A stretch of DNA of 64,000 nt from Nitrospiraceae bacterium (GTDB lineage Bacteria; Nitrospirota; Nitrospiria; Nitrospirales; Nitrospiraceae). The position numbers were made by a program, and so were the translations under genes. Location: NCBI GenBank assembly GCA_037442105.1, contig JBBIQV010000006.1, positions 1 through 64,000 on the forward strand, read 5' to 3'. How positions within the stretch are numbered: position 1 is the first letter of the stretch; every line of letters starts with the position of its first letter. Under the pieces are notes generated by a model. The model was not told where the DNA came from. It did no database searches and was given only the letters and a program-made list of their open reading frames with translations. Shown here piece after piece: positions 1-64,000 of the stretch.

Positions 1-959
1 AAGATCACCTGGTCCTGCGCGTCCGCGATCATGATGTTGACACCGGCGTTCTCCATCGCCGTCGTGAGGCGCGCCATCTCCTGCATCGTCCGTTCCCGCT
101 CCGCGATATTTGCCTGGATCTGCTCCGCCATGGAGTTGAACGACTTGCCAAGCCGGCCGATCTCGTCCGTTGTCGCCAGTTCCACCCGTGCCCCGTGGTC
201 CCCTGCCGCCAGCCTGGAGGCGCTGCCCATGACTCGACATAAACCGCACGAAATGAAACGGGCAATAAGCCAGCCAAAGAACAGGCCAAGCACGACACCG
301 CCGATTACCATACCGGTGAGCTGCGTACGCGAGTCGCGATAGGTGCTGTCGGCCTCGTCATACTTGGCTTGCGCAATCTTCATTTTCACATCGACCAGGT
401 TGTTGATGGCATCGACGGAGGCCGTGAATTTGCCGGCCGCTTCCCCCTTGAGATTGGCAAGCGCTTCCTTCTGATCGCCGGACAGGAGCGGCTTGAACAC
501 GGCATTGTCGCGGTATCCGCGATAGTCGTCGTAGACTTTGACGAATTCGTCGTAAGCCTTCTGAACCTGCTCGGCCTTGATCGTTTTCGCAAAGGCCTGC
601 CTGGTCTCGTCCACTTCCTTGTTCAGGTTTCCGATCTTGGCCAGCGCCGCTTCCCGGTCGGCCTGGCTTTGGGTTAGAACGGCGGTGATGGTCTGCGTGT
701 GCATCTGATAGACCATGCCTCGGACACGGGTCAGCGTCATAAGCGGCTTGAGTTGGACGTTGTAGACGTTATCCAGACCGTCGTTGACCTTGCCCATGTT
801 CTGCACGCCGATGAACCCGACCACCGCCATGATGGCGCCGACGATCGCGAAACCCACCATCAGCTTCGTCATCGTGTTCAGGTTGCCGAACGACGACCAC
901 AACGTTCGTCTCTCTTCCCTATCAACGCTTTTATCGAGAACCTCGACATGAAGCGTCAT
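1..959 (-). CDS. Methyl-accepting chemotaxis protein, 5' part (TM, helical sensor, TM, HAMP, start of PAS); runs off window
   Basis: Manual translation from ATG 959 (AAGGAGG upstream): MTLHVEVLD...TKLMVGFAIVGAIMAVVGFIG; HAMP-like DEIGRLGKSFNSM; PAS start NIMIADAQDQVI; follows cheW. Confidence 0.85.
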   Translation of the reverse strand, partial: MTLHVEVLDKSVDREERRTLWSSFGNLNTMTKLMVGFAIVGAIMAVVGFIGVQNMGKVNDGLDNVYNVQLKPLMTLTRVRGMVYQMHTQTITAVLTQSQADREAALAKIGNLNKEVDETRQAFAKTIKAEQVQKAYDEFVKVYDDYRGYRDNAVFKPLLSGDQKEALANLKGEAAGKFTASVDAINNLVDVKMKIAQAKYDEADSTYRDSRTQLTGMVIGGVVLGLFFGWLIARFISCGLCRVMGSASRLAAGDHGARVELATTDEIGRLGKSFNSMAEQIQANIAERERTMQEMARLTTAMENAGVNIMIADAQDQVI

Positions 960-976
960 GGCTTAGCGTCCCTCCT

Positions 977-1489
977 TTACGCGGCAAGTCTGTTGACCTG
1001 CTGCATATCCGTGTCGGAAAGCAACCGGTCGATATCGAGAATGGCGACCAGTTTATCGGCGCATTTTCCGATGCCGCTCAAGAAGCTCACGTCCACTTTC
1101 GTCCCGAACTCCGGAGGCGGCTGCACGTCCTTTTGGACGATGTTCAATACGTCCGACACGGCATCCACGACGACGCCCATCACGCGATCCCGCACGACGA
1201 CGACTATGATCACCGTAAACACCGTGTACTCGGCCTCCGGCATCCCGAACTTGCGGCGCAGATCCACGATCGGCACGATGGTGCCGCGAAGATTGAGGAC
1301 GCCCTTGATGAAGGCCGGCGTATTGGGAATCCGCGTGACCGCTGTGTAGCCCTTGATCTCCTGCACGCGAAGAATATCGATGCCGTAATGTTCATTTCCG
1401 AGCGTGAAGCTCAGATACTGGTGCTCGTCGGTACCGATCCCGCTCTGCTGGCTCGCCTCCTGCGTGACTGTCTCGATCGCTTGTGCCAT
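977..1489 (-). CDS. cheW: Chemotaxis coupling protein CheW
   Basis: YLSFTLGNEHYGIDILRVQEI, GVLNLRGTIVPIVDLR; start placed at MAQAIE. Confidence 0.95.
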   Translation of the reverse strand: MAQAIETVTQEASQQSGIGTDEHQYLSFTLGNEHYGIDILRVQEIKGYTAVTRIPNTPAFIKGVLNLRGTIVPIVDLRRKFGMPEAEYTVFTVIIVVVVRDRVMGVVVDAVSDVLNIVQKDVQPPPEFGTKVDVSFLSGIGKCADKLVAILDIDRLLSDTDMQQVNRLAA

Positions 1490-1515
1490 GGTGTTTTCCC
1501 TCCCCCCCCTTCGCC

Positions 1516-1543
1516 CCATCACTCCTCACGCATCACCCATCAC
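1516..1543. repeat. Heptamer tandem array (CCATCAC-type x4)
   Basis: CCATCAC TCCTCAC GCATCAC CCATCAC between cheA and cheW. Confidence 0.75.
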
Positions 1544-1551
1544 CGTCTTCT

Positions 1552-3798
1552 TCACGCCGCCACCGCCTCGCCACGGCGTGCCAGTTCGATCAGCCCGCGC
1601 ACATCCAGGATGAACGCAACGGTTCCGTCGCCCAGGATCGTGGCACCGGCGATGCCCTCGACTTTCCGGAAATTCCGTTCGAGGCTCTTGATGACGACCT
1701 GCTGCTGCCCCAGCAACTCGTCCACCATGACCGCGACACGCCCGCTCTCGGTCTCGATGATCACGAGGATCGCGCCGGCAGAATCGTCGTCCTCGGCCTC
1801 GATCGAAAAAGTTTCGGCAAGACGAATGATCGGCAGATGCGCGCCCCGCACATTCACCACGTCTCCTTTACCGAGGACCGTTTGTATCGCATCCGGGGTC
1901 GGCTTGACGGACTCGAGGATGGACACCAACGGGATGATGTAACTTTCCTGCCCCACGCGAACGGTCATCCCCTCGACGATCGCCAGCGTCAACGGCAGCT
2001 TCAGCGTGAACGTCGTGCCTTTGCCGGCCGCCGTGCGGATACTCACCGTCCCGCCGAGCGATTCGATGTTCCGCTTCACCACATCCATGCCGACGCCCCG
2101 GCCGGAGACGTCGGTGACCTTGTCGGCGGTGGAGAAGCCGGGCCGGAAAATGAGCGACCACATCTGCTCGTCGCTCAACTTGTCGGTCTCCGAAATCAGC
2201 CCCTGTTTCACGGCCTTGGCGAGAATCTTTTCGCGATTGAGGCCGCGGCCGTCGTCTTCGACCGTGATGCAGATATTGCCGCCCTCATGGTACGCATTCA
2301 TCTTGATGACGCCCTGGTCCGGTTTGCCCGCCGCCACCCGCTCGTCCGGCGGTTCGAGGCCATGATCCGCCGAATTGCGGACCAGATGGGTTAACGGATC
2401 GCCGATCGATTCGATCACGGTCTTGTCCAGCTCGGTCTCTTCGCCGTTCATCACGAACCGGATTTTCTTGCCGTTCTTGGCCGCCAAATCGCGCACCAGG
2501 CGTGGAAAACGGCTGAAGACCTGCCCGATGGGGAGCATGCGGATGCCCATGACACGTTCCTGGATCTCGCGGGTGTTCCGCTCGAGCTGAGCCGTCCGTT
2601 CCAGCAGAACCGGCAATTTCGACATGTCGAATCCTTTTCCCAACGCGCTCAACATGGATTGCGTGATCACCAGTTCCCCGGCCAGGTTGATCAGTTTGTC
2701 GATTTTGGCGGTATCCACGCGGATGGAAGCGGTGTCGGCCTTCTTGGCGTGCGCCGCGGACTCCAACTGCCTCTGTTTCTCAAGCGCCTGGGCGATCTGC
2801 TGCGGGGTCACCGCCTTCTGCTCGATCAGTATTTCCCCCACCCGCTTCTGCTGAGCCAAGGCGTTATTCAAGGTGTCCTGTGTGACGACGCCGGTCTCGA
2901 CGAGTATTTCGCCGAGAGGTTTGGGCTCGCGGGCTTCGCAGGTTGAGGCTGAGGTCGAGGCTAAGGTTGAGGATGACCCCTGAGAATCTTCCTTAACCTC
3001 AGCCTTGACCTCAACCTTCTCAATCGTGAGCACGCTGTCTTCACGAACGAAATCGAATACCCCTTCCACCACGGCACGGTCCTTCGATGTTTCGACTTCC
3101 ACTGCCCATGACAGATAGCACTGCTCCGGGTCCATCTCGGACAGGTTCGGAAGACGACTTGTATCAACCGTCACCGACATGAGCCGACCCAGGTCGCCAA
3201 GTTCTTTCAGCATCTGGATCGGGTCCAATCCTCTTTGGAACAACCACGGAGGCGGAGTCCAGGCGATGGTGTAACGGCAATTATGGGCTAGAGGCGCGGG
3301 GGACTGGCCCCTTTCTGAGGGGGTAGGGGACTGGCTCCGGCCAAGAAGGGGGACAGTCCCCTGGGGGGGGGGACAGTCCCCGCCGGTGCCTGTCCCCGCA
3401 TTCGCCTGTCCCGGAGACTGACTGGCCTCCAGTTCGGCACCGAGGCGACCGAACGTCTCTTCGTCGACCGGCGCCCCCGTCCGCGCCGCCTCCAGAAGGG
3501 ATTTCAGACAATCCGTAGCGCGCAACAGGATATCGATAAGGGGACCGGTGACGGCCATTTGTCCGTTCCGCAACTGGTCTAGGAGCGTTTCCATCTTGTG
3601 CGTGAACTGCCCGACCGCGGTGAATCCGAACATGCCGCTGTTACCCTTGATCGAATGGGCTGCGCGGAAGATGCGGTTCAGCAGGTCCAAGTCTTGAGGG
3701 TGCTGTTCGAGCTGCAGCAACCCCTCTTCAATGGTGGAGAGGTGCTCGCTCGATTCCTCGAAGAATGCATCCTGGAATCTGGAAAGATTGGTGCTCAC
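1552..3798 (-). CDS. cheA: Chemotaxis histidine kinase CheA (system 1)
   Basis: Hpt IFRAAHSIKG, HLVRNSADHG, DDGRGL, SGRGVGMDVV, C-terminal CheW domain; GTG start overlaps cheY stop (GTGA). Confidence 0.96.
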   Translation of the reverse strand: MSTNLSRFQDAFFEESSEHLSTIEEGLLQLEQHPQDLDLLNRIFRAAHSIKGNSGMFGFTAVGQFTHKMETLLDQLRNGQMAVTGPLIDILLRATDCLKSLLEAARTGAPVDEETFGRLGAELEASQSPGQANAGTGTGGDCPPPQGTVPLLGRSQSPTPSERGQSPAPLAHNCRYTIAWTPPPWLFQRGLDPIQMLKELGDLGRLMSVTVDTSRLPNLSEMDPEQCYLSWAVEVETSKDRAVVEGVFDFVREDSVLTIEKVEVKAEVKEDSQGSSSTLASTSASTCEAREPKPLGEILVETGVVTQDTLNNALAQQKRVGEILIEQKAVTPQQIAQALEKQRQLESAAHAKKADTASIRVDTAKIDKLINLAGELVITQSMLSALGKGFDMSKLPVLLERTAQLERNTREIQERVMGIRMLPIGQVFSRFPRLVRDLAAKNGKKIRFVMNGEETELDKTVIESIGDPLTHLVRNSADHGLEPPDERVAAGKPDQGVIKMNAYHEGGNICITVEDDGRGLNREKILAKAVKQGLISETDKLSDEQMWSLIFRPGFSTADKVTDVSGRGVGMDVVKRNIESLGGTVSIRTAAGKGTTFTLKLPLTLAIVEGMTVRVGQESYIIPLVSILESVKPTPDAIQTVLGKGDVVNVRGAHLPIIRLAETFSIEAEDDDSAGAILVIIETESGRVAVMVDELLGQQQVVIKSLERNFRKVEGIAGATILGDGTVAFILDVRGLIELARRGEAVAA
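2940..3017. repeat. Hexamer-repeat inverted hairpin, in frame within cheA
   Basis: AGGTTG AGGCTG AGGTCG AGGCTA AGGTTG AGGA ... TCCTTAACCTCAGCCTTGACCTCAACCT. Confidence 0.8.
3299..3381. repeat. Four GGGGACWGNNNCC palindromic (REP-like) units within cheA linker
   Basis: GGGGACTGGCCCC, GGGGACTGGCTCC, GGGGACAGTCCCC x2. Confidence 0.75.
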
Positions 3799-4166
3799 GC
3801 CGGCAACACCTTCTGAATCACCTTCAGCATTTGATCGGGGTTGAACGGTTTGACGATCCATCCTGTCGCGCCGGCGGCTTGGCCGGCTTTTTTCTTGTCG
3901 TCGGCCGATTCGGTCGTCAGCATCAGAATCGGTGTGAACTTCAGCGCCGGCATTTTCCTGATCTCCTGGATCAGGGTGATTCCGTCCATGACGGGCATGT
4001 TCAAATCGGTCACGACGAGATCCGGTTTGGTGCCGTTCGTGAGCTTGCCTACCGCTTCTTTCCCGTCGCCGGCTTCAACGACCTGAAACCCCGCATTGGT
4101 GAGGGTGAAGGTCACCATTTGTCTCATCGTCGGCGAATCATCCACGACCAAGACTGTTTTGCCCAT
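3795..4166 (-). CDS. cheY: Single-domain response regulator CheY (system 1)
   Basis: VLVVDDS, VTDLNMPVMDG, MLTTES, WIVKPF; ATG 4166 with GAGGAGG. Confidence 0.93.
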   Translation of the reverse strand: MGKTVLVVDDSPTMRQMVTFTLTNAGFQVVEAGDGKEAVGKLTNGTKPDLVVTDLNMPVMDGITLIQEIRKMPALKFTPILMLTTESADDKKKAGQAAGATGWIVKPFNPDQMLKVIQKVLPA

Positions 4167-4182
4167 GTGGAACCTCCTCAAC

Positions 4183-4265
4183 AATAGCGAGCAGCAAGCA
4201 GCGGAGCTTCACAGCTCCAAGCTATTCGCTATCAGCTATCAGCTATTCGCTCTTGGCTATTCGCT
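4183..4265. repeat. Heptamer arrays in inverted orientation (GCTATTC-type)
   Basis: AATAGCG AGCAGCA AGCAGCG, inner GGAGCT/AGCTCC hairpin, then GCTATTC GCTATCA GCTATCA GCTATTC GCTCTTG GCTATTC. Confidence 0.8.
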
Positions 4266-4272
4266 CCATTCT

Positions 4273-5394
4273 TCAGAACAGCGTCACGTTGCCGTCCGCC
4301 CCGCATGATGCGGCACCGACCGCTTGGGGTGCGCGCCCATGTCCATTCATAGCCGTAGAGAGCACCTGCCGTTCGTGTTCCATCGTGTAGGTCTTCGCGA
4401 TCTCTTTCAGCATCGCAGAATAGTCGTATACCCCGGGGACGTCGCGTTCTTCCGCAAGTGCTTGCAGATGGAGGCGGATCTGCTCCAGGGGCTCGATGAC
4501 GTGCTCGAGACGCTGCCTTGTGATGTCCTGGAATTGCAACGACATCACGATGTCGGCGACATCTTCGGCCAGCTCCTGCGCACGAGTCGTCGATTGGGAC
4601 ACACTGATCTGAAGTAGATGGTTGCGTTCGAGCAGCGATTTGGTCATCGCATCCAGTTTGTCTTTCATATAGAGTGTCTTGGTCAGGTCGATCGACGCCA
4701 TTTTGCGAATCCTCTCCATGGCCGATGTGCTGCTGCGTTGCACCTCCGTGAGCAACTGTTGAATGTTGCTCGCCGCTTGGCCCGAACGATTGGCCAGCGT
4801 GGTGACTTCGTCGGCGACCACGGCGAAACCACGGCCGTGCTGGCCGGCGCGCGCCGCTTCGATTGCGGCATTCAACGCCAGGAGCCTGGTCTGTTCGGCA
4901 ATGAATTCGATGTCGGCCAAAATGCCGCCGATGGCCTTCGTGCTCTGGCTCATGTCGTCCATGCTCTCCGAGACCCGGACTGCGATTTGGGAGGAGTCCA
5001 TGACATCCTGCACAAACCCGCTGAGCATGCTCTCCGATTGCTGGAGCAGCGCTTCGAGGCTCTGGTCGTCTTGGGTAAACACTTGGCTGGCCTCACCGGC
5101 CTGCTCCGTCGTGCGCTGAGAAATCGCTTGGAACCGGGTCGAGAGACCCAGGGCGGCTTGTTCGGTTTGGTTAATGACCGCTTTCATTTGCTGATTGAGG
5201 ATCGGAAGGACCGGCAAGATGCCTTGCGCGCACGTCTTCCAGTTCTCGCAGCGACTCGCCATCGCCTCGCTACGAACCTTCAGTTCGGCCAGCTCTACAG
5301 CAAGAGGTGCTCGCCATTGCCGCCAACACCACCATCCGCCCGCCAAGGCTCCGGCCAAAACTCCTCCTCCGACATACAGTGCGGCTTCCAACAT
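4273..5394 (-). CDS. Methyl-accepting chemotaxis protein, single N-terminal TM, LQFQD tail
   Basis: [33 protein letters not shown]; ends GNVTLF. Confidence 0.92.
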
Positions 5395-5458
5395 GCGGTG
5401 TTCCTCAATATCCCGACATGATTGTGTCCAACAAGGCCGGCCGCCTTGACTCCCCACC

Positions 5459-5722
5459 TCACGACGCGAGCGACCCCGGACATCCGATCCGCGCCATGTT
5501 GCGTTTTACCGTGTCCGGTGCCCCGGTCACGTGAAGGCGACCGGAACGTTGTGCGGCGAGTATCAACTGCAAAGCGGAGGTGTCCACACGATTCACCTGC
5601 GCGAGGTCGAGGACAACCGGACCCTCTTGAGAGAGTAACGTGACGAGCGCATCCTTGAAGGCAACCGCTTCAAAAATGGTCAGGTCACCGGTCGGCATGC
5701 AATTCTGGTTCGTTGTGGGCAT
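5459..5722 (-). CDS. STAS-domain protein
   Basis: GDLTIFEA...[19 protein letters not shown]. Confidence 0.85.
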
Positions 5723-5740
5723 AGGTCCTGCGTCATGATC

Positions 5741-5768
5741 TTTTCGGTTTTTTTCCGTCGGATCTTGA
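5741..5768 (-). promoter_or_regulatory. Putative sigma-28 (FliA) promoter of chemosensory operon 1
   Basis: TCAA-N16-ACCGAAAA upstream of the STAS gene. Confidence 0.55.
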
Positions 5769-5782
5769 TAGGCGACACGCCC

Positions 5783-6631
5783 TCACATGGGGTGCTCTCT
5801 CGTAGCCCTGTCCGGCTGAGCCGGGAAAGCGGGATCGCCTGCTCCTGGATTATCGGCGATCGGTGGGGTTCCCCCCTCCATCGTGTGACTGATTGGTTCA
5901 TTGGCCTCCGGCGCCGCGGTCTTCTCCGCCAGGACCACGATCTCGACGCGGCGGTTCTTGGCCCGATGTTCGGGGGTGAGGTTGTCGGTGCGCGGCATGG
6001 AATCGGCGCGTCCCATCGCGCTCAAACGTTGAGCCGGCACACCGTAGAGTTCGCTCATGACGCGGACGACGATCACGGCTCGTGTGGCGGACAGTTCCCA
6101 GTTGGACGGAAACTGGGCGGTGCGGATGGGGACGTTATCCGTATGCCCCTCGATCCTGACCTGCCGGTCCAACTCGATCAACACCTCCGCCAACGCCTTC
6201 AGGAATGGAAGTGCGTCGGGGCGGAGCGCCGCTTCCCCGCTGTTGAACATGACGTGGTCAGGAATTGTAATCACGATCTCACCGGACGAGCGCTCGGCAA
6301 CCTGGATGACCTCGAATTGGGCGGGGTCGTTGATGGCCTTCATGAGCGCCCGGAGCTTCCGGACGACCGGCTCTTTGGCCCCGGCGAGCGACGGCTGAAT
6401 AGTGGTCGGCTTGTTGTTGCCGAGTGTGAAGGCCAGCGTGCTGGCCGGCGGGCTCACGATGGGATTGAGCGCGGCTTTGATGGATTCGCTCACGGTGCGG
6501 TACTTCCCCTCATTGACGGAGGAAACGGAGTACATCACCACGAAAAAAGCAAAGAGGAGCGTGATGAAGTCGGCGTACGAGACGAGCCAGCGCTCGTGGT
6601 TCTCGTGCTCTTCGTGTTTTTTCTTCGCCAT
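5783..6631 (-). CDS. motB: Flagellar stator protein MotB
   Basis: ERWLVSYADFITLLFAFFVVMY; OmpA-like IEGHTDNVPI, NWELSATRA, NRRVEI. Confidence 0.95.
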   Translation of the reverse strand: MAKKKHEEHENHERWLVSYADFITLLFAFFVVMYSVSSVNEGKYRTVSESIKAALNPIVSPPASTLAFTLGNNKPTTIQPSLAGAKEPVVRKLRALMKAINDPAQFEVIQVAERSSGEIVITIPDHVMFNSGEAALRPDALPFLKALAEVLIELDRQVRIEGHTDNVPIRTAQFPSNWELSATRAVIVVRVMSELYGVPAQRLSAMGRADSMPRTDNLTPEHRAKNRRVEIVVLAEKTAAPEANEPISHTMEGGTPPIADNPGAGDPAFPAQPDRATREHPM

Positions 6632-6640
6632 ATGTCAGAA

Positions 6641-6723
6641 GTGATGGGTGATGAGTGATGAGTGATCAGTGGGATCACGGACACCATCCGAAAGCTCATC
6701 ACCCATCACTGATCACCCATCAC
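6641..6723. repeat. Heptamer inverted hairpin (GTGATGA/TCATCAC) between motA and motB
   Basis: GTGATGG GTGATGA GTGATGA GTGATCA ... TCATCAC CCATCAC TGATCAC CCATCAC. Confidence 0.85.
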
Positions 6724-7487
6724 TTCTTCTCCTTCGTCCGCTCCGCTTCCGCCAGATAGCCCTCGAGCTTTTCCTGCAACAGCCGAGGGTTCTCGCCCTG
6801 CGCCAGCCCGACGAGCCCCATGATGATGACCATGCGCGCCTCGGCTTCTTCCTTAAGCTTGATCTTGATTTTGTTGGCCATGGGGAGAAAAAAGAGGTTC
6901 GCTGCGCCGACGCCATAGACTGTGGCCACGAACGCGACCGCGATGCCGCCTCCGAGCTTGGAGGGGTCGGCCAGATTTTCCATCACGTGGATCAGGCCGA
7001 GCACGGCACCCAGAATGCCCACGGTCGGCGCATATCCGCCGGCGGCTTCCCATACCTTCGCGCCGAGCACGCCTTGTTCTTCATGATGCTCGACCTCGAT
7101 TTCCAATATCTCGTGCACGGCTTTTGGATCCGTGCCGTCCACAATGAGCTGCACCCCTTTGCGAAAGAACGGGTCTTTGATCTCCTTCATTTTATTTTCC
7201 AGCGCGAGCAATCCCTGCTTGCGTGAAACATTGGCGAGGTCGAGGATTTTCGTGATGGTGCTTTTGACATCGTGATGTGGCCCGCCGATTGTCAAGGACA
7301 GCATGGCGACCCCCCTGAGCACAATCGGCAAAGGATGCTGCACAAAAACCGCCCCGAAGGTCCCGCCAATCACGATGATAAAGGCCGTGAGCTGAAGGAT
7401 AGATCCAAGATGGCCTCCCTCCAGCGCCTGCCCACCGACAATTGAACCCAGCGCGAGGACGACTCCGATTATGGTAGCGATATCCAT
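6720..7487 (-). CDS. motA: Flagellar stator protein MotA
   Basis: SRKQGLLALE, GGYAPTVGILGAVLGLI, AFVATVYG, GENPR. Confidence 0.95.
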   Translation of the reverse strand: MDIATIIGVVLALGSIVGGQALEGGHLGSILQLTAFIIVIGGTFGAVFVQHPLPIVLRGVAMLSLTIGGPHHDVKSTITKILDLANVSRKQGLLALENKMKEIKDPFFRKGVQLIVDGTDPKAVHEILEIEVEHHEEQGVLGAKVWEAAGGYAPTVGILGAVLGLIHVMENLADPSKLGGGIAVAFVATVYGVGAANLFFLPMANKIKIKLKEEAEARMVIIMGLVGLAQGENPRLLQEKLEGYLAEAERTKEKK

Positions 7488-7627
7488 TGACTTATAAATC
7501 CACTTTGATCATAAGCACATCCAGCCTATATCTAAAGTAATGCTTTATATACTCAATAGTATTATTGCACTCTCTCCCGAGAGTTTGATACCGTGGCATT
7601 CCACCTTGGAACACCAGGAGGTGCCGC

Positions 7628-7873
7628 GTGAGTCCAATTGACCACTTAATCCTCGATGCGAAGCAGGCCATTCTGGACGAGCAACACCGGCGCTTTCAGG
7701 CACTCCAGGAAGAAGGGCGCTGGCCGGAAGCCATGCGGCAATTTCAAGTGACGCTCGGTTGTGCATCGGACCTCCTCAACGAATCGCTCCACGTCCTCGA
7801 GCGCGTTCTCGACGCGACCCGCGAGAGGAACTCAGACCCCACCTCCGACGAGGACGCCCTTCCGGATTCCTAG
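7628..7873 (+). CDS. Small hypothetical helical protein
   Basis: 81-aa ORF with CAGGAGG RBS before GTG; divergent from motA. Confidence 0.65.
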   Translation: MSPIDHLILDAKQAILDEQHRRFQALQEEGRWPEAMRQFQVTLGCASDLLNESLHVLERVLDATRERNSDPTSDEDALPDS

Positions 7874-8406
7874 GAGCCCGTTGGTTCTGCGGCATCGCTG
7901 CTTCGTTGGAGAAGCCGGTTGAGGTCGAGGATGATCAGTAGCCGATCCCCGATTCGACCGACGCCCTGCATAAATTCCGATCCGGCGCTCGCACCGACTA
8001 AAGGCGGCGGCTCAATCGCGCTTTTGGAAAGGCGCAGCACCTCGACCACCGAATCCACCAACAGGCCGACCATCCGCTGATGCACCATCGCGACGATAAT
8101 CCGCGTCCGTGACGTTCGCTCGATGGGAGGCAGTCCGAATCGCCGGCGGAGGTTCAATGCCGGAATAATGCGGCCACGCAGGTTGATGACTCCTTCAACA
8201 TAGGGCGGCGCCTTGGGAACAGGCGTGATATCCGTCAAACGATTGATCTCCTGGACGCTCAGGACATCTAAGGCGAATTCTTCGTGCCCTACCCGAGCAA
8301 TGATAAATTGACACAGGTCTTCCGCAAGCGCCGCCGTATGCGAACCGGCTTCGGCCGGTTCAACCGCTGTCCTCTCTGTGGCTGCCCTGTCCTGAGCGAT
8401 CGTCAT
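7870..8406 (-). CDS. cheW: Chemotaxis coupling protein CheW (system 2)
   Basis: FALDVLSVQEINR, GVINLRGRIIP, GLLVDSV. Confidence 0.93.
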   Translation of the reverse strand: MTIAQDRAATERTAVEPAEAGSHTAALAEDLCQFIIARVGHEEFALDVLSVQEINRLTDITPVPKAPPYVEGVINLRGRIIPALNLRRRFGLPPIERTSRTRIIVAMVHQRMVGLLVDSVVEVLRLSKSAIEPPPLVGASAGSEFMQGVGRIGDRLLIILDLNRLLQRSSDAAEPTGS

Positions 8407-8429
8407 GGCATCCTCTCTAAATGAGCCGG

Positions 8430-10022
8430 TCAGATCTTGAACGACCCGACAATGGATTGCAGTTCCACCGCCAGTTGGCTCAGACCGTGGCTGGCTTTGG
8501 CCGATTCGTCGGCGCCGGACGCCGACTCCTTGGTGACCGTCGCGACGCTTTCGATGTCGCCGGCGATTTGTTGGGTCGCCACAAACTGTTCCTCCGCTGC
8601 GACCGCAATCCGGCGGACCATGTCCGCGCTCTCCGTGACCATCTGGACGATGTTTTTGAGCGCCTCGCCGGTCCGGTTGACCAGGTCCACGCCGCTGACG
8701 ACCTTCTGAGTGCCCGCTTCCATGGATTCGACGGCGCCGCGGGTGTCCTGTTGGATCTGGCGGATCATGTCGCCGATTTCCTTGGTTGCTTTGGTCGTCC
8801 GCTCGGCCAGCTTGCGGACTTCATCGGCCACGACCGCAAAACCCCGCCCCTGTTCGCCGGCTCTGGCCGCTTCGATCGCCGCATTCAACGCCAGCAGATT
8901 GGTCTGGTCGGCGATGTCCTCGATGACCCGGACGATCTCCCCGATCTGATCGGACGACTTGCCCAATTTCGCGATGATGGAGGCCGAATTCGATACGGCG
9001 TCGGAGAGCTGGCGCATGCCGCCGATAGTATCGGACACGACCACGCCTCCGTCTTTCGCCGTCTGTACGGCCTGCTCCGCCAGCTCGGCAGCCTTGCCTG
9101 AATTCTGCGCCACCTGGCCGACCGTGGCGTTCATTTCCTCCACAGCCGCCGCCGTCTGGGCGGACCGGCTCTGCAGCGTGTCGGCCCCCTTGGAGATCTC
9201 CTCGGCCGTTGCGGAGAGCTGGGCCGAGGCCGAAGCCACTTGCGCTGTTGCATGAACCACTTTGGCAACGATCCCGTGCAACCTCGGAATGACTTCGTTG
9301 AAGCGGGCGGCGAGTTGTCCCAGTTCGTCACCGCTAGTGACCCGCACTTGAACGGTAAGGTCGCCTTCGGCGAGCTTGTCCATTCCGGCCTTGATTTCTC
9401 TTATGGGAAGCATAAGTCTCCACGCCAATATGAACGAGAAGCCGATCGTGCTGGCCAATACCAACACCATGACCGCCCAAGCCATTGTAACCAACATGGA
9501 CATTCGGCTCGTGGCAGCATCGGCGAATCCCTTCCCCAAGGCGCTAATCGAGGTCACCACTGCCTCGTCGCGCTTCAAGAATTCGTCCACGAAGGTGTTT
9601 CCCACCACCCGGTCGAATTGAATGTAGGCGTCCGCCATTTTCATGCCATGATCGTGAAGTTGCTCCACTGCGCCATTCACCGCGTTGAACTTGGCCTTCA
9701 GGTCGAAATCGTCCGTGTAGCGTTTTGTTAGTTGGCTGAACAGGGCTTTGTACTGAGTGACATGCGCATTGAGCGTGTCCAACGAGTGTGGCTGCTGTAT
9801 CAAGCTGTATTCGCGCAGCCCGAGCCGGATCATATTCACCTCTCGCCGCATGTTGTCTATCTCGTTTGCGGCAAGAATCGCCTGAACCGCATGCTGGGCG
9901 GTGGTCATGTTGAAGATAAGAACGCCCATAATCGGGCAGAGCGCGAATCCGAGCCCCAGAAGAATCTTGGCTCGCAGCCCGACCCATCCCCGTGTCGAAT
10001 CTGTTCTGTGTATCGCGTGCAT
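8430..10022 (-). CDS. Methyl-accepting chemotaxis protein (2 TM, HAMP)
   Basis: [56 protein letters not shown]. Confidence 0.95.
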
Positions 10023-10113
10023 GAGCTTCCCTCCGGCGCCTTCGCGAGACCATCCCGCGCGCAGGTCTTGGGAGGAGATCTCTGAATCCCCTCCTCGCTT
10101 GTTTCGTCCGCTG

Positions 10114-10830
10114 TTATTTCACGGGAATCAGGACGCTGATGGCGCCAGCCAGATCCCCTTCTTTGTAGCCTTCTTTCTTCATTCCAGTGAGATCCTTTTC
10201 ACCTTTCGGTTCGCCATGGCAGCCCAGACAGGACTTAGATGCGTATTCTGGCGACATATATCGCGTTACCTGGTTGCCGCCCATCGCGACGGTTTTCACC
10301 AAGTTCTTTCCTTTTGGATAGGCCGGGCTAGCAAACTCCTTCAACACTTCGGCTTCAAACTCATCGGGCTTGTTGCCCGCGAACCGGTAGTGCTCGGAAG
10401 TTTGCTTCAGGCGGATGCCGGACTTCTGGCCGAATTTCTCCCCCGTCTTCCGGCCCCACAAAGCGGGCAGAAACCCTTTAAACCCTGTGCCTTGCTTATT
10501 GATCAAGGCCTGGGCATCTCCCACAACTTCCTTGCCCGATTCGACGAGCGCGTCGACCACGTTGCTCGTGGGCATCTCACTCTTGTTCGTGTCTTTGTAC
10601 TTGGCCTTCCATTTGCCTTCAAAATACGCGGGCGTGAAGCCCTTGTCGCCCTTGCTCGCGTCGTTGATAAGCTCCTGATGATCGGACACCACCACACGAC
10701 CGGCCTTGAGTACCTTGACCAACACTTCGGCAGTCTTAGCCTCATCCGCCGCATGGGCCAGTCCTGCGCATGAAAGTATCCCCACCGTCACGACACTGCC
10801 GAGGTGTTGAAACCATTGCGTCTTCCTCAT
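10114..10830 (-). CDS. Secreted Tll0287-like (DUF3365) c-type heme protein
   Basis: Signal peptide ending [28 protein letters not shown] heme motif; GDLAGAISV. Confidence 0.85.
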
Positions 10831-10889
10831 GGTATCCTCCTTGTTGTTCCAGACCCGATGACGATCGAGTCGTTGTTGTTTGCCGTTCG

Positions 10890-12575
10890 CTAAACCTTGA
10901 ACGATCCGACGATGCTCTGAAGTTCCACCGCCAACTTCCTCACGTCGGCGCTGGCTTTGGCGGACTCTTGAGCGCCCGAAGCCGATTCTTTTGAGACCTT
11001 GGCGACCTGCTCGACATCACTGGCGATCTGCTGAGTCGCGACCGATTGTTCCTCGGAGGCGACGGCAATTTGCCGGATCATGTCTGCCCCTTCCGACACC
11101 ATGCGCACAATCTGGGTCAGCGCCTCGCCCGTCCTGTTGACCAACTCCACGCCGGCCCCGACCTTCTGCGTGCCCTGCTGCATCGACTCGACGGCCCCGC
11201 GGGTGTCCTGCTGAATCTGCCGGATCATGTCGCCGATTTCCTTGGTCGCCTTGGTGGTGCGTTCCGCCAGCTTGCGGACTTCATCGGCGACCACGGCGAA
11301 CCCGCGCCCCTGTTCGCCGGCTCTGGCCGCTTCGATCGCTGCATTCAACGCCAGCAGATTGGTCTGGTCGGCGATGTCCTCGATGACACGGACGATCTCC
11401 CCGATCTGATCGGACGACTTGCCCAGTTCCGCGATGATCGTAGCGGAGTTCGAGACCGCGTCGGACAATTGCTGCATGCCGGCGATGGTGTTCGCCACGA
11501 CGGTGCCGCCGGCCTTGGCAGTCTGGACGGTCTCTTGCGCCAAGGCAGCCGCCTTCCCGGAATGTTGCGCCACCTGGCTGACCGTGGCGTTCATCTCCTC
11601 CACGGCCGTCGCCGTCTGGGCGGATCGGCTCTGCAGCGTGTCGGTCCCCTTGGAGATCTCCTCGGCCGTTGCGGAAAGCTCGACCGCCGCCGACGCCACC
11701 TTGTCCGTGACCTGCCCCACTTTTCCGATCATCTGCTGCAGCTTTTCCATGAACTGATTGAATGAGCTGCTGAACCGAGCGATTTCATCAGACCCGTGAA
11801 CGGGGACCCGTTGTGTCAAGTCTCCTTCGCCCTGAGCAATATCTCTGGTGATGTCGCTCACGTCATTCAGCGGCTTCAGCACAAGGCTGCGGAGCATCAG
11901 ATACGTTACGACGGCTATGGCCAATACAATGCTGATCATCAGCGCAGTGGAGTTCCGCAGAGACCTCTCCGCTGCCATTTTTCCCTTGTCCATATTCATA
12001 TTGATGACCAGTACCCCAAGCGTGTCGCCGACTTGCTTATCCGTGTGGCATGAGATACAGGCCGCCGCGCTGGCTTTGTCTGCGGAGGCCCGTCGAAAGG
12101 TCATGATCCCTCCTATCTCTTCGATGCGGGAAAGGCTTGCGGCCCCACCCATGATGGCTTCCAGAGCTTCGGTTTCGAAGGGATCTTTGGGCGAGTTATT
12201 CGGATTGAGCGGAGCCTGACTGATGAGTCTGGTGTTGTACAGCCCGCTCTTGTTGGCGTCTTCTCCCATTTCCCGAGTCGCCGTCGCGGGAAATGGGATG
12301 GCGTCCGGATTTCTCGCATGGTCTCTCGCGACGACAATGTCGCCGCCGGCTTTCGATTTCTTGATCTTCCCGACATAGTTCTGCGCGATATAAGCGCGGG
12401 TGATCTTGATCTGAGATTCGAGCAACTGGCCGCGCTGTTCGAGCATCATCGACAGCTTTTCGCCCTCCTGGTAGTGCAGGATGACGAAACCTGCGAGGCC
12501 GATGATCAACGAGGCGACTCCGATGGCGGCTAGAAACTTTGCCCCGATCGTGAGGTCCTTCAGTCGCAGACTCAC
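10890..12575 (-). CDS. Methyl-accepting chemotaxis protein with Tll0287-like heme-c sensor domain
   Basis: [29 protein letters not shown] between two TMs; HAMP; MCP signal domain. Confidence 0.92.
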
Positions 12576-12629
12576 AGCTTCTCCTTTCCCCTCCGGTTTC
12601 TAGGAACCCATCTGGTACCTGAGTGACTC

Positions 12630-13724
12630 CTACACCATGTTGAGAATTTCTCCGACGACGCCCGACAAAGGAACGACTTTATCCGCGTATCCGGCCTCTA
12701 CCACCGCCTTCGGCATGCCGTAGACCACGCACGAGGCCTCATCCTGCGCGATCGTTCGTCCCTTCGCAGCCTTGATGGCTTTCATGCCTTCGAGGCCGTC
12801 GTGCCCCATGCCCGTAAGAACGACGCCGACTCCTCGTTCCCCGTACACCCCCGCGACCGACTGCATCATGACGTCCGCGGACGGTGCATGCAGATGTCCC
12901 TCCACGTTCGGGCTCAAACTCACCTCGATGTTCCTGATCGTGCGCTGCCGGACCCGGAGCTGCGTTCCACCCGGCGCAATGAGCGCGCGACCCGGCAGGA
13001 CGTCGTCGTGTTCGGCGGCTTCGCGAACTTCAAGCCGGCACAATTGATTCAGGCGTTGCGCGAACGGCTTCGTGAAAAACTTCGGCATGTGTTGGACGAT
13101 CACGATTCCGGCCGGCAAGTCGGCCGGCAGGCTCGGCAAGATCTCCATCAACGCTTGCGGACCGCCCGTCGAGCACCCGATCGCGATTACTTTGCCGCCT
13201 CGCGTCGCGGCCACCGCCTTCGACGACAGGCAAGGGGCGAGGGATGAGGGGCGAGAGAAACCCGATGATTGACGATTGACGATTGACGATTGACGAATCT
13301 TATCTTTTGCGCCTGCCGCCGCGATCACCTTGGCGATCAACTCCGTCTGGATGTCTGCAATCCGCGTGACGACGCCGTCGAACTGTTTGGGGATGTAGTC
13401 CACGGCTCCCGACTCGAGCGCAGCCAGCGTTTCCTGTGCTCCCTCCATCGTGAGTGAACTCACCATCAGCACCGGCACCGGATGTTCGACCATGATCCGC
13501 TTCAAGGCTTCGATCCCGTTCATGCCCGGCATCTCGATATCCAGCGTCACCACATCGGGATGCAGTTGCTCCACTAGTTGTATGGCTTCTTCGCCGTTCC
13601 TGGCTGTTCCCGCGACGGTCAGGCGAGGATCGGCCGACAACATGGCGGAGAGGCTCTTGCGCATGAACGAAGAATCGTCCACCACCAGAACTCGGATCGG
13701 CCTGTTCGTCGCACCGGACGCCAT
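12630..13724 (-). CDS. cheB: Chemotaxis methylesterase CheB
   Basis: N-terminal REC; GCSTGGP, VQHMP, LTGMGHDG, VVYGMP; ATG 13724 with AGGAG. Confidence 0.96.
   Translation of the reverse strand: MASGATNRPIRVLVVDDSSFMRKSLSAMLSADPRLTVAGTARNGEEAIQLVEQLHPDVVTLDIEMPGMNGIEALKRIMVEHPVPVLMVSSLTMEGAQETLAALESGAVDYIPKQFDGVVTRIADIQTELIAKVIAAAGAKDKIRQSSIVNRQSSGFSRPSSLAPCLSSKAVAATRGGKVIAIGCSTGGPQALMEILPSLPADLPAGIVIVQHMPKFFTKPFAQRLNQLCRLEVREAAEHDDVLPGRALIAPGGTQLRVRQRTIRNIEVSLSPNVEGHLHAPSADVMMQSVAGVYGERGVGVVLTGMGHDGLEGMKAIKAAKGRTIAQDEASCVVYGMPKAVVEAGYADKVVPLSGVVGEILNMV
13229..13298. repeat. Two heptamer arrays in frame in cheB linker
   Basis: GGCAAGG GGCGAGG GATGAGG GGCGAGA; GATGATT (GACGATT)x3 GACGAAT. 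Confidence 0.8.
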
Positions 13725-13753
13725 GTCGGTCTGCTCCTGCCGTGAAAATGCCG

Positions 13754-15403
13754 TCAATCGCCCGCCAACCTGAACCCACCGACGACCTTCTGAAGATCGC
13801 CCGCCAACCCGGAAAGGGCACCGGTGGCATCGTTGATCTGTGACAGCCCGGCCTGCCCACGCTTGGTGACCTCGGTCAGCGCCTCGAGGTTGGAGGCGAT
13901 CTGGTAGCTGGCCCGTGATTGATCCTCGATGGCGGCCGCGATCTGCTGCACCATCGTCGTGACGGACTGCACCGCGCCGACAATCTCGCTGAGACGGTGC
14001 CCTGCAGTCTGGGCGAGCGTGATCCCGCCTTGCGTCTCTTCGGTCGCTTGCCGCATAGCGGTAACCGCCTGCGCCGTGTCGGACTGAATGGTGCGGATCG
14101 TTTCCGCAATCTCGCGCGTCGCCTTGGTCGTCCGTTCAGCCAACTTGCGGACTTCGTCGGCCACGACCGCGAAGCCCCGACCCTGCTCGCCGGCCCTGGC
14201 CGCTTCGATGGCGGCATTGAGCGCGAGCAGATTGGTCTGGCCGGCGATCTCTTCGATGATGCAGACGATTTGTCCGATTTGTTCGGACCGTTGGCCGAGG
14301 AGCTGAATGCGCTCGGCCGAGTTCCGGATGGTCTCGCCCAACCGGGACATGCTCGCGACGGACTGTGCAGCCACTTCATGCCCGTGCGAGGCAGCCACCG
14401 AAGCCGACCCCGCCTGGCCGGCAACCTCTTGAGCATTCTTCGTCATGTTCGCAATCGTGGTCGACATTTCCTCAACCCCGGCGGACGCATGAATCGCCTG
14501 CTGGGTTTGCTCGCTACCGCCCTTAGTCAGTTGGGCGGTATTGGCAGTGAGTTCTTCTGCTGCTGTAACGAGCGACACCGTCGAGTTGGCGACCAACGCC
14601 AGGCTGTCCTGGAGCTTGACGAGCAGGCGATTGAACGCGCAACAGGTGTCGCCGACCTCGTCACGGCTTCGCACGTCCAGCCGCACGGTCAGATCCCATG
14701 TGCGGGTCACATCGTCCATCGCGGTGGCCAGCCGCTTCATCGGCCGGACGATGCTCCGGGCAATCAGCCACCCGATCACGGCACCGGCCAGGAGGATCAT
14801 GCACACCATGGCCACCAGCAAGAAGGTACGCGCTGCGATCGTCTCCGCCGCATGTCGTTCGTTCTGCGCGTTGAGATCTGTGGCAAGTCGAACTACCTCA
14901 TCCACCGCAGTTCGATGTTCCGCATAGCGTGGTTTCAAGAGACTCTCGGCGACGCTCCGCGCCATTTGAGTATTGCCGCTCAAGATCGCGGGAATGAACT
15001 GCCCGTCCTGCGCGTCCAGAAAGGCCTCGCCCGGCCCGTATGCCTTGTCCGCTGCGGTGCGGAGGGGACCCGGAGGCAGGTCTCGGGCCCACAGGGCGTG
15101 ACGCTCTTCGAACTCTTTTCGCAACTGCTTGCTTTTCACGACCAGCGTCTGCACCGCGCCAGGATCGGACTCCCCCAGCATCTGAAGATCGACCAGGTAC
15201 GATTCCACCAAATAGGCAGGTGGGGGAAGAAAGTCCGCGATCACATCTTTCCCTCGGACGATTTCCAGATACAGCGGGCCGTTCACGCTCAGTTCTTGCA
15301 ACATCGCAAGCGCGAACGCGCCAAAACCGATGAGCGCCGTGGTGGGCAGCCCGACCAAAAGGTAGAGTTTTGTCTTCACCGATCGATCTCTGAACCAGCT
15401 CAT
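13754..15403 (-). CDS. Methyl-accepting chemotaxis protein (2 TM, HAMP)
   Basis: MCP signal motif; periplasmic [19 protein letters not shown] region. Confidence 0.95.
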
Positions 15404-15410
15404 CGTGCCG

Positions 15411-16613
15411 TCACCCGTCGCGCTTCACGCGTTCATCTACGGTGGGAGGCTCGTTGTCCCGAGCCTCCCGTATCACGTTCATGCTCCGCGAGACTTCGGC
15501 CACCGCGGTGCTTTGTTCCTCCGTGGCGGTCGCAATCTGGCGGGTCACATCCAGGACGAGTTGCATGGACTCGGCGATTTTTTTGAGCGCCGCGGCCACG
15601 GCCTGGACCTGAGTCATGCCTTGATCCATCCCGTCGATGCCGACCTGGATCGCCTGCACCGCCTTGGCGGTCCGATCTTGGTTGGCGTTGATCGTCCCGG
15701 TGATTTCCTTCGTCGCCTTGCTTGTGCGTTCGGCCAGCTTGCGGACTTCGTCGGCCACGACCGCAAAACCCCGACCCTGCTCGCCGGCCCTGGCCGCTTC
15801 GATGGCGGCGTTGAGCGCGAGCAGATTGGTCTGGTCGGCGATATCGTCGATCACCTGGATGATCTTGCCGATCTCCGCGGAGGCGTCTCCCAAGGCGCGG
15901 ACGACCACCGCCGTTTCGTGAATGACTCCGCGCAGAGCGGTCATGCCTGACACAAGCTTGCCGGTCACCTGTTCACCGGTTCGCACCTCATCGGCTGCGC
16001 CTGTGCTCTGCGCGGAGGCGCTGTGCGCGCTTTGGGCGATTTCCGCAACGGTGGCCGTCATTTCCTCCATCGCCGTCGCTACCTGCGTGATTTCGCGTTG
16101 AATAAGATTCTCGTAGCGGAGTTGATCGGCCACATCGATCCAGGTCGCGACGACCCCGACGACCTCTCCCTTGCGGTTCGTCAGCGCGTGAGACACGGAC
16201 CGGATGATGTGTTTCCCGATGGGAATATCGGCGTTATGGTGCGATTCTCCCGGCCTGAGGCTATTGAGAACCTGCCGGATCCGGTCGGGATTCTTATGGA
16301 AGGTATGGATGCTGGCGCCCAACAGCGTGGCCCCATCCACCTTGAAACTCCGTTTGAGGTCGTCCGCCCAGTCGGTCAACGTCGTCTTCCCCAGCCGATT
16401 CACGTAATAAAGCCGATTGCCCTGCGAGGTCGCGGACGGCGGGCTCATATCGCAGATGAACACTCGCTCTTGCGTGAGCATATCCAGGATCTGCCACGCC
16501 TGATGCGCCTGCTCGCGGGCCTCATCAAGTTCCATCTCCAACCGACGGATCCGTCCCTCGGTCTTATCCTTTCGAAATCTTATTAGCCGTCCCATAAAGC
16601 TGAACAAGCTCAT
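15411..16613 (-). CDS. Cytoplasmic chemoreceptor with Aer2-like PAS domain
   Basis: No clear [17 protein letters not shown] and VATWID; MCP signal motif. Confidence 0.88.
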
Positions 16614-16640
16614 GACGATCCCTCCATCACGGCTTCCCCG

Positions 16641-17615
16641 TCACGCATCACGGCCTTTCACGTCCGTTGCCTGGAGATAGCGCATCAGTTTGCTGCCCAA
16701 TGCGTTTGGATCGAACTTCGTCACGTAATCCGTCGCGCCGACGGCGCGCCCTTTTTCCATATTGCACGAGCCCGTCAGGGATGAATGGAGAATGACCGGC
16801 ATGTGGATGAACCTCGGGTCGGAACGGATATGCCTGGTCAGGGTGAACCCGTCCATGTCCGGCATCTCGATGTCGCTCAGCACCAATTGCACGCGTGCAG
16901 CGACGGGGATGCCGCTCTTGTCCGCTTCATCCGCGATCGCAAGGAGGGCGTCCCAGGCCTCCTTGCCGGTGGTCGTCTGGATGAAGCCGATGCCGATGCG
17001 TTCGAGCGTCTTCCTGATCTGGGTGCGGGCGACGGAGGAATCGTCGGCAAACAACACGCACTTCGCCTTGAGCGCGACCTGCGTCTGAACGGCGCTGTAC
17101 ACCTCCTCATCTGAACGGGGACAGATATCACTGAGGATCTTCTCCACGTCGAGGATGAGCACCATGCGCCCGTCTTCGAGCAGGGTGACGGCCGTCACCA
17201 CCCCTTTGTTGTTTTCCCGCACCAACGCCGGGGGAGTCTTAATATCCGACCAGGAGGTCCGGATGATGTGAGCCACGCCGCAGACCTGAAACGCCTGAAG
17301 AGTACCGTTGTATTCCGTGATGATGAGGTGCCCGGCGTCCGCACCGTCTCCCTCGCGCGAACACCCACCCCCGAGCGCCAGCGCCCTCCGAAGCGCGATG
17401 ACCGGGACCATGGTGCCGCGGATGTTCGCCAACCCGCTGATTCGCTCGTCGGCTTCGGGCACCCGCGTCAGCGACGGCTCCTTCATGACCTCGCGAACTT
17501 TGAAGACGTTGATCCCGAACACTTCGCCGGTGCCGACGTGGAACAGCAGGAGCTCCATCTGATTGGCGCCGGCCAAGCGCGTTCGAGCATCCACCTCGTT
17601 GATCAATGTCGACAT
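16641..17615 (-). CDS. cheV: Chemotaxis protein CheV (CheW + REC)
   Basis: ELLLF...FGINVFKVREV; LILDVEKIL; ADDSSVAR, SDIEMPDMDG, HSSL. Confidence 0.95.
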   Translation of the reverse strand: MSTLINEVDARTRLAGANQMELLLFHVGTGEVFGINVFKVREVMKEPSLTRVPEADERISGLANIRGTMVPVIALRRALALGGGCSREGDGADAGHLIITEYNGTLQAFQVCGVAHIIRTSWSDIKTPPALVRENNKGVVTAVTLLEDGRMVLILDVEKILSDICPRSDEEVYSAVQTQVALKAKCVLFADDSSVARTQIRKTLERIGIGFIQTTTGKEAWDALLAIADEADKSGIPVAARVQLVLSDIEMPDMDGFTLTRHIRSDPRFIHMPVILHSSLTGSCNMEKGRAVGATDYVTKFDPNALGSKLMRYLQATDVKGRDA

Positions 17616-17662
17616 GGGTTCCTCCGTTCTCTCGTGACGCGCCCTGCGCGAACCTCCCACTC

Positions 17663-17732
17663 CCCTAACCGCTCACCACTTACTACTCACAACTTACTAC
17701 TCCCTCATTACCCCTCACGTGCCACGCCTTAC
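17663..17732. repeat. Degenerate heptamer arrays (..TCAC/..TTAC)
   Basis: CCCTAAC CGCTCAC CACTTAC TACTCAC AACTTAC ... TCATTAC CCCTCAC GTGCCAC GCCTTAC. Confidence 0.7.
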
Positions 17733-19651
17733 GCTGCCACTCCCATGGCTTTGGTGCCCCTGGCATGTTGGACCAACTCCGGGATGTCGAGGATCAATAC
17801 CACCTTGCCCTCGCCGGTGATCGTCGCACCGGAAACGCCCTTGATGTGGTCGAGATAATCCCATATGGATTTAATGACCACTTCTTCCTGAGAGCGGAGT
17901 TCATCCACAACGACGCCGATGCGCCGATCACCGAGTCCGGTCACCACGACATAAAACCGCTCACGATCCGCATCCGAGGAAATCTCGAATTCCTCGGCGA
18001 GCCGGATCAACGGGAGTACCCGGTCGCGGATGTGGAGCACCTCTCGACCGTTGATGGTCTTGATGTCGGAACGCGTAATTCGCACAGCCTCGATGACCGA
18101 GCTCAACGGAATCGCGAACGTCGTTCGCTCCACCTCCACCATCAGCGCCTGGATGATGGCGATCGTCAGCGGCAGCTTGATCGTAATCAGGCTGCCCTTG
18201 CCCTCTTCCGACGCCACCACGACATTTCCGTTGAGTTTCCGGATGTTGGTGCGCACGACATCCATGCCGACGCCACGCCCCGACACATCGGTGACCTTTT
18301 CGGCCGTGCTTAATCCCGGGAGAAAGATCAGGTTGACGATCTCCCGCGTCTCCATCGCAGCCAGTTCGGTAGGGCTCACCAGGCCACGGGCCAGCGCTTT
18401 CCCCTTGATCTTCTCCACAGGAATGCCCCGGCCATCGTCCTGGATGTGGATGACGATGCTGTTCCCTTCCTGGCTGGCCGCGACCCGCAAAGTCCCTTCA
18501 ACCGGCTTGTTCAGCTTCAGCCGCTCCGCCGGGGCTTCGATTCCGTGGTCGATCGCGTTGCGCACCAGATGGACCAACGGGTCTCCGATTTCGTCGGCAA
18601 CGGATTTATCCAGCTCCGTCTCCTCGCCGTGGAGATCGAGGCGGACTTGCTTGCCTAATTTCTGCGACAAATCGCGCACCATCCGGGGCAACTTCGCGAA
18701 CACTTTTCTGATAGGCAGCATGCGGGTTTTCATGACCGCGAGTTGGAGATCCGTCGTCACCAGGTTGAGCTGCGCCAGCGTTTCCCCCAGCACCCGCACG
18801 TTGGCGTCGGATTCGTAGGCGTGTTCAAGCTGGCCTCCGATCTTGATGAGCCGATTGCGTCCCAGCACCAGCTCGCCGACCAGGTTCATGACGGAATCGA
18901 GGCGTTTGGTCTCAACACGGATCGTCTGATCCTCGTCGCCCGCCCGCGACGGCTTCTCCTGTTTTTGTAGCGCATGGTCCAGCGCCCGTTCCGTAATGGC
19001 CTTCGCCTGGATGAGGATCTCGCCTAACGGCTGCTTCGGTTCCTGTTGATGTTGTTGTTGCGTCAGCGCGTCGAACACCTGTTCCTTCGTTGCCAGGCCT
19101 TCGCCGACCAGAATTTCTCCGAGCGTAGGTGAAGCCGAGGATTGATCGGCGACCGGCGCCGGCGAGGATGACTGCGCGGCTTGGTGCACCGGCGTGTCCG
19201 GCCCGGCGGAAGCAGACGGTGTCGCCGGAGGCGCTGCCGCCGAGGCCGCGCTTTGCTGAATAGTTCCCGCCAACACGGCGTCCAGTTTTTGCGCCATCGC
19301 GTCGGTCGGCACGTTCTGATCCGTCCCGCTCCGGCGGATATCCGCCATGATCAGTTTGACGACGTCGATCGCTTCGAGGATGGCGGTGACGATGGCGGGC
19401 TGAATCCGCATCTCGCCCTGCCGCAGCTTGTTCATAATGCTTTCAGCACGATGGGTCACGTCCACCAGATGAGTGAACCCCAGGAATCCTGCCGAGCCCT
19501 TCATGCTGTGCATGGCTCGGAAGATTTCATTGAGCAAGTCCGTGTTGCCCGGCTGCGACTCCAGCTCGACGAACTTCCGGTCGAGCATGTCGATCATCTC
19601 CCCTGACTCGGTCAGGAAGTCGTTGAGGATCTCCTGCATCTCATCGTTCAT
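17729..19651 (-). CDS. cheA: Chemotaxis histidine kinase CheA (system 2, no evident P2 domain)
   Basis: IFRAMHSMKG, HLVRNAIDHG, SGRGVGMDVV, CheW domain. Confidence 0.96.
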   Translation of the reverse strand: MNDEMQEILNDFLTESGEMIDMLDRKFVELESQPGNTDLLNEIFRAMHSMKGSAGFLGFTHLVDVTHRAESIMNKLRQGEMRIQPAIVTAILEAIDVVKLIMADIRRSGTDQNVPTDAMAQKLDAVLAGTIQQSAASAAAPPATPSASAGPDTPVHQAAQSSSPAPVADQSSASPTLGEILVGEGLATKEQVFDALTQQQHQQEPKQPLGEILIQAKAITERALDHALQKQEKPSRAGDEDQTIRVETKRLDSVMNLVGELVLGRNRLIKIGGQLEHAYESDANVRVLGETLAQLNLVTTDLQLAVMKTRMLPIRKVFAKLPRMVRDLSQKLGKQVRLDLHGEETELDKSVADEIGDPLVHLVRNAIDHGIEAPAERLKLNKPVEGTLRVAASQEGNSIVIHIQDDGRGIPVEKIKGKALARGLVSPTELAAMETREIVNLIFLPGLSTAEKVTDVSGRGVGMDVVRTNIRKLNGNVVVASEEGKGSLITIKLPLTIAIIQALMVEVERTTFAIPLSSVIEAVRITRSDIKTINGREVLHIRDRVLPLIRLAEEFEISSDADRERFYVVVTGLGDRRIGVVVDELRSQEEVVIKSIWDYLDHIKGVSGATITGEGKVVLILDIPELVQHARGTKAMGVAA

Positions 19652-19664
19652 ATCGCCTCCCGGC

Positions 19665-19754
19665 GGGCAGCAAATAGCTGGTAGCCGACAGCCAATAGTC
19701 CTGCAAATATGACGGCGGTTCCGGCTACTTGCTATTCGCCATTTGCTACTCGCT
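19665..19754. repeat. Heptamer inverted hairpin (AAATAGC/GCTATTC)
   Basis: GGGCAGC AAATAGC TGGTAGC CGACAGC CAATAGT ... GCTACTT GCTATTC GCCATTT GCTACTC. Confidence 0.8.
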
Positions 19755-19764
19755 CACTCCCTCT

Positions 19765-20421
19765 TCAATTGAATCCAAACTGCTTCAAAATTTCGTCCGC
19801 GAGATCCTGATTCATCACCGTGGTTTTTGACTCTTCCAGTTGCTTAAGGAGCGTGTTGATCTGCCCCTGTGCCGGTTGCTCTTCCCGCTTGCTGTCCAGA
19901 CCGAACACGACCACGAGTTCCAGGAGCTTGCGCTGAACATCCTCAATGACATTCACCAGTTTCAGCACCCGCTGGGCCACCAGATCCTGAAACGAGAGCG
20001 CGGTCATGATGTCGATGAGCCGTTTGTCGTCGGCCGCGAGTTGATCCAGCATCATTTCCAGCAACTTCAAGGTTTCCGGCGTGGCCTGTTTGAGCGACAG
20101 CGCCCCGACGACCTCGGTCACGCCTTTGGTGACGCGCTGGTGGCTGTCTTGTATCGCTTCAACGAGGCGCATGACTTCATGCGTGCCCTCTTCGGTAAGG
20201 AGGCGGAGGTCTGCCAGATGCTCGTTGGCCCACGGCAACTGTTTCGCCACGGCATTCATGGGCGCGGCGAACTCCGTCAGCGTCCGTATGGCTTTATCGA
20301 CAAAGCGCGCGAGATCTCCTAGTTCCTCGTACAGCAGCGCGTTCGGGTTCTCGCCCGGAGAATCCTCGGCATTGCCGGAAGCGTCGCCGGCATCTTCGCC
20401 GGCGATTCTGTTGGCTGTCAT
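19765..20421 (-). CDS. cheZ: CheY-P phosphatase CheZ
   Basis: LTEEGTHEVM, IMTALSFQDLVAQRV (DxxxQ), C-terminal QDLADEILKQFGF. Confidence 0.9.
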   Translation of the reverse strand: MTANRIAGEDAGDASGNAEDSPGENPNALLYEELGDLARFVDKAIRTLTEFAAPMNAVAKQLPWANEHLADLRLLTEEGTHEVMRLVEAIQDSHQRVTKGVTEVVGALSLKQATPETLKLLEMMLDQLAADDKRLIDIMTALSFQDLVAQRVLKLVNVIEDVQRKLLELVVVFGLDSKREEQPAQGQINTLLKQLEESKTTVMNQDLADEILKQFGFN

Positions 20422-20437
20422 GGTTGTGACCGGCTCC

Positions 20438-20821
20438 TCACTGGTTGAAAATTTTGTTCATCTTTTCCTGGAGCGTTTCGGCGGTGAACGGTTTGACGAT
20501 GTAATTGTTGACGCCGGCTTGAATGGCCTCGATCAGATTCTCCTTCTGCGCTTCGGCCGTGACCATCAGCACCGGAATATGTTTAAGCTTGTCGTCGGCC
20601 CGGATGGCGCGCAGCAGATCGATCCCGGACATCACCGGCATGTTCCAGTCCGAGACGACGAAGCCGTAGGCCTCCGCCTTGAGCTTGTTCATCGCCTCCT
20701 GACCGTTCTCGGCCTCCTCCACATTGGAAAAGCCCAGTTGCTTGAGGATGTTCTTGACGATCCTCCGCATGGTAGACATGTCGTCCACGACCAGAATTTT
20801 CATGTGCGGTTCCGCAGGCAT
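20438..20821 (-). CDS. cheY: Chemotaxis response regulator CheY
   Basis: [36 protein letters not shown]. Confidence 0.96.
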
Positions 20822-20839
20822 ATATGCTCCTCCTTCGAT

Positions 20840-21223
20840 CTACGCGCAGGCGGTTTCCAACAGCCGTTTCGCTTCCTTAGTGAGTTGCGCTTGGGTCACC
20901 GGCTTGATCAAATAGGCATCGACACCGGCCTGCACGCCGTGCCGCTGCTCGGTTTCGGTGCTCTCGGTGGTCAACATCAATACCGGGATCGCCCGGTACT
21001 GCGGCGTGTTTTTCAACTCCTGCGTAAGGGCGACCCCGTCCATCAGCGGCATGTTCATGTCGGTGACGACGAGGTCCACCGGTTGCTGCGCCAGTTTTTC
21101 AAGGGCCTCGACGCCGTTCTCGGCCTGGACGATGTCGTAGCCACAAGGTCTGAGATACAGACTCACCAGACGCCGGGTGGTCGCGCAGTCATCGACAATG
21201 AGAATGGTCTTTGACATCGTCAT
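20840..21223 (-). CDS. Single-domain response regulator (CheY-like)
   Basis: IVDDC, VTDMNMPLMDG, MLTTES, YLIKP. Confidence 0.9.
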   Translation of the reverse strand: MTMSKTILIVDDCATTRRLVSLYLRPCGYDIVQAENGVEALEKLAQQPVDLVVTDMNMPLMDGVALTQELKNTPQYRAIPVLMLTTESTETEQRHGVQAGVDAYLIKPVTQAQLTKEAKRLLETACA

Positions 21224-21263
21224 GCCTCATGGGTGGCCGGCAACGTGCCGCTCATCACGGCTT

Positions 21264-22085
21264 TTACACCTTCCTGTACACGACCGACCGCCCCGCATGG
21301 ACCGGCCGGAATGCGCGCGACACGTTGTGCAGCGATTCCGAAAACCCGATGACCAAGTATCCGGCCGGTGACAGCGCATCGTACAAATCGTTCACAATCT
21401 GTTGCCGGGCCTTATCGTCGAAATAGATCAGGCAGTTTCGACAGAACACGACGTCCATGCCGCGGATGAGCTTGAGCCGCGGACGGTCGTACAGATTGAC
21501 ATTGGCGAACCTCACCAGGTGCTTCACTTTCGGCGAGAGCACGTACTGGCCCTCCTCCTGCGTGAAGTATTTCCGCAACTGAGCCGGTGGGAGATTGCGG
21601 ATCGCATACGGGCCGTAAATTCCCTTGCGTGCCGTAGCGAGCACGTTTTCGCTGATGTCCGTCGCCAGGATTTCGATGGACCACTTCGCCAGCGGCGGAT
21701 ATTCGAGCAGCATGATGGCCAACGTGTAGGGTTCGTCGCCGGTCGAGCAGGCGGCGCTCCAGATCCGCAGTTGAGAAGTTCCCTTGTTGGTCTCCATAAC
21801 CGCCGGCACGACGTGCGACAAGAAGGCGTCGAGTTGCGCCTGGTCCCGGCAAAAACACGTCTCATTCGTGGTAATGAGGTTGTAGAGAGCGGACAATTCC
21901 TTGTCCCGCCACGCGTCGAACCGGAGGATCTTGGAATATTCCTCGTAGGAGGTGCAGTTGCGATCTCTCAACCGCGCTTGCAGCCGGCTTTCCAAGAGAT
22001 ATTTCTTGTTGTCCTGAAACAAAATGCCGGTCTGCTTGTAGATGAAGTCGCGCAACTCCTTGAAGGTGGCGACGCTCAGTTCCAC
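21264..22085 (-). CDS. cheR: Chemotaxis methyltransferase CheR
   Basis: IWSAACSTGDEPYT, ATDIS, DVVFCRNCLIYFD, GYLVIGFSE; GTG start with AAGGAG. Confidence 0.95.
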   Translation of the reverse strand: MELSVATFKELRDFIYKQTGILFQDNKKYLLESRLQARLRDRNCTSYEEYSKILRFDAWRDKELSALYNLITTNETCFCRDQAQLDAFLSHVVPAVMETNKGTSQLRIWSAACSTGDEPYTLAIMLLEYPPLAKWSIEILATDISENVLATARKGIYGPYAIRNLPPAQLRKYFTQEEGQYVLSPKVKHLVRFANVNLYDRPRLKLIRGMDVVFCRNCLIYFDDKARQQIVNDLYDALSPAGYLVIGFSESLHNVSRAFRPVHAGRSVVYRKV

Positions 22086-23935
22086 GGCGTGGCGCTCCTT
22101 TCCGGCGTCGGGGGCGCAGCCTGCATCATCTGCAAGGCATCCTGAGCCGCACGGCGGATCATCTCCGGGAGGCGCCCGTCGTGCTGAAAATCGGTGAGAG
22201 CCGCGATGGCTTCGGTTCTGCGTGCATGTCCGAGCCGCTCGATGGTGCGATACCGGACCCACATATCGGAATCGCTGAGCGCATGGGCTATGAGCGCCGC
22301 CCATCCATCCGGATGATTCTGTTCCGCGAGAGCCATGACGGCGGCGAGACGCACCCTCTCATGGTCATCGGCCAACGCCATCTTCACCGCTTCGGTCGCG
22401 CGCCGATCGTCGTAGCGCCCCAATGCCTGAGCAGCCGCCTCACGGACAGGCCATTCGGCATCGTCGAGGGCATGGAGGAGGGAGGTGAACCCTTCGGGCA
22501 GCTTCATCGCGCCGATTAACTCGGCCGCTGCGCGCCGCGTCTCCGGTCGAGGGTCGTCCAGGAGGGCCACCGCCTCTATGCCGATCTCTTGGGTGGCGTC
22601 CTGAGCCAGCGCGAGGACGAGTTCCTGCCGGACGTCTTCGTACCGTTCCTGCCGGAGTTTCGTGAGCAAGTTCCACAGGTCTTCGTTCCGGCCGGAAGCC
22701 GCGATCTGTTTGATCGCTTCGCACCGGACATAGCCGGTCTGATCGTCGATGGCTTCATGGATAGCTGCCCAGGCCGCGGGCGTGCCGATCGCGCGCAACG
22801 CGTTGAGGGCGGCTCGACGCAGTTCCCAGTTGGAGTGGTAGCGACGAATGGCCGTCAGGGCAGGGACGGCTCCCGGGTCGCCTTGCTTGCCGATGGCTTG
22901 GATCAGAATGGCGTAGAAGGTGTCCGGTTGCTCGACTCGCACTAAGGCGTCAACGAGCTGGCGTTGTCTGGCGGTTGACGCAAGGGCATCAGCCGCGATG
23001 GCAATCGCGTTTTCGCCGGGGTTGTTCCAGGTAAGACAGATGTTGAGAATCCATGGTCCTGCCCGATCATCTCCCAGCAGGCCCAGACCGGTCATGGCGG
23101 CCAGTTGCACTTCGGGGTTCGGGTTGATCAACCCCTCTTTGAAAATCGAAAGCCAGAGCGAACGGTCGAGGGTGTGCCATAGATCGTGGGATCTTCGGGA
23201 AGCGAGCGCGATGAACGTCGTAATGAAGACCCCGTATTGGTCAGGAAGAAGCGACGGGGCCAGCGCAATCAGCGCCGGCACGCTGGACCCGTCGGTGTCG
23301 AGATGCGCCAAGGCTTCGATGGCTGCGTCGCGCATCGGTTCGGTACTGTCCGACAACAGTGCCGCCACCGCCGGCAACGCCGAAGCATCACCGATGTCCG
23401 CCAGCGCCTTCAGCGCTGAACAGGCGACCCATTCGGCGTCGCCCAACAAATTGATGATCTCGGCGACCGCGCCGCGGGCACGCAAACGGCCCAACGCCTC
23501 AGCCGCAGCGGCGCGGATGTTTGCGTCAGGATCCCGGAGAGATTGCCGGAGCGCAGGGATCACACGCGTGTCGGGGCTCTTCCCGAACGCGTCGATGAGC
23601 AGCTTACGAACGTTCGGGTCCGGCGACGTCAAGAGGTGTAACGCCGGATCGAGCGCGTTGGGCAGGATATGCTCGATGATTTCCACAGCCATGTTGCGGA
23701 CGGACGGCGGCTCCCGCAAGAGGCTCAGGAGCTTCGACATGACCGCGCTGCTGCCGATTCGGAGCAATCCGTCGACGGCCGCTTGCCGAACGCCGGCGTT
23801 CTCGTCATAGAAGCCGGCCACCAGCAACTCGATGGCATCGTCTCCTCCGCGCGTTGCCGCCTCCTCGAGGAAGGCGCGCCGCCGGACCGGATCCTGCCGG
23901 CACTCGTGTGGGTCTGCGATCGAGGCAACCGACAT
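22076..23935 (-). CDS. HEAT-repeat protein
   Basis: Repeated D...VR..AA.ALG units throughout. Confidence 0.9.
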   Translation of the reverse strand: MSVASIADPHECRQDPVRRRAFLEEAATRGGDDAIELLVAGFYDENAGVRQAAVDGLLRIGSSAVMSKLLSLLREPPSVRNMAVEIIEHILPNALDPALHLLTSPDPNVRKLLIDAFGKSPDTRVIPALRQSLRDPDANIRAAAAEALGRLRARGAVAEIINLLGDAEWVACSALKALADIGDASALPAVAALLSDSTEPMRDAAIEALAHLDTDGSSVPALIALAPSLLPDQYGVFITTFIALASRRSHDLWHTLDRSLWLSIFKEGLINPNPEVQLAAMTGLGLLGDDRAGPWILNICLTWNNPGENAIAIAADALASTARQRQLVDALVRVEQPDTFYAILIQAIGKQGDPGAVPALTAIRRYHSNWELRRAALNALRAIGTPAAWAAIHEAIDDQTGYVRCEAIKQIAASGRNEDLWNLLTKLRQERYEDVRQELVLALAQDATQEIGIEAVALLDDPRPETRRAAAELIGAMKLPEGFTSLLHALDDAEWPVREAAAQALGRYDDRRATEAVKMALADDHERVRLAAVMALAEQNHPDGWAALIAHALSDSDMWVRYRTIERLGHARRTEAIAALTDFQHDGRLPEMIRRAAQDALQMMQAAPPTPERSATPWN

Positions 23936-24023
23936 CCTTGTCCTCGCACACGTGTTATTTCAGCCGAAAGCGGGCACACGAAGAGTGCGGCGTCGCGAAC
24001 GGGTATCCGCGCGCAATCCGGCG

Positions 24024-24242
24024 CTATCCTTGCTGAGCCCGAGCGTGCAGCCACTCATGAATATCGCGGCGAAGAAAACGCCAGTGTTTGCCGATCTTGG
24101 ATGCCGGTAAATGTCCAAGACGAGCGAGCTTGTAGACCGTGGACTTCGGAACGCGGAGGAACCGCGCCACGTCCATAACGGTCAGAATCTCGCTATCCAC
24201 TGGAGCAGCGCCGTTCGCATTCATGCTGGTTGCTGCGGCCAT
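24024..24242 (-). CDS. Small excisionase-like (HTH_17/MerR-type) DNA-binding protein; start uncertain (24254/24242/24224)
   Basis: ILTVMDVARFLRVPKSTVYKLARLGHLPASKIGKHWRFLRRDIHEW. Confidence 0.85.
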   Translation of the reverse strand: MAAATSMNANGAAPVDSEILTVMDVARFLRVPKSTVYKLARLGHLPASKIGKHWRFLRRDIHEWLHARAQQG

Positions 24243-24264
24243 TGCGTCGTTCATAGCGGATGCG

Positions 24265-24292
24265 ATATCGGACTCCACGGCGGGAAACTTGA
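24265..24292 (-). promoter_or_regulatory. Putative sigma-28 promoter of chemosensory operon 2
   Basis: TCAA(GTTT)-N16-TCCGATAT. Confidence 0.6.
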
Positions 24293-24299
24293 GCGGGAA

Positions 24300-24396
24300 C
24301 CGTTGTCCGTCATCCGTAAACCGTCATACCGCCACGGGCAGAGGCTCTTCAGGGAAAACGGTTCACGGCTAACGATTCACGGATAACGGACAACGG
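24300..24396. repeat. Heptamer inverted hairpin (CCGTNNN/NNNACGG)
   Basis: CCGTTGT CCGTCAT CCGTAAA CCGTCAT ... AAAACGG TTCACGG CTAACGA TTCACGG ATAACGG ACAACGG. Confidence 0.85.
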
Positions 24397-24398
24397 TT

Positions 24399-24425
24399 TC
24401 AGTTTTCGCCGTGGGCTGCCGATGA
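24399..24425 (+). promoter_or_regulatory. Putative sigma-28 promoter of the FlhG-like gene
   Basis: TCAG-N15-GCCGATGA. Confidence 0.55.
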
Positions 24426-24466
24426 GGTAGATGGCATCGACTCGGAACGGGCAGGAACTGCGCGCA

Positions 24467-25366
24467 ATGGCGACCATCATTTCCGTCGCGTCGGGGAAGG
24501 GCGGTGTCGGCAAGAGTGTAGTGGCCGCCAACGTGGCGTTGCTGTTGGCGCAACAGGGCAAGCAGGTCGTCCTGGCGGACCTTGACGTCGGCGGTGCAGA
24601 CGTTCACATCCTCTTCGGCATGCTGCATCCGCCGGTGACTCTGACGGACTTCCTCAACCGCCGGGTCGAGAGTCTCGATGCCGTTGCGCAACCGCTCCCG
24701 ACACATCCCCGCCTCCGCATCATTCCCGGAACGGGGGATACGCTCGCTACCGCCAATATGCCGTACGGGAAGAAGAAGCGGCTGATCCGGCACTTCAGGG
24801 ATGTCGTGGCCGATATCATTCTCGTAGATGTGGGCGCCGGAACGAGCTATCACGCGTTGGATTTCTTCCTGATGGCGGACCATCACCTTGCCGTGGCCAC
24901 ACCCGATCCAACGTCGGTCTTAGACCTCTATCGATTCATCAAATTGGCCGCAATCCGGCGAGTATTGTCGTCGTTTCTGGCTCGGGATGCGATCGCCGAT
25001 GCGCTTTCAGATCGAGACTTTTCGAGCGTGGAGGAAGTGCTGCTCGTGGCGGGCAAAACGGATGAAGCCGGTCGAGCGGTGGCGGAATCGACGCTCCGAG
25101 GATTCCAGCCCTGCCTCATCTTGAACCGGGTGTCCGGCCGATCTCGTATCAACTTCTTACAACTCCGCAAGCTCTTGAAGGAGTATGTCGGGGGCGACTT
25201 GGCGATGCTCGGCGAGATCCCGGACGATCAAGCCATGGAACGGTCCGTGCGAAGCTACCTTCCGGTCGTGGAAGCCGAGCCTCACTCCCCTTCGGCCCAA
25301 GCCCTCCGCCGCATCACCGATGCGCTGCTCCAACAGTTGGGCGAGAGGCCAGAGGTGAGAGGCTAG
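24467..25366 (+). CDS. MinD/FlhG(FleN)-family P-loop ATPase
   Basis: SGKGGVGKS, DLDVGGAD, VDVGAGTS, PDPTS. Confidence 0.9.
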   Translation: MATIISVASGKGGVGKSVVAANVALLLAQQGKQVVLADLDVGGADVHILFGMLHPPVTLTDFLNRRVESLDAVAQPLPTHPRLRIIPGTGDTLATANMPYGKKKRLIRHFRDVVADIILVDVGAGTSYHALDFFLMADHHLAVATPDPTSVLDLYRFIKLAAIRRVLSSFLARDAIADALSDRDFSSVEEVLLVAGKTDEAGRAVAESTLRGFQPCLILNRVSGRSRINFLQLRKLLKEYVGGDLAMLGEIPDDQAMERSVRSYLPVVEAEPHSPSAQALRRITDALLQQLGERPEVRG

Positions 25367-25415
25367 AGGGTTCGCCCTCCCTTTTCCCCTTACCTCTCAC
25401 CCCTCGCCTCTAGCC
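25340..25415. repeat. Heptamer inverted hairpin spanning the stops of two convergent genes
   Basis: GGCGAGA GGCCAGA GGTGAGA GGCTAGA ... CCTTACC TCTCACC CCTCGCC TCTAGCC. Confidence 0.85.
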
Positions 25416-26024
25416 TGCGAAGCTCCGGCGCGCCCGTAGCCGCTCCGCCTGCGTGAGCAGAATGTAGCGGATGATGGACTCCTGGTCGTCCGGGCTCATG
25501 GTGGTGAATTGTGTGGCCACCTGGAAGCCTGCCTCGGTCTCTCGATGGGGTGTGACTCGGATGATATGGACAATAGCCTGGATGGGGCGAAAGGGTGGAA
25601 GGATGAGTTTGATGGCCAAATCCTGGCCGGCTTGAAGTTCTCGCTTGGTGGTAAACCCGATGCCGCCCCCGCTGATGTTGACGTCGGTGACCTGGGCGAT
25701 CGGGATTCCTCCGGGATTCATCTTTGCCAGTGTTTTCAAGGTCAGCTCCAGCAACCAATCGATTTTTCTCAGCCAGGGCACAACCGGCGATCCGTTGAGC
25801 ACATCGTCCGCACGGGAGAGAAGATCAACCGTGGGTTTCGCGATCGATTCCGCAATCATCGCTTCCGTGGCGCAGAGATCAGGCGGCAGGAATGTGTCCG
25901 GTGATTCGGAGACAAGGCGATACTCAAGCAGCAAGCGATCGTCGATGCGAACCCATTCCCGGCGTTCATCGGACATCATGGTATCCCTTATCGGTTGCTC
26001 TGATGCTTCTACCGAGAAGCTCAT
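25410..26024 (-). CDS. PilZ-domain protein
   Basis: RREWVR (RxxxR) and NISGGG (D/NxSxxG); start 26024 or 25979. Confidence 0.85.
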   Translation of the reverse strand: MSFSVEASEQPIRDTMMSDERREWVRIDDRLLLEYRLVSESPDTFLPPDLCATEAMIAESIAKPTVDLLSRADDVLNGSPVVPWLRKIDWLLELTLKTLAKMNPGGIPIAQVTDVNISGGGIGFTTKRELQAGQDLAIKLILPPFRPIQAIVHIIRVTPHRETEAGFQVATQFTTMSPDDQESIIRYILLTQAERLRARRSFAG

Positions 26025-26026
26025 GG

Positions 26027-27523
26027 CTACATTCCGGCCAGTACCGGCATTTTGCCTTCGACAGAAAACAAGGCGGTCGAGCTGGTTTGCACGCAATTGC
26101 GGCCCTGGGTTTTCGCTTGATAGAGAGCCGCGTCCGCGTCGGCCACCCACGCTTCGGCAGTACGAACGTCTGCGGCCGGAACGCAAGCGACCCCCATGCT
26201 CACGGTCAGTTTGATGCAGGTGCCGTCTATGACGAAGGAGTGCTGTTCAAGACGCTCGCGGATGCGATTGGCCAACACCAAGGCCGATTCCAAGCCGGTG
26301 CGCGGCAACACGATGGCAAACTCTTCTCCTCCGTAGCGTGCCACGACATCGACGGACCGGACCATGCCGGCCATGACGGCTCCGACGGCTCGGAGGATGT
26401 CATCGCCCGCAAGATGTCCGAACCGGTCATTGATGGTCTTGAAGTGGTCCAGATCGACCATGACGAGACACGCCGGCGAGAGATATCGCTGACTTTCTCT
26501 TAATTCGCGGTCAAGCGCATCGTTCAAGGCGCGCCGATTCGGCAAATTGGTCAAGCTGTCGCGCATCGCAAGATGCTGAGCCTGTTGGTACGAGTCCGCG
26601 TTGTGCAGAGCGAGGGCGAGCGATGTGGCGACCGACGTGATGATCTGGGCCTCAAAACTCTCGAAGGCACAGCCTGCCCGTTGTTCGAGATACAGGAAGC
26701 CATGCACGGCGTTGCGAATGACGAGCGGCTGTTCAATCACGCAGGTCCGCGCTGATACCTTCCGTTCGATGCCGTCATGAAGGCTGCCGGCTGCGGCACC
26801 GCCAACCGATTCTGCCAGCCGCTTCGTGCGGGCCAGGAGGTGCCGACGCGTCCGGTCGCAGGCAGCGGCGTTCATGGCCGAGGAACTGTGGAGCCAGATT
26901 CGCTCGGACCTCAACCAGACCAATCCCGCTATCTCGAAATCGACGAGAGGTCGTAAGCCGGCGCCGAGTACCCGGCCGATCTCGTCGGCATCCAACGAAC
27001 CTGCGATACGCTGGCTCAACTGGTTCAGCAAAGTCAGATTCCGGTTCCACCGCCGGAGGTTGTCCCGCTCATGCTCTAGTTCACGGTTGACATGCGTGAG
27101 TTGGCCGGAGAGGTCGCGGACTTCGATGAAGGCCCGGCGGATTTCCAAACCTTGACGAACAGAATCGACCAGCCGTTCCTGTGCAAGCGGGAACGTCAGA
27201 TAGTCGAAGACCCCGTTGCGAAGGAACCGGGCGACCTGCTCGGCCCCCGAATCCGGACCGACCAGGATCACACAGGTGTCGCTCTGCTGGGATACAAGCT
27301 GATCGAGAAAGCAGAGAATGCGTTGGCCTTGTTGCGGAACGCAGTAGATCAGCGCATCCATCGAACCTTCGCGCATGCGGCGCAACGCTTCCGCTTCCGT
27401 GCGGCCGCCGGACACCTCGTAACCCTTCTGGATCAGACATGCGTGCACGAACCGGCTGAATCCGCCGGATCGGCCGATGATATGGACGCGCGCGGTTTGG
27501 GCGGTTCTCGGGGCCGTCGTCAT
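26027..27523 (-). CDS. Diguanylate cyclase (degenerate REC, GAF-like, GGDEF)
   Basis: DSLTNLPNRR, DLDHFKTIND, RSVD I-site, GGEEF. Confidence 0.92.
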   Translation of the reverse strand: MTTAPRTAQTARVHIIGRSGGFSRFVHACLIQKGYEVSGGRTEAEALRRMREGSMDALIYCVPQQGQRILCFLDQLVSQQSDTCVILVGPDSGAEQVARFLRNGVFDYLTFPLAQERLVDSVRQGLEIRRAFIEVRDLSGQLTHVNRELEHERDNLRRWNRNLTLLNQLSQRIAGSLDADEIGRVLGAGLRPLVDFEIAGLVWLRSERIWLHSSSAMNAAACDRTRRHLLARTKRLAESVGGAAAGSLHDGIERKVSARTCVIEQPLVIRNAVHGFLYLEQRAGCAFESFEAQIITSVATSLALALHNADSYQQAQHLAMRDSLTNLPNRRALNDALDRELRESQRYLSPACLVMVDLDHFKTINDRFGHLAGDDILRAVGAVMAGMVRSVDVVARYGGEEFAIVLPRTGLESALVLANRIRERLEQHSFVIDGTCIKLTVSMGVACVPAADVRTAEAWVADADAALYQAKTQGRNCVQTSSTALFSVEGKMPVLAGM

Positions 27524-27524
27524 C

Positions 27525-27746
27525 TCATCGATTCCGATGTTCGGCCCCGGTCACAGGATCACGCGGCTTGTCGTGACGATGCGCCTCCGCTTCCAGCTCG
27601 CGGGCGTCGGAAGAGATGGAAACTTTATCCTCCGGCGTCGATCCGGCTGCCTTCTCCTCCACCCTCTCGTTACGCGGGAAGTTCAGGATCCTCTGATAGG
27701 TCCGAACGAGATTATGAATCTGGTTGAACTCAATTCCCATACTCAC
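27525..27746 (-). CDS. Small flagellar-region protein with FlgM-N-like DKVSIS motif
   Basis: QIHNLVRTYQR...EDKVSISSDAR; coupled to neighbours. Confidence 0.6.
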   Translation of the reverse strand: MSMGIEFNQIHNLVRTYQRILNFPRNERVEEKAAGSTPEDKVSISSDARELEAEAHRHDKPRDPVTGAEHRNR

Positions 27747-27753
27747 CGGTTCA

Positions 27754-28083
27754 TCATGCGCGATGGTCCATTCGATGATGGGTTGAGTCGCCGACTCCGT
27801 CCCACAATCTCAGGCCTTGCAGTCTCTGGCGTATCGTCGCGACCTCGGCCAACATCGATTCCAAGGCCGCGCGTGCAACGACGGCTCGCTCTTTCACGAA
27901 CTGATCAAGTGTGAGCAATTGCTCGGCCAGGGCTGGAGCAATCGGACCGTCTTGAAGGTGCTCCCCGCGCAGCCGGTAGTATTCCCCGACCTGATCCCAT
28001 TGCCCAAGGCTGGCCGCCTGGCCGGCGCGTTCCGTCCAGACCTCCAGATCACGCTGCCACCCTATGCGGTCCATGTCTCTCAC
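27754..28083 (-). CDS. Putative FliT-like chaperone
   Basis: Helical 109 aa with GQWDQV motif, directly downstream of fliS. Confidence 0.55.
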   Translation of the reverse strand: MRDMDRIGWQRDLEVWTERAGQAASLGQWDQVGEYYRLRGEHLQDGPIAPALAEQLLTLDQFVKERAVVARAALESMLAEVATIRQRLQGLRLWDGVGDSTHHRMDHRA

Positions 28084-28085
28084 TG

Positions 28086-28481
28086 CTATATCCCGGAAGA
28101 TCGTGCCGCTGCCTCTTGCTGAGCGACCCCCTGCCAGGCCTCTCGCAACGTCGTCAGGCAGCGCAGCGGGCCTTCGAGATGCCGGGCGTTGTTTCGCACA
28201 TTGGCCTGGAGCATTTCGGCCATCATGTATTCGTAGAGACGATGTAAGGACATGGCGATCGTTCCGCCTCGCTCAAAATCCAGGACGGTGGACAATTCGC
28301 TGACGATGGCCATGGCTCGGCCCAAGAATCTGGCCTTCTCCTGTACGTTATTGCGCCGCATGCCTTCTCGCGCGAGCTCCAGAGACTGGACGGCTGCATC
28401 GTAAAGCAACACGATCAATTGCGCTCCCGATGACGTCATCACCTGCGTGTGCTGATACTGTCGCACTGCGTCGGGGATCAT
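28086..28481 (-). CDS. fliS: Flagellin chaperone FliS
   Basis: LIVLLYDAA, LDFERGGTIAMSLHRLYEYM, LREAW. Confidence 0.94.
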   Translation of the reverse strand: MIPDAVRQYQHTQVMTSSGAQLIVLLYDAAVQSLELAREGMRRNNVQEKARFLGRAMAIVSELSTVLDFERGGTIAMSLHRLYEYMMAEMLQANVRNNARHLEGPLRCLTTLREAWQGVAQQEAAARSSGI

Positions 28482-29887
28482 GCTCGGTTCCCTTGAATCG
28501 ATTGTGTACGGGCTTGCAGAAAACCCGACTGCGTTTGCAGTTGGCGCAAGAGCCCGTCCAGAGCGGCGTACTGCCTGCGGAGCCGCTCCTGGTATTGACC
28601 GATCGCATCGTCCTTGCGCGCGATGTCGGTCGTCAGGTCCGCGATGCGGTCCGACAGTCCGGATTTACGCAGCGTCAATGGGCCGCTTGCGATATCGTCG
28701 AGCGTGTCGACGGCGTTGTTGATGAGCTGGGCGACGCCGGTCGAAGAGGTCTGATTGATGAACAGCGATTTTACGGCGGCGTAATTGGCGCTCAACGCGG
28801 CGTCCAGCTTGGTGTCTTCTACGGTGACGGTGCCGTCACGTTCGGTCTTGAATCCGATCTCGCCGACACTCGTATACGTTGTAAGCCCGGTGACCGGAGA
28901 GGATAGGGCTTGGCGCAACTGACTGAGGACGGTCCGAACGGTCGGTTCGCTGAAGAAGATCCCGCCTTGCTTCGTGGTGACGTCGTACGTGCTCCGTTCG
29001 TTGATGAACTTCACGATGTCGGTATAGGCGGTGGCAAGCGCCTTGATGTTGGTCTTCACCGCAGCGACGTCGCGCGCAACGTTGACCTGCACCGTAGAAC
29101 TGCCGGTCGTCTTGTTGAGCGTCAAAGTGACGCCGGCGATCGCGTCCGTAATGGTGTTGCTGCTCCGCTGGATGGTCACGGGATTGAGAGCCGGATCGCC
29201 CAGGACGATGATCGCGTCCTGGGCGGCTTGCAACGTGTCGATCCCGCCGGTGCCGCTCGAGTTCAGGAGATCCAACGTCGTGCCGTCGGCGACAATCGTA
29301 ATTCCGTTGCTTCCGCCCGTACTGGCGGCGGTCAAGACCAACCGATACGCGGGCGATGCATCGCTGCCTGTGTTGACGATCGACGCAGTCACCCCCGCGC
29401 CCAAGTCGTTGATGGCGCTTTTCAGATCTTCCAGGGTGCCGGTGCCTCCGAGCGTGACGGTCTGGTTGGAACCGGTTCCAACTTTGAAGGTAAACGTCGC
29501 GGAGGCTCCGCTCACGATGTCCGTGGTGGTGCTCGACACGGCCTTGGCGGATTTGTTTGTGATCTGGTGCGACTGGGCAAGTTGGGTAACCTTGACCGTA
29601 TAACTGCCGGCTGTGGCGGTGGAGGACCCTGTGGCGCTGAGCACCGTGGAATCGCTGATGGAGACGCTGGTCCGGTCGAAGGTGGTTGAAAGCCTCAAGG
29701 CATCGGCGGCGCTTTGCAAGGAAAGGAGTTTCGTGCCGAGCGTGGTAAGGTCGGTAAGTTTCGTATTCAGGTTTGTTTTGGTCTTCTCGAGCCGGTCGAC
29801 CGGCAGGCGCGCCACCTTGACCAGTTGATCGACGATCTGGCCGAAATCCAGCCCGTTGCCGAGCCCCCCGAAACTCACCGTCGGCAT
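28478..29887 (-). CDS. fliD: Flagellar filament cap FliD
   Basis: GGLGNGLD, VTQLAQSH, AAQDA, SSNTITDAIAGVT, QYAALD. Confidence 0.95.
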   Translation of the reverse strand: MPTVSFGGLGNGLDFGQIVDQLVKVARLPVDRLEKTKTNLNTKLTDLTTLGTKLLSLQSAADALRLSTTFDRTSVSISDSTVLSATGSSTATAGSYTVKVTQLAQSHQITNKSAKAVSSTTTDIVSGASATFTFKVGTGSNQTVTLGGTGTLEDLKSAINDLGAGVTASIVNTGSDASPAYRLVLTAASTGGSNGITIVADGTTLDLLNSSGTGGIDTLQAAQDAIIVLGDPALNPVTIQRSSNTITDAIAGVTLTLNKTTGSSTVQVNVARDVAAVKTNIKALATAYTDIVKFINERSTYDVTTKQGGIFFSEPTVRTVLSQLRQALSSPVTGLTTYTSVGEIGFKTERDGTVTVEDTKLDAALSANYAAVKSLFINQTSSTGVAQLINNAVDTLDDIASGPLTLRKSGLSDRIADLTTDIARKDDAIGQYQERLRRQYAALDGLLRQLQTQSGFLQARTQSIQGNRA

Positions 29888-29897
29888 AAAATGCTCT

Positions 29898-30257
29898 CTA
29901 AACCCGCTCTCTCAGCAAGAGCCCCTTCAGCCCGTCCAGTTCCTTCGCCAGCTCGATGAACTCCTGCGGAGGAATCTGTCGAATGACTTCGCCGGATTCC
30001 CCGTTCAGGATTTTGATTACAACCCGATCGAGATCCGGCTCGATCTCGATCTCCAACTGTGCGTCCGTTGCGCGGAACGCCTCACGGACTCTGGCCGCCG
30101 CTTGTTCGAGCTGCTCCCGATCCACGGAAGCCGTCTTGGCTTCGGTGGCTGCCGGATGAGCTGATCCGGATTGTGACATCCCCGTACCCTGCGCCGGTCC
30201 GGCACGGTGGCCCGTCGGGAGCTGAAGGTCCGGTTTTCCTGTCACATCCTGGACCAT
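29898..30257 (-). CDS. flaG: Flagellar protein FlaG
   Basis: VVIKILNGESGEVIRQIPPQE; between fliC and fliD. Confidence 0.9.
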   Translation of the reverse strand: MVQDVTGKPDLQLPTGHRAGPAQGTGMSQSGSAHPAATEAKTASVDREQLEQAAARVREAFRATDAQLEIEIEPDLDRVVIKILNGESGEVIRQIPPQEFIELAKELDGLKGLLLRERV

Positions 30258-30275
30258 GGTACCCTCCCCCTCGCT

Positions 30276-30329
30276 CCGGCCTTTACCGCGGCCCTCCCTC
30301 GGATAGAGGGAGGGCGGGTGAAGGTCCGG
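30276..30329 (-). terminator. Strong hairpin downstream of flagellin (terminator or mRNA stabiliser; no U-tract)
   Basis: GCCCTCCCTC-GGATA-GAGGGAGGGC core with extended imperfect stem. Confidence 0.55.
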
Positions 30330-30335
30330 TCACGC

Positions 30336-31163
30336 CTAGCCTCGCAGCAGGGCGAGCGCCTGTTGCGGCAAGGTATTAGCCTGAGCCAGCACGGCGATAC
30401 CGGTCTGGACGAGGATTTGGTTCTTCGTAAAGATCGACGTTTCGTAGGCGATGTCCGCATCGCGGATACGCGATTCGGCTGCCGTGAGCGTCTCACTTGT
30501 CACCTGGAGACTCGCGATCGTCGCCTCAAACCGGTTCTGGATCGACCCATACTCGGCTCGGGCGGTGGCGATGGCGCTGATGGCGCTGTCGATGTTGCCC
30601 AACGCGCTCTGCGCGTTGGCCGCTGTGGACACGTTCACGCTGCTGATGCCCAACGAGGAAATCGTCAGGTCGTTCAGGCTTAAGGTCAGGGTATTGCCTG
30701 TTCCGCTCTTAAACCCGACCTGAACCGTAAAGTTGATCGAGCTCCCGCTCAGCAGAGCCTGACCGTTGAACTCGGTCACTTGCGCGATCCGGTCGATTTC
30801 GGATCGGAGGGCCAGGAACTCCTGGTCGATGTAGGACCGTTCCGTCGCTCCCACCGTACCGCTCGACGATTGCGAGGCGAGTTCACGAAGACGGGCGAGC
30901 AAGGACCCGGCGGTGCTCGCGGCGCCGTCGGCGATCTGCGTCAAACTGATCCCGTCTGACGAGTTCCGAATCGCCTGATTGATGCTGCGGACATGTGCGC
31001 GCAAAGTCTCGGACAAACCGAGACCGGCGGCGTCATCCGCGGCCCGGGTAATCCGGAGACCCGAGGACAGGCGCTCGACGGACCGCGCCAGGCCGAGCGT
31101 GTTGACCGACAGATTGCGCTGTGCGGCGAGCGATGACGGGTTGTTGTTGATGATTAACGACAT
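30336..31163 (-). CDS. fliC: Flagellin (short, 275 aa)
   Basis: RLSSGLRITRAADDAAGL; AAESRIRDADIA; AQAN. Confidence 0.97.
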   Translation of the reverse strand: MSLIINNNPSSLAAQRNLSVNTLGLARSVERLSSGLRITRAADDAAGLGLSETLRAHVRSINQAIRNSSDGISLTQIADGAASTAGSLLARLRELASQSSSGTVGATERSYIDQEFLALRSEIDRIAQVTEFNGQALLSGSSINFTVQVGFKSGTGNTLTLSLNDLTISSLGISSVNVSTAANAQSALGNIDSAISAIATARAEYGSIQNRFEATIASLQVTSETLTAAESRIRDADIAYETSIFTKNQILVQTGIAVLAQANTLPQQALALLRG

Positions 31164-31266
31164 AAACCCTTCCTCCTTGAAAAACCGACCCTACCGTATT
31201 CCTGCGCCTCCGGCGTCCGTGCTAAGGCTGCGATCCGTGCGACCTTTCTTCGCACAGTTGCAACCC

Positions 31267-31293
31267 TTATCGGTCTTCCACATCAAGACTTGA
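31267..31293 (-). promoter_or_regulatory. Sigma-28 promoter of flagellin
   Basis: TCAA-N15-ACCGATAA about 100 nt upstream of fliC. Confidence 0.75.
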
Positions 31294-31358
31294 GCCCTGG
31301 AACAATCGGCACGGAGCGGCGGCGGAAACACCTAACGAGCACGAACGAAGCGAAGCGC

Positions 31359-31886
31359 TCAGGAAACCAGGCGCGGCAGCAGCTCGTACTCCAACAGATC
31401 GGCCAGCCGCACCGGATCTCCGGCGTTCCGTGCTTCCATGAGTTCCTGAACCCAGGAAACGAGCGAGTTTCTGTCTGACACGGAACTACCATGCGCGGAT
31501 GCGGTTTCCGTCATTTCGAGATAGTCGGCTAATTTCCCGAGCCAGACGTCCAACGACCCTAGGTTGCCGGTTCCGGTCCTAAAAGAACGGATCAAGACGG
31601 CCCCTTCATCCCGGAGGAAACCGGCATACTTGCGAAGCGATTGTTGCGCCGCCTGCAGGACCTCTCTCACAGCTTGTGAAGTCGCGCGGACGCCACCGGT
31701 CTCCCCGGCTTTCGTTGCGAGCAGGGTCGGTTCGAGGTCCCGGTCGCTGAGGGGACGATCACCTACGGTCAAGCTCGTCACGATGCGTGATTGAGCCTGG
31801 GCACGATCACTCACCTGCGCCAGGACATCGGCTAACAGGACGTCGTCCGCGACTTCCCATTGTTCTTGATCGAGTATCACCTGCAT
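31359..31886 (-). CDS. Hypothetical protein of flagellin-modification region
   Basis: AAGGAG RBS; C-terminal DPVRLADLLEYEL. Confidence 0.75.
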   Translation of the reverse strand: MQVILDQEQWEVADDVLLADVLAQVSDRAQAQSRIVTSLTVGDRPLSDRDLEPTLLATKAGETGGVRATSQAVREVLQAAQQSLRKYAGFLRDEGAVLIRSFRTGTGNLGSLDVWLGKLADYLEMTETASAHGSSVSDRNSLVSWVQELMEARNAGDPVRLADLLEYELLPRLVS

Positions 31887-31933
31887 GGTCGGTCTCCTTT
31901 TCGTCTTTTGGTGCTGCCAAGGATGCTCCTGCG

Positions 31934-33619
31934 TCATCGGTGTCCGATGGCCGGCACCGGGCCGGAAGCGACATCTCGGCCAAAGGGCCGCCGGGAAGGA
32001 TCGCCGGTGGCGTTGTGCAGCCGTGCCTGAATGTCCTTCGCGCGCTTGCGCCAGAGCTCATAGGCATGTGCATGGTGTCGCGCGAGCCGTTCTAAACCTT
32101 GGACATTGTCGTTATGAATGTCGCGAAGGAACGACACCGCCAGCGGAGCGGTCGCCGGCGATTCCATTCCTCTGGTCACCGCCTCCTGCCGGGCTTTTCC
32201 TAACCGTGCCTGGAAGGTCTTCAAGGCTTCGACCGGCACGGGACGGCGGGAAGAGATCCGCACCATTTCATCGGCTTGATCGCAGAGCCTGTCCAGTAGA
32301 GGAAGCAAGCAGCCCAACCGCTCGTCGGCGTCGGACAGGTCGGGCGGAGGACCGATCGGCGCGGAAGTGCGACTCGGCGTGCCCGTGAATGCTTCGTACC
32401 AGTAGCGACGCCAGAAAGAGGCATACCAGGCCGTCGTGGGATGTTCGGCCCCGGCGAGAAGCCTGTACGTAGCCAGACCATCTTCGTCTACGGCCGACTG
32501 ATACAGTCTGGCTCCGCCGGCGGTGACCGGCACAGACGCCTGCTGCAAAACGTGCCGGCATAATGCCGCCATCTCTGCGGTCGCCACGCGATCTTTACAG
32601 CCGTGATGGAAACACACGCGGTCGAAACTGCAGGGAGCGCAGTCAAGCTCAGGCTGGACGACCCAGTGGCCGGGACCGTAGGGGCCGGTTTCTCGAAAAT
32701 CGACATGCCCAACCGATAGATCGACGACCGGTGTGCCGACCGCAACTGCGAGGTGCATGGGGCCTGTGTCATTGGTGAGGAGCATACGACACTCGGCCAG
32801 CAGGCCGACCAACTGGGGCAGCGATGTACGCCCCACCGCCACGCGCAACGGAGCCCGGCCTCCTGCATCCCGATAGGCTCCCTTCACCTGGATGATCGTT
32901 TCTTGTTCAGCCGTTGTACCGACGAGGACGAAGCCGACCGATAATATCTTGCTGAGAAGCGCCATCGTCCGCCCGAAGTATTCCGGACGCCAGGCCTTCA
33001 TCGGGTCGCTGGCTCCGGCTTGAACGGCCACCCACTGCGCGGCGGTCGCCGGCTCTGAGGCAAGGAAACGGCGAGCCCAGTCGGAGGCGCCGGCCGGCAC
33101 CGCGAGTCGAAGCGGAGAAAACGGCCCGACTCCGCTTCCCCCAAGCGCATAGACATCCACGAGGTTGAAGCGATTGAACCGGCGGTAGAGATGCATATCG
33201 GTGAAGTAGGCCATCCAGGGATTCTCGACAACCGGCCCGCCGTCCCAGGCGCTGCGCACCCCGCGAATGTCGGAGGCGCCGACGTAGCCGGCGAGCAGTC
33301 CGCTGCATTGATTGAAGGTGAGATTGACGATGCGGTCATACCCTGCCTCGGCAAGAGGCTTCGCCCACGCCGCGACGTCTTGATACAACGCGACCACGTC
33401 TTTTGCTTTGGCTCGGCTGTCATCGATCAGGGCATGAAAGTCATACGCCGCAATGTGTCGCAGCCCCGGCAGCAATTCTGCGACCGGAGCAAACCGCCGA
33501 TCCACAACGAGATCGATTCCGGCGCCGGGCCATTCGTGCTGGAGTCTGGCCAGAAGGGGTCCCATCTGCACGAGGTCGCCCATGCGCGTGATGTTGAGGA
33601 TCAGGACCTGCTTGCTCAC
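31934..33619 (-). CDS. Glycosyltransferase family 9 (heptosyltransferase-like) with C-terminal extension
   Basis: TRMGDLVQ, QAGAS..KAW, TNDTGPMHLAVAVG. Confidence 0.9.
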   Translation of the reverse strand: MSKQVLILNITRMGDLVQMGPLLARLQHEWPGAGIDLVVDRRFAPVAELLPGLRHIAAYDFHALIDDSRAKAKDVVALYQDVAAWAKPLAEAGYDRIVNLTFNQCSGLLAGYVGASDIRGVRSAWDGGPVVENPWMAYFTDMHLYRRFNRFNLVDVYALGGSGVGPFSPLRLAVPAGASDWARRFLASEPATAAQWVAVQAGASDPMKAWRPEYFGRTMALLSKILSVGFVLVGTTAEQETIIQVKGAYRDAGGRAPLRVAVGRTSLPQLVGLLAECRMLLTNDTGPMHLAVAVGTPVVDLSVGHVDFRETGPYGPGHWVVQPELDCAPCSFDRVCFHHGCKDRVATAEMAALCRHVLQQASVPVTAGGARLYQSAVDEDGLATYRLLAGAEHPTTAWYASFWRRYWYEAFTGTPSRTSAPIGPPPDLSDADERLGCLLPLLDRLCDQADEMVRISSRRPVPVEALKTFQARLGKARQEAVTRGMESPATAPLAVSFLRDIHNDNVQGLERLARHHAHAYELWRKRAKDIQARLHNATGDPSRRPFGRDVASGPVPAIGHR

Positions 33620-35433
33620 AACATGTCTCTCGTTTCAGAGCGATAGGCGTCGAGCATGAGAATCAGGAGGTCCTCGCGCGCCAGCGTCGCCGTGGGTCCT
33701 CGCGAGCGGATTGTCTCGGCAAGATCCTTCAGCTCAACGCGCCGGCCGGAGGGAAAGCGCCGCAGCAAGGGAACCAGTTCAGGCGCCTTCTCGCATCGGT
33801 CGGTCAACCGCGCAGCGTCGCGTTCACCCCGCAGCAGGGATCCGATACGATCCGGTTGACTCACGCCGATATGGGCCAACAAATCGCGCAGGCGATGGAC
33901 ATAGGTATGGTGATCGAGAACACGCCGGCGCGCGGCGGCGACGAAGGCCGTCCTGCCGGCGGAGTCGGCCAACCATGTCCGGATGAGCGGCTGCAACTCA
34001 TCCGCCGAACGAAAGGCGACCACTTCTTTCTCGGAAAACAACTCGGGCATCAATGTCCGATGATCGACCAATTGGAACGCTCCGCAGGCAGCCAGCTCAA
34101 ACGTGCGTGGATTGACGAAGTCGGCGTGAGGATCGAGCCCCGCGCCCGACGAGGAGTGCAGGTTCAGATTGACGGTCGTCGCGCTAAATACTTTCATGCA
34201 GGTCTCGGTATCGATCCGGGCGCCGTTCCGTTGAAGGACAGGAAGGAGGTCCGTTGCTCCGTCCCATTCGTTTCCCCAAAGTTTGAATGACCATTCGCTC
34301 GTGATCAGACGAGGCAGCAGCGCCCGGCGATTGGCATAGCCGGCCCCGACGAATGAGATGTCGGCGCCATACTCCTCCCGCTCCTCGGCTGTCAGAGACA
34401 TTGGACGATGCACTGCCGGATCCGCCGCCATCGGCAGATACGCGACCTGTTTGGCTCCTGCACGCCGAAAGGCGTCGAGACAATCTGCTTGCTGAATCAC
34501 AAACCAGTAGTCATATCCGGTCGCGAGTTGCTGCCAGTAGGTCAGGTGGCGGAAGTTCTCCACGAACCACATGGCGGTCGGAAACTTTTTCTTTCTGAGA
34601 TGCTCGAGGACCGGGACGGTCAAGGGCGCTTGGGCCAACGCCAGCACCAGGTCCGGGGGATCTTCCGCCAGGCGGACCAGCGTGGTGAGACCGAGCACTT
34701 CGGCGAACTTGCTCTGCACGGTGAGGCGGTGGCGGGTATCGCGGATGTTCCCGAACGATTCGTAACTGGTCTTATGGACGCTCTGATCGAGCCAACTCAC
34801 CCGATGCCCCAGTGTTTCGAGAGCCGAGACCACATACCCGGCGGTCGGCAGTGAGCCTCCATAAATGGGGCCGACGACCGCCACGTGAAGCTGTCCGCCC
34901 GACCGGTTTGCCAGCAGGCGTCGCAAAGCGACCTCCAGTTCTCCGTGGGCTTTGCCGTGCAATCCGGCGGCAGGCCCGTAGGACAAGAAGCGGAGAGGGC
35001 GGCCCAACGCGATCAATTGCTCGGCCATATCGTGCGGGGTTCCCCAGATCCAATCGACTTCTCCGAGCCAATTTCCAAGCATCCTGCCATTGCAGGCATC
35101 CCGCAGCACGTTCTGGTCCGGAACTATGACGGCGAGCGATGACCCGGACGGTGCAAGCCGTCGCAGGGCTTCCACATGGTAGAGCAGTCCCACTCCGAGC
35201 ACGACGCCGGTTTCCCCCTCCTTCCACGTGGACTGCTGCGATTCGGCCCAGGCATGAGCTTCTTCCTGCGGATTATAGGCACTGTGCACCCAACGACCGG
35301 CCACGGTTGCCGAGGGCATCCCATTGCGGGCTCGGACGATCGTGAGCACACCCCCCTCGGCCTCGCGCAGGGCGTGCGCCAAGGCTGAGTGTTTCTCCGC
35401 AATCCAATGAAGATTGTCGTCCAGCACACTCAT
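33616..35433 (-). CDS. Maf-N-like + CgeB-type glycosyltransferase fusion
   Basis: N-terminal HSAYNPQEEA, GVGLLYH; C-terminal ISFVGAGYANR, NPRTFELAACGAFQL, HTYVHR; ATGA overlap. Confidence 0.8.
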   Translation of the reverse strand: MSVLDDNLHWIAEKHSALAHALREAEGGVLTIVRARNGMPSATVAGRWVHSAYNPQEEAHAWAESQQSTWKEGETGVVLGVGLLYHVEALRRLAPSGSSLAVIVPDQNVLRDACNGRMLGNWLGEVDWIWGTPHDMAEQLIALGRPLRFLSYGPAAGLHGKAHGELEVALRRLLANRSGGQLHVAVVGPIYGGSLPTAGYVVSALETLGHRVSWLDQSVHKTSYESFGNIRDTRHRLTVQSKFAEVLGLTTLVRLAEDPPDLVLALAQAPLTVPVLEHLRKKKFPTAMWFVENFRHLTYWQQLATGYDYWFVIQQADCLDAFRRAGAKQVAYLPMAADPAVHRPMSLTAEEREEYGADISFVGAGYANRRALLPRLITSEWSFKLWGNEWDGATDLLPVLQRNGARIDTETCMKVFSATTVNLNLHSSSGAGLDPHADFVNPRTFELAACGAFQLVDHRTLMPELFSEKEVVAFRSADELQPLIRTWLADSAGRTAFVAAARRRVLDHHTYVHRLRDLLAHIGVSQPDRIGSLLRGERDAARLTDRCEKAPELVPLLRRFPSGRRVELKDLAETIRSRGPTATLAREDLLILMLDAYRSETRDML

Positions 35434-36647
35434 CGGCAGAACTCCGCGAGGTTCTCTTGATGGATAGTCCGCCACACCTGTTCCCGCTGGAGCGGCGGCG
35501 AAGAAGAGGTGCCAGCCTGAGTGAAAAATGCACCCCAGCGGTCAACGTGGCTTTCCCACAATGACCAGCCTTCGAGCACTCGCCGGCACGACCCGGTCTG
35601 GATTAATTCGATGCTTTCTTCCACCGGCCACGTATCCGGCCGTGGCGGATGACCGTCACCACTGACGTCCTCTCGCTGCCACACCCAATGCCCTTCTCCA
35701 TAAGGACCGGTTTCATGGACTCGGGCACGGGCGAAATAGAACCCGATGGCGCGGGCTCCCAGTGCAACGGCGAGATGCAGCGGGCCCGTATCAGGCCCGG
35801 CGACCCATTGGCATCGGCTGAGGAGCAGCGCCAACCGTGGAAGGTCTGTCCGACCGGTCGCATCCCACACCCGTCCCAACAACAGCGGAGGAAGGTCGTG
35901 TTGGATCACATGCGCTCGCTCCCGTTCCTGTCCGCTTCCGATCAACACCACGTGCCCGGTGGGGCTGCGGGTGAGGAACAGGGTGATCCAGCGATGCCAG
36001 ACTTCCGCCGGTATTTGTCGAGCCACATCGCCTGCGCCGACGATAACGGCCACCCACAGGCCGCTCCCCTGCCCGATGCCGTTGAGGTTCCGAGGCAGGT
36101 CCGTTCGGGGAGCAGCTAGACGGACCGACACCCCTGGCGGTTCAATGCCGCAGAGACCGCAAAACGCATCGGCCAGATGAACGCGGTTGGGACTTCGTCG
36201 CCGTACAATTTGTTGCAGGTAGGCGGCCCAGGGCGTGAGCTCATCATCAAGAGGACCATGGCGTTTGGGCCCCCGTACCTGTTTGGCCAGCAGTGCGCCG
36301 GCGAGGAGCGCGCGAGGGTGTTGATTCAGCACGTACCCGATCTCATAGAATTCCGGAGAGAGTTCCTTGATATGGCGAGCTACTTCGTCCAGCAGGTCGC
36401 GGCTGAGGTTTTCCGCGGAGGAATCCGCCCACGCGTGCCATCTGCTGCCGTCCCACCCCAGGACCCGATCGACCCCCGGAAGGAAGCTCGCCAAACCGAC
36501 CAAAGCTGAAGGGCAAAGCAGATCGAGCGGCCGGTTGTGGTATCGGGCCTTGAGCCCGACGATGGCCGGCAGGCTTTGGACAAGATCGCCTAGGCGAGCA
36601 AGTTGGATCAGAAGCCCACGGGGTGTCGCTCGTCCCTCAGACAACAT
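35430..36647 (-). CDS. Glycosyltransferase family 9
   Basis: ARLGDLVQS, GRTDL, DTGPLHLAVALG, ETGPYG. Confidence 0.88.
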   Translation of the reverse strand: MLSEGRATPRGLLIQLARLGDLVQSLPAIVGLKARYHNRPLDLLCPSALVGLASFLPGVDRVLGWDGSRWHAWADSSAENLSRDLLDEVARHIKELSPEFYEIGYVLNQHPRALLAGALLAKQVRGPKRHGPLDDELTPWAAYLQQIVRRRSPNRVHLADAFCGLCGIEPPGVSVRLAAPRTDLPRNLNGIGQGSGLWVAVIVGAGDVARQIPAEVWHRWITLFLTRSPTGHVVLIGSGQERERAHVIQHDLPPLLLGRVWDATGRTDLPRLALLLSRCQWVAGPDTGPLHLAVALGARAIGFYFARARVHETGPYGEGHWVWQREDVSGDGHPPRPDTWPVEESIELIQTGSCRRVLEGWSLWESHVDRWGAFFTQAGTSSSPPLQREQVWRTIHQENLAEFCR

Positions 36648-39600
36648 GGGAATGTGTCAGCGAGGCCTCCTTGTCTGCCAAGGCCTGTTCCAGCTCCGCC
36701 AGCCCGTCGAATGTCGGATTCAGTATCTTGATCGTGTCATGCTCCTTCCGTGCTGCGGCAGGGTGGTCGAGACGGAGGAAGACTCCTGCCAGCGCGAACC
36801 GGATCCCGATGTCGCCGGGGTTTCTCACCAGGTACTCGGTTAAACGTCGTTGCAGCTCATCCCACCACTGTAAAGCTGTCCCGGCCCGCAAGAGCCATTG
36901 GATCGCTTCGACATCGTCCGGGTTATCCTTCAATAATCCGGAGAACCGCTCCCAGGCCGGTTCGGCCTGGCCCAACCCCATCAAGGCCATGCCGGCCCCG
37001 AGACGGGCTTTCCTCACATCGGCACCAAACTGGCCGGCTCGCTCGAATGCGATCGCCGCTTCTCCACAGGCTTGCCGCTGCATCGCAATGATGCCGCGCA
37101 GGAACCACCCTTCCCCGTGCTGAGCGTTGCGGGACAGCAGTATGTTTACGTGAGAGTCGGCCTGCTCGAACTGCCCCTGATCGAGAACGAACCGCGCGAG
37201 AGCGATCCGCGCATCCGGGTCCTCCTCGATGCTTAAGATCCGTTCCCAGAAAGCCATGGCCAGCTCCGGAACGCCTGCGCGGCGGCAGACCAACGCGCCC
37301 CAGCGAAGAACCCAGGCATCGCTCGGCCAGTTCTTCGCCTGCGCGAGAAGATGCTTCACCGTCGCGAAATCCTGACGCTGCGCGGCCTGCTGCGCCTCGG
37401 CCACGAGACGCCATTGCTCACGGTCAGGCTCGGTCAACCGGCGTACATCGTTGTGGAGCATCCCGTTCTCTGTACGGACGTGACATGCGTAGCCATCGGC
37501 AAAATAGAGGGCATCTTCGTCGGTGATCCACCATTTGTGAGTCCATCGCTGAAGAAACCGTTGTGCATTCTCCTGGTCGTGAGCTTTTCTCCCCTGCGTC
37601 TGACTCTCCAGGTGATAGACGACGCTCGTGGGTTGGTACACGATTTTCCAGCCCTCTTCCCCCACTTTCAGACACAGGTCCACATCTTCGAAACCATTGC
37701 GATAGCCCTCGTCGAAGCCCCCGACCTTCTCGAATACTTCGCGGCGTATCAGCATGCAGGCGCCTGTGACACATTGAAACTCGCGCCGGTAGTTCACAGC
37801 CGGCATGTCCGCACGGGCCATCCGATAGAGGTGATATGGGGTAAAGAAAATTCGGGAGAAGCCGACGCCGGCGTGCTGGATCGTCCCGTCTTCATAGAGC
37901 AATTTGCTCCCGACGACCGCCACGTCCGGATGTTGCTCCACCTCCTCTACCATCGCCTGGAGCCATCCATCCAAGGGAATCGTGTCGTTATTCAGAAAGA
38001 CAAGATACCGGCCTTTGGCCGCCTTCGCCCCTTGATTGCAGCCCTTGGCAAATCCCAGGTTCTCGCTGTTCCTGATGATTTGCACATCGCCGCCGAGTTG
38101 GCTCAAGAACTCCGCGGTGCCGTCGGAAGAGGCGTTATCGACGATGATGACTTCGTACTCCACGCCGTGGGTCACTTCAGCCAGCTTGACGAGACATTGT
38201 TTCGTGAGATCGAGCTTATTGAAGACGGGAATAATGATGGAGGCCACGATCTGTTTGCCCGCTCCCGCCTCCTGTCCGACAGGTTGCGCCTGTAGATGTG
38301 CGGCCGCCGCCTCACAGACGCCCCATGCATAGGCCGCCTGTAGCAAAGCGTTGTAGAGCGGATAAAGAATGTTTCTTGTGTAGAAGTGGTCGTACCCCTG
38401 GTTGTTCAACCGGACAACTCCGAGCCTGCCGAGATCCGGCTTCTGAAGTTCCGATATCGCCTCCAGCAGTCCGCGGACATGTTCCTCTGTGTACCGTCCA
38501 CGGTTGTGCAGGATGTCCTGCAGGCCCAGGACCATGCCGTCGAGTTCCGGATGTTTGCGAGCGAGGATGACGGCCATATGCCCGGCCTTTCGCTGCCGGT
38601 GCACGAACCCCTCCACGGTGATTTCATGGTGATGGCGCGTGACGGCCATGGGGTTGTAATGGATCTGCATCCCCTGTCGCGCCAGGCGATAACCCAGTTC
38701 GGTGTCGTCGTACGCCGGATAGGTGAAGTCCTGATCGAAAAGCGTGGTCTGTTCGAGCAAGAGACTGCGTTTGAGCGAGATGTTGCTGGTGTAGAACAGG
38801 CGAAAATCCGCTTTCCCCTCCCGCACGACATGGAACGCAAACTGTTGCCCCCCTTCCGGCGAGACGATGAAATGCATGAACGGCGTGATCCGAATCTCAG
38901 GCGACCAGTCGATGAAGCCCAGCATCGCGTCCAGCTCGGAGGAATGCTGCCGGTGAAACTTCAGATGCGCTTCCAGGAAAGCCGGTTCCGGAATCATATC
39001 GTCGCCCGTGATGAGGACGATCTCCCCGCTTGCTTCACGGATCGCCAGATTGCGCGCCGCGTTCGCTCCCTGGTGTGGCTGGCTCAACGCTTTGAGCGTG
39101 AAGGATGCTTTGAACTGTTTCAGCATCGCCATGGTGTCGTCGGAGGACCCGTCGTCCACCACGATGACTTCGAACTGTTCCGGCGGAATCGTCTGGGACT
39201 CAAGGGCCAACAGAGTCTTTCGAAGAATGGCGCGGCGGTTGTAAGCCGGGATCACGACACTCAGCGGCAAGGCGGACACGGCAGCCTTCGCCGAGGGTTG
39301 TGGGTGAGCCACCACCGGCGTGCGAGGCGCCTGCGACACAAGCCGGCGCAATTGCGCGAGCGGAGCGTCGAGCCGGTAGGCCCACCGCAATAGTTGCTCA
39401 TAATGTTGTTGGGCGAACGCCTCTACCGGTTGGGAATGGTCGCCGGCCTGCCGGCGCTGAAGGATGGCGAATCCTTCCTCCAGGAATCGCTTGCCTGCCA
39501 CCATATCTTCCCTGCTCATGTTGGGACTGTGCATCGGCACTTGATGGCCACCGTAATCCTTCCATTGAAGCGACTCGATCCAGCCTTGGCGGATACCCTC

Positions 39601-40779
39601 TTCATAGAGCGGCGTACCGGGGTACGGGGTGATGATGGTCACGCCGATGGTGTCCGGCTTATAGCGTTGAATCAGATCATAGGTCGCGACGATGGATTCG
39701 CGGGTTTCCTGCGGGAGCCCGACGATCAGGAGAAAATGGAGGCGGATGCCCAGTTGCCTGGTCTTCTCGCGGAGGTGAGCCAGTTTCGGGACCGTGAGGC
39801 CCTTTTTCCCTTCACGACGGTGCATGACCTGTTCGTCCCCGGTTTCGACTCCAACGAGAATGCCCACGCACCCGGCCGCCTTCATCCTTTCGAGCACGGC
39901 ATCGCCCAAGCAATCGACCCTCGTTTCGCAGACCCATTCGAGCTGCCATCGAGCTTCGACGATGAGATCGCATAGACGCACGATACGGTCCTGATTCAAG
40001 GTAAACGTGGCGTCACGGAAGTAGATCTTCCGAGTTCCCAATTCTTCGACGATCTGTTTCAGTTCCGCTGCAATCCGCTCGGGCGACTGAGGCCGCCACT
40101 TGACTCCTTCGACCAGCGGATAAGGACAATAGTACCCGCAGGGATACGGACAGCCGCGGCTCGTCTGGAGAGTGGCGACCGGCCCGCCGAGCAACGGATA
40201 CCGGTACCGTTCGTTCGGAAGCAGGTCGCGCGCGGGCAACGGAAGTTGGTTCAGATCATGGACCGCCGTCCCCTCCTCGAAGCGATATTGGGAACCGGAC
40301 TCACTTGCCTCGATCCAGGCCGTCCCTTGCCGGCTCCGTCCATGGGCCATGTCGATGATGCTCAGGTCGGCTTCCCCATGAATGGCGAGATCGATACAAC
40401 TCTTCCGCAACAGCGGTTCGAGAACAGCCTGCGCGCGGATCAGGGTCTTTGCAAAGATACGAGCTTGGGGATGCCGCGACCGGAGCTGCGCCAGAAACTC
40501 AACGTCATGTTCGAGGGACGGCAAGGAGACGGTTCCGACCAGCAGATCCCAGGAACGGCCGGCCAAGCGATTGCAGACGCCTTGCGCGTCCAGCCCCAGA
40601 GGATCCGCATCGATCAGCTCGACCTCCTCTCCCGCTTGGCGCAAGGTGGCCGCCATGATCGCCAGATCGAGCGGCGGAAGGACCATCCCGTCATGCCCGT
40701 CGAATCCTAATCCGCCGGCCATGCTGCGGCTGACCGGTCTCGTGTGAAGTGAAGGGCTGTTGATCAGCGCGATACGCAT
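36637..40779 (-). CDS. B12-binding radical SAM + GT2 + GT2 + TPR fusion protein
   Basis: PPLDLAIMAA..., SRGCPYPCGYYC, FRDATF, GVETG, TPYPGT; SVVIPAYN..VDDGS; SIIIPVFN..VDNAS..FLNND; TPR-like C-terminus. Confidence 0.9.
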   Translation of the reverse strand: MRIALINSPSLHTRPVSRSMAGGLGFDGHDGMVLPPLDLAIMAATLRQAGEEVELIDADPLGLDAQGVCNRLAGRSWDLLVGTVSLPSLEHDVEFLAQLRSRHPQARIFAKTLIRAQAVLEPLLRKSCIDLAIHGEADLSIIDMAHGRSRQGTAWIEASESGSQYRFEEGTAVHDLNQLPLPARDLLPNERYRYPLLGGPVATLQTSRGCPYPCGYYCPYPLVEGVKWRPQSPERIAAELKQIVEELGTRKIYFRDATFTLNQDRIVRLCDLIVEARWQLEWVCETRVDCLGDAVLERMKAAGCVGILVGVETGDEQVMHRREGKKGLTVPKLAHLREKTRQLGIRLHFLLIVGLPQETRESIVATYDLIQRYKPDTIGVTIITPYPGTPLYEEGIRQGWIESLQWKDYGGHQVPMHSPNMSREDMVAGKRFLEEGFAILQRRQAGDHSQPVEAFAQQHYEQLLRWAYRLDAPLAQLRRLVSQAPRTPVVAHPQPSAKAAVSALPLSVVIPAYNRRAILRKTLLALESQTIPPEQFEVIVVDDGSSDDTMAMLKQFKASFTLKALSQPHQGANAARNLAIREASGEIVLITGDDMIPEPAFLEAHLKFHRQHSSELDAMLGFIDWSPEIRITPFMHFIVSPEGGQQFAFHVVREGKADFRLFYTSNISLKRSLLLEQTTLFDQDFTYPAYDDTELGYRLARQGMQIHYNPMAVTRHHHEITVEGFVHRQRKAGHMAVILARKHPELDGMVLGLQDILHNRGRYTEEHVRGLLEAISELQKPDLGRLGVVRLNNQGYDHFYTRNILYPLYNALLQAAYAWGVCEAAAAHLQAQPVGQEAGAGKQIVASIIIPVFNKLDLTKQCLVKLAEVTHGVEYEVIIVDNASSDGTAEFLSQLGGDVQIIRNSENLGFAKGCNQGAKAAKGRYLVFLNNDTIPLDGWLQAMVEEVEQHPDVAVVGSKLLYEDGTIQHAGVGFSRIFFTPYHLYRMARADMPAVNYRREFQCVTGACMLIRREVFEKVGGFDEGYRNGFEDVDLCLKVGEEGWKIVYQPTSVVYHLESQTQGRKAHDQENAQRFLQRWTHKWWITDEDALYFADGYACHVRTENGMLHNDVRRLTEPDREQWRLVAEAQQAAQRQDFATVKHLLAQAKNWPSDAWVLRWGALVCRRAGVPELAMAFWERILSIEEDPDARIALARFVLDQGQFEQADSHVNILLSRNAQHGEGWFLRGIIAMQRQACGEAAIAFERAGQFGADVRKARLGAGMALMGLGQAEPAWERFSGLLKDNPDDVEAIQWLLRAGTALQWWDELQRRLTEYLVRNPGDIGIRFALAGVFLRLDHPAAARKEHDTIKILNPTFDGLAELEQALADKEASLTHSHVV

Positions 40780-42104
40780 ATCGTCTCCCGGGATGTGGTC
40801 GGCAACTGACCAAGGGCAAAGAGCCGTTCTTCCGTCCCCCCTTCGTGTGCGAGGGCGATCACCCGATTCAACCAGACGTAATCCACGTCCTTGACTTTGG
40901 CCTCGGTGGGTGTCCGGCAGGAGCCGTTGTACGGGTCCACGATCGTGAGTCCTTTCTTGTCGAGCTCTTCCGCCATCCCGCTGCCCGGAGTCGGTGTGAA
41001 GAAACTTGTGCTGAGGTGATCAGGTTTAATCTTCCAGACCATCCGGACCGTGTCCATGACTTCTTCTCGCGTTTCTGTCGGTGCGCCGAACATGATGTTG
41101 GCCCAAATCTTGACGCCATACTCTTTGCAGATCTCCGCAGCCTTGAGGTTTTCCTCGACCGTGGTCTCTTTTTCGAACAGATCCAAGATGCGTTGGCTCC
41201 CGCTCTCGAAGCCGATCATAGCCCAGGCCAGCCCGCACTCCGCCATTTGCTTGACGACATCGGGATAGCGACAGATCAGATCGGCGCGCATTTGGCAAAT
41301 GTACGGTTCGGTGAACCCGGCCGCCTTATATTGGGCACAGAACTCCCTCGTCCATCGGTGGTTTATAAAGAACAGGTCGTCGTGCGCCATCCAACTTCGG
41401 AAACGGAACCGGTCCTTCAAGGACCGCAGTTCGCCGATCACGTTCCGCTGGCTGCGCATCTTGACGCGATTGCCGAAGACCGCGCGTTCGGCCGGCTGGC
41501 AGAAGTTGCATTTGAAGGGACAGCCGCGGCCGGCGTTCGTCGTAACGAACGGCGTGGGCAGGCTCGGAACCATCGGGGTCGCCAGTTCCCCGCTCATGTC
41601 GAACAGATCGCGATCTACCCAGGGGATATCGTCCAGTCCCGGCCCTTTACCGATGATGATCCGCTCCGCCTGCTCCCCCGCCGCAAGTTCGTCCAGTAAT
41701 GTGACGAAGCTGATTTCTCCTTCTTGGGTGATGATGTGATCGATGAGGCGGTTGGAGGCAACCTGCTGAGTGTGGATAGTGACGTGGACACCGCCGAAGA
41801 TGATCGTGGCGTCTTCCTGTTCCTCTTTCACGATCCGGATGGCGCGCACGGCATCGGGGTAATGAAGGCTCCAGGAGGTCAGCGCCCACACCTTGTTACG
41901 GCGGCGCCGGACTTCCTCCCGGAAATGGCTCCAGTCGAGAAGCGTCCGCAGATCGATCAAGTCGACGGTATGGCCATGCGCCTTCGCTGAGGCGCTCAAC
42001 GAAGCGAGGCCGTGGTCGATGAAGTTTGCCTCGATCGTGCGTTTCTTACGGAAACTGTCGAACCCGGGCAAGGCGATGCCGGGAAAGATCATGGTCACGT
42101 GCAT
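40764..42104 (-). CDS. Cobalamin-dependent (class B) radical SAM protein
   Basis: GGVHVT, EGE, GRGCPFKCNFC, GFESGSQRIL, TPTPGS. Confidence 0.9.
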   Translation of the reverse strand: MHVTMIFPGIALPGFDSFRKKRTIEANFIDHGLASLSASAKAHGHTVDLIDLRTLLDWSHFREEVRRRRNKVWALTSWSLHYPDAVRAIRIVKEEQEDATIIFGGVHVTIHTQQVASNRLIDHIITQEGEISFVTLLDELAAGEQAERIIIGKGPGLDDIPWVDRDLFDMSGELATPMVPSLPTPFVTTNAGRGCPFKCNFCQPAERAVFGNRVKMRSQRNVIGELRSLKDRFRFRSWMAHDDLFFINHRWTREFCAQYKAAGFTEPYICQMRADLICRYPDVVKQMAECGLAWAMIGFESGSQRILDLFEKETTVEENLKAAEICKEYGVKIWANIMFGAPTETREEVMDTVRMVWKIKPDHLSTSFFTPTPGSGMAEELDKKGLTIVDPYNGSCRTPTEAKVKDVDYVWLNRVIALAHEGGTEERLFALGQLPTTSRETICVSR

Positions 42105-43150
42105 GCGAGGGCTCCTGCCCGCTGCTGAATGGCGTGAAGCAGTGCGGGAAGCTGACCGCTGGCGTGGTACCACGCCAGAGTCGCTGCCAACCCACGCGCC
42201 AGCGACCAGCGGCCATAGGCACCGATTTCCGCCCTCAGCTTGGCATTGTCGTAGGATCGGTGGCATTGCTCCGGGGTTCCCATCAAGGCATAGGCAAAGT
42301 CCGGAGCGATCGGGAGAGGGCGAGCTGCATCCGGTTGCGAGGGCGACTGCAAGAGCTCGAAGCAGTCCGTCAACTGCGTCAGACGCGCCAGGGTTTCCAG
42401 ATACTGGCCGATGGTGACCGATTCCTCCCCTGTGATGTTGTAGAGGCCGGTCAGTCGGCTTTCGACCACGCGCACGAGTCCTTCAACCAAGTCGTCGATG
42501 TACAAAGGTTGAAACCGGCGGTGGCAAAGTTGCGACCAGATCCGGCGAATAGGCGTCGCTCCCAGCAACGCCATGAGCGAGGGATGAAGAAACCAGGCGC
42601 TGCCTGGCCCGTAAATATTGCCGATGCGCAGGATCAGAGCGAGGTGTCCGGACGCTGCGCCCCACGCCGCCGTCAGCTCCTCTGCCTTGACTTTAGATCG
42701 GCCGTAATCCGACACGGGCCGGCAGGGCATCTCTTCGCGGAGCGGAATCTCCTGGTCCGCTCCCAACCCTTGCGCCTCGATGCTGCTCGCACACACGAAA
42801 TAAGGAGCCTTGAACGCGTCGGCCCATTGCAAGGCCCGCTTGGTGCCGCCGACATTGGTCGCCCAAACGGAAGGCCCGCTCACGGAGACATCGGCGGCGA
42901 GGTGAAGGAACACATCGGCCTGTTCGGGAGACGGGAGCAAGGGCTTCTGATCCTGGGCAGCCAGATCGCAGGCGATGATCCGGGCGCCTCGTGTTGCCAG
43001 TTCGGCCGCGCGGGGTGTTGAAACGTGACGCGTCAGAATCGTTACGCGGGCTCCCATACTCAAAAGCTTGGCGCTGACGCGCGAGCCGATAAAGCCGGCC
43101 CCGCCCGTCACGATGACATGACTGTTGTGGATAGGCTTGCGTCGCTCCAT
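42095..43150 (-). CDS. NAD-dependent epimerase/dehydratase
   Basis: VTGGAGFIG, HLAA, YGRSK (YxxxK), NIYGPG; start at MERRK with GGAGG. Confidence 0.9.
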   Translation of the reverse strand: MERRKPIHNSHVIVTGGAGFIGSRVSAKLLSMGARVTILTRHVSTPRAAELATRGARIIACDLAAQDQKPLLPSPEQADVFLHLAADVSVSGPSVWATNVGGTKRALQWADAFKAPYFVCASSIEAQGLGADQEIPLREEMPCRPVSDYGRSKVKAEELTAAWGAASGHLALILRIGNIYGPGSAWFLHPSLMALLGATPIRRIWSQLCHRRFQPLYIDDLVEGLVRVVESRLTGLYNITGEESVTIGQYLETLARLTQLTDCFELLQSPSQPDAARPLPIAPDFAYALMGTPEQCHRSYDNAKLRAEIGAYGRWSLARGLAATLAWYHASGQLPALLHAIQQRAGALACT

Positions 43151-43180
43151 CCGCTTCCCTCCCGGTCGAGAACAGGACTT

Positions 43181-43197
43181 AGCAAGGGATACGCCAA
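43181..43197 (-). promoter_or_regulatory. Putative sigma-54 promoter of the glycosylation operon
   Basis: TTGGCGTATCCCTTGCT (GG-N10-GC), 30 nt upstream of the ATG. Confidence 0.6.
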
Positions 43198-43344
43198 GCC
43201 GGCACACGAGAAAAAGCGGCGAAGAGCGGGGCGATTTCCGACGCCGTTGGCTCGCGAGGCTCGTTGGCGCGGCAAGAATTGCCTGGAGCCTGGCCGACAT
43301 TGCCGTTCGTGACCGAGGCGAAGGAGGCGCGGAGACCGGCATTC

Positions 43345-44070
43345 TTATCCGTGGGGCCGGTCCCCCGCACTCTGCCTTTGCAGGACGCAATATTCGAGAG
43401 CCTTCTGCACAGTCCCACCCCACCCGCGATACTCGATATACTCCAGGCCAGTGAACCGGAATTCGACGCCAACCAGATAGTTCGGAGCCTGTTCCTGGAG
43501 ATTCTTCACAACCCCGCTGAGGTTCGTCACATGACCCAGACCCGGCAGTTCGAACTCCATCTTCACTTCCAGGCCCGGACGGATACCGGGAACCAACTGG
43601 GACAGCACAACGCTGCACCCGCCGATGCTGAGGTCCTGCAGAAGTCCACCGAGAAGGTCGTTGCTGGACGGCCGGTCTGTTTGCGCCGCACTGTTGACCT
43701 GTAGCAGCAACATGGGTTCGTTGCTGGGCACACGGACATGTTTGCGAAGGTGAACTTCCTCGACCGTCTTGGGAAACGACAGGAACAAGAGGGGCACCGG
43801 AGTCACGAGAACCTCCCGCACCTCGCTGCGATAGCCGATCAATTTTCCTGCATAGACATAGCTGACTAAGCATTGAGTGCCCGCTGTGCACCCGATTTCA
43901 TGCCGTATCTGGGACGGCCACTCGCAGATCAGCCAGGCATTCTCTTTCCAGCCTAACAAGGTCGATCCGCATTGCACCTTGCCCTGCCCGGTCTGAATGG
44001 TGAGCTTCAACGGGAGCCCGACCGACAGGAACGATGCGGAGGAGGAACTCGGAGGGGCATCGTGACTCAT
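43345..44070 (-). CDS. PilZ-domain flagellar brake-like (YcgR/PilZN-PilZ) protein
   Basis: RKHVR and DLSIGG. Confidence 0.87.
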   Translation of the reverse strand: MSHDAPPSSSSASFLSVGLPLKLTIQTGQGKVQCGSTLLGWKENAWLICEWPSQIRHEIGCTAGTQCLVSYVYAGKLIGYRSEVREVLVTPVPLLFLSFPKTVEEVHLRKHVRVPSNEPMLLLQVNSAAQTDRPSSNDLLGGLLQDLSIGGCSVVLSQLVPGIRPGLEVKMEFELPGLGHVTNLSGVVKNLQEQAPNYLVGVEFRFTGLEYIEYRGWGGTVQKALEYCVLQRQSAGDRPHG

Positions 44071-45305
44071 ATCAGCTCCTTATCGAGGTAGACGCTGGGG
44101 TTGATGCCGAGCGTCAGAGGATTGAGTGCCGACTGGATGCTCCGATGCGGCCTGCGGACCTGGGTTGACAGGTCCAGTTCCTCCGGTTTGGAGAGAAGAG
44201 TGTTGCCGGCGCTTTTGACGATGATAACGTGCGGTTCGAGGGGCTTATCATGGTTCAACTTGCGCACAATCGCTGTTTCGCCTGTGTTGAGACCGACGCA
44301 GGAACCGACAGGATAGACCCCGACGATCTGGATGAATCGCTGCACTAAACGACTGTCTACGTGACCGCGTTGCCCGAGCTGATAGAGAAACTGCAAGGCT
44401 TCATGGGGCGGCTTGGCCTTGTGATAACAGCGGTCGCTCGTGACCGCATCGTAAATATCCACGACCGCCGCAATGAGCCCGTATTCGCTCAGATCGCTTT
44501 TCTTGCGCCGATGGGGATAGCCCGTACCGTCCACCCGTTCATGATGTTCGAGCGTCGGTTTGAAGAACGGTTCGTCGAGGCCGGTCGTGGTGGACAAGAT
44601 CTCCACGCCGTGCATGACGTGCTGTTGCATGATTTCAAACTCTTTGGCTTCGAACCGCCCCGGCTTATTCAAAATCTCCAGAGGAATTTTGGTCTTGCCG
44701 ATATCATGCAGCAATGTCCCCACTCCGAGCTGGTGCAGGCCGCCGCGATCGAAACCAAGATTCCGGCCGAGCGCCAGAGCGAGGAGCGAGGTATTGACCG
44801 AGTGGTAGAAGGTGTACTCATCGAACCGTTTGACGCGTGAGAGGCTCGTAAGGGCGTCGGGATTGCGCAAGACACTGTCCGCCATACCAGCGACAACCGA
44901 GTTGACCGCCTCCATGTTGATGTCGCGTCCCATGCGTACATCCAACATGGCATCTTCGATGATATGTTTAGCGGCCTTATAGACCTGCCGGGCCGTCGTC
45001 AATTCTTCTTCGAACGACGTGGCGGGAAACTCCCGGCTCGGTTCCGGTTCAGGCGGCTGGTCAATTACAGGCTGATCGGAAATGGCCTCCGGCGGAGGGA
45101 CCCATGCTGTGTCCGCCCCCGAATGTTCTTCGGGCCCGTCGTCTACCTCGAGGATTTTGACGCCGCAGGCACGGAGAGCGTCGATCTGCCGATGTTCCGT
45201 GATCAACATGCGGTGGCGTAGAAATGGTGTCTCCACCCATGACTTATCCATCTGCATGATTCGCATCCCGACACGGAGATCTTCGATGGAGATTCGTTTT
45301 CGCAT
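44067..45305 (-). CDS. HD-GYP c-di-GMP phosphodiesterase with DUF3391-like N-terminus
   Basis: DEYTFYHS, LLHDIGK, HHERVDGTGYP, VDIYDA, DRCY. Confidence 0.93.
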   Translation of the reverse strand: MRKRISIEDLRVGMRIMQMDKSWVETPFLRHRMLITEHRQIDALRACGVKILEVDDGPEEHSGADTAWVPPPEAISDQPVIDQPPEPEPSREFPATSFEEELTTARQVYKAAKHIIEDAMLDVRMGRDINMEAVNSVVAGMADSVLRNPDALTSLSRVKRFDEYTFYHSVNTSLLALALGRNLGFDRGGLHQLGVGTLLHDIGKTKIPLEILNKPGRFEAKEFEIMQQHVMHGVEILSTTTGLDEPFFKPTLEHHERVDGTGYPHRRKKSDLSEYGLIAAVVDIYDAVTSDRCYHKAKPPHEALQFLYQLGQRGHVDSRLVQRFIQIVGVYPVGSCVGLNTGETAIVRKLNHDKPLEPHVIIVKSAGNTLLSKPEELDLSTQVRRPHRSIQSALNPLTLGINPSVYLDKELI

Positions 45306-45370
45306 GGTCGAATACCGTCTGAAACCGGAGCCATATTGCTGCATCAGGCAACAACAGGCTCTGACGAGTT

Positions 45371-45397
45371 CTATCGGCGTCCGGATCGAGAACTTGA
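45371..45397 (-). promoter_or_regulatory. Sigma-28 promoter (HD-GYP/PilZ operon)
   Basis: TCAA(GTT)-N15-GCCGATAG. Confidence 0.72.
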
Positions 45398-45408
45398 GCC
45401 GCGAAATC

Positions 45409-45475
45409 AGCGAATAGCCAATAGCCAGCAGCGAGTAGCTCAGAGCCATTCGCTATCAGCTATTCGCTATTCGCT
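45409..45475. repeat. Heptamer inverted hairpin (AGCGAAT/ATTCGCT)
   Basis: AGCGAAT AGCCAAT AGCCAGC AGCGAGT ... GCCATTC GCTATCA GCTATTC GCTATTC. Confidence 0.85.
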
Positions 45476-45521
45476 CCCCGGCAGTTGCAGCAGAAGCGTT
45501 CATGGATCATGCGCGAAGTCG

Positions 45522-45549
45522 TCAAGTTGCGTGGTTATCAGGCCGATAT
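45522..45549 (+). promoter_or_regulatory. Sigma-28 promoter (HD-GYP/kinase operon)
   Basis: TCAA(GTT)-N16-GCCGATAT. Confidence 0.65.
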
Positions 45550-45634
45550 GGCAATTGCGCGCAACCTGTCCCATCGGATCACCCCTCCCCCTTGAAGGGG
45601 GTGGGCTAGCGCGCCTTATTCACGAGGAATTGAC

Positions 45635-46915
45635 GTGAAAACAGGCAAACAGATTCGAGTCGAGCAACTCAAGCCGGGCATGTTTGTGATCGGCATGGAT
45701 CAACCCTGGTACAAGACCCCCTATTTCCTTCACAAGCGCGTGATCAAATCCAAGGAGGAGATCGCAGAACTCATGCGCCACGGGATCCGAGAAGTGGTGA
45801 TCGATCCCGCGCGGGGCATCGATCTCGCAGAAGGGCCGGCGGAGGAATCTTCCGCTTCGCTTGCCGCGCCGGCCACGCCGGGATCCGGCAGCGATCCCTC
45901 CCCGCTCGATCTGCCGCCGGACAGGGCGCAGCCGAGCGAAACCGATGGCCACCGGTCCTGCTCGGCACAATCTGTCTATGAGGAAGCGGAAACGGCGACG
46001 GAACGGATCTTTGAAGACCTGAATGCCGGGCGAGTGCCGTCAGCACCGGTCCTCAAGAGCATCGTTGCGGGAGTTCTCGATCGAATTCTCCAGGATCGCG
46101 CGGCGATGGTGACGCAGGTCTTGATGCAGCAGATGCGGCGGTTCGACCGCGGATTAGGCAGCCATGCCATCGACACCTGTGTCCTGTCGCTGGTTTTCGC
46201 GTCGGAATACGGGGTGTATCAAGAAGAGCTGGAACACGTAGGCATCGGCGCCCTGCTGCACGATGTGGGCTACTTGCGGCTACCACGGCATCTCTATCGG
46301 AAGCGACAACCGTTGACTCAGCAGGAGCAGGATCTCATGCAACAGCACCCTCGACTCGGGCTGGCGGTCTTGTCGGCTGCCAAGGATTTGCCCGAAACAG
46401 TGCGCCGGATCGTGGTGGAGCACCATGAGCGCATCGATGGCTCGGGGTTCCCGGCAGGGCTGAGTGGGTCCGCACTCTCCTCGCTCGGCCAGATCGTCGG
46501 ATTGGTTGATACTTACCATACACTCACCGGGCATCAGGCTGGACGCCCCCCCCTCTCACCATTTGAAGCGGTTCGGTCCTTGTTCATACTGGGTGAGAAG
46601 CGCCACTTCGACAAAGCGCTGGTCGAAGTCGCCATCAAATGCTTGGGAATCTATCCGATCGGCAGCGTCGTGAAGCTCAATACAGGGGAACGGGCGATCG
46701 TTGTGGGAGTTCACCCGGAACACCGGCTGAAGCCTATTCTTAAGGTCATCTCAGGCCCGCGCGGCGAACCCTATACAAGTCCGATCCAGGTCGATCTTGC
46801 GCAGGCCGAGCAGACTGAACCGACACGGACTATCCTGGGTTCGTTGGATCCGGTGGCGGAACAGATCAACATCGCGATGTACTTGGATACGACCAGGCTG
46901 GAGGGTGCAGCGTGA
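45635..46915 (+). CDS. HD-GYP-family protein, partly degenerate
   Basis: LLHDVG, HHERIDGSGFP, YPIGSVVKLNTGE. Confidence 0.88.
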   Translation: MKTGKQIRVEQLKPGMFVIGMDQPWYKTPYFLHKRVIKSKEEIAELMRHGIREVVIDPARGIDLAEGPAEESSASLAAPATPGSGSDPSPLDLPPDRAQPSETDGHRSCSAQSVYEEAETATERIFEDLNAGRVPSAPVLKSIVAGVLDRILQDRAAMVTQVLMQQMRRFDRGLGSHAIDTCVLSLVFASEYGVYQEELEHVGIGALLHDVGYLRLPRHLYRKRQPLTQQEQDLMQQHPRLGLAVLSAAKDLPETVRRIVVEHHERIDGSGFPAGLSGSALSSLGQIVGLVDTYHTLTGHQAGRPPLSPFEAVRSLFILGEKRHFDKALVEVAIKCLGIYPIGSVVKLNTGERAIVVGVHPEHRLKPILKVISGPRGEPYTSPIQVDLAQAEQTEPTRTILGSLDPVAEQINIAMYLDTTRLEGAA

Positions 46916-49803
46916 AGAAGTCGGCGCATGCCAAGAGAGAGGAGCCGGAGCGCCGACCGCAACCTGCGGATAGCCTATCGTATGACGTACTGGATGCGCT
47001 GCCGATAGGAACCTGCCTTCTGGACCACAGCGGGTCCGTCGTCTGGTTGAACCGCGAAGCGGCGCGACTGTTGGGGCGTCCACCGGCACTGTGCGTCCGG
47101 AAACCGTTAGGACATCTCCTTGGGTGGGACAGAAACCCATCGGAGTCGGTCACCGCGTTCCCCTCGATCCGTGCGCTCCTGGCCACAGGACAGCCGGCCT
47201 TGGGTGATCGGGAGGTTGTTGCGCACCCACAGGGACGGCGCATGACCGTTGCGTGGACCTGTCGTCCGCTCGATCCAGCGACAGGGCTTGCGGGAGTATT
47301 TAGTTTTCACGATCTCAGCGACGAGATCGAGTTGCAAGAAGACCGGGACCGGTTGGCGCTCATCGCGGAGGAGTCGCCCTCCCCTCTGGTCGAGCTCAAC
47401 GTAGATGCCAACCTCCTCTATGCCAATCCGGCGATGACGTTGCTGTTGGAGAAATTCGGATACACCACCGAAGGATTTCCTCGCGTCCTTCCCGCAAATC
47501 TTCAGCCGCTCGTGCAACAATGTCTGGCGACCGGCCGGAAAGTCGCCCACATCGAAGTCGCGGTTTCCGACGCCTGCTATGCCTGGACTTTCTGCCCGGC
47601 CTCCGCGCATCAAACCGTCCGAGGGTATGCGACCGAACTGACGGACATTCGCGCAACACAACGACAGTTGCGGGATACGGCCGATCATCTCGAACGGGTC
47701 AACGGCGAACTGGACAAGGCATTACAGCAGGCGCAAGAAGCCGTTCGCGTAAAGACCAATTTCTTCGCCACGATGAGCCATGAGCTGCGAACTCCCATGA
47801 ACGGGGTCATCGGAATGACGAGCCTGTTGCTCGAGACGCCGATCTCGGATGAGCAGCGGTCCTATGTCAACACGATCCAGCAATGCGGGGAAGCATTGCT
47901 ATCGATCATCAACGATGTTCTGGACTGCAGCAAGATCGAGGCGGGCAGGTTGGAGCTGGAGTCCATCGACTTCAACCTGCGCACAACGGTCGAGGACGTA
48001 CTTGGGCAGTTCGCTGAACGGGCGGAGAAAAAAGGCATCGAGGTCACAGGGCTGGTCCACGCGTCGGTCCCGACGGGGTTGCGAGGCGACCCGGGGCGAT
48101 TGCGCCAGGTGCTCACGAATCTCGTGGCCAACGCCGTGAAGTTCACTGACAAGGGCAACGTGACGGTCCAGGCGTACCTCGTGGATGAGACGCCCGATTC
48201 GGCGCTTGTGCGCTTCGAGGTGACGGATACCGGCATCGGGATCGCCCCGGAGGTGCAGGAACGATTGTTCACGCCCTTCACCCAAGCGGATAGCTCGACC
48301 ACGAGAAAATACGGGGGAACCGGCCTGGGCCTGTCGATTTGCAGGCAATTGGTGGAGCTCATGGGGGGGGAGATCGGCATCCACAGCCGGCTTGGTCAGG
48401 GGAGCACGTTCTGGTACACCGCCCGATTGAAGAAACAGGCATCGGCTCCCTCTCCTCCGGTGACTCCGGCAGAACTCGCGGGTCGGCGCGTGCTTATCGT
48501 GGACGACAACGAATCCAATCGAACGATCCTCCACCATCTGGTCGGCATGTGGGGTATGCAGGACGATCACGCGGAGGACGCCGATCAGGCGCTCCAGATG
48601 GTGGACAAAGCTTCCGCCAGCCGACAACCGTACGACTTGGCGATCCTCGACATGATGATGCCGGGCAAGAACGGACTTGATCTCGCGAAAAGCCTGAAGT
48701 CCCACCCGACCGGGCAACGGATCAAACTCGTGATCCTGACCTCTCTCGTCCAACGGGGTCAGGCTGAGCAGGCCCGGCAAGCCGGCATTACCGCCTATCT
48801 CACAAAACCGGTACGACACGACCAGCTCTACGAATGTCTTCGCACAGTGCTGGGTCTTGTCCCGGCGGTTGCGGCCGACCGCTCCGGAGCTGGCGCCGAC
48901 CAGACCGAGGCTCCGCCGTTCATTACCCGGCATACGCTGGCGGAGAATCAGCGTCGGTTGCGCGTCCTGGTGGCGGAAGATAACGTGATCAACCAGAAGT
49001 TGACGGTGCGGCTGCTGGAACTGCTGGGATATCAGGTCGATGTGGTGGCGAACGGACAAGAAGCCATCGAGGCATTGGAGCGAACGCCCTACGCCGTCGT
49101 CATGATGGATTGCCAGATGCCGGTCATGGATGGATTCGAGGCGACGCGGCGCATTCGCGAACGGGAACGGTCGCGAGTCCAAAGTCATCAAGTCGAAAGT
49201 CCGAAGTCGGAAGACTTGACGACTTTAGGACTTTCTGACTTTCGACGCATTCCCATCATCGCCCTGACGGCCAACGCGATGCAGGGCGACCGGGATCGTT
49301 GTCTCACAGCCGGCATGGACGACTATTTGTCCAAGCCGGTCAAGAAGGACGAGTTGAGCGCCACACTCCAACGATGGTTCCCTACGGCGCAGCCGGCTCA
49401 CGGACGATCCGATAATAGCCGGCCAACAGACTTTCCGGGCGTGACGACGTCCTCCTTCGACCCAGCGATGATTCTGCAAAACATCGGCGGCGATGAAGAG
49501 ATCCTTCAGCAACTACTGGCCATGTTCGTGACCCGTTCGCCGGGAATGCTTCAGCAGATCTCCGACGCAATCGAGGCTTGCGATGCCCGAGGCTTGGAGC
49601 ACTCTGCTCATGCGATGAAAGGTACCGCGGGAAATCTGTGCGCCGCTACCGTGGCCTCCATTGCCGGTCAACTGGAAGCTCTCGGACGAATGGGGCAAGT
49701 GGTAGAAGCGGCGGGCGTCATGGAACAGCTTCAACAGGCCGTGTCCCGCGTGGTCCAAGACATCCGGCAGTTACAAACCTACCGGAAATCCGTCCTCGCC
49801 TAG
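46912..49803 (+). CDS. Hybrid sensor histidine kinase (PAS, PAS, HisKA, HATPase, REC, REC, Hpt)
   Basis: MSHELRTPMNG, NAVKFT, DTGIG, GGTGLGL, two REC domains, AHAMKG. Confidence 0.95.
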   Translation: MKKSAHAKREEPERRPQPADSLSYDVLDALPIGTCLLDHSGSVVWLNREAARLLGRPPALCVRKPLGHLLGWDRNPSESVTAFPSIRALLATGQPALGDREVVAHPQGRRMTVAWTCRPLDPATGLAGVFSFHDLSDEIELQEDRDRLALIAEESPSPLVELNVDANLLYANPAMTLLLEKFGYTTEGFPRVLPANLQPLVQQCLATGRKVAHIEVAVSDACYAWTFCPASAHQTVRGYATELTDIRATQRQLRDTADHLERVNGELDKALQQAQEAVRVKTNFFATMSHELRTPMNGVIGMTSLLLETPISDEQRSYVNTIQQCGEALLSIINDVLDCSKIEAGRLELESIDFNLRTTVEDVLGQFAERAEKKGIEVTGLVHASVPTGLRGDPGRLRQVLTNLVANAVKFTDKGNVTVQAYLVDETPDSALVRFEVTDTGIGIAPEVQERLFTPFTQADSSTTRKYGGTGLGLSICRQLVELMGGEIGIHSRLGQGSTFWYTARLKKQASAPSPPVTPAELAGRRVLIVDDNESNRTILHHLVGMWGMQDDHAEDADQALQMVDKASASRQPYDLAILDMMMPGKNGLDLAKSLKSHPTGQRIKLVILTSLVQRGQAEQARQAGITAYLTKPVRHDQLYECLRTVLGLVPAVAADRSGAGADQTEAPPFITRHTLAENQRRLRVLVAEDNVINQKLTVRLLELLGYQVDVVANGQEAIEALERTPYAVVMMDCQMPVMDGFEATRRIRERERSRVQSHQVESPKSEDLTTLGLSDFRRIPIIALTANAMQGDRDRCLTAGMDDYLSKPVKKDELSATLQRWFPTAQPAHGRSDNSRPTDFPGVTTSSFDPAMILQNIGGDEEILQQLLAMFVTRSPGMLQQISDAIEACDARGLEHSAHAMKGTAGNLCAATVASIAGQLEALGRMGQVVEAAGVMEQLQQAVSRVVQDIRQLQTYRKSVLA
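49170..49246. repeat. 7/8-mer inverted hairpin in frame inside second REC domain
   Basis: GTCCAAA GTCATCAA GTCGAAA GTCCGAA GTCGGAA / GACTTGAC GACTTTAG GACTTTCT GACTTTC GAC. Confidence 0.75.
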
Positions 49804-49819
49804 CTCCAATTCTTATTGC

Positions 49820-50788
49820 TCACCGTGCCATGATCCGCATCGCCAGATCTAAGAGCACCCCTTCCCGCAGGCCGAAATCGCTGACCAAGCATTCTGATAT
49901 CTCGAACGTTTCCATGACGATCCGCAGAATAAGCGTGCCGGCGAGGATCACGTCTTCGCGGCCCGCTTCCAGTCCCGGCATACCTCGCCGTTGAGCTTTC
50001 GTATGAGAGAGGAGGTCGCCTTGCAGATTCCGAACCGTCACCAGTTTCAGCCGATAGTTGTGGATGCGAGCCGGCTCGTATGCCGGCAATTGCTGGGCCA
50101 TCGCCGCCAGTGTGGTGATGGTCCCTGCTGTGCCGACAAACGTGGCGCTCTCAAGCTTGCCCATCCCTGCCACCGCCGACTTGGTGTCTCGTTCAACCAG
50201 CTCACAAGCTGCCCGCACTTCATCATCGCTCGGAGGATCATGGTGTAAGAATCGCTCGGTCAAGCGAACGACGCCCACATCGATCGAACGCACGATCGAA
50301 GGCTGGCCCGGACGGTCCAGGATGAATTCTGTGCTTCCGCCGCCAATGTCGAGCGCCAACATATCGGTGACTCCGACCGGCAAGCCAGACCTGATACCGA
50401 GCATGGTGCGGCGCGCTTCCTCTTCGCCGGTGATCAGCTCCACCTCAAACCCCGCTTCGCGCTTCACGCGATCAAGAAACTCATCTCGGTTCTTTGCATC
50501 GCGCACGGCGCTGGTCGCGACCACCGTCGTGGCGTCAACCTGATGGCAGTCGATGATCGTGCGCCATTCACGCAACGTGACGAGCACCCGATCCATCGCA
50601 TCGACGCGCAAGACTCGATCCCGATCGACTCCCTGGCCGAGCCGAAGGATCCGCCGATCCGATCGGATTTCCTCTAACTTGTCCGTCTTTGCCACCCGGG
50701 CGATGAGCAAGCGGCAGGTGAGGGTGCCGATATCAATCCCTGCCAGTACAAGACTGCTCGGAGCCTTCTCTTTCACGCTCTCCTCCAC
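49820..50788 (-). CDS. ppx: Ppx/GppA family phosphatase
   Basis: IDIGT, ATSAVRDA, GEEEA, DIGGGSTE, GLREG. Confidence 0.9.
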   Translation of the reverse strand: MEESVKEKAPSSLVLAGIDIGTLTCRLLIARVAKTDKLEEIRSDRRILRLGQGVDRDRVLRVDAMDRVLVTLREWRTIIDCHQVDATTVVATSAVRDAKNRDEFLDRVKREAGFEVELITGEEEARRTMLGIRSGLPVGVTDMLALDIGGGSTEFILDRPGQPSIVRSIDVGVVRLTERFLHHDPPSDDEVRAACELVERDTKSAVAGMGKLESATFVGTAGTITTLAAMAQQLPAYEPARIHNYRLKLVTVRNLQGDLLSHTKAQRRGMPGLEAGREDVILAGTLILRIVMETFEISECLVSDFGLREGVLLDLAMRIMAR

Positions 50789-50790
50789 GC

Positions 50791-51114
50791 TCAGCCCTCG
50801 CTCTTGATCTCTTCCATCTCTCCTTCGATTTTTTCCCGCTGCTCCCGCAAGACCTGGACTTGTTTGGCCAGTCGTCCGATCTCCATATCAGACAAGACGC
50901 GTTCGGCCGGCTCGCCCCGCTCATGCAACTCGATAGCCCGCTCGCCGATGTCGCGAGAGAGATCGCTGACCCGTTGATCCAGCTTCCGCATCTCCAGGCG
51001 GAGTTTCAATAGCTCGGTTTCTTCCAGCGCTCGATTCGCGGCTTGCGCCGTGCCATGCCGCAACGTCGCCCAACCCGCTTTCAAATCATGTTTCAGCCGC
51101 TGTATCAGTCCCAT
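50791..51114 (-). CDS. Hypothetical coiled-coil protein
   Basis: 107-aa helical ORF coupled to ppx. Confidence 0.75.
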   Translation of the reverse strand: MGLIQRLKHDLKAGWATLRHGTAQAANRALEETELLKLRLEMRKLDQRVSDLSRDIGERAIELHERGEPAERVLSDMEIGRLAKQVQVLREQREKIEGEMEEIKSEG

Positions 51115-51142
51115 ATCTTTCCTGCGAGCACTCTACTTTTTC

Positions 51143-51235
51143 GGAGGGGGCTGAACCGAGCCCCATTGCGCGCGTCGAACGACCACTTTCCGAAGCGGGG
51201 GTTCCGCGAGCACCGGGATCAGTCCAGCCCCCTCC
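51143..51235. repeat. 93-nt structured dispersed element, copy 1
   Basis: Terminal IR GGAGGGGGCTG/CAGCCCCCTCC; core matches 60809-60860 at 42/52. Confidence 0.8.
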
Positions 51236-53802
51236 TAGCTCACCGATCCCAAATCCAACTTCGCCTGCCACCGGCGGAGCATGGCAGCTTTCAACGTCCG
51301 GTGTTGCGGCACGGCCAGCAGCGGGTCCTGCTTGAGCAGGGCAGAAGCCTCTTGCCTCGCCTGCTGCAGTAAGTCCGCATCGCGGATCAAATTGGCCGCT
51401 CGAAATTCCGGCATCCCCCATTGCCGGAACCCAAAGAACTCTCCTGGCCCCCTAATCCGCAGGTCGGCTTCCGCAATCACAAAACCATCGTTCGATTTGA
51501 CCAAGGCCTCCAGCCGTTGTCGCGCCAGCGACGCTGAGGCGAGCATGCTATCACTCGCGTTCGCTCGTTGCACGGTGCGGCCGCCGGTCCTCGATGAAAG
51601 CAGGAGGCAATACGACTGCTGCGCGCCTCGCCCCACTCGCCCGCGCAATTGATGGAGTTGCGCAAGTCCGAACCGCTCCGCATGTTCCACCACCATGACC
51701 GACGCGTTCGGCACATCCATCCCTACTTCGATGATCGTCGTCGCCACCAGCACGTTGATTTTGCCCGCTTTGAACGCGGCCATCGTCCGCTCTTTCTCCA
51801 CCGAGCGCAGACGCCCATGGAGAAGCCCCACCGTGACGTGTCGGAATTCCTCCTGCCGGAGGCGTTCCGCCGCTTGGATCGCAGCCTGCAGATCGGTTTT
51901 CTCCGACTCCTCCACGAGCGGATACACGATGAAGGCCTGGCATCCGGCCTCCACATGATCCTTGACGATCCGATACGCACGGCAGCGTTGTGACTCGGCG
52001 AAGAGCAGAGTCTTCACCGGCTTCCGTCCCGGCGGCAATGCGTCGATCATCGACACGTCGAGGTCGCCGTAGACCGTCATGGCCAACGTCCTGGGAATCG
52101 GCGTGGCGGTGAGCACAAGAACGTCCGGCCTGTAGCCCTTGTCGATGAGACTTTTCCGTTGCAAGACCCCGAAGCGATGTTGCTCATCGATGACCGCCAG
52201 CCCCAGCTTGGCGAACTTCACGCCTCTCTGAATGAGCGCATGCGTCCCGATCACCACCTGTATCTGACCCGTTTCGATCTTCGTAAGCAGGACCACACGT
52301 TGCCTAGCTCCTCCGCTGCCCGTCAGTACCGCGACCGACAAACCCAGTTGTTCGAGGAAACCTCGCAGGGTATAGCCATGCTGCTCCGCCAGAATCTCCG
52401 TCGGCGCCATCAAGGCAGCCTGATACCCGGAGCCGCAGGCCATCACGATCGCATGAAGCGCAACGACGGTTTTGCCGGAGCCCACGTCACCCTGAATAAG
52501 GCGATTCATGGGCCGGTGACTCGCCATATCCTGCCGAATCTCCATCCATGCTCGCTCTTGCGCAGTGGTCAACCTGAACGGCAAGGCCTTGCCCAACCGC
52601 GCCAGCAAAGACGTGGCGGGATCAAATTGAATCCCCTTCACCTCGCATTTGACTGCCCGCTGACGACTTGCCAAAGCCACCTGTAGAAGGAACAGCTCCT
52701 CGAACGCCAACCGCCGATGAGCCGCTGTGACGCCTCGATCAAGCGCGGCGAGATCGGTTCCGGCAACGGGGAAATGTACCTCGGCCACCGCCTGTTGAAT
52801 GGGACACAGGTGATACTTCGCCCTTACCTGAACCGGTAGGGCTTCTTCGAGACCGGGGAGATATTCCTCGATCAGGTCTTTGACGAGCACGCGCATCTGG
52901 CGCGAGGTCCATCCCTTCGTTTCGTGATAAATCGGCACGATGCGTCCTACATGCACGGTGCCATCTGTTTCCTCGCCCAACACTTCGTACTGATCGACGT
53001 CCATCCGGAGTTCCATCCAACCGCCCCGACCGGCGAGCACCCGTCCCGCCAACATGATGCGCGACCCGACGGCTAATACCTTTTCAAGGTACGGCTGGTT
53101 AAAGAACACGGCTTGGAGGCGGCCGGTCCGGTCTTGCACGGTCACCTCCAATACCGTCAGCCGTTTGTACCTCGCGCCACGGAGCTGACTCGCCACGATG
53201 ACGCCGCAAACGGTCGCCTCCCCACCAGGAACGACACGGGCGATGGGGGTGATCACCGAACGGTCTTCGTAGCGCCAGGGTAGGCACCAGAACGCATCTT
53301 CAACGGTCTTCACGCCCAGTCGCTCCAGCAATGCCGCTCGTTTGGGCCCGACTCCTTTGGCATACCGAATCGCAAGGGTTTTCACATCCAGCGAAGCCTG
53401 CAGGTGGCCCACCGATTTGGGCGTCCGCCGGCCCGGCTTGACTTGTCCCTCTTTCGGAGTGTCCTCAAGAGAGCCGGCGCGCAGGCTCGCGAGAATCATG
53501 CGAGCCCGGGCAAGCCGGCGCAACTGCTCGGCAGGAGACAAACCCGCGTGAAAGTCGACGAACAACTGGCGAAGATCGAGCAGGCGGCCTTCAACCAGAG
53601 GAGAATACACGCCGGCCGACAGTGCCTCGATAATTTGTGACGAGATGAACGGTCCGAGATTTTTGATCGAAGAGAGATGCGACCCCTGATCCCGTAAGGC
53701 AAAGTCGATCGGGCGCTCGACCCGTTGCAAGAAATCATGCAACGGTCGCACAAGCGGTGTCGCACTGGATTGTGTCGAAGGCGAGGTGAATCGGATGGTC
53801 AT
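51235..53802 (-). CDS. recG: ATP-dependent DNA helicase RecG
   Basis: QGDVGSGKT, MAPTEILAEQH, IDEQHRFG, TATPIPR, QLHQLRGRVGRG. Confidence 0.97.
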   Translation of the reverse strand: MTIRFTSPSTQSSATPLVRPLHDFLQRVERPIDFALRDQGSHLSSIKNLGPFISSQIIEALSAGVYSPLVEGRLLDLRQLFVDFHAGLSPAEQLRRLARARMILASLRAGSLEDTPKEGQVKPGRRTPKSVGHLQASLDVKTLAIRYAKGVGPKRAALLERLGVKTVEDAFWCLPWRYEDRSVITPIARVVPGGEATVCGVIVASQLRGARYKRLTVLEVTVQDRTGRLQAVFFNQPYLEKVLAVGSRIMLAGRVLAGRGGWMELRMDVDQYEVLGEETDGTVHVGRIVPIYHETKGWTSRQMRVLVKDLIEEYLPGLEEALPVQVRAKYHLCPIQQAVAEVHFPVAGTDLAALDRGVTAAHRRLAFEELFLLQVALASRQRAVKCEVKGIQFDPATSLLARLGKALPFRLTTAQERAWMEIRQDMASHRPMNRLIQGDVGSGKTVVALHAIVMACGSGYQAALMAPTEILAEQHGYTLRGFLEQLGLSVAVLTGSGGARQRVVLLTKIETGQIQVVIGTHALIQRGVKFAKLGLAVIDEQHRFGVLQRKSLIDKGYRPDVLVLTATPIPRTLAMTVYGDLDVSMIDALPPGRKPVKTLLFAESQRCRAYRIVKDHVEAGCQAFIVYPLVEESEKTDLQAAIQAAERLRQEEFRHVTVGLLHGRLRSVEKERTMAAFKAGKINVLVATTIIEVGMDVPNASVMVVEHAERFGLAQLHQLRGRVGRGAQQSYCLLLSSRTGGRTVQRANASDSMLASASLARQRLEALVKSNDGFVIAEADLRIRGPGEFFGFRQWGMPEFRAANLIRDADLLQQARQEASALLKQDPLLAVPQHRTLKAAMLRRWQAKLDLGSVS

Positions 53803-53927
53803 GGGAAGCCGCAGCGGACAGGATGCACAGCCATGCGCGCCATTGCCCTATCGATCACGGTCGTCGCGCATCGTAGCATAGGCATCCCCCCCTCACAATG
53901 ACGCGTCCCATCGTCGTGAATCAGACT

Positions 53928-53987
53928 AGCGAACAGCCGATAGTCAGCAGCGAGTAGCTCAAAACCATTTGCTCTCAGTTATTCGCT
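53928..53987. repeat. Heptamer hairpin, homologue of the 45409 element
   Basis: 52/60 identical ungapped to 45409-45468. Confidence 0.8.
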
Positions 53988-54051
53988 TCTTGGCGATCGC
54001 AGCAGAACTGCTCATGAATAATGCACGCTAGGGTGGTACAGGTTACAATGC

Positions 54052-55518
54052 GTGGTGGAGTATCCAATGTATCGACGAAACATCTTCTATATCTTGAGCT
54101 ACTTAGCGGCCGGTGTTGGTCTGTTCATCCTGTACCACGCGTGGATCAAACCCACCTTTTTTCAGCCCGCGCCGATTCCCCCGTCGACTACGGTCGAAAC
54201 AGAGGATGAGCAGACCGGCACGGATCGGAACCGCGAGGAGGAATTACGTTTGGCTGAATCGAAGCAGGCCCGCATTATTGAATCGGGTCCGGCTCCAATG
54301 TCGCCGCATGTCACGACGCTGGAGAGCCTCCGTGACGAATTGGAGAAAGGCCACGCATCAGAGGTCGAATCGAGACTGACCAACCTCTCTCCGACAATGC
54401 TGGCCGAGCCACAAGTTCGGCGATATGTGGCCGTCCTCTGGAACAACCTCGGCATTCTCCAAGAACAAACAGGCGGCACCGCCGTCTCGGTCAAGGCTTT
54501 CAAAAAAGCCGTGTCCCTCGATCCAAGCAACCCGGTCGCGCACTTGAACCTTGCTCACGCCTTTTGGGCACTTCGAGATCCGGAACTCACGGAGGAGTTC
54601 CTGCACAAGGTGATACAGCTTGTGCCGGCTGAGGCTTTCCCCCACCTGGCAATGGCAGACCTGCTGCAAGAGCGGGACAACCTTGCAGGAGCCGCGCTGC
54701 ACCTCGATCAAGCAGCAGAGCTCGCACAGCAAGACCCTGCTCTGCAATCCTACCTCCAAACGGTGTCGGCAAAGGTCCGTCACGCGGACAGAACTGAGCA
54801 GCGCCTTACCTCACGCGGGAACGCTCATTTCACCGTGAAGTTCGACGGTGAAGAAGATCGGGCGACCTGGACCAGAGTGCTGGATATTCTGGAAGAGGCC
54901 TATCGAGACATCGGGCAAAAGTTCGGGCATTTCCCCGGCAATCCGGTCGTCGTCGTCCTGCACACCCGAGAGAGTTTTCATAGCGCGACAGGAATCCCTA
55001 CGTGGGCGGACGGTCTCTTTGATCCTGTGCTGGGCCGGATTCACGTGCCGACGCAAGGGGCATTGACGGACCAGACCTGGCTCACCCGTGTCCTCCGGCA
55101 TGAGTACGTGCACGCCATCCTGCAGGATCAGTTAGGCATGGAAGCTGGATCGATTCCAACCTGGCTCAATGAAGGCCTGGCGATGCAATTGGCAGGAGAT
55201 CCCTGGGCGGACGTCGATCAACTGATACGAGCGGAAGTCGCGCTTGTTCCGCTCGCAACGCTGGAAGGGGGATGGGGCCACCTCTCAAGCGGAGCTGCCA
55301 GCGTCGCCTATCTTGAAGCCAGCTTCGCAACCCACTACCTGATCGACCGGTTCGGCATGGAGCACGTGAGGGATCTGTTGAAGGTGTTGAAGGCGAGTCG
55401 ATCTGTGCAGGAGGCAATGCAAGACCAGCTTTTCCTGACCTACGAGCAGTTCGACCGCCAGTGGGTGGACGATCTCAATGCGAAACTCAAGTCCGGGAAG
55501 TTACTCACGGCTCGTTAA
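54052..55518 (+). CDS. Membrane-anchored TPR + zinc metallopeptidase (MA-like) protein
   Basis: N-terminal TM, TPRs, HEYVH and WLNEGLA; start may be ATG 54067. Confidence 0.85.
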   Translation: MVEYPMYRRNIFYILSYLAAGVGLFILYHAWIKPTFFQPAPIPPSTTVETEDEQTGTDRNREEELRLAESKQARIIESGPAPMSPHVTTLESLRDELEKGHASEVESRLTNLSPTMLAEPQVRRYVAVLWNNLGILQEQTGGTAVSVKAFKKAVSLDPSNPVAHLNLAHAFWALRDPELTEEFLHKVIQLVPAEAFPHLAMADLLQERDNLAGAALHLDQAAELAQQDPALQSYLQTVSAKVRHADRTEQRLTSRGNAHFTVKFDGEEDRATWTRVLDILEEAYRDIGQKFGHFPGNPVVVVLHTRESFHSATGIPTWADGLFDPVLGRIHVPTQGALTDQTWLTRVLRHEYVHAILQDQLGMEAGSIPTWLNEGLAMQLAGDPWADVDQLIRAEVALVPLATLEGGWGHLSSGAASVAYLEASFATHYLIDRFGMEHVRDLLKVLKASRSVQEAMQDQLFLTYEQFDRQWVDDLNAKLKSGKLLTAR

Positions 55519-55530
55519 CGAACCGGCACT

Positions 55531-56511
55531 TTACCAAGTCCTCAAAAAACTCTCCCGAAGTGGGCCATACTGAATCAACTCACGGCTGGATGAATTCTCT
55601 TCCTGGCGAGGCCACAATGGAAGGACACGCGCCTGGTCATCTTCCTGCTGAACGCTCTTCCCCACTTCCCGCAACGAATCGAAGGCATCTTGCCACATCA
55701 ATTCTCCACGCATCTCACTATAGGCAAGAATCGTGAAATCGAACGTGTGACGCAAGCCCGGCGTTGGAATCACCGTCCACCCGCGACCATGGACAATCCG
55801 CTCGACGCGAGCAATGCCACGACCCTCCGCCGCAAAGTGATCTTCCCAGATAAGCGCCCCGGATAAGGGATCTCGTGCTCGCAGGAGAAAGTAGGGTTGG
55901 ACTGACGACGGCTCCGGATTCGAGACTCGCATGACCGTCGCGCGAAGCCGCGCCACAGTTGCCACAGGACTCGCGGCCCCCTCTTGCCCTCCGGGATTCA
56001 GATTCAGTTGCCCTTGCCACAGAAACTTGCCGGTTGCCGCATCATACACGCGGAGCAGAAACTGGGAGAGCCCATTGGCGCCCACACCAATACCCCCGGC
56101 GAAGATGCGCTCTCGCACCGGTGTGGACGTCGGCGTCCCTTCCTCGTGCACATCGAGATCGTAGGACTCTTCAGTAAGCACCGTTCCACTGTTCGGATCG
56201 TAGGTTCTGATGAGGATAGTCGACGTTCCGGCTGCCTGGTAACCAAAGCCGGCCGCCACGACGGGCTGCTGGGTCTCGCGCGCCGTGAGTTTGGCCGTCC
56301 CATGCGATTGGGCGAGGCTCAACCGCCCAGGAAAGTCATAACCGGCTCCGAACGCGACGCTCGCCGTGAGCATAGTGCCGAGGCCAACAGCGATTCCCCA
56401 CCGGCATCTGTTTGATCGTTGGAGTCCCCTCGATGCTCGTGCCATGACGGTACGGGGGAGCGCCCATGGCCACCACCTCATCAGAGTCAACATCCATTGC
56501 CAGAGGTTCAT
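55531..56511 (-). CDS. Hypothetical, probably exported beta-rich protein
   Basis: AGGAGG RBS; hydrophobic segment; repeated YD..TG..LW motifs. Confidence 0.7.
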   Translation of the reverse strand: MNLWQWMLTLMRWWPWALPRTVMARASRGLQRSNRCRWGIAVGLGTMLTASVAFGAGYDFPGRLSLAQSHGTAKLTARETQQPVVAAGFGYQAAGTSTILIRTYDPNSGTVLTEESYDLDVHEEGTPTSTPVRERIFAGGIGVGANGLSQFLLRVYDAATGKFLWQGQLNLNPGGQEGAASPVATVARLRATVMRVSNPEPSSVQPYFLLRARDPLSGALIWEDHFAAEGRGIARVERIVHGRGWTVIPTPGLRHTFDFTILAYSEMRGELMWQDAFDSLREVGKSVQQEDDQARVLPLWPRQEENSSSRELIQYGPLRESFLRTW

Positions 56512-56677
56512 ACAGCTCCTCCTGTTGAGCGTTATTCTGCAGGTGGAGCCGTGTCACGGTAAATTCCACAGAGGTTCATAATCCCCCCCAAAAGGGGGAT
56601 GCGGCGATCGACGATCCGACCGATCAGGAACTTTCAAATGATGAGAACTGGCTATGGCAGGAAATGAAGTCAGTCTG

Positions 56678-57113
56678 TCAACGCAGGTGTGTAACCGCCC
56701 CGAACCAGCGATAGCGGTTCACCGGCTCACTTACCGGCGGACGAATCACAAGAACCTGCACGTCCGCGGGGAGATCGAGCCAGTGTGAGAAACAGACGTC
56801 CTCCAGGCAATCCGGGCAGGAGAGGAAGGAATGCCTCCAAGCCACGCTGAATTTTCCCATCCGGCTGGAGCAGAAACGCCGCTTCCGGCCGGCCTGGTTG
56901 ATACTCAGCCCCTAAACTGCGGGCCGCCTCCTCAGACTGATAGGGCACGAATCGCATGGACCGATCCAGGCCATCCCTACCCCATCGTTCCAGACCAGCC
57001 TTGGCCGTCATGCACAGGCGACAATCGCCGTCGTAGATGAGCAGGCGTTCCTGATTCCTTGAGACCTGATCTGCCATCGGATGACCTGCGAGTCTGCTCA
57101 TGTGGTCCATCAC
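56678..57113 (-). pseudogene. DCC1-like thiol-disulfide oxidoreductase (DUF393), apparently frameshifted near the 3' end
   Basis: YDGDCRLC motif; family-typical NRYRWFG lies in another frame beyond the stop at 56727. Confidence 0.65.
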
Positions 57114-57172
57114 TGTACTACCCCAAGCAAGCGACGGTTGCCGTCCGCGCGAGTCGCCGCTATAGTCGAAAC

Positions 57173-57589
57173 ATGATGCCCGTTCGGGTGCTCATCGGTA
57201 TTTTGCTCGCGATCGCCGCAGTAGCAGCATCCGCGCGAATCCTCGGTCTCCATCCTCCTTCCTCCTCTTCATCAGCCCAACTCCTGTGGCTGGCGTTCTT
57301 GTTCGGTATTCCCGGAGTACTGGCCGGGTGTCTCCTCGCACAGAAACGCTGGGCCCTAATGGGAGTGGTCATTTATGGGACCGTGGGGCTGGCGCTGGAT
57401 ATCTCGACGCTGGTGCTGGAGCTGAGAAGTTCGGATGGGCAGGTCTTGGTGCCGGTGCTCAGCGCACTCAGCGGCCTCTTGAATTTCCTGCTGATCATCT
57501 TCGGCGGGCGAGGGTTTCTCGCCTTGCCCCAGGACTCAATGCCTCCAACAGGCCGCCGTCCCAGTCCTCCATCCCCTTCCGCATCTTGA
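57173..57589 (+). CDS. Hypothetical membrane protein (about 4 TM)
   Basis: Four hydrophobic stretches. Confidence 0.7.
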   Translation: MMPVRVLIGILLAIAAVAASARILGLHPPSSSSSAQLLWLAFLFGIPGVLAGCLLAQKRWALMGVVIYGTVGLALDISTLVLELRSSDGQVLVPVLSALSGLLNFLLIIFGGRGFLALPQDSMPPTGRRPSPPSPSAS

Positions 57590-58538
57590 TCGGTCGTATC
57601 CGTTGGAATCCCGCCTCCCGCAGCCATCGCATTGTGTCCGCCAGCGAATAGGTGTTGCCGGTCTCGGTGAACAACAACATCGTCACGGCAAACAAACCGG
57701 CTTCTTGAGGATAGAGTCCCTCTCGATCATGAAGAAACGCATCCTGCAAGATCAGTCGTCCACCGGGATTGAGCGCCGGCAACGCGCGGCGGAAAAGGGC
57801 TTGGTTTTCCTCCGGCGAATAGATGTGCAGGACGTTCGAATACCAGATGACGTCGTACCGGCCGATGATCGGCTCCTGCATGAAGTCCAGCGGTTGATAC
57901 GACAGCCGGTGGCCGGCCTTGTGCGTGGCCGCGATCTTCTTCGCGACTTCCAAAGCCGCCGGTCGATCACACACCGTCGCCCGCAACTGCGGATTCTTCG
58001 CCAAGAAGGCCATGGCATAGGTGCCGGGCCCACCGCCAAGATCCAGGAGCGTTTTGGCGCCCTGCAGATTCACTTGTGCAGCAACTTGAGGCGCGACCTC
58101 CAACGACCGATGGTGCATCGCCCATGTGAACCGCTCGCGATAGCCCGGCTCCTCTGGTTCATCGTGGTCGACCGGAAGTCCTGTCTTCACGCTGTCGGTC
58201 AGACGAGACCAATCGGCCCAGTGGTTCCTGAGTAGATCGAGGTATGCACCGCGATGAGTCGGGCTGTTGGCATTCAAGGCGGTAGCGGCAAGCCTGCCAT
58301 TCCAGTAAGTGTCGCCCGATTTTCGCAACAGCCCGGCCGCAGCGAGATTGCGGCACAGAATCGCCAACCCTCGCTCGCTGACCTTGAGTGCGGCCGCCAG
58401 TTCACCGACCCGCCATTTTTTAGAGCCGATCGCGGTGAACAAGTCGAGTTCCAACGCGGTGATCAGAACCCGCGGCAATCGATAGGCCATAACGGCATCG
58501 CGAAACTCTTCAAAGGTGGCGATCTTTGGCGTCATCAT
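57495..58538 (-). CDS. SAM-dependent O-methyltransferase (dimerisation + methyltransferase domains)
   Basis: TALELDLF, LLDLGGGPG, SNVLH, LNPGG. Confidence 0.9.
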   Translation of the reverse strand: MMTPKIATFEEFRDAVMAYRLPRVLITALELDLFTAIGSKKWRVGELAAALKVSERGLAILCRNLAAAGLLRKSGDTYWNGRLAATALNANSPTHRGAYLDLLRNHWADWSRLTDSVKTGLPVDHDEPEEPGYRERFTWAMHHRSLEVAPQVAAQVNLQGAKTLLDLGGGPGTYAMAFLAKNPQLRATVCDRPAALEVAKKIAATHKAGHRLSYQPLDFMQEPIIGRYDVIWYSNVLHIYSPEENQALFRRALPALNPGGRLILQDAFLHDREGLYPQEAGLFAVTMLLFTETGNTYSLADTMRWLREAGFQRIRPIKMRKGMEDWDGGLLEALSPGARRETLARRR

Positions 58539-58570
58539 CCTGCCATCCTTCTCCATCCCGCCCACTGAAC

Positions 58571-58610
58571 GAGAGGTCGTGCGGGGCCGGCCGGCCCCAC
58601 ACGACCTCTC
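58571..58610. repeat. 40-bp near-perfect palindrome
   Basis: GAGAGGTCGTGCGGGGCCGG|CCGGCCCCACACGACCTCTC, one mismatch. Confidence 0.85.
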
Positions 58611-59043
58611 ATCGAATCTTCTCGACGCACCACCGCATCAGGTTTTTTACTTCCTCCAGATTTCCCAAATCCACAGTCTTTCTGAAAATCACCGCCACAT
58701 ACTCCTCATTCATTTCCGCTTGCTCCTCGAACCCCGCCTTCACTAACGCCGGACGGTACTTCGACACGGCCGGCTGGAGGAAATATTTGGCCTGCTTCGC
58801 CAACTCGTCCGTCCCGATGTCTTCGGTTGTGCCGTCGGAAGTAAGACTTTTCACATCATCCATCGCGATGCCGTTCTGACAAGCCAATGTCCCGTCCGGC
58901 GTAATTTCCAACATCCAGCCGTCGCGCTCCAACTCCATCGCCAAAGCCCCGCCGGGCTCCAATTCGTAGAGCGCGGGCAGGGCGGCGCACAACTGGGATC
59001 GAACATGAGTCCAGGATGCCTTAGAAAGGAGCGGGGCGCTCAT
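58609..59043 (-). CDS. Hypothetical protein
   Basis: 144-aa ORF, ATGA-coupled to the TPR gene. Confidence 0.75.
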   Translation of the reverse strand: MSAPLLSKASWTHVRSQLCAALPALYELEPGGALAMELERDGWMLEITPDGTLACQNGIAMDDVKSLTSDGTTEDIGTDELAKQAKYFLQPAVSKYRPALVKAGFEEQAEMNEEYVAVIFRKTVDLGNLEEVKNLMRWCVEKIR

Positions 59044-59867
59044 GCATGGCTCCCGCGAAAAGGGGAAGTCTGTTTGGTCTCGACCGCCAAACGGGCCCGG
59101 AGCAATTCGAGCCGTTTGGCATTCTCTTCGAGTTTCGGCAACCGATACTTGCGATCCATATGGACCACTTGCTCCAACAGATCGACCGCTTCACGGATCT
59201 GGCCGAGTTCCTCATAGCACTGAGCGAGAAGATAGCGCGCTCCACCGACCCGCAGTTCATCGCGGGTCCGCTCCGCAATAGCCTGGCTCGTCTGGCAACA
59301 GGCCATGGCTTCGTCATACCGTTTCTGCGCGAGGAACGTGCGGCCCATCATCCGCCACGCATCGGCTACCCCATTTTGGTCGCCCAGCCGCCGCATGAGT
59401 ACGAGGGACTGCTCATAGTATTGCAGGGCTTCTTCAAACTGGCCGGTCTCTCGCGCGACCAGCCCGAGATCCGAGAAGAGCACTGCCTTGCCCGCCTCGT
59501 CATGCACCTTCGTCATGATATCGAGCGCTTCGAGGTAGTAGGCGCGAGCCCTGCTCCAGTCGCCCGCGTCGGCCCGAAGATTGCCCAAGTTCCCCAATGT
59601 CGTCCCGATGCCTTTCTCGTCGCCCAAAATCTTCTGGAGTTCGAGAACCTCCTGGTAGTGGTTCTGGGCTGCATCGCGGCGACCGCTCACCGCGCAGATG
59701 TTGCCGAGATTGCCGAGCGTCGCGGCCAGGGAGCGCCGGTCTCCGGATAGCCGATCACATTCGAGCGCCTTTGCATAGCAGGCGTAGGCATCAGTGTAAA
59801 ACCCGCGGGCGAAGTGCTCGTTGCCCTGACGATTCAGTTCTTCAGAAAGCCCCTTCCGCGTCGGCAT
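59040..59867 (-). CDS. Tetratricopeptide repeat protein
   Basis: Repeated LGNLG...A..YY..AL units. Confidence 0.9.
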   Translation of the reverse strand: MPTRKGLSEELNRQGNEHFARGFYTDAYACYAKALECDRLSGDRRSLAATLGNLGNICAVSGRRDAAQNHYQEVLELQKILGDEKGIGTTLGNLGNLRADAGDWSRARAYYLEALDIMTKVHDEAGKAVLFSDLGLVARETGQFEEALQYYEQSLVLMRRLGDQNGVADAWRMMGRTFLAQKRYDEAMACCQTSQAIAERTRDELRVGGARYLLAQCYEELGQIREAVDLLEQVVHMDRKYRLPKLEENAKRLELLRARLAVETKQTSPFRGSHA

Positions 59868-59876
59868 GGCGTGTTC

Positions 59877-60470
59877 CTACCGGAGCGCCTCCTCCACTGC
59901 CTGTTTCGCGCCCGCGAGGATCGATACTCCATCTCCAACGAGTATGGCGTCAAAGTCGTACTTGAGCAGCCGGCACAACCCCTCCTTCGCTTTCTCCCGA
60001 TCCGCATACTTGTCGGCCGGCAACAGGCTCAGCGACCCGGCAGGTTTGCCGATCAACGCATCGCCGACGATCAAAATCCCCTTTCCCTGTCGGAGGTAGA
60101 GGGCACATTCCCCAGATGACTTTTGATCTTTCACGTGCACCACCCATATCCCGCCGGGGAGTAGCTCGCCGTCCTTGAACGTCTTGGTCGGCTTTAGTTC
60201 CATCGACGGCGCATCCATGTCCGGCACTTGGAGCTGACACTTGAACTCGGCTTGATACGTTGCCGACTCTCGGGCATGGTCCCGATTCGTCACGACGATG
60301 TAATCGATCGGACCGCTTCGGCGAACGAATGCGGCGTCCTCCGCAGCCATCGGCGGTGGATCGATCAGAACTTTGTGCTCGCCCACAGTCAGAAACAGCC
60401 CGTTGAAGTCGAGCTGCTTCTCCTCAGAAAACCACGACCATTGCCACATGCCGGGAAGGATTTGCTTCAT
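59877..60470 (-). CDS. Metallo-beta-lactamase-fold protein with degenerate metal motif
   Basis: VLIDPP, VTNRDHAR, LIVGDAL, ILVGDG. Confidence 0.7.
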   Translation of the reverse strand: MKQILPGMWQWSWFSEEKQLDFNGLFLTVGEHKVLIDPPPMAAEDAAFVRRSGPIDYIVVTNRDHARESATYQAEFKCQLQVPDMDAPSMELKPTKTFKDGELLPGGIWVVHVKDQKSSGECALYLRQGKGILIVGDALIGKPAGSLSLLPADKYADREKAKEGLCRLLKYDFDAILVGDGVSILAGAKQAVEEALR

Positions 60471-60476
60471 CAAAAG

Positions 60477-60497
60477 AGCCGATAGCTAATAGCTGAT
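60477..60497. repeat. Short heptamer array
   Basis: AGCCGAT AGCTAAT AGCTGAT. Confidence 0.6.
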
Positions 60498-60510
60498 GGC
60501 ACAAACAGAC

Positions 60511-60750
60511 CTAAAGGGTTGCAACAGCGTCTTTCACGACTTTGGTAACTTTGGCAAGAATACTGGTTTCATTGGGCAGGTCGATGATGTCGTCTTCTGG
60601 TACCGTGATGAATTTGCGATTGGGGCCTTTCGTCAGAGAGATCAGGAACATGCTGTTCGACGGCGTGACCGGAATCACCACCTGCACAGTCCTGTCGATC
60701 CCCTTCACCAACTCCAAAAACTTTTGCTTCCCTTCCTCCACTTCATCCAT
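60511..60750 (-). CDS. Small hypothetical protein
   Basis: 79-aa ORF with GAGG RBS. Confidence 0.7.
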   Translation of the reverse strand: MDEVEEGKQKFLELVKGIDRTVQVVIPVTPSNSMFLISLTKGPNRKFITVPEDDIIDLPNETSILAKVTKVVKDAVATL

Positions 60751-60788
60751 GCTTGTCCCTCGTCCCTTTTACAGGTGGAATAGCTTCA

Positions 60789-60881
60789 CGGGGGCGGCCA
60801 GGCCGTCTCCCACTGCGCGCGTCGAGCGAGCGGTTTCTGAACCGCGGGCTCCGCGAGTACGGAGACGGCTGGCCGACCCCG
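60789..60881. repeat. 93-nt structured dispersed element, copy 2
   Basis: Terminal IR CGGGGGCGGCCAGGCCGTCTCC/GGAGACGGCTGGCCGACCCCG; shared core with copy 1. Confidence 0.8.
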
Positions 60882-60886
60882 CTTAC

Positions 60887-61417
60887 CTACATCTTGTTCG
60901 CGCCACCCAGCAGCTTTTCCACCTCAGCCACAATCACGTCCGCTCCCGCCAAATCCATATTTCCGACCCGCTGCCACCGTATCACGCCGTTCTGATCGAT
61001 CACGTAGACGTTGGGGATGAACTTCCCACCCCCGTACAGCTTGTCCGTAACCTTGCCGGGATCGAGCAGGTAGGGATATGTGACCTTCACGGGAAATGCC
61101 GAGAGAAATTCGCCGACATCCCGCTTCGAGTTGCCGGCAGAGTTGACACCGATAACGGCGACATCCCTCCCCTTGGTCGCTTCGTACACCTTCTGCAGGT
61201 TGGAGCCTTGCATCATGCAGGGATCGCAAATATGAAACAGCCCCAGCACGACGACCTTGCCCCTCAATGCGTCCAACGCTACGGTCTCTCCGGTGATCGA
61301 GGTCAACGTAAAGATCGGAGCCTTCTCCCCGACTTTGAAAAATCCCGCCGCCATGACGAGATGCGCCGCACAAACCGTGGCCGACAAGATGGACAACGCC
61401 ATGAGAATCCGTTTCAT
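60887..61417 (-). CDS. Exported TlpA/ResA-like thioredoxin-fold redoxin
   Basis: Signal peptide, GEKAPIFTL, CDPC, YVIDQNGVIR. Confidence 0.85.
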   Translation of the reverse strand: MKRILMALSILSATVCAAHLVMAAGFFKVGEKAPIFTLTSITGETVALDALRGKVVVLGLFHICDPCMMQGSNLQKVYEATKGRDVAVIGVNSAGNSKRDVGEFLSAFPVKVTYPYLLDPGKVTDKLYGGGKFIPNVYVIDQNGVIRWQRVGNMDLAGADVIVAEVEKLLGGANKM

Positions 61418-61489
61418 GACAGCCTCCTCTCTCATAAATATCGCTGATATCCTAGCACGCTAAATTTTTCAGGGGCAACCGGAGGAAAA

Positions 61490-61568
61490 CGTTGGTCGTC
61501 AAGCGTCAACCGTCAATCGCCGGAAAGCCGCCTCCCAACGCATGGCGGACGACGATTGACGAATGTCG
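61490..61568. repeat. Heptamer arrays (CGTCAAN) with partial inverted arm downstream of purF
   Basis: CGTTGGT CGTCAAG CGTCAAC CGTCAAT ... GACGATTGACG. Confidence 0.6.
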
Positions 61569-61580
61569 CTTGGCGGGGTC

Positions 61581-62999
61581 TTAGTGGGAGGACTCGAACA
61601 GGCCGAGCTGCAATTCCTCCGCGCGGGTAAACGAGATGGGATATCGCTCGGTGAAGCAGGCATTGCAATAGTGGCCCGGCGTGCCTGGCGCAGACTTCAA
61701 CATGCCATCCAGGCTGAGATAGGCAAGACTGTCGGCGGTGATGTATTTGCGGATTTCTTCGGTCGAGTGGCTGGAGGCGATCAGCTCTTTTTTGGTCGGC
61801 GTGTCGATGCCGTAGAAGCAGGGGGAAATGATCGGCGGCGAGCTGACTCGCATGTGGACTTCCTTCGCGCCTGCGTTGCGGATCATCTTCACGATTTTCC
61901 GGCTCGTCGTTCCTCGCACGAGGGAGTCGTCCACCACCACCACGCGTTTTCCACGCAACACCTCCGGCACCGCGTTCAACTTCACCTTGACGCCGAAGTG
62001 CCGGATGGATTGCTCCGGCTCGATAAAAGTCCGGCCCACGTAGTGATTGCGAATGAGGCCCGTCTCGAACGGGATGCCGGCTCCTTCCGCATAACCCAGT
62101 GCAGCCGGCACACCGGAGTCCGGCACTGGGATGACCACATCGGCGGGCACCCACGACTCCTGCGCCAACTGTCTCCCCAGGGCTTTCCGTGTGGCATACA
62201 CCGCGTTGGCGCCGAAAATCTTGCTGTCCGGTCTGGCGAAGTACACATATTCGAAGATGCACATCGCCGGCTTCGTCGGCGCAAACGGCCGATGGCTATC
62301 GACGCCTTGTTCGCTCAAGACAACCAGCTCGCCCGGCTCGACCTCGCGCACATATTCCGCGTCCAGCAAGTCGAACGCGCAGGTTTCCGAGGCCACAATC
62401 CAACTGTCGCGGACTCGCCCGAGGCATAACGGCCGCAAGCCATGAGGGTCTCGCGCCGCAATGACGCCGTTGTCGGTCATCAGCACGACGGAAAAGGCCC
62501 CGCGTACCTGGCTGAGCGCGTCCACGACCCGTGCGAGGAACGAATCGGCCCGCGAGTGAGCGATGAGGTGAATAATCACCTCGCTGTCCGAAGTGGACTG
62601 GAAGATGGCACCGTACGCCTCGAGCTCGTTGCGCAGGACGGTCGCATTGATCAAATTCCCGTTGTGCGCGAGCGCGAGATTCCCGAAGGCGAAGTTGACG
62701 GTGAATGGCTGAACGTTCTTCAGATCATTCCCGCCGGCCGTCGAGTACCGATTATGGCCGATGGCCATGTGGCCGGCCAGTCGCTTCAGTGAAGCCTTGT
62801 TGTAGATGTCGGCGACGAGTCCCTGCCCCTTCTCCACATAGAAATGCTCGCCGTCGCCAGACACGATGCCCGAAGCTTCTTGCCCGCGATGCTGCAACGC
62901 ATAGAGGCCGAGGTAGGCCAGGTTGGCGGCTTCCTTGTGGCCAAAGATCCCGAAGACCGCACATTCATCGTGAAATTTGTCGGGAGTGATCAGTTGCAT
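61581..62999 (-). CDS. purF: Amidophosphoribosyltransferase
   Basis: [35 protein letters not shown]. Confidence 0.98.
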
Positions 63000-63000
63000 A

Positions 63001-63076
63001 AGGCTATAGGCGATTGGCTATGGACTATAGGCAAGAACTGTCTGACCCATTGCCTATCGCCCATCGCCTAGCGCCC
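63001..63076. repeat. Heptamer inverted hairpin between purL and purF
   Basis: AGGCTAT AGGCGAT TGGCTAT GGACTAT AGGCAA ... ATTGCCT ATCGCCC ATCGCCT AGCGCCC. Confidence 0.85.
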
Positions 63077-64000
63077 TCTCCAAGCTATGCGCCCATCGGT
63101 CATGTATCTGCACTACATCGAGGTCGATCCGGCAACCCGCGCCAGATCGAGTTGCCGCGACATCTATGACCAGCCGGTCACCACCAACGGTCCCGATTGC
63201 CTCAGCAGCGACGCCGGATTCGGCCGCCGCCTTCAGCACCGCCCTGTGCTGCTGGGCCGCCACCGAGAGGACCACGCGCGATTGACTTTCACCGAAGAGA
63301 AGCGAATCGCGCCTGATGTTGAGAGAGTGTAATTCTACCACAGCGCCGATCGGTTGGTCCGGGCCGGATATGCAGCATTCCGCCAAGGCCACAGCCAACC
63401 CTCCATCTGAGCAATCGTGAGCTGAACGCACCCTACCCTCCCGAATCAACTTCAGCACGCAGTCATGCAGTGCCTTCTCCGTCTCCAAGTTCAGGTATGG
63501 GGGCGAGCCCTGCTCCCGCGAATGCAACATCTTGAGATATTCCGTCCCTCCCAACTCGTCTTTCGTGGCCCCGAGGAGAAGGATCACGTCGCCATCCTGT
63601 TTGAACCACTGCGTCATTGCCCGATCGGCCTCGTCGATCAGGCCGACCATGCCGAGCATCGGCGTGGGATAGATAGAAAGCCCGTTCGTTTCGTTATAGA
63701 AACTCACGTTGCCGCTCACGATGGGAATGCCGAAATGCTCGCACGCGTCCTTCATCCCCTCGATTGCCAGCACGAATTGCCACATGATATCCGGCCTTTC
63801 GGGATTGCCGAAGTTCAGACAGTCTGTGAGCCCAATGGGCTCGGCGCCGGAACAGACGAGATTGCGAGCTGCCTCAGCCACCGCAATCTTGGCCCCTTCA
63901 TAAGGCTGGAGCAAACAATAGCGCCCGTTGCAGTCCACTGTCATGGCGAGCGCCTTGTTCGTACCCTTCACCCGGACCACTGCTGCATCCGAGCCGGGTC
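63054..64000 (-). CDS. purL: Phosphoribosylformylglycinamidine synthase subunit PurL, 3' part
   Basis: DCLNFGNPE, SGNVSFYNET, SAHDCSDGGLAVAL, LFGESQ. Confidence 0.97.
   Translation of the reverse strand, partial: PGSDAAVVRVKGTNKALAMTVDCNGRYCLLQPYEGAKIAVAEAARNLVCSGAEPIGLTDCLNFGNPERPDIMWQFVLAIEGMKDACEHFGIPIVSGNVSFYNETNGLSIYPTPMLGMVGLIDEADRAMTQWFKQDGDVILLLGATKDELGGTEYLKMLHSREQGSPPYLNLETEKALHDCVLKLIREGRVRSAHDCSDGGLAVALAECCISGPDQPIGAVVELHSLNIRRDSLLFGESQSRVVLSVAAQQHRAVLKAAAESGVAAEAIGTVGGDRLVIDVAATRSGAGCRIDLDVVQIHDRWAHSLERALGDGR

What the first reader, a model, noticed from the sequence alone, without database searches (positions are those of the whole stretch)
1516..63076. Window-wide family of heptamer-array hairpins: same architecture, different unit sequences
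Seen: about 15 arrays of 3-6 degenerate 7-nt units (1516, 4183, 6641, 13229, 17663, 19665, 24300, 25340, 45409, 49170, 53928, 60477, 61490, 63001, plus a 6-nt version at 2940). Most have a second arm in inverted orientation across a short loop. Units differ (GTGATGA, GCTATTC, CCGTCAT, GGCGAGA, AGGCTAT, GACGATT), so period and symmetry are conserved rather than sequence. They lie at gene junctions, overlap stop codons, or sit in frame in linkers. Established: heptamer STRR repeats of cyanobacteria are similar and of unclear function. Inference: a dedicated mechanism generates or uses them (insertion scars or target sites, RNA processing, or protein docking).
Basis: partly seen in the sequence, partly recalled or inferred. 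Interest (0 to 1): 0.75.

Follow-up and report, generated by a model that had tools for sequence, protein, structure and literature searches.

The report
Gene-less repeat hairpins tracking ring proteins
The mirror-image runs of 6-9-base repeats between and inside this bacterium's genes are real and use the same units as the arms that enclose small four-helix-bundle genes; across relatives each repeat type is mostly abundant where its matching gene is kept, so the protein likely helps write these repeats into new sites, which would give a testable origin for long-unexplained bacterial heptamer repeats.

Summary
Confirmed. Period-7 arrays number 218 in the genome against 3-4 in shuffles; 199 of 323 have an inverted partner within 60 bp (controls 7 of 796). 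Eleven of the 15 named sites are two-armed; four are unpaired.

The arms are the same as those enclosing four-helix-bundle (PF05635, S23p/Avd-like) genes: 5 of 5 in this genome, 55 of 74 with relatives (control genes 22 of 537). Protein clade predicts unit and period (6-9 nt). For four types, empty arrays are more abundant in genomes keeping the matching gene. The AGC type and a held-out 8-nt type fit less well.

Orthologous junctions and protein linkers carry different types in different relatives, sometimes nested. Polarity is fixed (96:1). There is no G-U bias on the mRNA strand, and paired arms match each other less than swapped arms. They are not terminators and mostly not copies of one master.

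Best reading (0.5): selfish recognition-site arrays formed with the protein's help. No enzyme was identified and no RNA run was listed. The architecture is in print (Geobacter; Coxiella IVS); I found no paper on the protein link. This scan noted that link before on other DNA.

The parts
1516..1544 (-). Single arm, GTGATG(G/A) type, just after the cheA stop (cheA 1552-3798, -); no partner
   Evidence: same unit as the arms of the four-helix-bundle gene at C2:4582
2940..3020 (.). Two-armed hairpin of 6-nt units (AGGTTG/AGGCTG), in frame in the CheA linker
   Evidence: z -6.4; same unit flanks a four-helix-bundle gene in G014 (L032); G001 and G009 have other types in this linker, G011 none
4183..4265 (.). 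Two-armed hairpin, AGC type (AGCGAAT), between an MCP-like gene and cheY
   Evidence: z -4.0; no heptamer array at this junction in G001, G009, G011
6640..6724 (.). Two-armed hairpin, GTGATG type, motA-motB junction; first unit includes the motA stop codon
   Evidence: z -10.5; other types, nested types or no array in relatives
13229..13296 (.). Two unpaired arms of different types (GGCGAGG 13229-13259; GATTGAC 13267-13296), in frame in the CheB linker
   Evidence: z +1.6
17663..17720 (-). Single arm (GTRGTRA-like) after the stop of the second cheA (17729-19651, -)
   Evidence: no fold
19665..19750 (.). Two-armed hairpin, AGC type, cheZ-cheA junction
   Evidence: z -2.6; 10-bp gap without array in G001, GTGATG type in G016
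24300..24392 (.). Two-armed hairpin, CCGT type, between divergent HTH_17 and MinD/ParA-like genes
   Evidence: (z -2.8); similar 3' arm beside a partial PF05635 hit in G024 (L132)
25340..25415 (.). Two-armed hairpin, GGCGAGA type, between convergent genes, overlapping their ends
   Evidence: z -6.8; same unit flanks four-helix-bundle genes L089, L098
45409..45475 (.). Two-armed hairpin, AGC type, forming the interior of a MITE-like element whose end (core TCATG.AT.ATGC) follows at about 45480-45510
   Evidence: (z -7.7); copies 94% identical over about 105 nt at C39 and C47
49170..49246 (.). Two-armed hairpin of 8-nt (7/8) AAGTC units, in frame in a hybrid kinase receiver domain; segment 66 aa vs 44-50 aa in four relatives
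   Evidence: z -4.9; same unit flanks four-helix-bundle genes L036, L037, L085
53928..53996 (.). Degenerate AGC-type hairpin inside a MITE-like element, upstream of recG
   Evidence: (z -2.5)
60477..60498 (.). Short single arm (AGC/TCAG-like) at a co-directional junction
61490..61560 (.). Two-armed hairpin, CGTCAAN type, after the purF stop
   Evidence: z -3.0; unit flanks four-helix-bundle genes L041, L092
63001..63076 (.). Two-armed hairpin, GGCTATA/GGCGATG type, overlapping the purL stop (purL-purF junction)
   Evidence: z -4.0; unit flanks four-helix-bundle gene L087; other types or no array in 16 relatives

Best explanation
These are gene-less pairs of the inverted 6-9-nt repeat arms that enclose small four-helix-bundle (PF05635, S23p/Avd-like) genes, and they likely arise anew at tolerant sites while a genome keeps the gene whose protein is predicted to recognise that unit. 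Shown: shared units with the cassettes; one unit type and period per protein clade; fixed arm polarity; type-matched abundance across genomes for four types; turnover and nesting of types at the same site; arms that mostly are neither copies of each other nor of one master. Inferred: the protein is a pentameric ring (by homology to 2GSC and 2RLD). It would read the 3-5 core bases of 3-5 successive units and ignore the rest, and would hold unit-bearing strands together so that host repair, recombination or slippage builds or converts an array where the local sequence (often an older hairpin or a stop-codon context) already resembles the unit. Also inferred: the arrays are close to neutral for the host. 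Selection would keep them where they do no harm (short operon gaps, flexible linkers) and remove versions whose arms pair too well. The enzyme is not identified. A minority of AGC arrays spread by riding in a MITE-like element.
For: (1) Cassettes: 5 of 5 PF05635 genes in G000 lie between inverted arms of five types; four of these are the commonest empty-array types here (runs AGC 198, TCAG 92, GTGA 38, AAAT 23). 55 of 74 such genes have same-period arms on both sides vs 22 of 537 control small genes; 50 of 53 heptamer pairs are inverted. (2) Clade and unit: protein pairs at 60% identity or more share the unit in 89-100% of cases vs 2-4% below 40% (Mantel p 0.001). Clades with 6-, 8- and 9-nt arms exist and match window sites 2940 and 49170. 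(3) Load follows the gene: for four types, carriers exceed non-carriers after removing the cassette's own matches (p 0.0003-0.004). For CGTTAAA the five carriers are the five highest of 41 genomes. Type-label permutation over five types gives 0 of 20000. Carriers are scattered on a purF tree, with as many changes as carriers. (4) Turnover: purL-purF has arrays in 10 of 16 relatives by eye (7 of 16 by scan), of several types; CheA linkers carry different in-frame types; motA genes 96% identical have unrelated junctions; a new type is nested in an old one, starting at a look-alike heptamer (L149 vs L150). (5) Not master copies: 3-unit words are shared between loci about as often as in shuffles for AGC, TCAG and GTGA; 6 similar pairs among 80 loops; no convincing loop match to the gene body. 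In L149, 8 of 16 variable positions differ vs 1 of 40 core positions at 23% four-fold divergence (p 0.017). (6) Not tuned for pairing: polarity 96:1; own partners match less than swapped partners (AGC 0, TCAG 1, GTGA 3 of 1000; AT-rich AAAT no effect); no G-U bias. (7) Homologs are five-chain structures; Avd binds an RNA stem-loop with all five protomers and flipped bases in crevices (bioRxiv 2023.10.23.563531, passages).
Against: AGC arrays are abundant in G013 (156 matches, 100% complete), G010 (123) and G004 (47), where the best match to the G000 AGC-type protein is 46% identical or less. The held-out 8-nt type fits 1 of 3 carriers (46, 2, 0). Several window types (CGTCA, GGC, CCGT, 6-nt, 8-nt) have no cassette in G000, which is 87% complete. 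The 54 same-clade cassettes fall on only 27 sites, and 8 of 16 groups are single-site, so much of the clade-unit link is shared descent. One unit (GTGCTGA) goes with two distant clades. Patterns were designed from cassette arms and G000. Independent-pair sign tests go the right way (sum about 7.9 vs 0.6) but none is significant. No enzyme was found: the only RT is a split Abi-like gene, and the Y1 transposase at C8 has its own flanking repeats. TCAG variable positions are purine-rich on the sense strand (p 0.0005), which hints at an RNA-level effect. Binding was not tested.
Confidence: 0.5

Rival explanations
1. mRNA-level control: the arrays are selected RNA elements at operon junctions, bound by the four-helix-bundle ring or cut by RNase III as in 23S intervening sequences. 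They arise by slippage and are kept because they tune message stability or translation.
For: 118 of 134 intergenic hairpins lie in co-directional gaps, vs 72% of gaps of 40 bp or more; 3' arms end a median 17 nt before start codons; TCAG strand asymmetry; RNase III gene present; the Coxiella IVS is cut by RNase III in a stem with heptamers (PMC4990558 passages); Avd binds RNA.
Against: No G-U bias (302 vs 300); sense folds better in only 64 of 118; arms avoid matching; sites switch type or are empty among close relatives; in-frame copies lie inside CheA, CheB and a kinase; arms hug stops only in short gaps (6 of 24 long gaps vs 5.2 expected).
Confidence: 0.2
2. Non-autonomous transposon derivatives (MITE/REPIN-like): whole cassettes or their deleted forms are moved as units by an unlinked transposase, and the four-helix-bundle gene is accessory or cargo.
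For: In 8 of 16 clade groups the same protein and unit occur at more than one site; nesting; 14 of 36 MITE-like elements carry AGC arrays in near-identical sub-lineages, including 45409; three Y1 transposase hits in G000.
Against: Outside the MITE subset, arm strings and loops are mostly locus-specific, with no convincing gene remnant in loops. The best flanking direct repeat is 5 nt or less at 11 window hairpins, and none at 7 of them. In the CheA linker the length barely changes between types (61, 63, 67 aa vs 54 without). The C8 Y1 gene has its own non-heptamer flanking repeats.
Confidence: 0.2
3. Plain polymerase slippage: heptameric simple repeats arise without a dedicated protein, and four-helix-bundle genes merely sit in gaps that tolerate repeats.
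For: Heptamers are the commonest long simple repeats and slippage was proposed for them (as summarised in PMC4679880, passage); unit gain and loss is seen among MITE copies.
Against: Slippage predicts identical neighbours, but adjacent AGC units are identical less often than chance (0.033 vs 0.081). It does not explain a second inverted arm with 96:1 polarity, 55 of 74 vs 22 of 537 enclosure, or type-matched load.
Confidence: 0.06
4. Intrinsic terminators or generic stabilising stem-loops.
For: The 5' arm starts a median 5.5 nt from a stop codon; the stems fold strongly.
Against: The terminator scan of 1-20000 gives 18 sites vs 17.5 in shuffles, none at the seven arrays there. The arrays sit inside operons and ORFs. 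Stems are 25-43 bp with periodic mismatches. No Rfam match in the window.
Confidence: 0.04

Closest known systems
ORF-bearing intervening sequences (IVS) of 23S rRNA with S23p/PF05635 (Coxiella burnetii, Leptospira; PMC4990558, passages read)
   Same: Four-helix-bundle ORF in the loop of a terminal stem, with tandem heptamers just upstream of the ORF. The five G000 cassettes have this layout.
   Different: Here the elements lie between or inside protein genes, not in rRNA. Most have no ORF. Arms are degenerate on both sides and come in more than a dozen 6-9-nt types tied to protein clades. Stems are not tuned for pairing, whereas the Coxiella stem is a near-perfect 28 bp.
Paired tandem hepta/octanucleotide sites of Geobacter metallireducens ('putative global regulator binding sites', classes 1-3; PMC2700814, passages and supplement legends read)
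   Same: 3-5 tandem 7-8-nt units, in pairs on opposite strands with variable spacing, several classes per genome, a different sequence at the same junction (proBA) in a sister species.
   Different: In the passages read they were ascribed to IHF/HU-like regulators, with no link to four-helix-bundle genes. I did not open the supplementary alignments, which may bear on how close the match is.
Heptameric long simple repeats: TAACTGA repeats of Beggiatoaceae (PMC4679880, passages); STRR of cyanobacteria (recalled)
   Same: Intergenic heptamer runs of 2-6 units near stop and start codons, patchy across phyla, origin unknown.
   Different: Described mainly as direct repeats of one unit. Here they are paired, inverted, degenerate and multi-type, with a protein partner candidate.
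Avd of diversity-generating retroelements (bioRxiv 2023.10.23.563531, passages)
   Same: Pentameric barrel described there as similar to S23 proteins; binds an RNA stem-loop through all five protomers.
   Different: No DGR reverse transcriptase, template or variable region found in G000; variation in units is not adenine-specific.
REP/REPIN elements with RAYT transposase (recalled)
   Same: Short intergenic palindromes, lineage-specific bursts, nesting, a gene flanked by its own repeats whose type matches the genome's dispersed copies.
   Different: Arms are tandem degenerate units rather than one conserved palindrome; copies are mostly not near-identical; the flanked gene has no known catalytic activity.

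Membership tests
ORF-bearing 23S rRNA IVS | Inserted in a 23S rRNA helix | tested here: not met
   Window sites and the five cassettes are flanked by protein genes; no 23S gene is assembled in G000, so an rRNA copy cannot be excluded
ORF-bearing 23S rRNA IVS | S23p/PF05635 ORF in the loop | tested here: not met
   None in the window's hairpins (loops 4-32 nt, 10th-90th percentile genome-wide); met for five cassettes elsewhere in G000
ORF-bearing 23S rRNA IVS | Complementary termini forming a stem | tested here: met
   11 of 15 window sites fold, though imperfectly and less well than swapped arms
ORF-bearing 23S rRNA IVS | Excision by RNase III | not testable with these tools
   No RNA run listed; RNase III gene present
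Geobacter paired tandem-repeat sites | 3-5 tandem 7-8-nt units in pairs on opposite strands, several classes | tested here: met
   against the legends read
Geobacter paired tandem-repeat sites | Same consensus units | not tested
   Supplementary alignments not opened
Cyanobacterial STRR | Tandem heptamer arrays between genes | tested here: met
Cyanobacterial STRR | The STRR1-3 consensus units in a cyanobacterial host | not tested
   No source for the consensus was read (one search gave no usable paper); earlier scan notes call the host Nitrospiraceae, which I did not test
REP/REPIN with RAYT | Near-identical conserved palindromic copies | tested here: not met
   Unit order and loops mostly locus-specific; exception: AGC arrays inside a MITE-like family
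REP/REPIN with RAYT | Y1 transposase gene flanked by the same repeat | tested here: inconclusive
   Three Y1 hits. C8 has an AGC-filled MITE about 150 bp downstream but its own different flanking repeats; no AGC run or MITE end near C59 or C38
Diversity-generating retroelement | Reverse transcriptase with template and variable repeats | tested here: not met
   The only RVT_1 hit is a split Abi-like gene beside restriction genes; genome 87% complete
Diversity-generating retroelement | Adenine-specific variation | tested here: not met
   Variable unit positions take G, T, C and A
Intrinsic terminator | Short GC stem followed by a U tract | tested here: not met
   None of 18 scan hits in 1-20000 lies at an array; the rest of the window was not scanned

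The most novel reading that the evidence does not exclude
Each four-helix-bundle clade is the specificity factor of a repeat-writing system. The pentamer sets the unit core and the period (6-9 nt), and with a host polymerase or repair enzyme it writes paired arrays that are diverse from birth into new sites, overwriting older arrays and even protein linkers in frame. This would be a protein-encoded code for bacterial heptamer repeats and an insertion process with neither transposase nor master template.
Probability: 0.3. Interest if true: 0.9.

Novelty: new variant of a known kind. Interest (0 to 1): 0.66.

Why it matters
Two long-open questions meet here: why many bacteria carry an excess of 7-nt tandem repeats, and what the very common S23p/TIGR02436 four-helix-bundle proteins do. 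One genome supplies five proteins, each with its own unit type, so a 5 x 5 binding matrix is a direct test. If the protein also drives array formation, this is a route of small insertion that remodels operon junctions and protein linkers without a transposase. If it only binds, it is still a family of programmable-looking repeat-binding rings.

Tried and rejected
- RNA evidence: no RNA holder listed for a 10-kb ribosomal-operon stretch of this genome, so no reads were laid. This is no evidence either way.
- GxxExxY-type cargo (PF13366): 0 hits in G000.
- Reverse transcriptase partner: one split Abi-like gene, unlinked.
- Targeting of stop codons: rejected, 6 of 24 long gaps vs 5.2 expected.
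- Fold-back copying of one arm into the other: rejected, arms match less than swapped arms. The first version of this test was confounded by strand for TCAG; it was repeated orientation-aware and held.
- Capture of units from random genomic motif copies: variable dinucleotides do not follow coding background.
- Loops as remnants of the gene: only 10-nt chance-level matches to gene bodies among 80 loops.
- Target duplications: none convincing at 11 window hairpins.
- rpsJ between arms (C4:16808): looked like cargo, but its upstream arm is self-palindromic, so it was not counted.
- G029 as an independent new insertion: rejected, its cassette is at the same site as in three family f1 genomes.
- Very close strains of G000: none obtained (best 83% aa in metagenomes; one other genome in the genus).
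- Rfam: 0 matches.
- Literature: searches found no paper linking dispersed heptamer arrays to these proteins outside rRNA. The library lacks most subscription journals. The Mrazek 2007 survey was not read; it is known only from its summary in PMC4679880.
- No structure or complex prediction was run.

Full report
SETTING. The window is G000 contig C6:1-64000 of a 2.81-Mb, 62-contig, 87%-complete genome. It encodes chemotaxis, flagellar, glycosylation and purine genes. Gene calls come from my own dicodon model. Earlier scan notes call the host Nitrospiraceae; I did not test that name.

1. All 15 sites are present. Period 7 gives 218 arrays genome-wide against 4 and 3 in two shuffles; other periods from 4 to 13 give 3-44. 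Of 323 arrays at a looser cut-off, 199 have an inverted partner within 60 bp, against 7 of 796 control positions. A stricter stem filter gives 146 hairpins: 118 co-directional, 8 divergent, 8 convergent, 10 in ORFs, 2 at edges; stems 25-43 bp, loops 4-32 nt. In the window 11 of 15 are two-armed and 4 unpaired. There is no Rfam match, and no terminator-scan hit at the seven arrays in 1-20000.

2. ANATOMY. Each type has a fixed core and free positions: AGC plus 4 variable, TCAGC plus 2, and so on. Measured on an unconstrained middle unit, cores are 87-100% conserved. Arms mostly have 3-5 units. Polarity is fixed: 96 elements read unit-then-complement and 1 the other way, across four types. Adjacent AGC units are identical less often than chance (0.033 vs 0.081). 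An element's two arms share identical units less often than arms swapped between elements, also when orientation to transcription is held: 0, 1 and 3 of 1000 swaps were as low for AGC, TCAG and GTGA. AAAT (217) and GTCA (162) show no such effect. Sense-strand G-U and A-C pairs are 302 and 300 in 118 junction hairpins, and sense folds better in 64 of 118 (p 0.07). One asymmetry goes the other way: TCAG variable positions are purine-rich on the sense strand in both arms (p 0.0005, 30 elements); the other four types show none. The 5' arm starts a median 5.5 nt from the upstream stop and the 3' arm ends a median 17 nt before the next start (122 elements). In 24 long gaps only 6 hug the stop, against 5.2 expected. 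This points to tolerance of the site, not targeting.

3. THE SAME ARMS ENCLOSE FOUR-HELIX-BUNDLE GENES. I looked for this on a recalled lead before consulting earlier notes. G000 has five PF05635/TIGR02436 genes. Each lies between inverted arms of a different type: GCGTGAG, TCAGC, AGC, GTGATG, AAAAT. Among 41 genomes there are 91 PF05635 hits in 25 genomes: 21 of 24 in the family, 3 of 16 outside it. I analysed 74 together and looked at most of the rest separately. Same-period arms flank 55 of 74, against 22 of 537 small control genes. On a tree of 73 proteins (the AGC-type one was left out because it is flanked by whole hairpins), clades carry one unit type each. Pairs at 60% identity or more share the unit in 89-100% of cases, against 2-4% below 40%. 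Clades first scored as armless have 6-, 8- or 9-nt arms, including the types at window sites 2940 and 49170. Nearly every window type has such a counterpart; 17663 is uncertain. Caveats: 54 same-clade cassettes occupy 27 distinct sites and 8 of 16 groups are single-site, so much of this is descent of old insertions; and GTGCTGA goes with two distant clades.

4. EMPTY-ARRAY LOAD FOLLOWS THE GENE. I counted three- or four-unit patterns in 41 genomes (backwards controls near zero except for the AT-rich pattern). For CGTTA the five carriers are the five highest. They include G029 of another family and G003, whose partial cassette turned up only after its count was seen. Permuting which type a genome carries gave 0 of 20000 (five types, uncorrected counts). 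Carriers do not cluster on a purF tree; independent pairs go the same way (about 7.9 vs 0.6 summed) but are too few for significance. Against: AGC arrays abound in G013, G010 and G004 with no close homolog of the G000 AGC protein. A held-out 8-nt type gave 46, 2 and 0 in its three carriers. Many non-carriers have moderate loads, as expected from gene loss or incomplete assemblies but not shown to be so.

5. SITES TURN OVER. At purL-purF, 10 of 16 relatives have arrays by eye (7 of 16 by scan), of several types, and 6 have none. Over 22 junctions, 42 of 196 cells are occupied, unevenly (2 of 2000 permutations); part of this is because overlapping genes leave no room. The CheA linker holds a 6-nt hairpin here, other in-frame types in G001, G009 and three metagenome relatives, and none in G011, with lengths 61, 63, 67 and 54 aa. 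The kinase site adds 16-22 codons. At motA-motB, two contigs 96% identical in motA have unrelated junctions. L149 carries a new GTTTCRA hairpin in place of the centre of the older element kept in L150 (93% identical), beginning at a look-alike heptamer. Its eight units differ at 8 of 16 variable and 1 of 40 core positions, with 23% four-fold divergence between the contigs (p 0.017). This suggests diversity at birth, from one example.

6. MOSTLY NOT COPIES OF A MASTER. Three-unit words are shared between hairpins about as in shuffles (AGC 0.052 vs 0.036, TCAG 0 vs 0.013, GTGA 0.075 vs 0.067; AAAT 0.111 vs 0.023 on 6 hairpins). Only 6 pairs among 80 loops are similar, and none convincingly matches a gene body. 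No target duplications were seen. Exception: a MITE-like family (36 right ends) has an AGC hairpin as its interior in 14 copies by regex, plus two by eye. These fall in near-identical sub-lineages and include window sites 45409 and 53928. So some AGC arrays hitchhike.

7. MECHANISM. Shown: points 1-6. Established: the closest solved homologs have five chains (2GSC, 2RLD); the Xanthomonas protein is a homopentamer, and the Coxiella IVS has tandem heptamers upstream of S23p and is cut by RNase III (PMC4990558, passages); Avd contacts an RNA stem-loop with all five protomers (bioRxiv 2023.10.23.563531, passages). Inferred: a ring reading one core per protomer explains 3-5 units, fixed cores with free spacers, a clade-specific period and fixed polarity. 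Also inferred: the protein promotes formation of arrays, because load follows gene retention while individual sites turn over fast. Avoidance of matching in GC-rich types is best read as loss of over-stable palindromes. No enzyme was found. I put this reading at 0.5, mRNA control at 0.2, transposase-moved derivatives at 0.2, plain slippage at 0.06 and terminators at 0.04. That the window's arrays belong to the same element family as the cassettes I put at about 0.9.

8. WHAT IS KNOWN. Paired tandem 7-8-mers on opposite strands, in classes, with a different sequence at the same junction in a sister species, were described in Geobacter as putative regulator sites (PMC2700814, passages and legends; supplements not opened). 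Beggiatoa heptamers were described as direct repeats (PMC4679880, passages). Nine searches found no paper joining dispersed arrays to these proteins. This scan has noted both the filled cassette (713 findings hold the search words) and gene-less forms on other DNA; those notes are not independent evidence. The tests made here are the type-resolved load test with its failures, the 6-9-nt periods by clade, turnover and nesting at orthologous sites, arm anti-matching, and the MITE route.

9. VERDICT. Real, genome-wide, a new variant of known things (S23p-bearing IVS; heptameric repeats), with an unproven but directly testable mechanism. Interest 0.66.

Noticed in passing
window 45395-45510 and 53915-54020; 36 right ends genome-wide: MITE-like family with long terminal inverted repeats (core TCATGAATAATGC). 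Interiors are either a GC-rich stem or an AGC heptamer hairpin; its transposase is unknown.
   Followed up: partly
G000 C8:20075-20719 (-): RAYT-like Y1 transposase flanked by its own inverted repeats (about 20 bp, not heptameric), with an AGC-filled MITE copy about 150 bp downstream; a second Y1 gene at C59:713-1171.
   Followed up: partly
L139:992-2502 (G000 C14): Abi-like reverse transcriptase split into two overlapping ORFs, beside a type I restriction specificity gene and a Fic/RhuM-like ORF; family names are from reading the translations.
   Followed up: no
G000 C2:17995-18312: The TCAG-type four-helix-bundle gene got no full-length call in my gene model (only a 50-aa ORF), though the frame is open for 150 aa; it may use an unusual start or be decaying.
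   Followed up: no
G000 C4:16770-17157 (L062): TCAG-type arms on both sides of rpsJ in the tuf-rpsJ-rplC operon; the upstream arm is self-palindromic.
   Followed up: no
window 1552-3798 and 17729-19651: Both CheA proteins score a MshEN-related c-di-GMP-binding motif above the NCBIfam cut-off (52.9 and 43.3 bits vs 38); in the first it directly follows the repeat-coded linker.
   Followed up: no
window 36637-40722: A 1361-aa fusion of a B12-binding radical SAM domain with two glycosyltransferase domains in the flagellar glycosylation cluster.
   Followed up: no
L003/L004, L011, L018, L020 (relatives, purF region) and L063: Other non-heptamer palindromic repeats (REP-like and MITE-like) occupy the same junctions in relatives, sometimes beside heptamer hairpins; probably the family of earlier notes e1-8260238 and e1-9990312.
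   Followed up: no
G001 C42:19213-19442 and C46:10302-10362: Long runs of the GTTCTGA unit (many overlapping matches) in the same-genus genome, whose cassette arm of that type is also unusually long.
   Followed up: no
G004 C55:40800-59300; G016 C102:1400-5100: Clusters of several four-helix-bundle cassettes of different unit types within a few kb.
   Followed up: no

Follow-up and report, generated by a model that had tools for sequence, protein, structure and literature searches.

A conserved glycosyltransferase core and an exchangeable radical-SAM cassette upstream of a short flagellin gene in a Nitrospiraceae bacterium: a candidate flagellin glycosylation island

What do the sugar enzymes encoded directly upstream of the flagellin gene in this Nitrospiraceae bacterium make, and onto which acceptor do they load it? 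In the window analysed here, a stretch of 64,000 nucleotides, a sequence-only reading had recognised six overlapping enzyme genes and a hypothetical gene ahead of fliC, and had proposed an assembly line that builds a glycan on flagellin and methylates it by cobalamin radical-SAM chemistry.

Organization of the island

The genes are real: seven minus-strand open reading frames of the families originally named lie upstream of fliC, with overlaps of 10, 16, 11, 4, and 4 nt between the six enzyme genes. The features are as follows.

43345..45305, minus strand: HD-GYP and PilZ/YcgR genes bordering the exchangeable slot on its upstream side, context (Pfam, locus comparison)
43180..43197, minus strand: sigma-54-type (-24/-12) promoter-like site ahead of the island (motif scan)
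42095..43150, minus strand: SDR/epimerase-family gene, 351 aa (PF01370, E 4e-31), likely an NADPH-dependent 4-keto-sugar reductase with a putative AprD3-like role
40764..42104, minus strand: B12-binding plus radical SAM gene, 446 aa (PF02310 and PF04055), possibly a C-methylase
36637..40779, minus strand: radical SAM-GT2-GT2-TPR fusion gene, 1380 aa (Pfam/NCBIfam families)
39454..40779, minus strand: AprD4-like radical SAM domain, fusion aa 1-442 (NF033070, PDB 6fd2, AF2 model), a predicted cobalamin-independent diol dehydratase
38542..39264, minus strand: first GT2 domain of the fusion, cassette-specific (domain models)
36637..38247, minus strand: second GT2 plus TPR repeats, the conserved C-terminal end of a variable fusion (domain models, locus comparison)
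35430..36647, minus strand: divergent GT9, 405 aa, core (PF01075, E 4e-13; LGDL and DTGPLH motifs)
33616..35433, minus strand: Maf N-domain, CgeB-type GT4-like GT-B and helical tail, 605 aa, core (DUF3880/Glyco_trans_1_2, hhalign, AF2 model)
31934..33619, minus strand: long-tailed GT9, 561 aa, with a C-terminal extension of ~200 aa, core (PF01075, E 2e-15; PDB 3tov, E 8e-17)
31359..31886, minus strand: GlfM-like helper (the hypothetical gene), 175 aa (FR and DxxE motif), a putative adaptor between glycosyltransferase and flagellin
31267..31293, minus strand: sigma-28-type promoter-like site of fliC (relaxed pattern scan)
30336..31163, minus strand: short flagellin FliC, 275 aa, the sole flagellin found in the genome and the likely acceptor
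28086..30257, minus strand: flaG-fliD-fliS, context (Pfam)

The island divides into an exchangeable upstream cassette and a conserved core, the latter made up of GT2-TPR, GT9, Maf-N/GT-B, long-tailed GT9, and the GlfM-like helper. The span first proposed, 31359 to 43197, holds for the gene content but not for both gene starts: the SDR gene most likely starts at 43150 and the hypothetical gene at 31886, 43197 being the edge of the sigma-54-type site. As had been noticed, no pse, leg, or neu genes were detected in a scan of the island. A Pfam scan found no flippase, ligase, or exporter genes in it either, no GC anomaly was seen over it, and a scan for sigma-70 sites and terminators gave matches at or below chance level.

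Association of the core with a short flagellin

The core precedes a short flagellin gene in 69 of the 80 relatives' loci, and the remaining 11 stop at contig ends first. Among 53 family genomes, a close ortholog of the Maf-N/CgeB protein is found in 37, short fliC in 37, and both in 36; both exceptions are contig ends. In 35 of the 36 genomes with both, the two genes lie on one contig, 2.4–2.9 kb apart. The ortholog was found in none of the six genomes with a long flagellin and in none of the nine without detectable fliC. These genomes are related and their counts are not independent, and block deletion of the flagellar region could also give such linkage and co-loss. In the long-flagellin genomes, the same slot is filled by other sugar islands, with NeuB-like genes in five of six, and all three that were scanned carry Maf proteins with PF01973 and TPR there. 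Because the core enzyme tracks the short flagellin and is missing where fliC is absent or long, flagellin glycosylation is likely; glycosyltransferase genes conserved beside flagellin and tied to its presence are what characterizes a glycosylation island. Taken over sequence and synteny, flagellin is probably the acceptor of the island glycan. The core is also carried by the cultured Nitrospira moscoviensis (locus L065), whereas the named loci with the radical cassette all come from uncultured genomes.

The Ser/Thr-rich flagellin core, which had been offered as a further sign, is real but not distinctive: residues 142–187 contain 33% Ser+Thr versus 22% overall, and two distant short flagellins reach 33% and 36%. 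Ser/Thr richness was therefore rejected as evidence for glycosylation.

Promoter-like sites are of flagellar type. With the pattern widened to TGG[CT] after the initial scan, the sigma-54-type site is present in 8/9 cassette loci versus 1/15 other loci (~0.3 expected over the 24), as well as in 13/13 cassette loci of family genomes, and the same motif stands ahead of the fliL and flgF operons of this genome. A relaxed sigma-28 pattern occurs in 48 of 73 upstream regions of fliC, and the genome encodes fliA.

The core proteins were assigned to families as far as profiles and predicted folds allow. The label of a Maf-N/CgeB-type glycosyltransferase was borne out on both halves, the CgeB type by DUF3880/Glyco_trans_1_2 and Maf-N by hhalign, in which residues 1–168 match the N-domain of a relative's Maf protein (probability 94%, E 1.1e-7); Pfam gave no hit to Maf_flag10_N (PF20157) on this protein. 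In its AF2 model (pLDDT 89), residues 178–529 match GT4 enzymes with a best Z of 25.8, in a fold search that was filled by GT-B matches and hardly probed Maf-N. A sequence search for a solved relative of its profile returned chance hits only. In this genome (86.7% complete), the Maf GT-A domain PF01973 was not found, and the sole NeuB-family match is DAHP synthase. The GT2-TPR part has generic GT2 hits only, none of them singling out a flagellin transferase of known structure. The GT9s carry the fold motifs of the family (GD base, DTGPxH), and in the long-tailed one G14, D15, and NDTGPMH are invariant; no match was found between its tail and the Maf protein. The 405-aa GT9 scores far below heptosyltransferase cut-offs, and heptose as a GT9 donor is a guess.

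The helper has F102-R103 and D163xxE166 within the family consensus FRxG...DxVLxADxLEYE, D163 being invariant in 65 rows. GlfM conserves F24, R25, D77, and E80 (bioRxiv 10.1101/2023.12.03.569772). The helper shares the conserved F, R, D, and E and the position just downstream of a transferase, with an FR-to-D spacing of 60 versus 52 in GlfM. From these motifs and the context, it is GlfM-like and likely an adaptor between glycosyltransferase and flagellin. An atlas lead was DUF8042 (score 0.88). The helper has no Pfam or NCBIfam hit and matched neither the GT9 tail nor the Maf-TPR protein of a relative, a search among proteins of 30–92 aa gave no short homolog, and PDB matches were generic helical bundles, mostly of designed proteins. 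A complex prediction of the long-tailed GT9 (aa 1–545), the helper, and FliC, with FliC scored, gave 0.01 against a mark of 0.32, which is uninformative either way.

Chemistry of the cassette and competing readings

By the locus comparison, radical chemistry is not at the core of the system: the radical cassette is present in just 8 of the 80 loci and is one of many interchangeable decorations. At its position, other loci carry DegT, GDP-mannose dehydratase, RmlC, NeuB, TPP enzymes, PEP mutase, or methyltransferases.

The radical SAM domain at the head of the fusion resembles AprD4. Its best family match is NF033070 (279.5 bits), below the cut-off of 500, and it is therefore filed as AprD4-like and not as AprD4. 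It matches PDB 6fd2 with an E of 1.5e-68, and CX3CX3C is present in 120/120 homologs, C210, C214, and C218 being invariant in 45 rows. AprD4 has a CX3CX3C motif and an NADPH reductase partner (PMC13707489). Since the domain is closest to AprD4 in sequence, cysteine motif, and predicted fold, and AprD4 works without cobalamin, radical dehydration or deoxygenation is more likely than methylation.

A reductase for the resulting ketone may be at hand. The SDR retains intact GxxGxxG, Ser-Ser, and YxxxK motifs. An Arg in place of Asp after beta-2 marks an NADP(H)-type cofactor, and homologs of the SDR have this Arg in 118/120 and YxxSK in 119/120. Thus the gene first labelled an epimerase looks like an NADPH reductase, and its likeness to AprD3 comes from motifs and context. 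For the cassette, dehydration followed by reduction is the moderately favoured chemistry, as judged from sequences and models.

Might the AprD4-like domain carry out another radical sugar reaction (oxidation, epimerisation, deamination, or ring contraction) in a flagellin island, while the SDR uses some other intermediate? This reading is unlikely but deserves the most weight among the rivals. The domain is only 33% identical to AprD4, and its many homologs (341 hits) are unstudied; radical sugar lyases are described as shifting from elimination to dehydrogenation or back depending on the geometry of the substrate (PMC11434129). On the other side, the AF2 model (pLDDT 94) superimposes on AprD4 with a Z of 45.4 and 2.0 Å over 442 aa, far ahead of the runner-up (Z 28.7), the N-terminal AGGLG...PPLDL motifs are common to both, and a reductase-type SDR travels with the domain. 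Indeed, SDR, B12 enzyme, and AprD4-like domain co-occur in 13/13 family genomes examined.

Parts of this module also appear elsewhere. A distant genome (G235) encodes SDR, B12 enzyme, and AprD4-like domain as separate genes together with a matching GT2, within a Wzx-flippase glycan locus; no flagellin was found in that genome. Another (G004) has a homolog of the B12 enzyme in a Wzm/Wzt locus without an AprD4-like gene. In loci L112 and L191, stand-alone AprD4-like genes adjoin a GT2 39–41% identical to the first GT2, and no SDR was found near that of L112 within the available flanking DNA. A close match to the first GT2 occurs only in loci with an AprD4-like domain, and the second GT2 shows 59–91% identity wherever the fusion occurs and is absent from locus L039. 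In a metagenome scan, 3 of 80 AprD4-like loci were close and the others distant; neither the AprD4-like domain nor the helper had plasmid matches.

These polysaccharide loci speak for an island that modifies LPS or another envelope polysaccharide, its place in the flagellar region being coincidental, as does the fact that GT9 is the LPS heptosyltransferase family and that gmhA-like and hldE genes are present. Nevertheless, a separate LPS-type GT9 cluster, three of its members over the cut-off, lies beside lpxK on another contig, whereas the island GT9s reach at most 62 bits versus 135–185, miss the WaaC/WaaF/WaaQ equivalog cut-offs, and do not lie in an LPS locus. The island's want of transport and ligation genes, the absence of the core ortholog from genomes with no detectable fliC or with a long one, and the Maf-N and GlfM-like parts likewise make this reading improbable.

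The cobalamin chemistry originally proposed may hold for one of the two radical enzymes. The 446-aa protein matches PF02310 (49.7 bits, cut-off 32.1) and PF04055, contains CX3CX2C and GGxHxT motifs, and stays under every function-specific NCBIfam cut-off; its architecture is that of a class B cobalamin radical SAM enzyme, and it may C-methylate. No cobS was detected in the genome (86.7% complete). That both radical enzymes are cobalamin-dependent methylases of the flagellin glycan, as in the earlier proposal, draws on this enzyme, on the class-B enzymes GenK and GenD1, which C-methylate sugars (PMC5461906), and on a weak B12-binding match in the fused domain (17.3 bits, cut-off 32.1). It is difficult to uphold for the fused domain, whose closest relative AprD4 is described as not binding cobalamin (PMC12931638), and whose model matches AprD4 better than it does cobalamin-binding structures, by 16 Z units or more.

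Another flagellar acceptor in place of FliC (cap, hook, junction protein, or sheath glycan) would fit the co-occurrence data, which apply equally to flaG-fliD-fliS, and the short flagellin has ~45 residues between its conserved ends. It is nevertheless improbable: where such systems have been characterised, Maf-N, TPR, and GlfM-type parts act on flagellin (bioRxiv 10.1101/2023.12.03.569772), and flagellins of different length go with different types of island. Tailoring of hopanoid side chains is very improbable, as hits to the HpnJ, HpnA, and HpnB models stay below threshold, the fused domain, although the genome's best HpnJ match, reaches 191 of the 577.6 bits required by TIGR03471 and scores higher with the AprD4 model, no hopanoid genes were seen among the neighbours scanned, and relatives swap the cassette for unrelated sugar pathways.

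Proposed pathway and comparison with known systems

We thus favour, with a probability of roughly 0.5, a flagellin O-glycosylation island that works in the cytoplasm and has a swappable front cassette predicted to make a deoxy, possibly also C-methylated, capping sugar by radical chemistry. The assembly line first suggested stands on synteny, co-occurrence, Maf islands in the same slot, Maf-N, the GlfM-like helper, and the flagellar-type sigma-54 site; its chemistry was half right. Gene content, overlaps, fold assignments, synteny, and co-occurrence are the basis from which the following steps are drawn. The sigma-54 operon would be expressed with basal-body genes, ahead of sigma-28-dependent fliC. 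Maf-N/GT-B and the two GT9s, aided by the GlfM-like protein, may then attach to flagellin and assemble a core glycan on its Ser/Thr residues, ADP-heptose being available, and the conserved GT2-TPR would extend it. The AprD4-like domain would act on a vicinal diol, with no need for cobalamin, by abstracting a hydrogen and expelling water, and the resulting keto-deoxy sugar would most likely form while still linked to a nucleotide; the SDR would use NADPH to reduce the ketone, the part that AprD3 plays for AprD4; the B12 enzyme would add a further change, most likely a C-methyl group; and the fused first GT2 would transfer the finished sugar. More tentatively, and with the odds somewhat against it, a Maf-N, GT4-like/GT9, and GlfM-like machine may be joined by a mobile cap module (AprD4-type dehydratase, NADPH reductase, and cobalamin radical methylase) that puts a deoxy, C-methyl-branched sugar on flagellin and on flippase-exported polysaccharides in several phyla.

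Deoxy sugars of surface glycans are known to arise from NAD- or PMP-dependent dehydratases, and a radical route to them, if true, would be new chemistry. A literature search made mostly among papers outside subscription found no such pathway. The AprD4-family reaction on surface glycans is directly testable here because the locus supplies a likely reductase, a transferase, and a defined candidate acceptor. If true, the core would be a non-Maf, non-FlmG route of flagellin glycosylation in a widespread nitrifier group.

AprD4 is known from aminoglycoside antibiotics, and as of 2017 it was given as the only known radical-SAM dehydratase (PMC5461906). The cassette shares with the AprD4/AprD3 module for C3-deoxygenation of apramycin the CX3CX3C motif, the whole two-domain fold, the N-terminal motifs, and a neighbouring NADPH-type SDR, but here the domain is below the cut-off, is fused to GT2-GT2-TPR, and belongs to a surface-glycan island instead of an antibiotic cluster, so that paromamine cannot be assumed as substrate. 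Like GenK and GenD1, the 446-aa enzyme combines B12-binding and radical SAM architecture in a sugar pathway; unlike them, it reaches no function-model cut-off and has close homologs in surface-glycan loci.

The core is closest to the Maf/Maf-2-GlfM systems of Shewanella, Kurthia, Geobacillus, Aeromonas, and Campylobacter, with which it shares the position directly upstream of flagellin, the Maf N-domain, and a small helper with FR and DxxE residues encoded right after the glycosyltransferase; true Maf islands fill the same slot in relatives. It differs in that no PF01973 and no NeuB pathway were found here, the catalysts being a GT4-like GT-B, two GT9, and two GT2, and in the helper's N-terminal extension of ~70 aa. 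GmaR and CD0240 are GT2-TPR enzymes of flagellin islands. A conserved transferase core with exchangeable sugar and methyltransferase genes is also found in the Geobacillus FGI (PMC5109656) and in enterobacterial flag-2 VR1 (PMC6993521); for flag-2 loci, PMC6993521 places GT9 genes beside flagellin in 70 strains, as a prediction only. A difference is that a word search found radical SAM enzymes mentioned in the main text of neither PMC5109656 nor PMC6993521. Finally, the lysine methylase FliB (PMC8598068) also brings Fe-S/SAM chemistry to the flagellar filament, but it belongs to another family and methylates protein lysines, whereas the radical enzymes described here are tied to glycosyltransferases.

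Organization of the island

All genes listed for the island beside fliC in the sequence-only reading were borne out, except that two start sites were moved.

Genes of the island (window coordinates, strand, product)
42095–43150, minus, SDR
40764–42104, minus, B12-binding radical SAM enzyme
36637–40779, minus, radical SAM-GT2-GT2-TPR fusion, 1380 aa
35430–36647, minus, GT9
33616–35433, minus, CgeB-type transferase
31934–33619, minus, GT9, 561 aa
31359–31886, minus, hypothetical, 175 aa

Overlaps of 4–16 nt join all six enzyme genes, and the hypothetical gene is followed on the same strand by a 275-aa fliC, the sole flagellin detected in the source genome (2.8 Mb, 86.7% complete, with Nitrospiraceae as its nearest named kin), and then by flaG, fliD, and fliS. 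Here, the SDR, the B12 enzyme, and the AprD4-like radical SAM domain with the first GT2 of the fusion are called the cassette, and the genes from the GT2-TPR end onward the core. A sigma-54-type site at 43180–43197 is present in eight of nine cassette loci and one of 15 others (about 0.3 expected over all, with a pattern widened after the first match was seen), and in all 13 cassette loci of a second set partly overlapping the first. The motif also precedes the fliL and flgF operons of the source genome, and fliC has a separate sigma-28-type site. The fliC leader (31164–31293) carries an AGGAGGA ribosome site and a GCACGGA motif, kept in six of the eight leaders listed, which we take to be similar to CsrA-binding sites.

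HD-GYP and PilZ genes (43345–45305), both behind a sigma-28-type site at 45397 (region 44067–45397), flank the island, and a second HD-GYP gene and a hybrid kinase gene come next on the plus strand. The window also holds a big chemotaxis block (1552–22304; two CheA, five MCP-domain genes, CheW copies, CheB, CheR, CheZ, two receiver proteins, and motAB) and three ORFs without a Pfam match at the thresholds used (27754–28083, 54052–55518, and 55531–56511), the first of which comes after fliS, a frequent place of fliT.

Candidate chemistry of the cassette

The best family for the fused radical domain is AprD4, at 279.5 bits against a cut-off of 500, so that the domain is not AprD4 by cut-off; its best solved relative is AprD4 as well (E 1.5e-68), and CX3CX3C is found in it and in 120 of 120 homologs listed. 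As excerpted accounts have it, AprD4 has this non-canonical motif and removes water from paromamine at C3′, after which the NADPH reductase AprD3 takes over the product (PMC13707489, PMC5461906), and a 2026 review, likewise in excerpt, lists it as not binding cobalamin (PMC12931638). A model of the domain (pLDDT 94) matches 6fd2 with Z 45.4 and 2.0 Å over 442 residues at 33% identity, versus 24.7–28.7 for the cobalamin enzymes MgmA, CysS, OxsB, and TsrM, which are among the best eight structure matches. It is unlikely that the domain, which shares the AprD4 motif and fold but scores below the cut-off, performs another radical reaction. The catalytic residues of the SDR are intact, and Arg replaces Asp after strand two in 118 of 120 homologs; because this replacement marks NADP(H)-using reductases, the SDR sequence points to a reductase of that type.

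We propose, with a probability of about one half, that the core enzymes and a GlfM-like adaptor would put a glycan on FliC, that the cassette would make a deoxy sugar, with radical dehydration followed by NADPH reduction, that this sugar would probably be methylated with cobalamin, and that the fused GT2 would cap the glycan.

Variable cassettes on a fixed core

Among 80 loci of relatives chosen via the CgeB-type gene, the order GT9, CgeB-type transferase, long GT9, hypothetical, short fliC is invariant, with fliC reached in 69 and contig ends in the other 11; in these loci, synteny with fliC holds for the core of what had been proposed as a flagellin glycosylation island with cobalamin radical-SAM methylation. 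The GT2-TPR C-terminus mostly lies upstream (locus L039 is without it), and the genes beyond it vary, falling into dozens of families by clustering. Pfam assigned 40 representatives to DegT aminotransferases, GDP-mannose dehydratase, RmlC, NeuB, TPP enzymes, transketolase pairs, PEP mutase, class I methyltransferases, more transferases, and other B12 radical SAM enzymes. The window's cassette occurs in eight of the 80 loci, with the SDR and B12 enzyme in front in seven, and the remaining contig begins within the fusion. On a core-enzyme tree of 91 loci and the window (five apparent duplicates omitted, some loci picked because they have the cassette), it turns up at scattered places and, in two cases, nested within other cassette types, which suggests exchange.

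Alternative cassettes, often with B12 radical SAM enzymes, contain a PEP mutase-cytidylyltransferase fusion (phosphonate), TPP enzymes, transketolase pairs, or NeuB (for example, loci L101:2978–4360, L034:1488–3326, L062:634–2774, and L048:1293–2327), and their fusion proteins reach 2477 aa; the TPP enzymes and transketolase pairs would make branched sugars. Two genomes (G129:C26, G109:C26) have an interrupted Maf-N/CgeB gene, and one genome has a split B12 enzyme and another a short one (loci L236, L235), by either decay or assembly error.

The AprD4-like gene is found in five of 301 phylum genomes. The only one outside the family, G235, in which no flagellin was found, has the four cassette functions as separate genes beside Wzx flippase, UbiA, and GT9, and a homolog of the B12 enzyme also lies at a Wzm/Wzt locus that has no AprD4-like gene. 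Therefore, the cassette is a general surface-glycan sugar module placed in the flagellar slot, not a flagellin-only one; given this context and the extended type of the SDR, action on a nucleotide sugar is favoured. In G235, the UbiA gene is followed by unfused B12 radical SAM, Wzx, SDR, AprD4-like, GT2, GT2, and GT9 genes (L191:5780–14261), probably the same module acting on an envelope glycan. That the window's island modifies an envelope polysaccharide is improbable; no flippase or ligase is found in it, and LPS-type heptosyltransferase genes lie apart, adjoining lpxK. The source genome also has hldE and a gmhA-like gene, so that heptose donors are possible for the GT9s.

A true B12 domain and CX3CX2C are present in the 446-aa enzyme, which reaches no cut-off of function-specific family models; close homologs of it were detected in 19 of the 401 class genomes. 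Thirteen of the 17 other family members with a homolog were examined: the SDR, B12 enzyme, and fusion are together in all 13, and 12 extend to fliC. Methylation is the commonest reaction of the B12 radical SAM class; a chemistry of methylation only, set beside the AprD4-like domain and reductase, is still less probable than an envelope target. About ten B12-type radical SAM genes are spread over the source genome, and cobS was not found in it at its 86.7% completeness.

Flagellin as the proposed acceptor and relation to known systems

Counted over related, hence not independent, genomes, a close CgeB-type ortholog occurs in 37 of 53 family members and a short fliC in 37, with both in 36 and both mismatches at contig ends; in 35 of the 36, the two share a contig, 2.4–2.9 kb apart. 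The ortholog occurs in none of nine family genomes without detectable fliC and none of six with a long flagellin (618–643 aa). The latter have other sugar genes directly upstream of flagellin (NeuB-like in five of six), and all three of their loci scanned have a Maf protein with PF01973 and TPRs in the slot. In the sister family, both genes are present in four of nine genomes checked and neither in five. Block loss could explain the absence from aflagellate genomes, but would hardly account for a textbook Maf island taking the place of these genes. Another flagellar component as acceptor is slightly less probable than the methylation-only chemistry, and hopanoid tailoring is hardly credible: the fused radical domain is the best HpnJ match in the source genome, but scores one third of the cut-off.

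The long-flagellin loci L207–L212 have Maf-TPR islands in the slot (Maf confirmed in L207, L208, and L210), with methyltransferase-Maf-TPR fusions in L207 and L208, and with NeuB, a NeuC-type epimerase, a B12 radical SAM enzyme, and a BNR-repeat (sialidase-like) gene beside fliC in L210. Elsewhere in the class, in a different family, a longer transferase of the CgeB type adjoins FliT (L199:3918–6638 and L200:1–4209, the latter also with fliS-fliD), and no GT9 is beside it in these stretches.

An hhalign match (94%, E 1.1e-7) to the N-domain of a long-flagellin relative's Maf covers residues 1–168 of the CgeB-type protein, whose catalytic part is a GT4-like GT-B in the predicted structure. The 175-aa hypothetical is one of a wide family of proteins about 200 aa long (270 matches) that share the consensus FRxG...DxVLxADxLEYE. 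GlfM, in the excerpt of bioRxiv 10.1101/2023.12.03.569772, is an adaptor enabling Maf-2 flagellin glycosylation, encoded next to its transferase and conserving F24, R25, D77, and E80; the hypothetical resembles it only in motif and position.

That flagellin islands vary in their decoration is well established (excerpts of PMC6993521 and PMC5109656), the former paper giving GT9 genes in enterobacterial flag-2 loci as predictions; the excerpt of bioRxiv 10.1101/2020.06.03.131540 has nothing further on such islands. FliB, in the excerpted PMC8598068, represents Fe-S/SAM chemistry acting on the flagellin protein. A radical-SAM pathway for flagellin glycans did not appear in the literature listings and abstract openings covered, nor did any work on the flagellin glycans of Nitrospira. 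The island is neither a Maf system nor AprD4 by cut-off, but likely works like each.

Follow-up and report, generated by a model that had tools for sequence, protein, structure and literature searches.

In the genome of a Nitrospiraceae bacterium we describe a non-coding palindromic repeat of this family, copies of which appear, disappear, replace one another and nest at the same gene ends; the account to which we lean, with modest confidence, is that it is a selfish, REP/REPIN-like element, which an enzyme encoded at an unlinked site would recognise and mobilise in the form of a single folded DNA strand (that opposite the mRNA). The repeat unit is roughly 95 nt long and is present in ~50 copies, mostly directly 3' of stop codons within housekeeping operons, each copy having a conserved, irregular hairpin core of ~46 nt nested within an outer stem of ~22 bp that differs from locus to locus. 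For a group of nitrifiers of global importance, this is a repeat family not catalogued before, sited within their core operons (translation, ATP synthase and purine synthesis), and it illustrates a point relevant to screens for non-coding RNA, namely that a multicopy hairpin may covary strongly without being a functional RNA. Against the selfish reading, a mobilising enzyme was not found in any of the searches that we ran.

The two copies in the window and their hairpin

The source genome is GCA_037442105.1, and the window (the whole stretch of DNA analysed) is contig JBBIQV010000006.1, positions 1-64,000, forward strand. Copy 1 (51143..51235) is described on the + strand, which is opposite to the host mRNA. 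Its conserved core (51167..51212, +) consists of 3 bp, a G.A mismatch, 4 bp, a TC bulge, 4 bp, a 2x2 purine loop, 6 bp and a 4-nt terminal loop, and is enclosed by a stem of 21 bp (18 of them Watson-Crick) between a locus-specific arm distal to the stop codon (51143..51164, +) and the arm adjoining it (51214..51235, +), the final base of which is the G of the recG TAG. Upstream, with a 1-nt overlap at that stop, lies recG itself (51235..53751, -; start codon from gene calling), and downstream are an ORF of 107 aa without a Pfam match (50791..51114, -) and then a Ppx/GppA gene. Copy 2 (60789..60881, +; core 60814..60859, +) begins ~5 nt past the stop codon of an AhpC/redoxin-type gene (60887..61417, -), named from the Pfam match of its orthologue in a relative, G018, and is followed by an ORF of 79 aa (60511..60750, -), without a Pfam match but conserved across the 30 loci compared.

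An earlier note on this DNA had drawn attention to these two copies, and most of what it reported is borne out: the coordinates and common orientation are correct, both copies directly follow the stops of minus-strand genes, and neither carries a terminator-type U-tract. The shared length of 93 nt is also real but coincidental, full copies with a stem of at least 15 bp spanning 81-128 nt. As the note had it, the 52-nt cores (51162-51213 and 60809-60860) are identical at 42 positions, and six of the ten differences make up three changes that affect both sides of a pair (A-T becoming G-C once, C-G becoming G-C twice); of the other four, read from the alignment, one falls in the loop and one at an unpaired position, and the remaining two are an A.C mismatch (copy 1) and a G.T wobble (copy 2). 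The outer stems are indeed unlike in sequence and nonetheless paired. When folded against shuffled sequences, all four strands gave RNA z-scores between -4.65 and -6.80, with 0 of 200 shuffles equally good, and for copy 1 it is the mRNA strand that gives the lower folding energy (-64.6 kcal/mol, versus -52.7 for the other strand), a point against the selfish reading. DNA contigs from X2 and X3, two runs that may be a single data set, cross both copies with no indel listed; those of run X1 break at copy 2.

In 37 copies, pairing holds in 98.1% of cells and both-sided change is seen at 9 of 17 pairs. The median stem is 22 bp, and mean pairwise identity is 0.38 in the arms versus 0.80 in the core. 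Paired alleles have been reassorted among paralogous copies, such that all four combinations occur at 13 of 21 site pairs, and template switching is described as able to yield compensatory changes without selection on RNA (PMC8794818). Because alleles shuffle among paralogues, and template switching can compensate, covariation alone is no proof of RNA function; the structure proposed by the earlier note is real and conserved, but its step from compensatory changes to an RNA structure under selection was too strong.

Distribution and mobility of the family

A profile search of the source genome returned 57 matches (48 full and 9 partial copies), against 0 in the reversed genome used as a control. 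The family is present in 98 of 120 Nitrospiraceae genomes, at 0 to 87 copies per genome, and in 0 of the 106 remaining genomes of the phylum. In being a clustered, multicopy, intergenic, imperfect palindrome 3' of ORFs it resembles the REP/REPIN type, and in its restriction to a lineage and narrow position at the stop codon it resembles TRIT. The earlier note's suggestion of an unannotated motif holds, in that no Rfam 15 covariance model reached its gathering score in the 64-kb window, and none of seven weak matches overlaps a copy. A search of viral contigs with the repeat pattern gave 0 matches, and nothing among plasmids and phages matched copy 2. The repeat is not described in the literature that we consulted on Nitrospira and Nitrospiraceae repeats, palindromes and RNA motifs, though the supplements of PMC11109978 and PMC11602168 may list it.

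Comparison with relatives shows how readily individual sites change state. Set against the source genome, 30 copies of the relative G001 correspond to 14 filled sites, 5 without an orthologous gene pair and 11 scored as empty, a score that may mean loss rather than a pre-insertion state (as G130 indicates, and one decayed copy was counted as empty). The arms are unrelated in 6 of 13 filled site pairs compared. Among relatives the copy-2 site holds a copy, is empty or has had its copy replaced. Across 30 loci it matches the profile in 9, and by eye is a short, hairpin-free spacer in 12; the pth and recG sites are filled in 6 and 5 of 30, respectively. In G126 a new copy sits within the loop of an older one and is absent from G066 (93% identical), and 9 of 16 spans of 121-400 nt contain one inner copy. 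An orthologous site may hold a copy, lack one, hold a different one or hold one inside another, and the repeat therefore behaves as mobile DNA.

Saying this, some copies are old. Of the seven common to the source genome and G001, six show 0-1 differences over 38 core bases where fourfold sites differ by 40%, although shared copies were counted solely if their arms were similar, which biases the count towards conservation; this fits host selection as well as it does gene conversion. Copy 1 and its G001 orthologue are identical at 22 of 26 arm positions per side and differ at 7 core positions. Arm conservation is not specific, since the spacer DNA flanking shared copies also looks conserved by eye.

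Strand, position and competing explanations

The alternative that we weigh most seriously, and consider possible if rather doubtful, is a host-selected, intercistronic RNA element, the stem of which, placed 3' of a stop codon, would be cut by RNase III or would block exonucleases, and so adjust how strongly the cistrons are expressed relative to one another, a role suggested for TRIT and Correia repeats, with spread secondary, via gene conversion. Position speaks for it: between co-directional genes, 35 of 40 copies lie in one orientation (76:15 in relatives), 30 of those 35 start no more than 15 nt from the stop codon versus 14.0 expected, and in spacers of at least 100 nt, 11 of 15 copies are still within 22 nt of it. 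So do the operon spacers involved (fusA|tuf, rplW|rplB, atpD|atpC, sucC|sucD, tldD|pmbA and purS|purQ), the length of the stem together with an RNase III encoded by the genome, the conservation of shared copies described above (with its bias and its equally conserved-looking spacers) and the two-site pattern of 3' ends at TRIT, interpreted in the cited account as RNase III cleavage (PMC13714241). Within each replication stratum, orientation tracks the direction of transcription (28:3 and 7:2, the leading strand being assigned from keto skew), which makes replication strand insufficient as its cause; an RNA role would explain this orientation equally well. What tells against an RNA element is the preference of wobble pairs for the other strand: on the non-mRNA strand G.T outnumbers A.C by 43:20 in the source genome (p=0.005), 82:28 in G001 and 54:30 in G018, the bias being lower in subsets (31:19 for co-directional copies, and 7:6 when the one-sided changes of six old copies are counted), and this strand gives the better DNA fold in 40 of 46 copies. 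Furthermore, at any given site most relatives lack the repeat, and replacement and nesting are unexpected for a tuned regulatory site. The single-stranded DNA substrate envisaged by the earlier note thus accommodates the strand bias better than does an mRNA structure, but the HUH transposase that was to act on it was not found in linkage.

Three further explanations can be set against the ends of the repeat and its surroundings. The hairpin might travel passively as part of a classical MITE with terminal inverted repeats, carried inside larger, IS-moved elements of which free copies are remnants; the core does lie within an element bounded by terminal repeats of ~15 bp, next to which TAG or CTA is often present, in 6 of 37 copies in G018 and 12 of 111 in a GTDB scan. 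We regard this as distinctly improbable, there being no copy inside such an element among 43 in the source genome, 32 in G001 and 107 from metagenomes, and loop-nested insertions, among them the bare one in G126, being without such termini. Target duplication is not above chance, direct-repeat lengths being like those of shuffled pairs (ends were set by pairing, and a short duplication could be missed), and conserved terminal inverted repeats are absent, with 0 of 46 copies having a neighbour of at least 0.9 arm identity; the MITE label of the earlier note is unsupported on both counts. If the repeat specified a small RNA of its own, transcribed opposite the mRNA or cut out of it, and acting in trans or titrating a protein, this would account for the strong covariation and for the G.A mismatches and G.U wobble on the antisense strand; we think it very improbable, given that neither window copy has a promoter-like or terminator-like site, that copies are polymorphic and nested, and that their flanks are merely gene ends. 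Location after stop codons might also suggest an intrinsic terminator of a non-canonical kind, or else an integron site resembling attC, the latter in line with IntI scores over the cut-off in the source genome and G001 and with five places at which integrase genes or fragments lie no more than ~1.5 kb from a copy. This is scarcely credible: a U-tract follows the stem in 1 of 46 copies (antisense) or 3 of 46 (sense), the attC end motifs RYYYAAC and GTTRRRY occur in 0 of 46 on either strand, just 1 of 48 copies in the source genome lies between convergent genes, and others lie within obligate operons. Three of the five genomes tested, all of high copy number, have no IntI over the cut-off, and we read the proximity of integrases as incidental.

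Other candidate enzymes fared no better. No copy was found at 44 Y1 loci (~1.5 kb per side, around a part of the Y1 matches that includes all 3 of the source genome), a PF01797 match is absent from 10 of 22 high-copy genomes and copy number is unrelated to Y1 presence (p=0.32); linkage to Y1/RAYT was rejected, and a linked HUH transposase is unsupported. Among five genomes, two have no reverse transcriptase match and none has IS110 or an IS91-type Y2 match, the last being uninformative, as the controls were silent too. The proteins scanned between or beside copies (43 + 88), which were accessory and recurrent products selected among 361 flanking ORFs together with 4 from the window, include a sole transposase, of DDE type, ~365 nt from a copy. 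Among 692 left halves there was no autonomous IS with the same ends, and no gene cargo inside paired halves barring one 5.2-kb pairing, which we interpret as two copies that both have a common arm type.

Known systems and the origin of the arms

Integron attC sites lie directly 3' of a stop codon in fixed orientation; their template strand folds to form the substrate, in which some bases stay unpaired and the terminal loop varies. They end in RYYYAAC and GTTRRRY, and the neighbouring genes are cassettes. Our repeat shares the position, orientation, unpaired bases and variable loop and, on the favoured reading, the folded template strand, but not the end motifs, and its host genes are syntenic housekeeping genes rather than cassettes. 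ERIC and other hairpin MITEs are ~100 nt, non-coding and close to gene ends, with a long RNA stem, and those of the Correia/ERIC type have conserved terminal repeats and a TA duplication, whereas in the present repeat it is the termini that vary, and no duplication was seen.

As far as the cited accounts describe them, REP/BIME/REPIN sequences and their RAYT (TnpA-REP) Y1 HUH transposases (PMC6006769, PMC3733652) offer a close parallel in being lineage-specific, intergenic, imperfect palindromes 3' of ORFs that are clustered, variable in copy number and marked by conserved mispairs, and REPs can persist without a transposase. Unlike them, the repeat has no GT[AG]G or CGTC at the stem foot (in 46 copies the two strands have 0 and 3 GTAG, 0 and 3 GTGG, and 0 and 0 CGTC), no REPtron was found, and it is inside-out, with the conserved core internal and the variable stem external, in a single orientation relative to the gene and, in the source genome, rare between convergent genes. 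The TRIT motif of Mycobacterium (PMC3152330, PMC13714241) is likewise a genus- or family-restricted multicopy hairpin in a narrow stop-codon position, with no U-tract role shown and possibly an RNase III substrate; compared by description rather than sequence, TRIT is mostly bidirectional and centred near -8, whereas our repeat is directional and longer, with locus-specific arms, replacement and nesting. Correia (CREE) repeats share with it a length of ~100 nt, non-coding character, location near gene ends and a long RNA stem (PMC13714241). Template-switch hairpin maintenance, as outlined in PMC8794818, explains multi-base compensation and one-step extension of a stem into its flank; being a mutation process rather than an element, it leaves spread and the core mispairs unexplained.

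For the selfish, REP/REPIN-like reading, we propose that the invariant mismatch, bulge and internal loop of the core would form a protein-binding site, as in REP or attC hairpins, and that after landing, template switching from arm to arm would keep and lengthen the outer stem, with gene conversion exchanging cores. Many copies may then be tolerated, or retained by the host as intercistronic hairpins, and docking at the stop codon could reflect either targeting or selection among insertions. The repeat is possibly reused as an mRNA hairpin in the manner of TRIT or Correia repeats; were RNA processing to be shown, it would provide a portable part for operon tuning.

We also entertained, as unlikely, a transposase-free mobile hairpin, in which a fixed core would land behind stop codons, a host enzyme would handle the template strand and the far arm would be copied from ~22 nt of neighbouring DNA, giving each locus its own perfect stem and coupling insertion to the end of translation.

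The arms also bear on the selfish reading itself. At the guaA locus of the source genome (G000:C5:11623) the far arm matches 10 nt of guaA coding DNA plus the stop, including codons specific to this genome, and at two G001 loci it matches native coding DNA over 6 and 7 nt; these three far arms, complementary to coding DNA with the stop codon included, suggest copying from the host and count for the selfish reading. That all arms are copies of their targets is unsupported, empty orthologous spacers being unlike the near arm and arm subfamilies moving intact in other genera, and one locus at which the far arm seemed to track the stop codon was dropped, both arms having simply decayed. Arms that match coding DNA, together with allele shuffling, make it possible to test how REP-like repeats that lack a linked transposase spread and keep their pairing. 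The source genome has seen no recent burst, because none of its 46 copies has a near-identical arm (at least 0.9) elsewhere in it; among relatives such arms recur in 185 of 308 copies, which speaks for mobility, and arm subfamilies exist in other genera. At the pth site, the arms of both species differ at about half of their positions and are fully paired.

The window copies and their family

Copy 1 (51143..51235, + strand) and copy 2 (60789..60881, + strand) are present as the earlier note described them: their 52-nt cores are identical at 42 positions and show three both-sided changes, each of the four strands folds much more stably than its shuffled versions, and both copies follow stop codons, copy 1 overlapping the TAG of recG and copy 2 lying 3' of an AhpC/redoxin-type gene. 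The comparison with Rfam that it called for gave zero matches at either threshold, and its claim that there is no U-tract stood for both copies. Within the window, these two copies are the only matches of the covariance model. Ten bases at 51122-51131, 11 nt from copy 1, equal the end of the core, are absent from the orthologue in the same-genus relative (G001), and may be left over from an older copy. At 60858 the window has T, where sequencing runs X2 and X3 (possibly one data set) have C, the family's usual base, which pairs with G; at 56718-56770 the same runs differ from the window by dense substitutions and small indels, and contigs of run X1 break there.

An iterated profile found 57 matches in the source genome (2.8 Mb, 87% complete) and none in the reversed genome. 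These comprise 48 full and nine partial copies. Three of the partial matches are whole copies whose loop contains one and the same ~58-nt branched insert, and another is a copy cut by an N gap. This branched module has a fourth match elsewhere (G000:C1:155553, C35:30245, C21:26645 and C45:7527 in the source genome), and at one such locus the G001 orthologue has a plain loop. The exact pattern occurs in 98 of 120 Nitrospiraceae genomes, at 0 to 87 copies each (backward control, 0), and the covariance model matches 13 of 14 Nitrospiraceae genomes but none of 106 genomes from elsewhere in the phylum. We name the repeat after Nitrospiraceae because 79 of 80 titled GTDB loci carrying it are Nitrospira, Nitrospiraceae, Nitrospirales or Nitrospirota, the other being an unnamed bacterium; viral contigs, phages and plasmids gave no match. 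One 1.8-Mb, 99%-complete genome of a high-copy genus, G130, has only 2 pattern matches versus 48-87 in nine congeners. The literature searched on Nitrospira/Nitrospiraceae repeats, hairpins and RNA motifs yielded no description of the family; two paper supplements beyond that scope could hold one.

Structure, folding strand and genomic position

On the window's + strand, the core has four paired segments of 3, 4, 4 and 6 bp, separated in turn by a G.A mismatch, a TC bulge and a 2x2 purine-rich loop, and is capped by a terminal loop of 4 to about 70 nt. Across 37 standard-loop copies, 98.1% of cells are paired and 9 of 17 core pairs show both-sided changes, such cells numbering 71, compared with 16 in shuffles and no more than 11 in slid controls; these covariation numbers lean upward, since the set was chosen by a pattern and structure derived from those very copies. 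Paired core alleles usually have two states and are freely combined: the 37 copies comprise 24 haplotypes, and every one of the four combinations occurs at 13 of 21 site pairs. This points to exchange among paralogues. The outer stem has a median of 22 bp, is 91% Watson-Crick and is perfect in 14 of 44 cases, and no copy in the source genome has an arm 90% like that of another.

Mispairs within the arms favour folding of the strand opposite the mRNA, on which G.T outnumbers A.C by 43:20 in the source genome, 82:28 in G001 and 54:30 in a further Nitrospiraceae genome, G018 (446:135 when pooled, a figure overstated because of shared arms); a loosely chosen control set of other hairpins in spacers is unbiased (689:642). 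An excess of C-to-T change is usual on the sense and leading strand, and visual inspection shows it also in the single decayed copy; it would push the wobble ratio in the opposite direction to that observed. The bias is weaker among co-directional copies (31:19) and six old copies (7:6), and copy 1 is an exception, folding better as mRNA.

By our own gene calling, 35 source-genome copies are flanked by co-directional genes whose mRNA corresponds to the reverse strand, and five lie the opposite way, the remainder being divergent (5), convergent (1) or at contig ends (2). The orientation ratio in relatives is 76:15, convergent sites being commoner there (39 of 159). In the source genome the bias is present in both replication strata. 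Thirty of 35 copies begin at most 15 nt from the stop, against 14.0 expected from even placement sparing the ribosome site, and in long spacers 11 of 15 are still within 22 nt of it. Host gene pairs include fusA|tuf, rplW|rplB, atpD|atpC, sucC|sucD, tldD|pmbA and purS|purQ; we therefore infer that, in its usual orientation, the element could not act as a strong terminator.

Turnover and the origin of the arms

Sites are gained, lost and refilled. Among 30 orthologous loci of the copy-2 site, 9 have a profile match and 12 a short plain spacer, and recG and pth sites are filled in 5 of 30 and 6 of 30, respectively. Between the source genome and G001, 30 sites divide into 14 filled, 11 empty (one a decayed copy) and 5 unpaired; across 13 filled pairs, the arms are shared in 7 and different in 6, copy 2 belonging to the latter, while copy 1 has kept its arms and changed its core at 7 positions. 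G130 is without a copy at a site where three congeners have one. Nesting was found repeatedly; in one case, comparison of two genomes that are 93% identical shows a new copy inside an old copy's loop. Other genera have recurring whole elements whose arms are nearly identical, with a minority carried inside a terminal-repeat MITE. Reading by eye, a small gene before a copy in G001 (L185; G001:C4:117258-120303), presumably ThiS-like, seems in frame through the whole element as a C-terminal extension, and in the source genome the remnant is preceded by a newer copy that carries a stop.

Some arms match host DNA. The stem of the guaA copy takes in 10 nt of coding DNA plus the stop, its far arm (on the side away from the stop) equalling the source genome's codons; G001 uses different codons for an identical peptide end. 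Two G001 copies likewise have a far arm matching the host coding end, over 6 and 7 nt. With ~75 stop-adjacent copies in the two genomes, simple arithmetic gives a chance expectation below 0.05 for such cases. The near arm at pth lies inside the coding tail in both species, with about half its positions different and full pairing in each, for which independent replacement is an alternative. Template switching is able to generate patterns of this kind (PMC8794818); a far arm that base-pairs with its target to choose the site would leave the same pattern.

Probable selfish hairpin or possible RNA-processing element

Synthesising these findings, we consider, by a modest preference, that the family acts most like a REP/REPIN-type selfish hairpin. 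A role in RNA processing like that of Correia elements or TRIT, the stop-codon hairpin motif of Mycobacterium (PMC3152330, PMC13714241), is its main rival or a later use of the repeat, and seems rather unlikely to us; the source genome does encode RNase III. Comparison with G001 also suggests that some copies are kept by the host, as the core in six out of seven shared copies has changed at no more than one of 38 bases, and arm pairs in six show 102 unchanged, 16 one-sided and 2 both-sided changes, while 40% of fourfold sites are different; this reading is weakened by conversion, by general spacer conservation and by the selection of similar copies in the comparison. As to what might move a selfish hairpin, no mobilising enzyme was found. 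The HUH transposase link raised by the earlier note fell away, as 0 of 44 loci of Y1 (the HUH class that includes RAYT) have a copy and copy number does not follow Y1 presence; G018 (58 copies, 99% completeness) gave no match for Y1, reverse transcriptase, IntI or IS110, and 131 flanking ORFs contained one DDE transposase, which is unrelated.

Membership of established classes also fails: source-genome copies have no REP tag (REP-RAYT, along with the empty Y1 loci), no target duplication and no two arms 90% alike (TIR MITE), no attC end motif (attC) and no U-tract (intrinsic terminator). At five places, two of which are orthologous, a copy has an integron integrase gene or fragment no more than ~1.5 kb away (G000:C1:171388 and C35:32169; G001:C10, C11 and C31). 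Copies or half copies often flank small toxin-antitoxin-type genes (Phd, BrnT, DUF6883) on both sides (G000:C35:30150-32020; loci L036, L214, L221 and L316). A sister hairpin family of the same plan, with variable arms, a similar core base and a different inner part (L019, L021, L210, L213, L433, L477, L479, L484; G000:C2), is found in other genomes at the stop-codon sites that the window's repeat uses, and the window's repeat also interrupts it. Window positions 53910-54032 hold a second repeat family, a heptamer-repeat hairpin that looks like a modular terminal-repeat MITE; its conserved terminal motif is present 85 times genome-wide, and the stretch has 36 BLAST matches.
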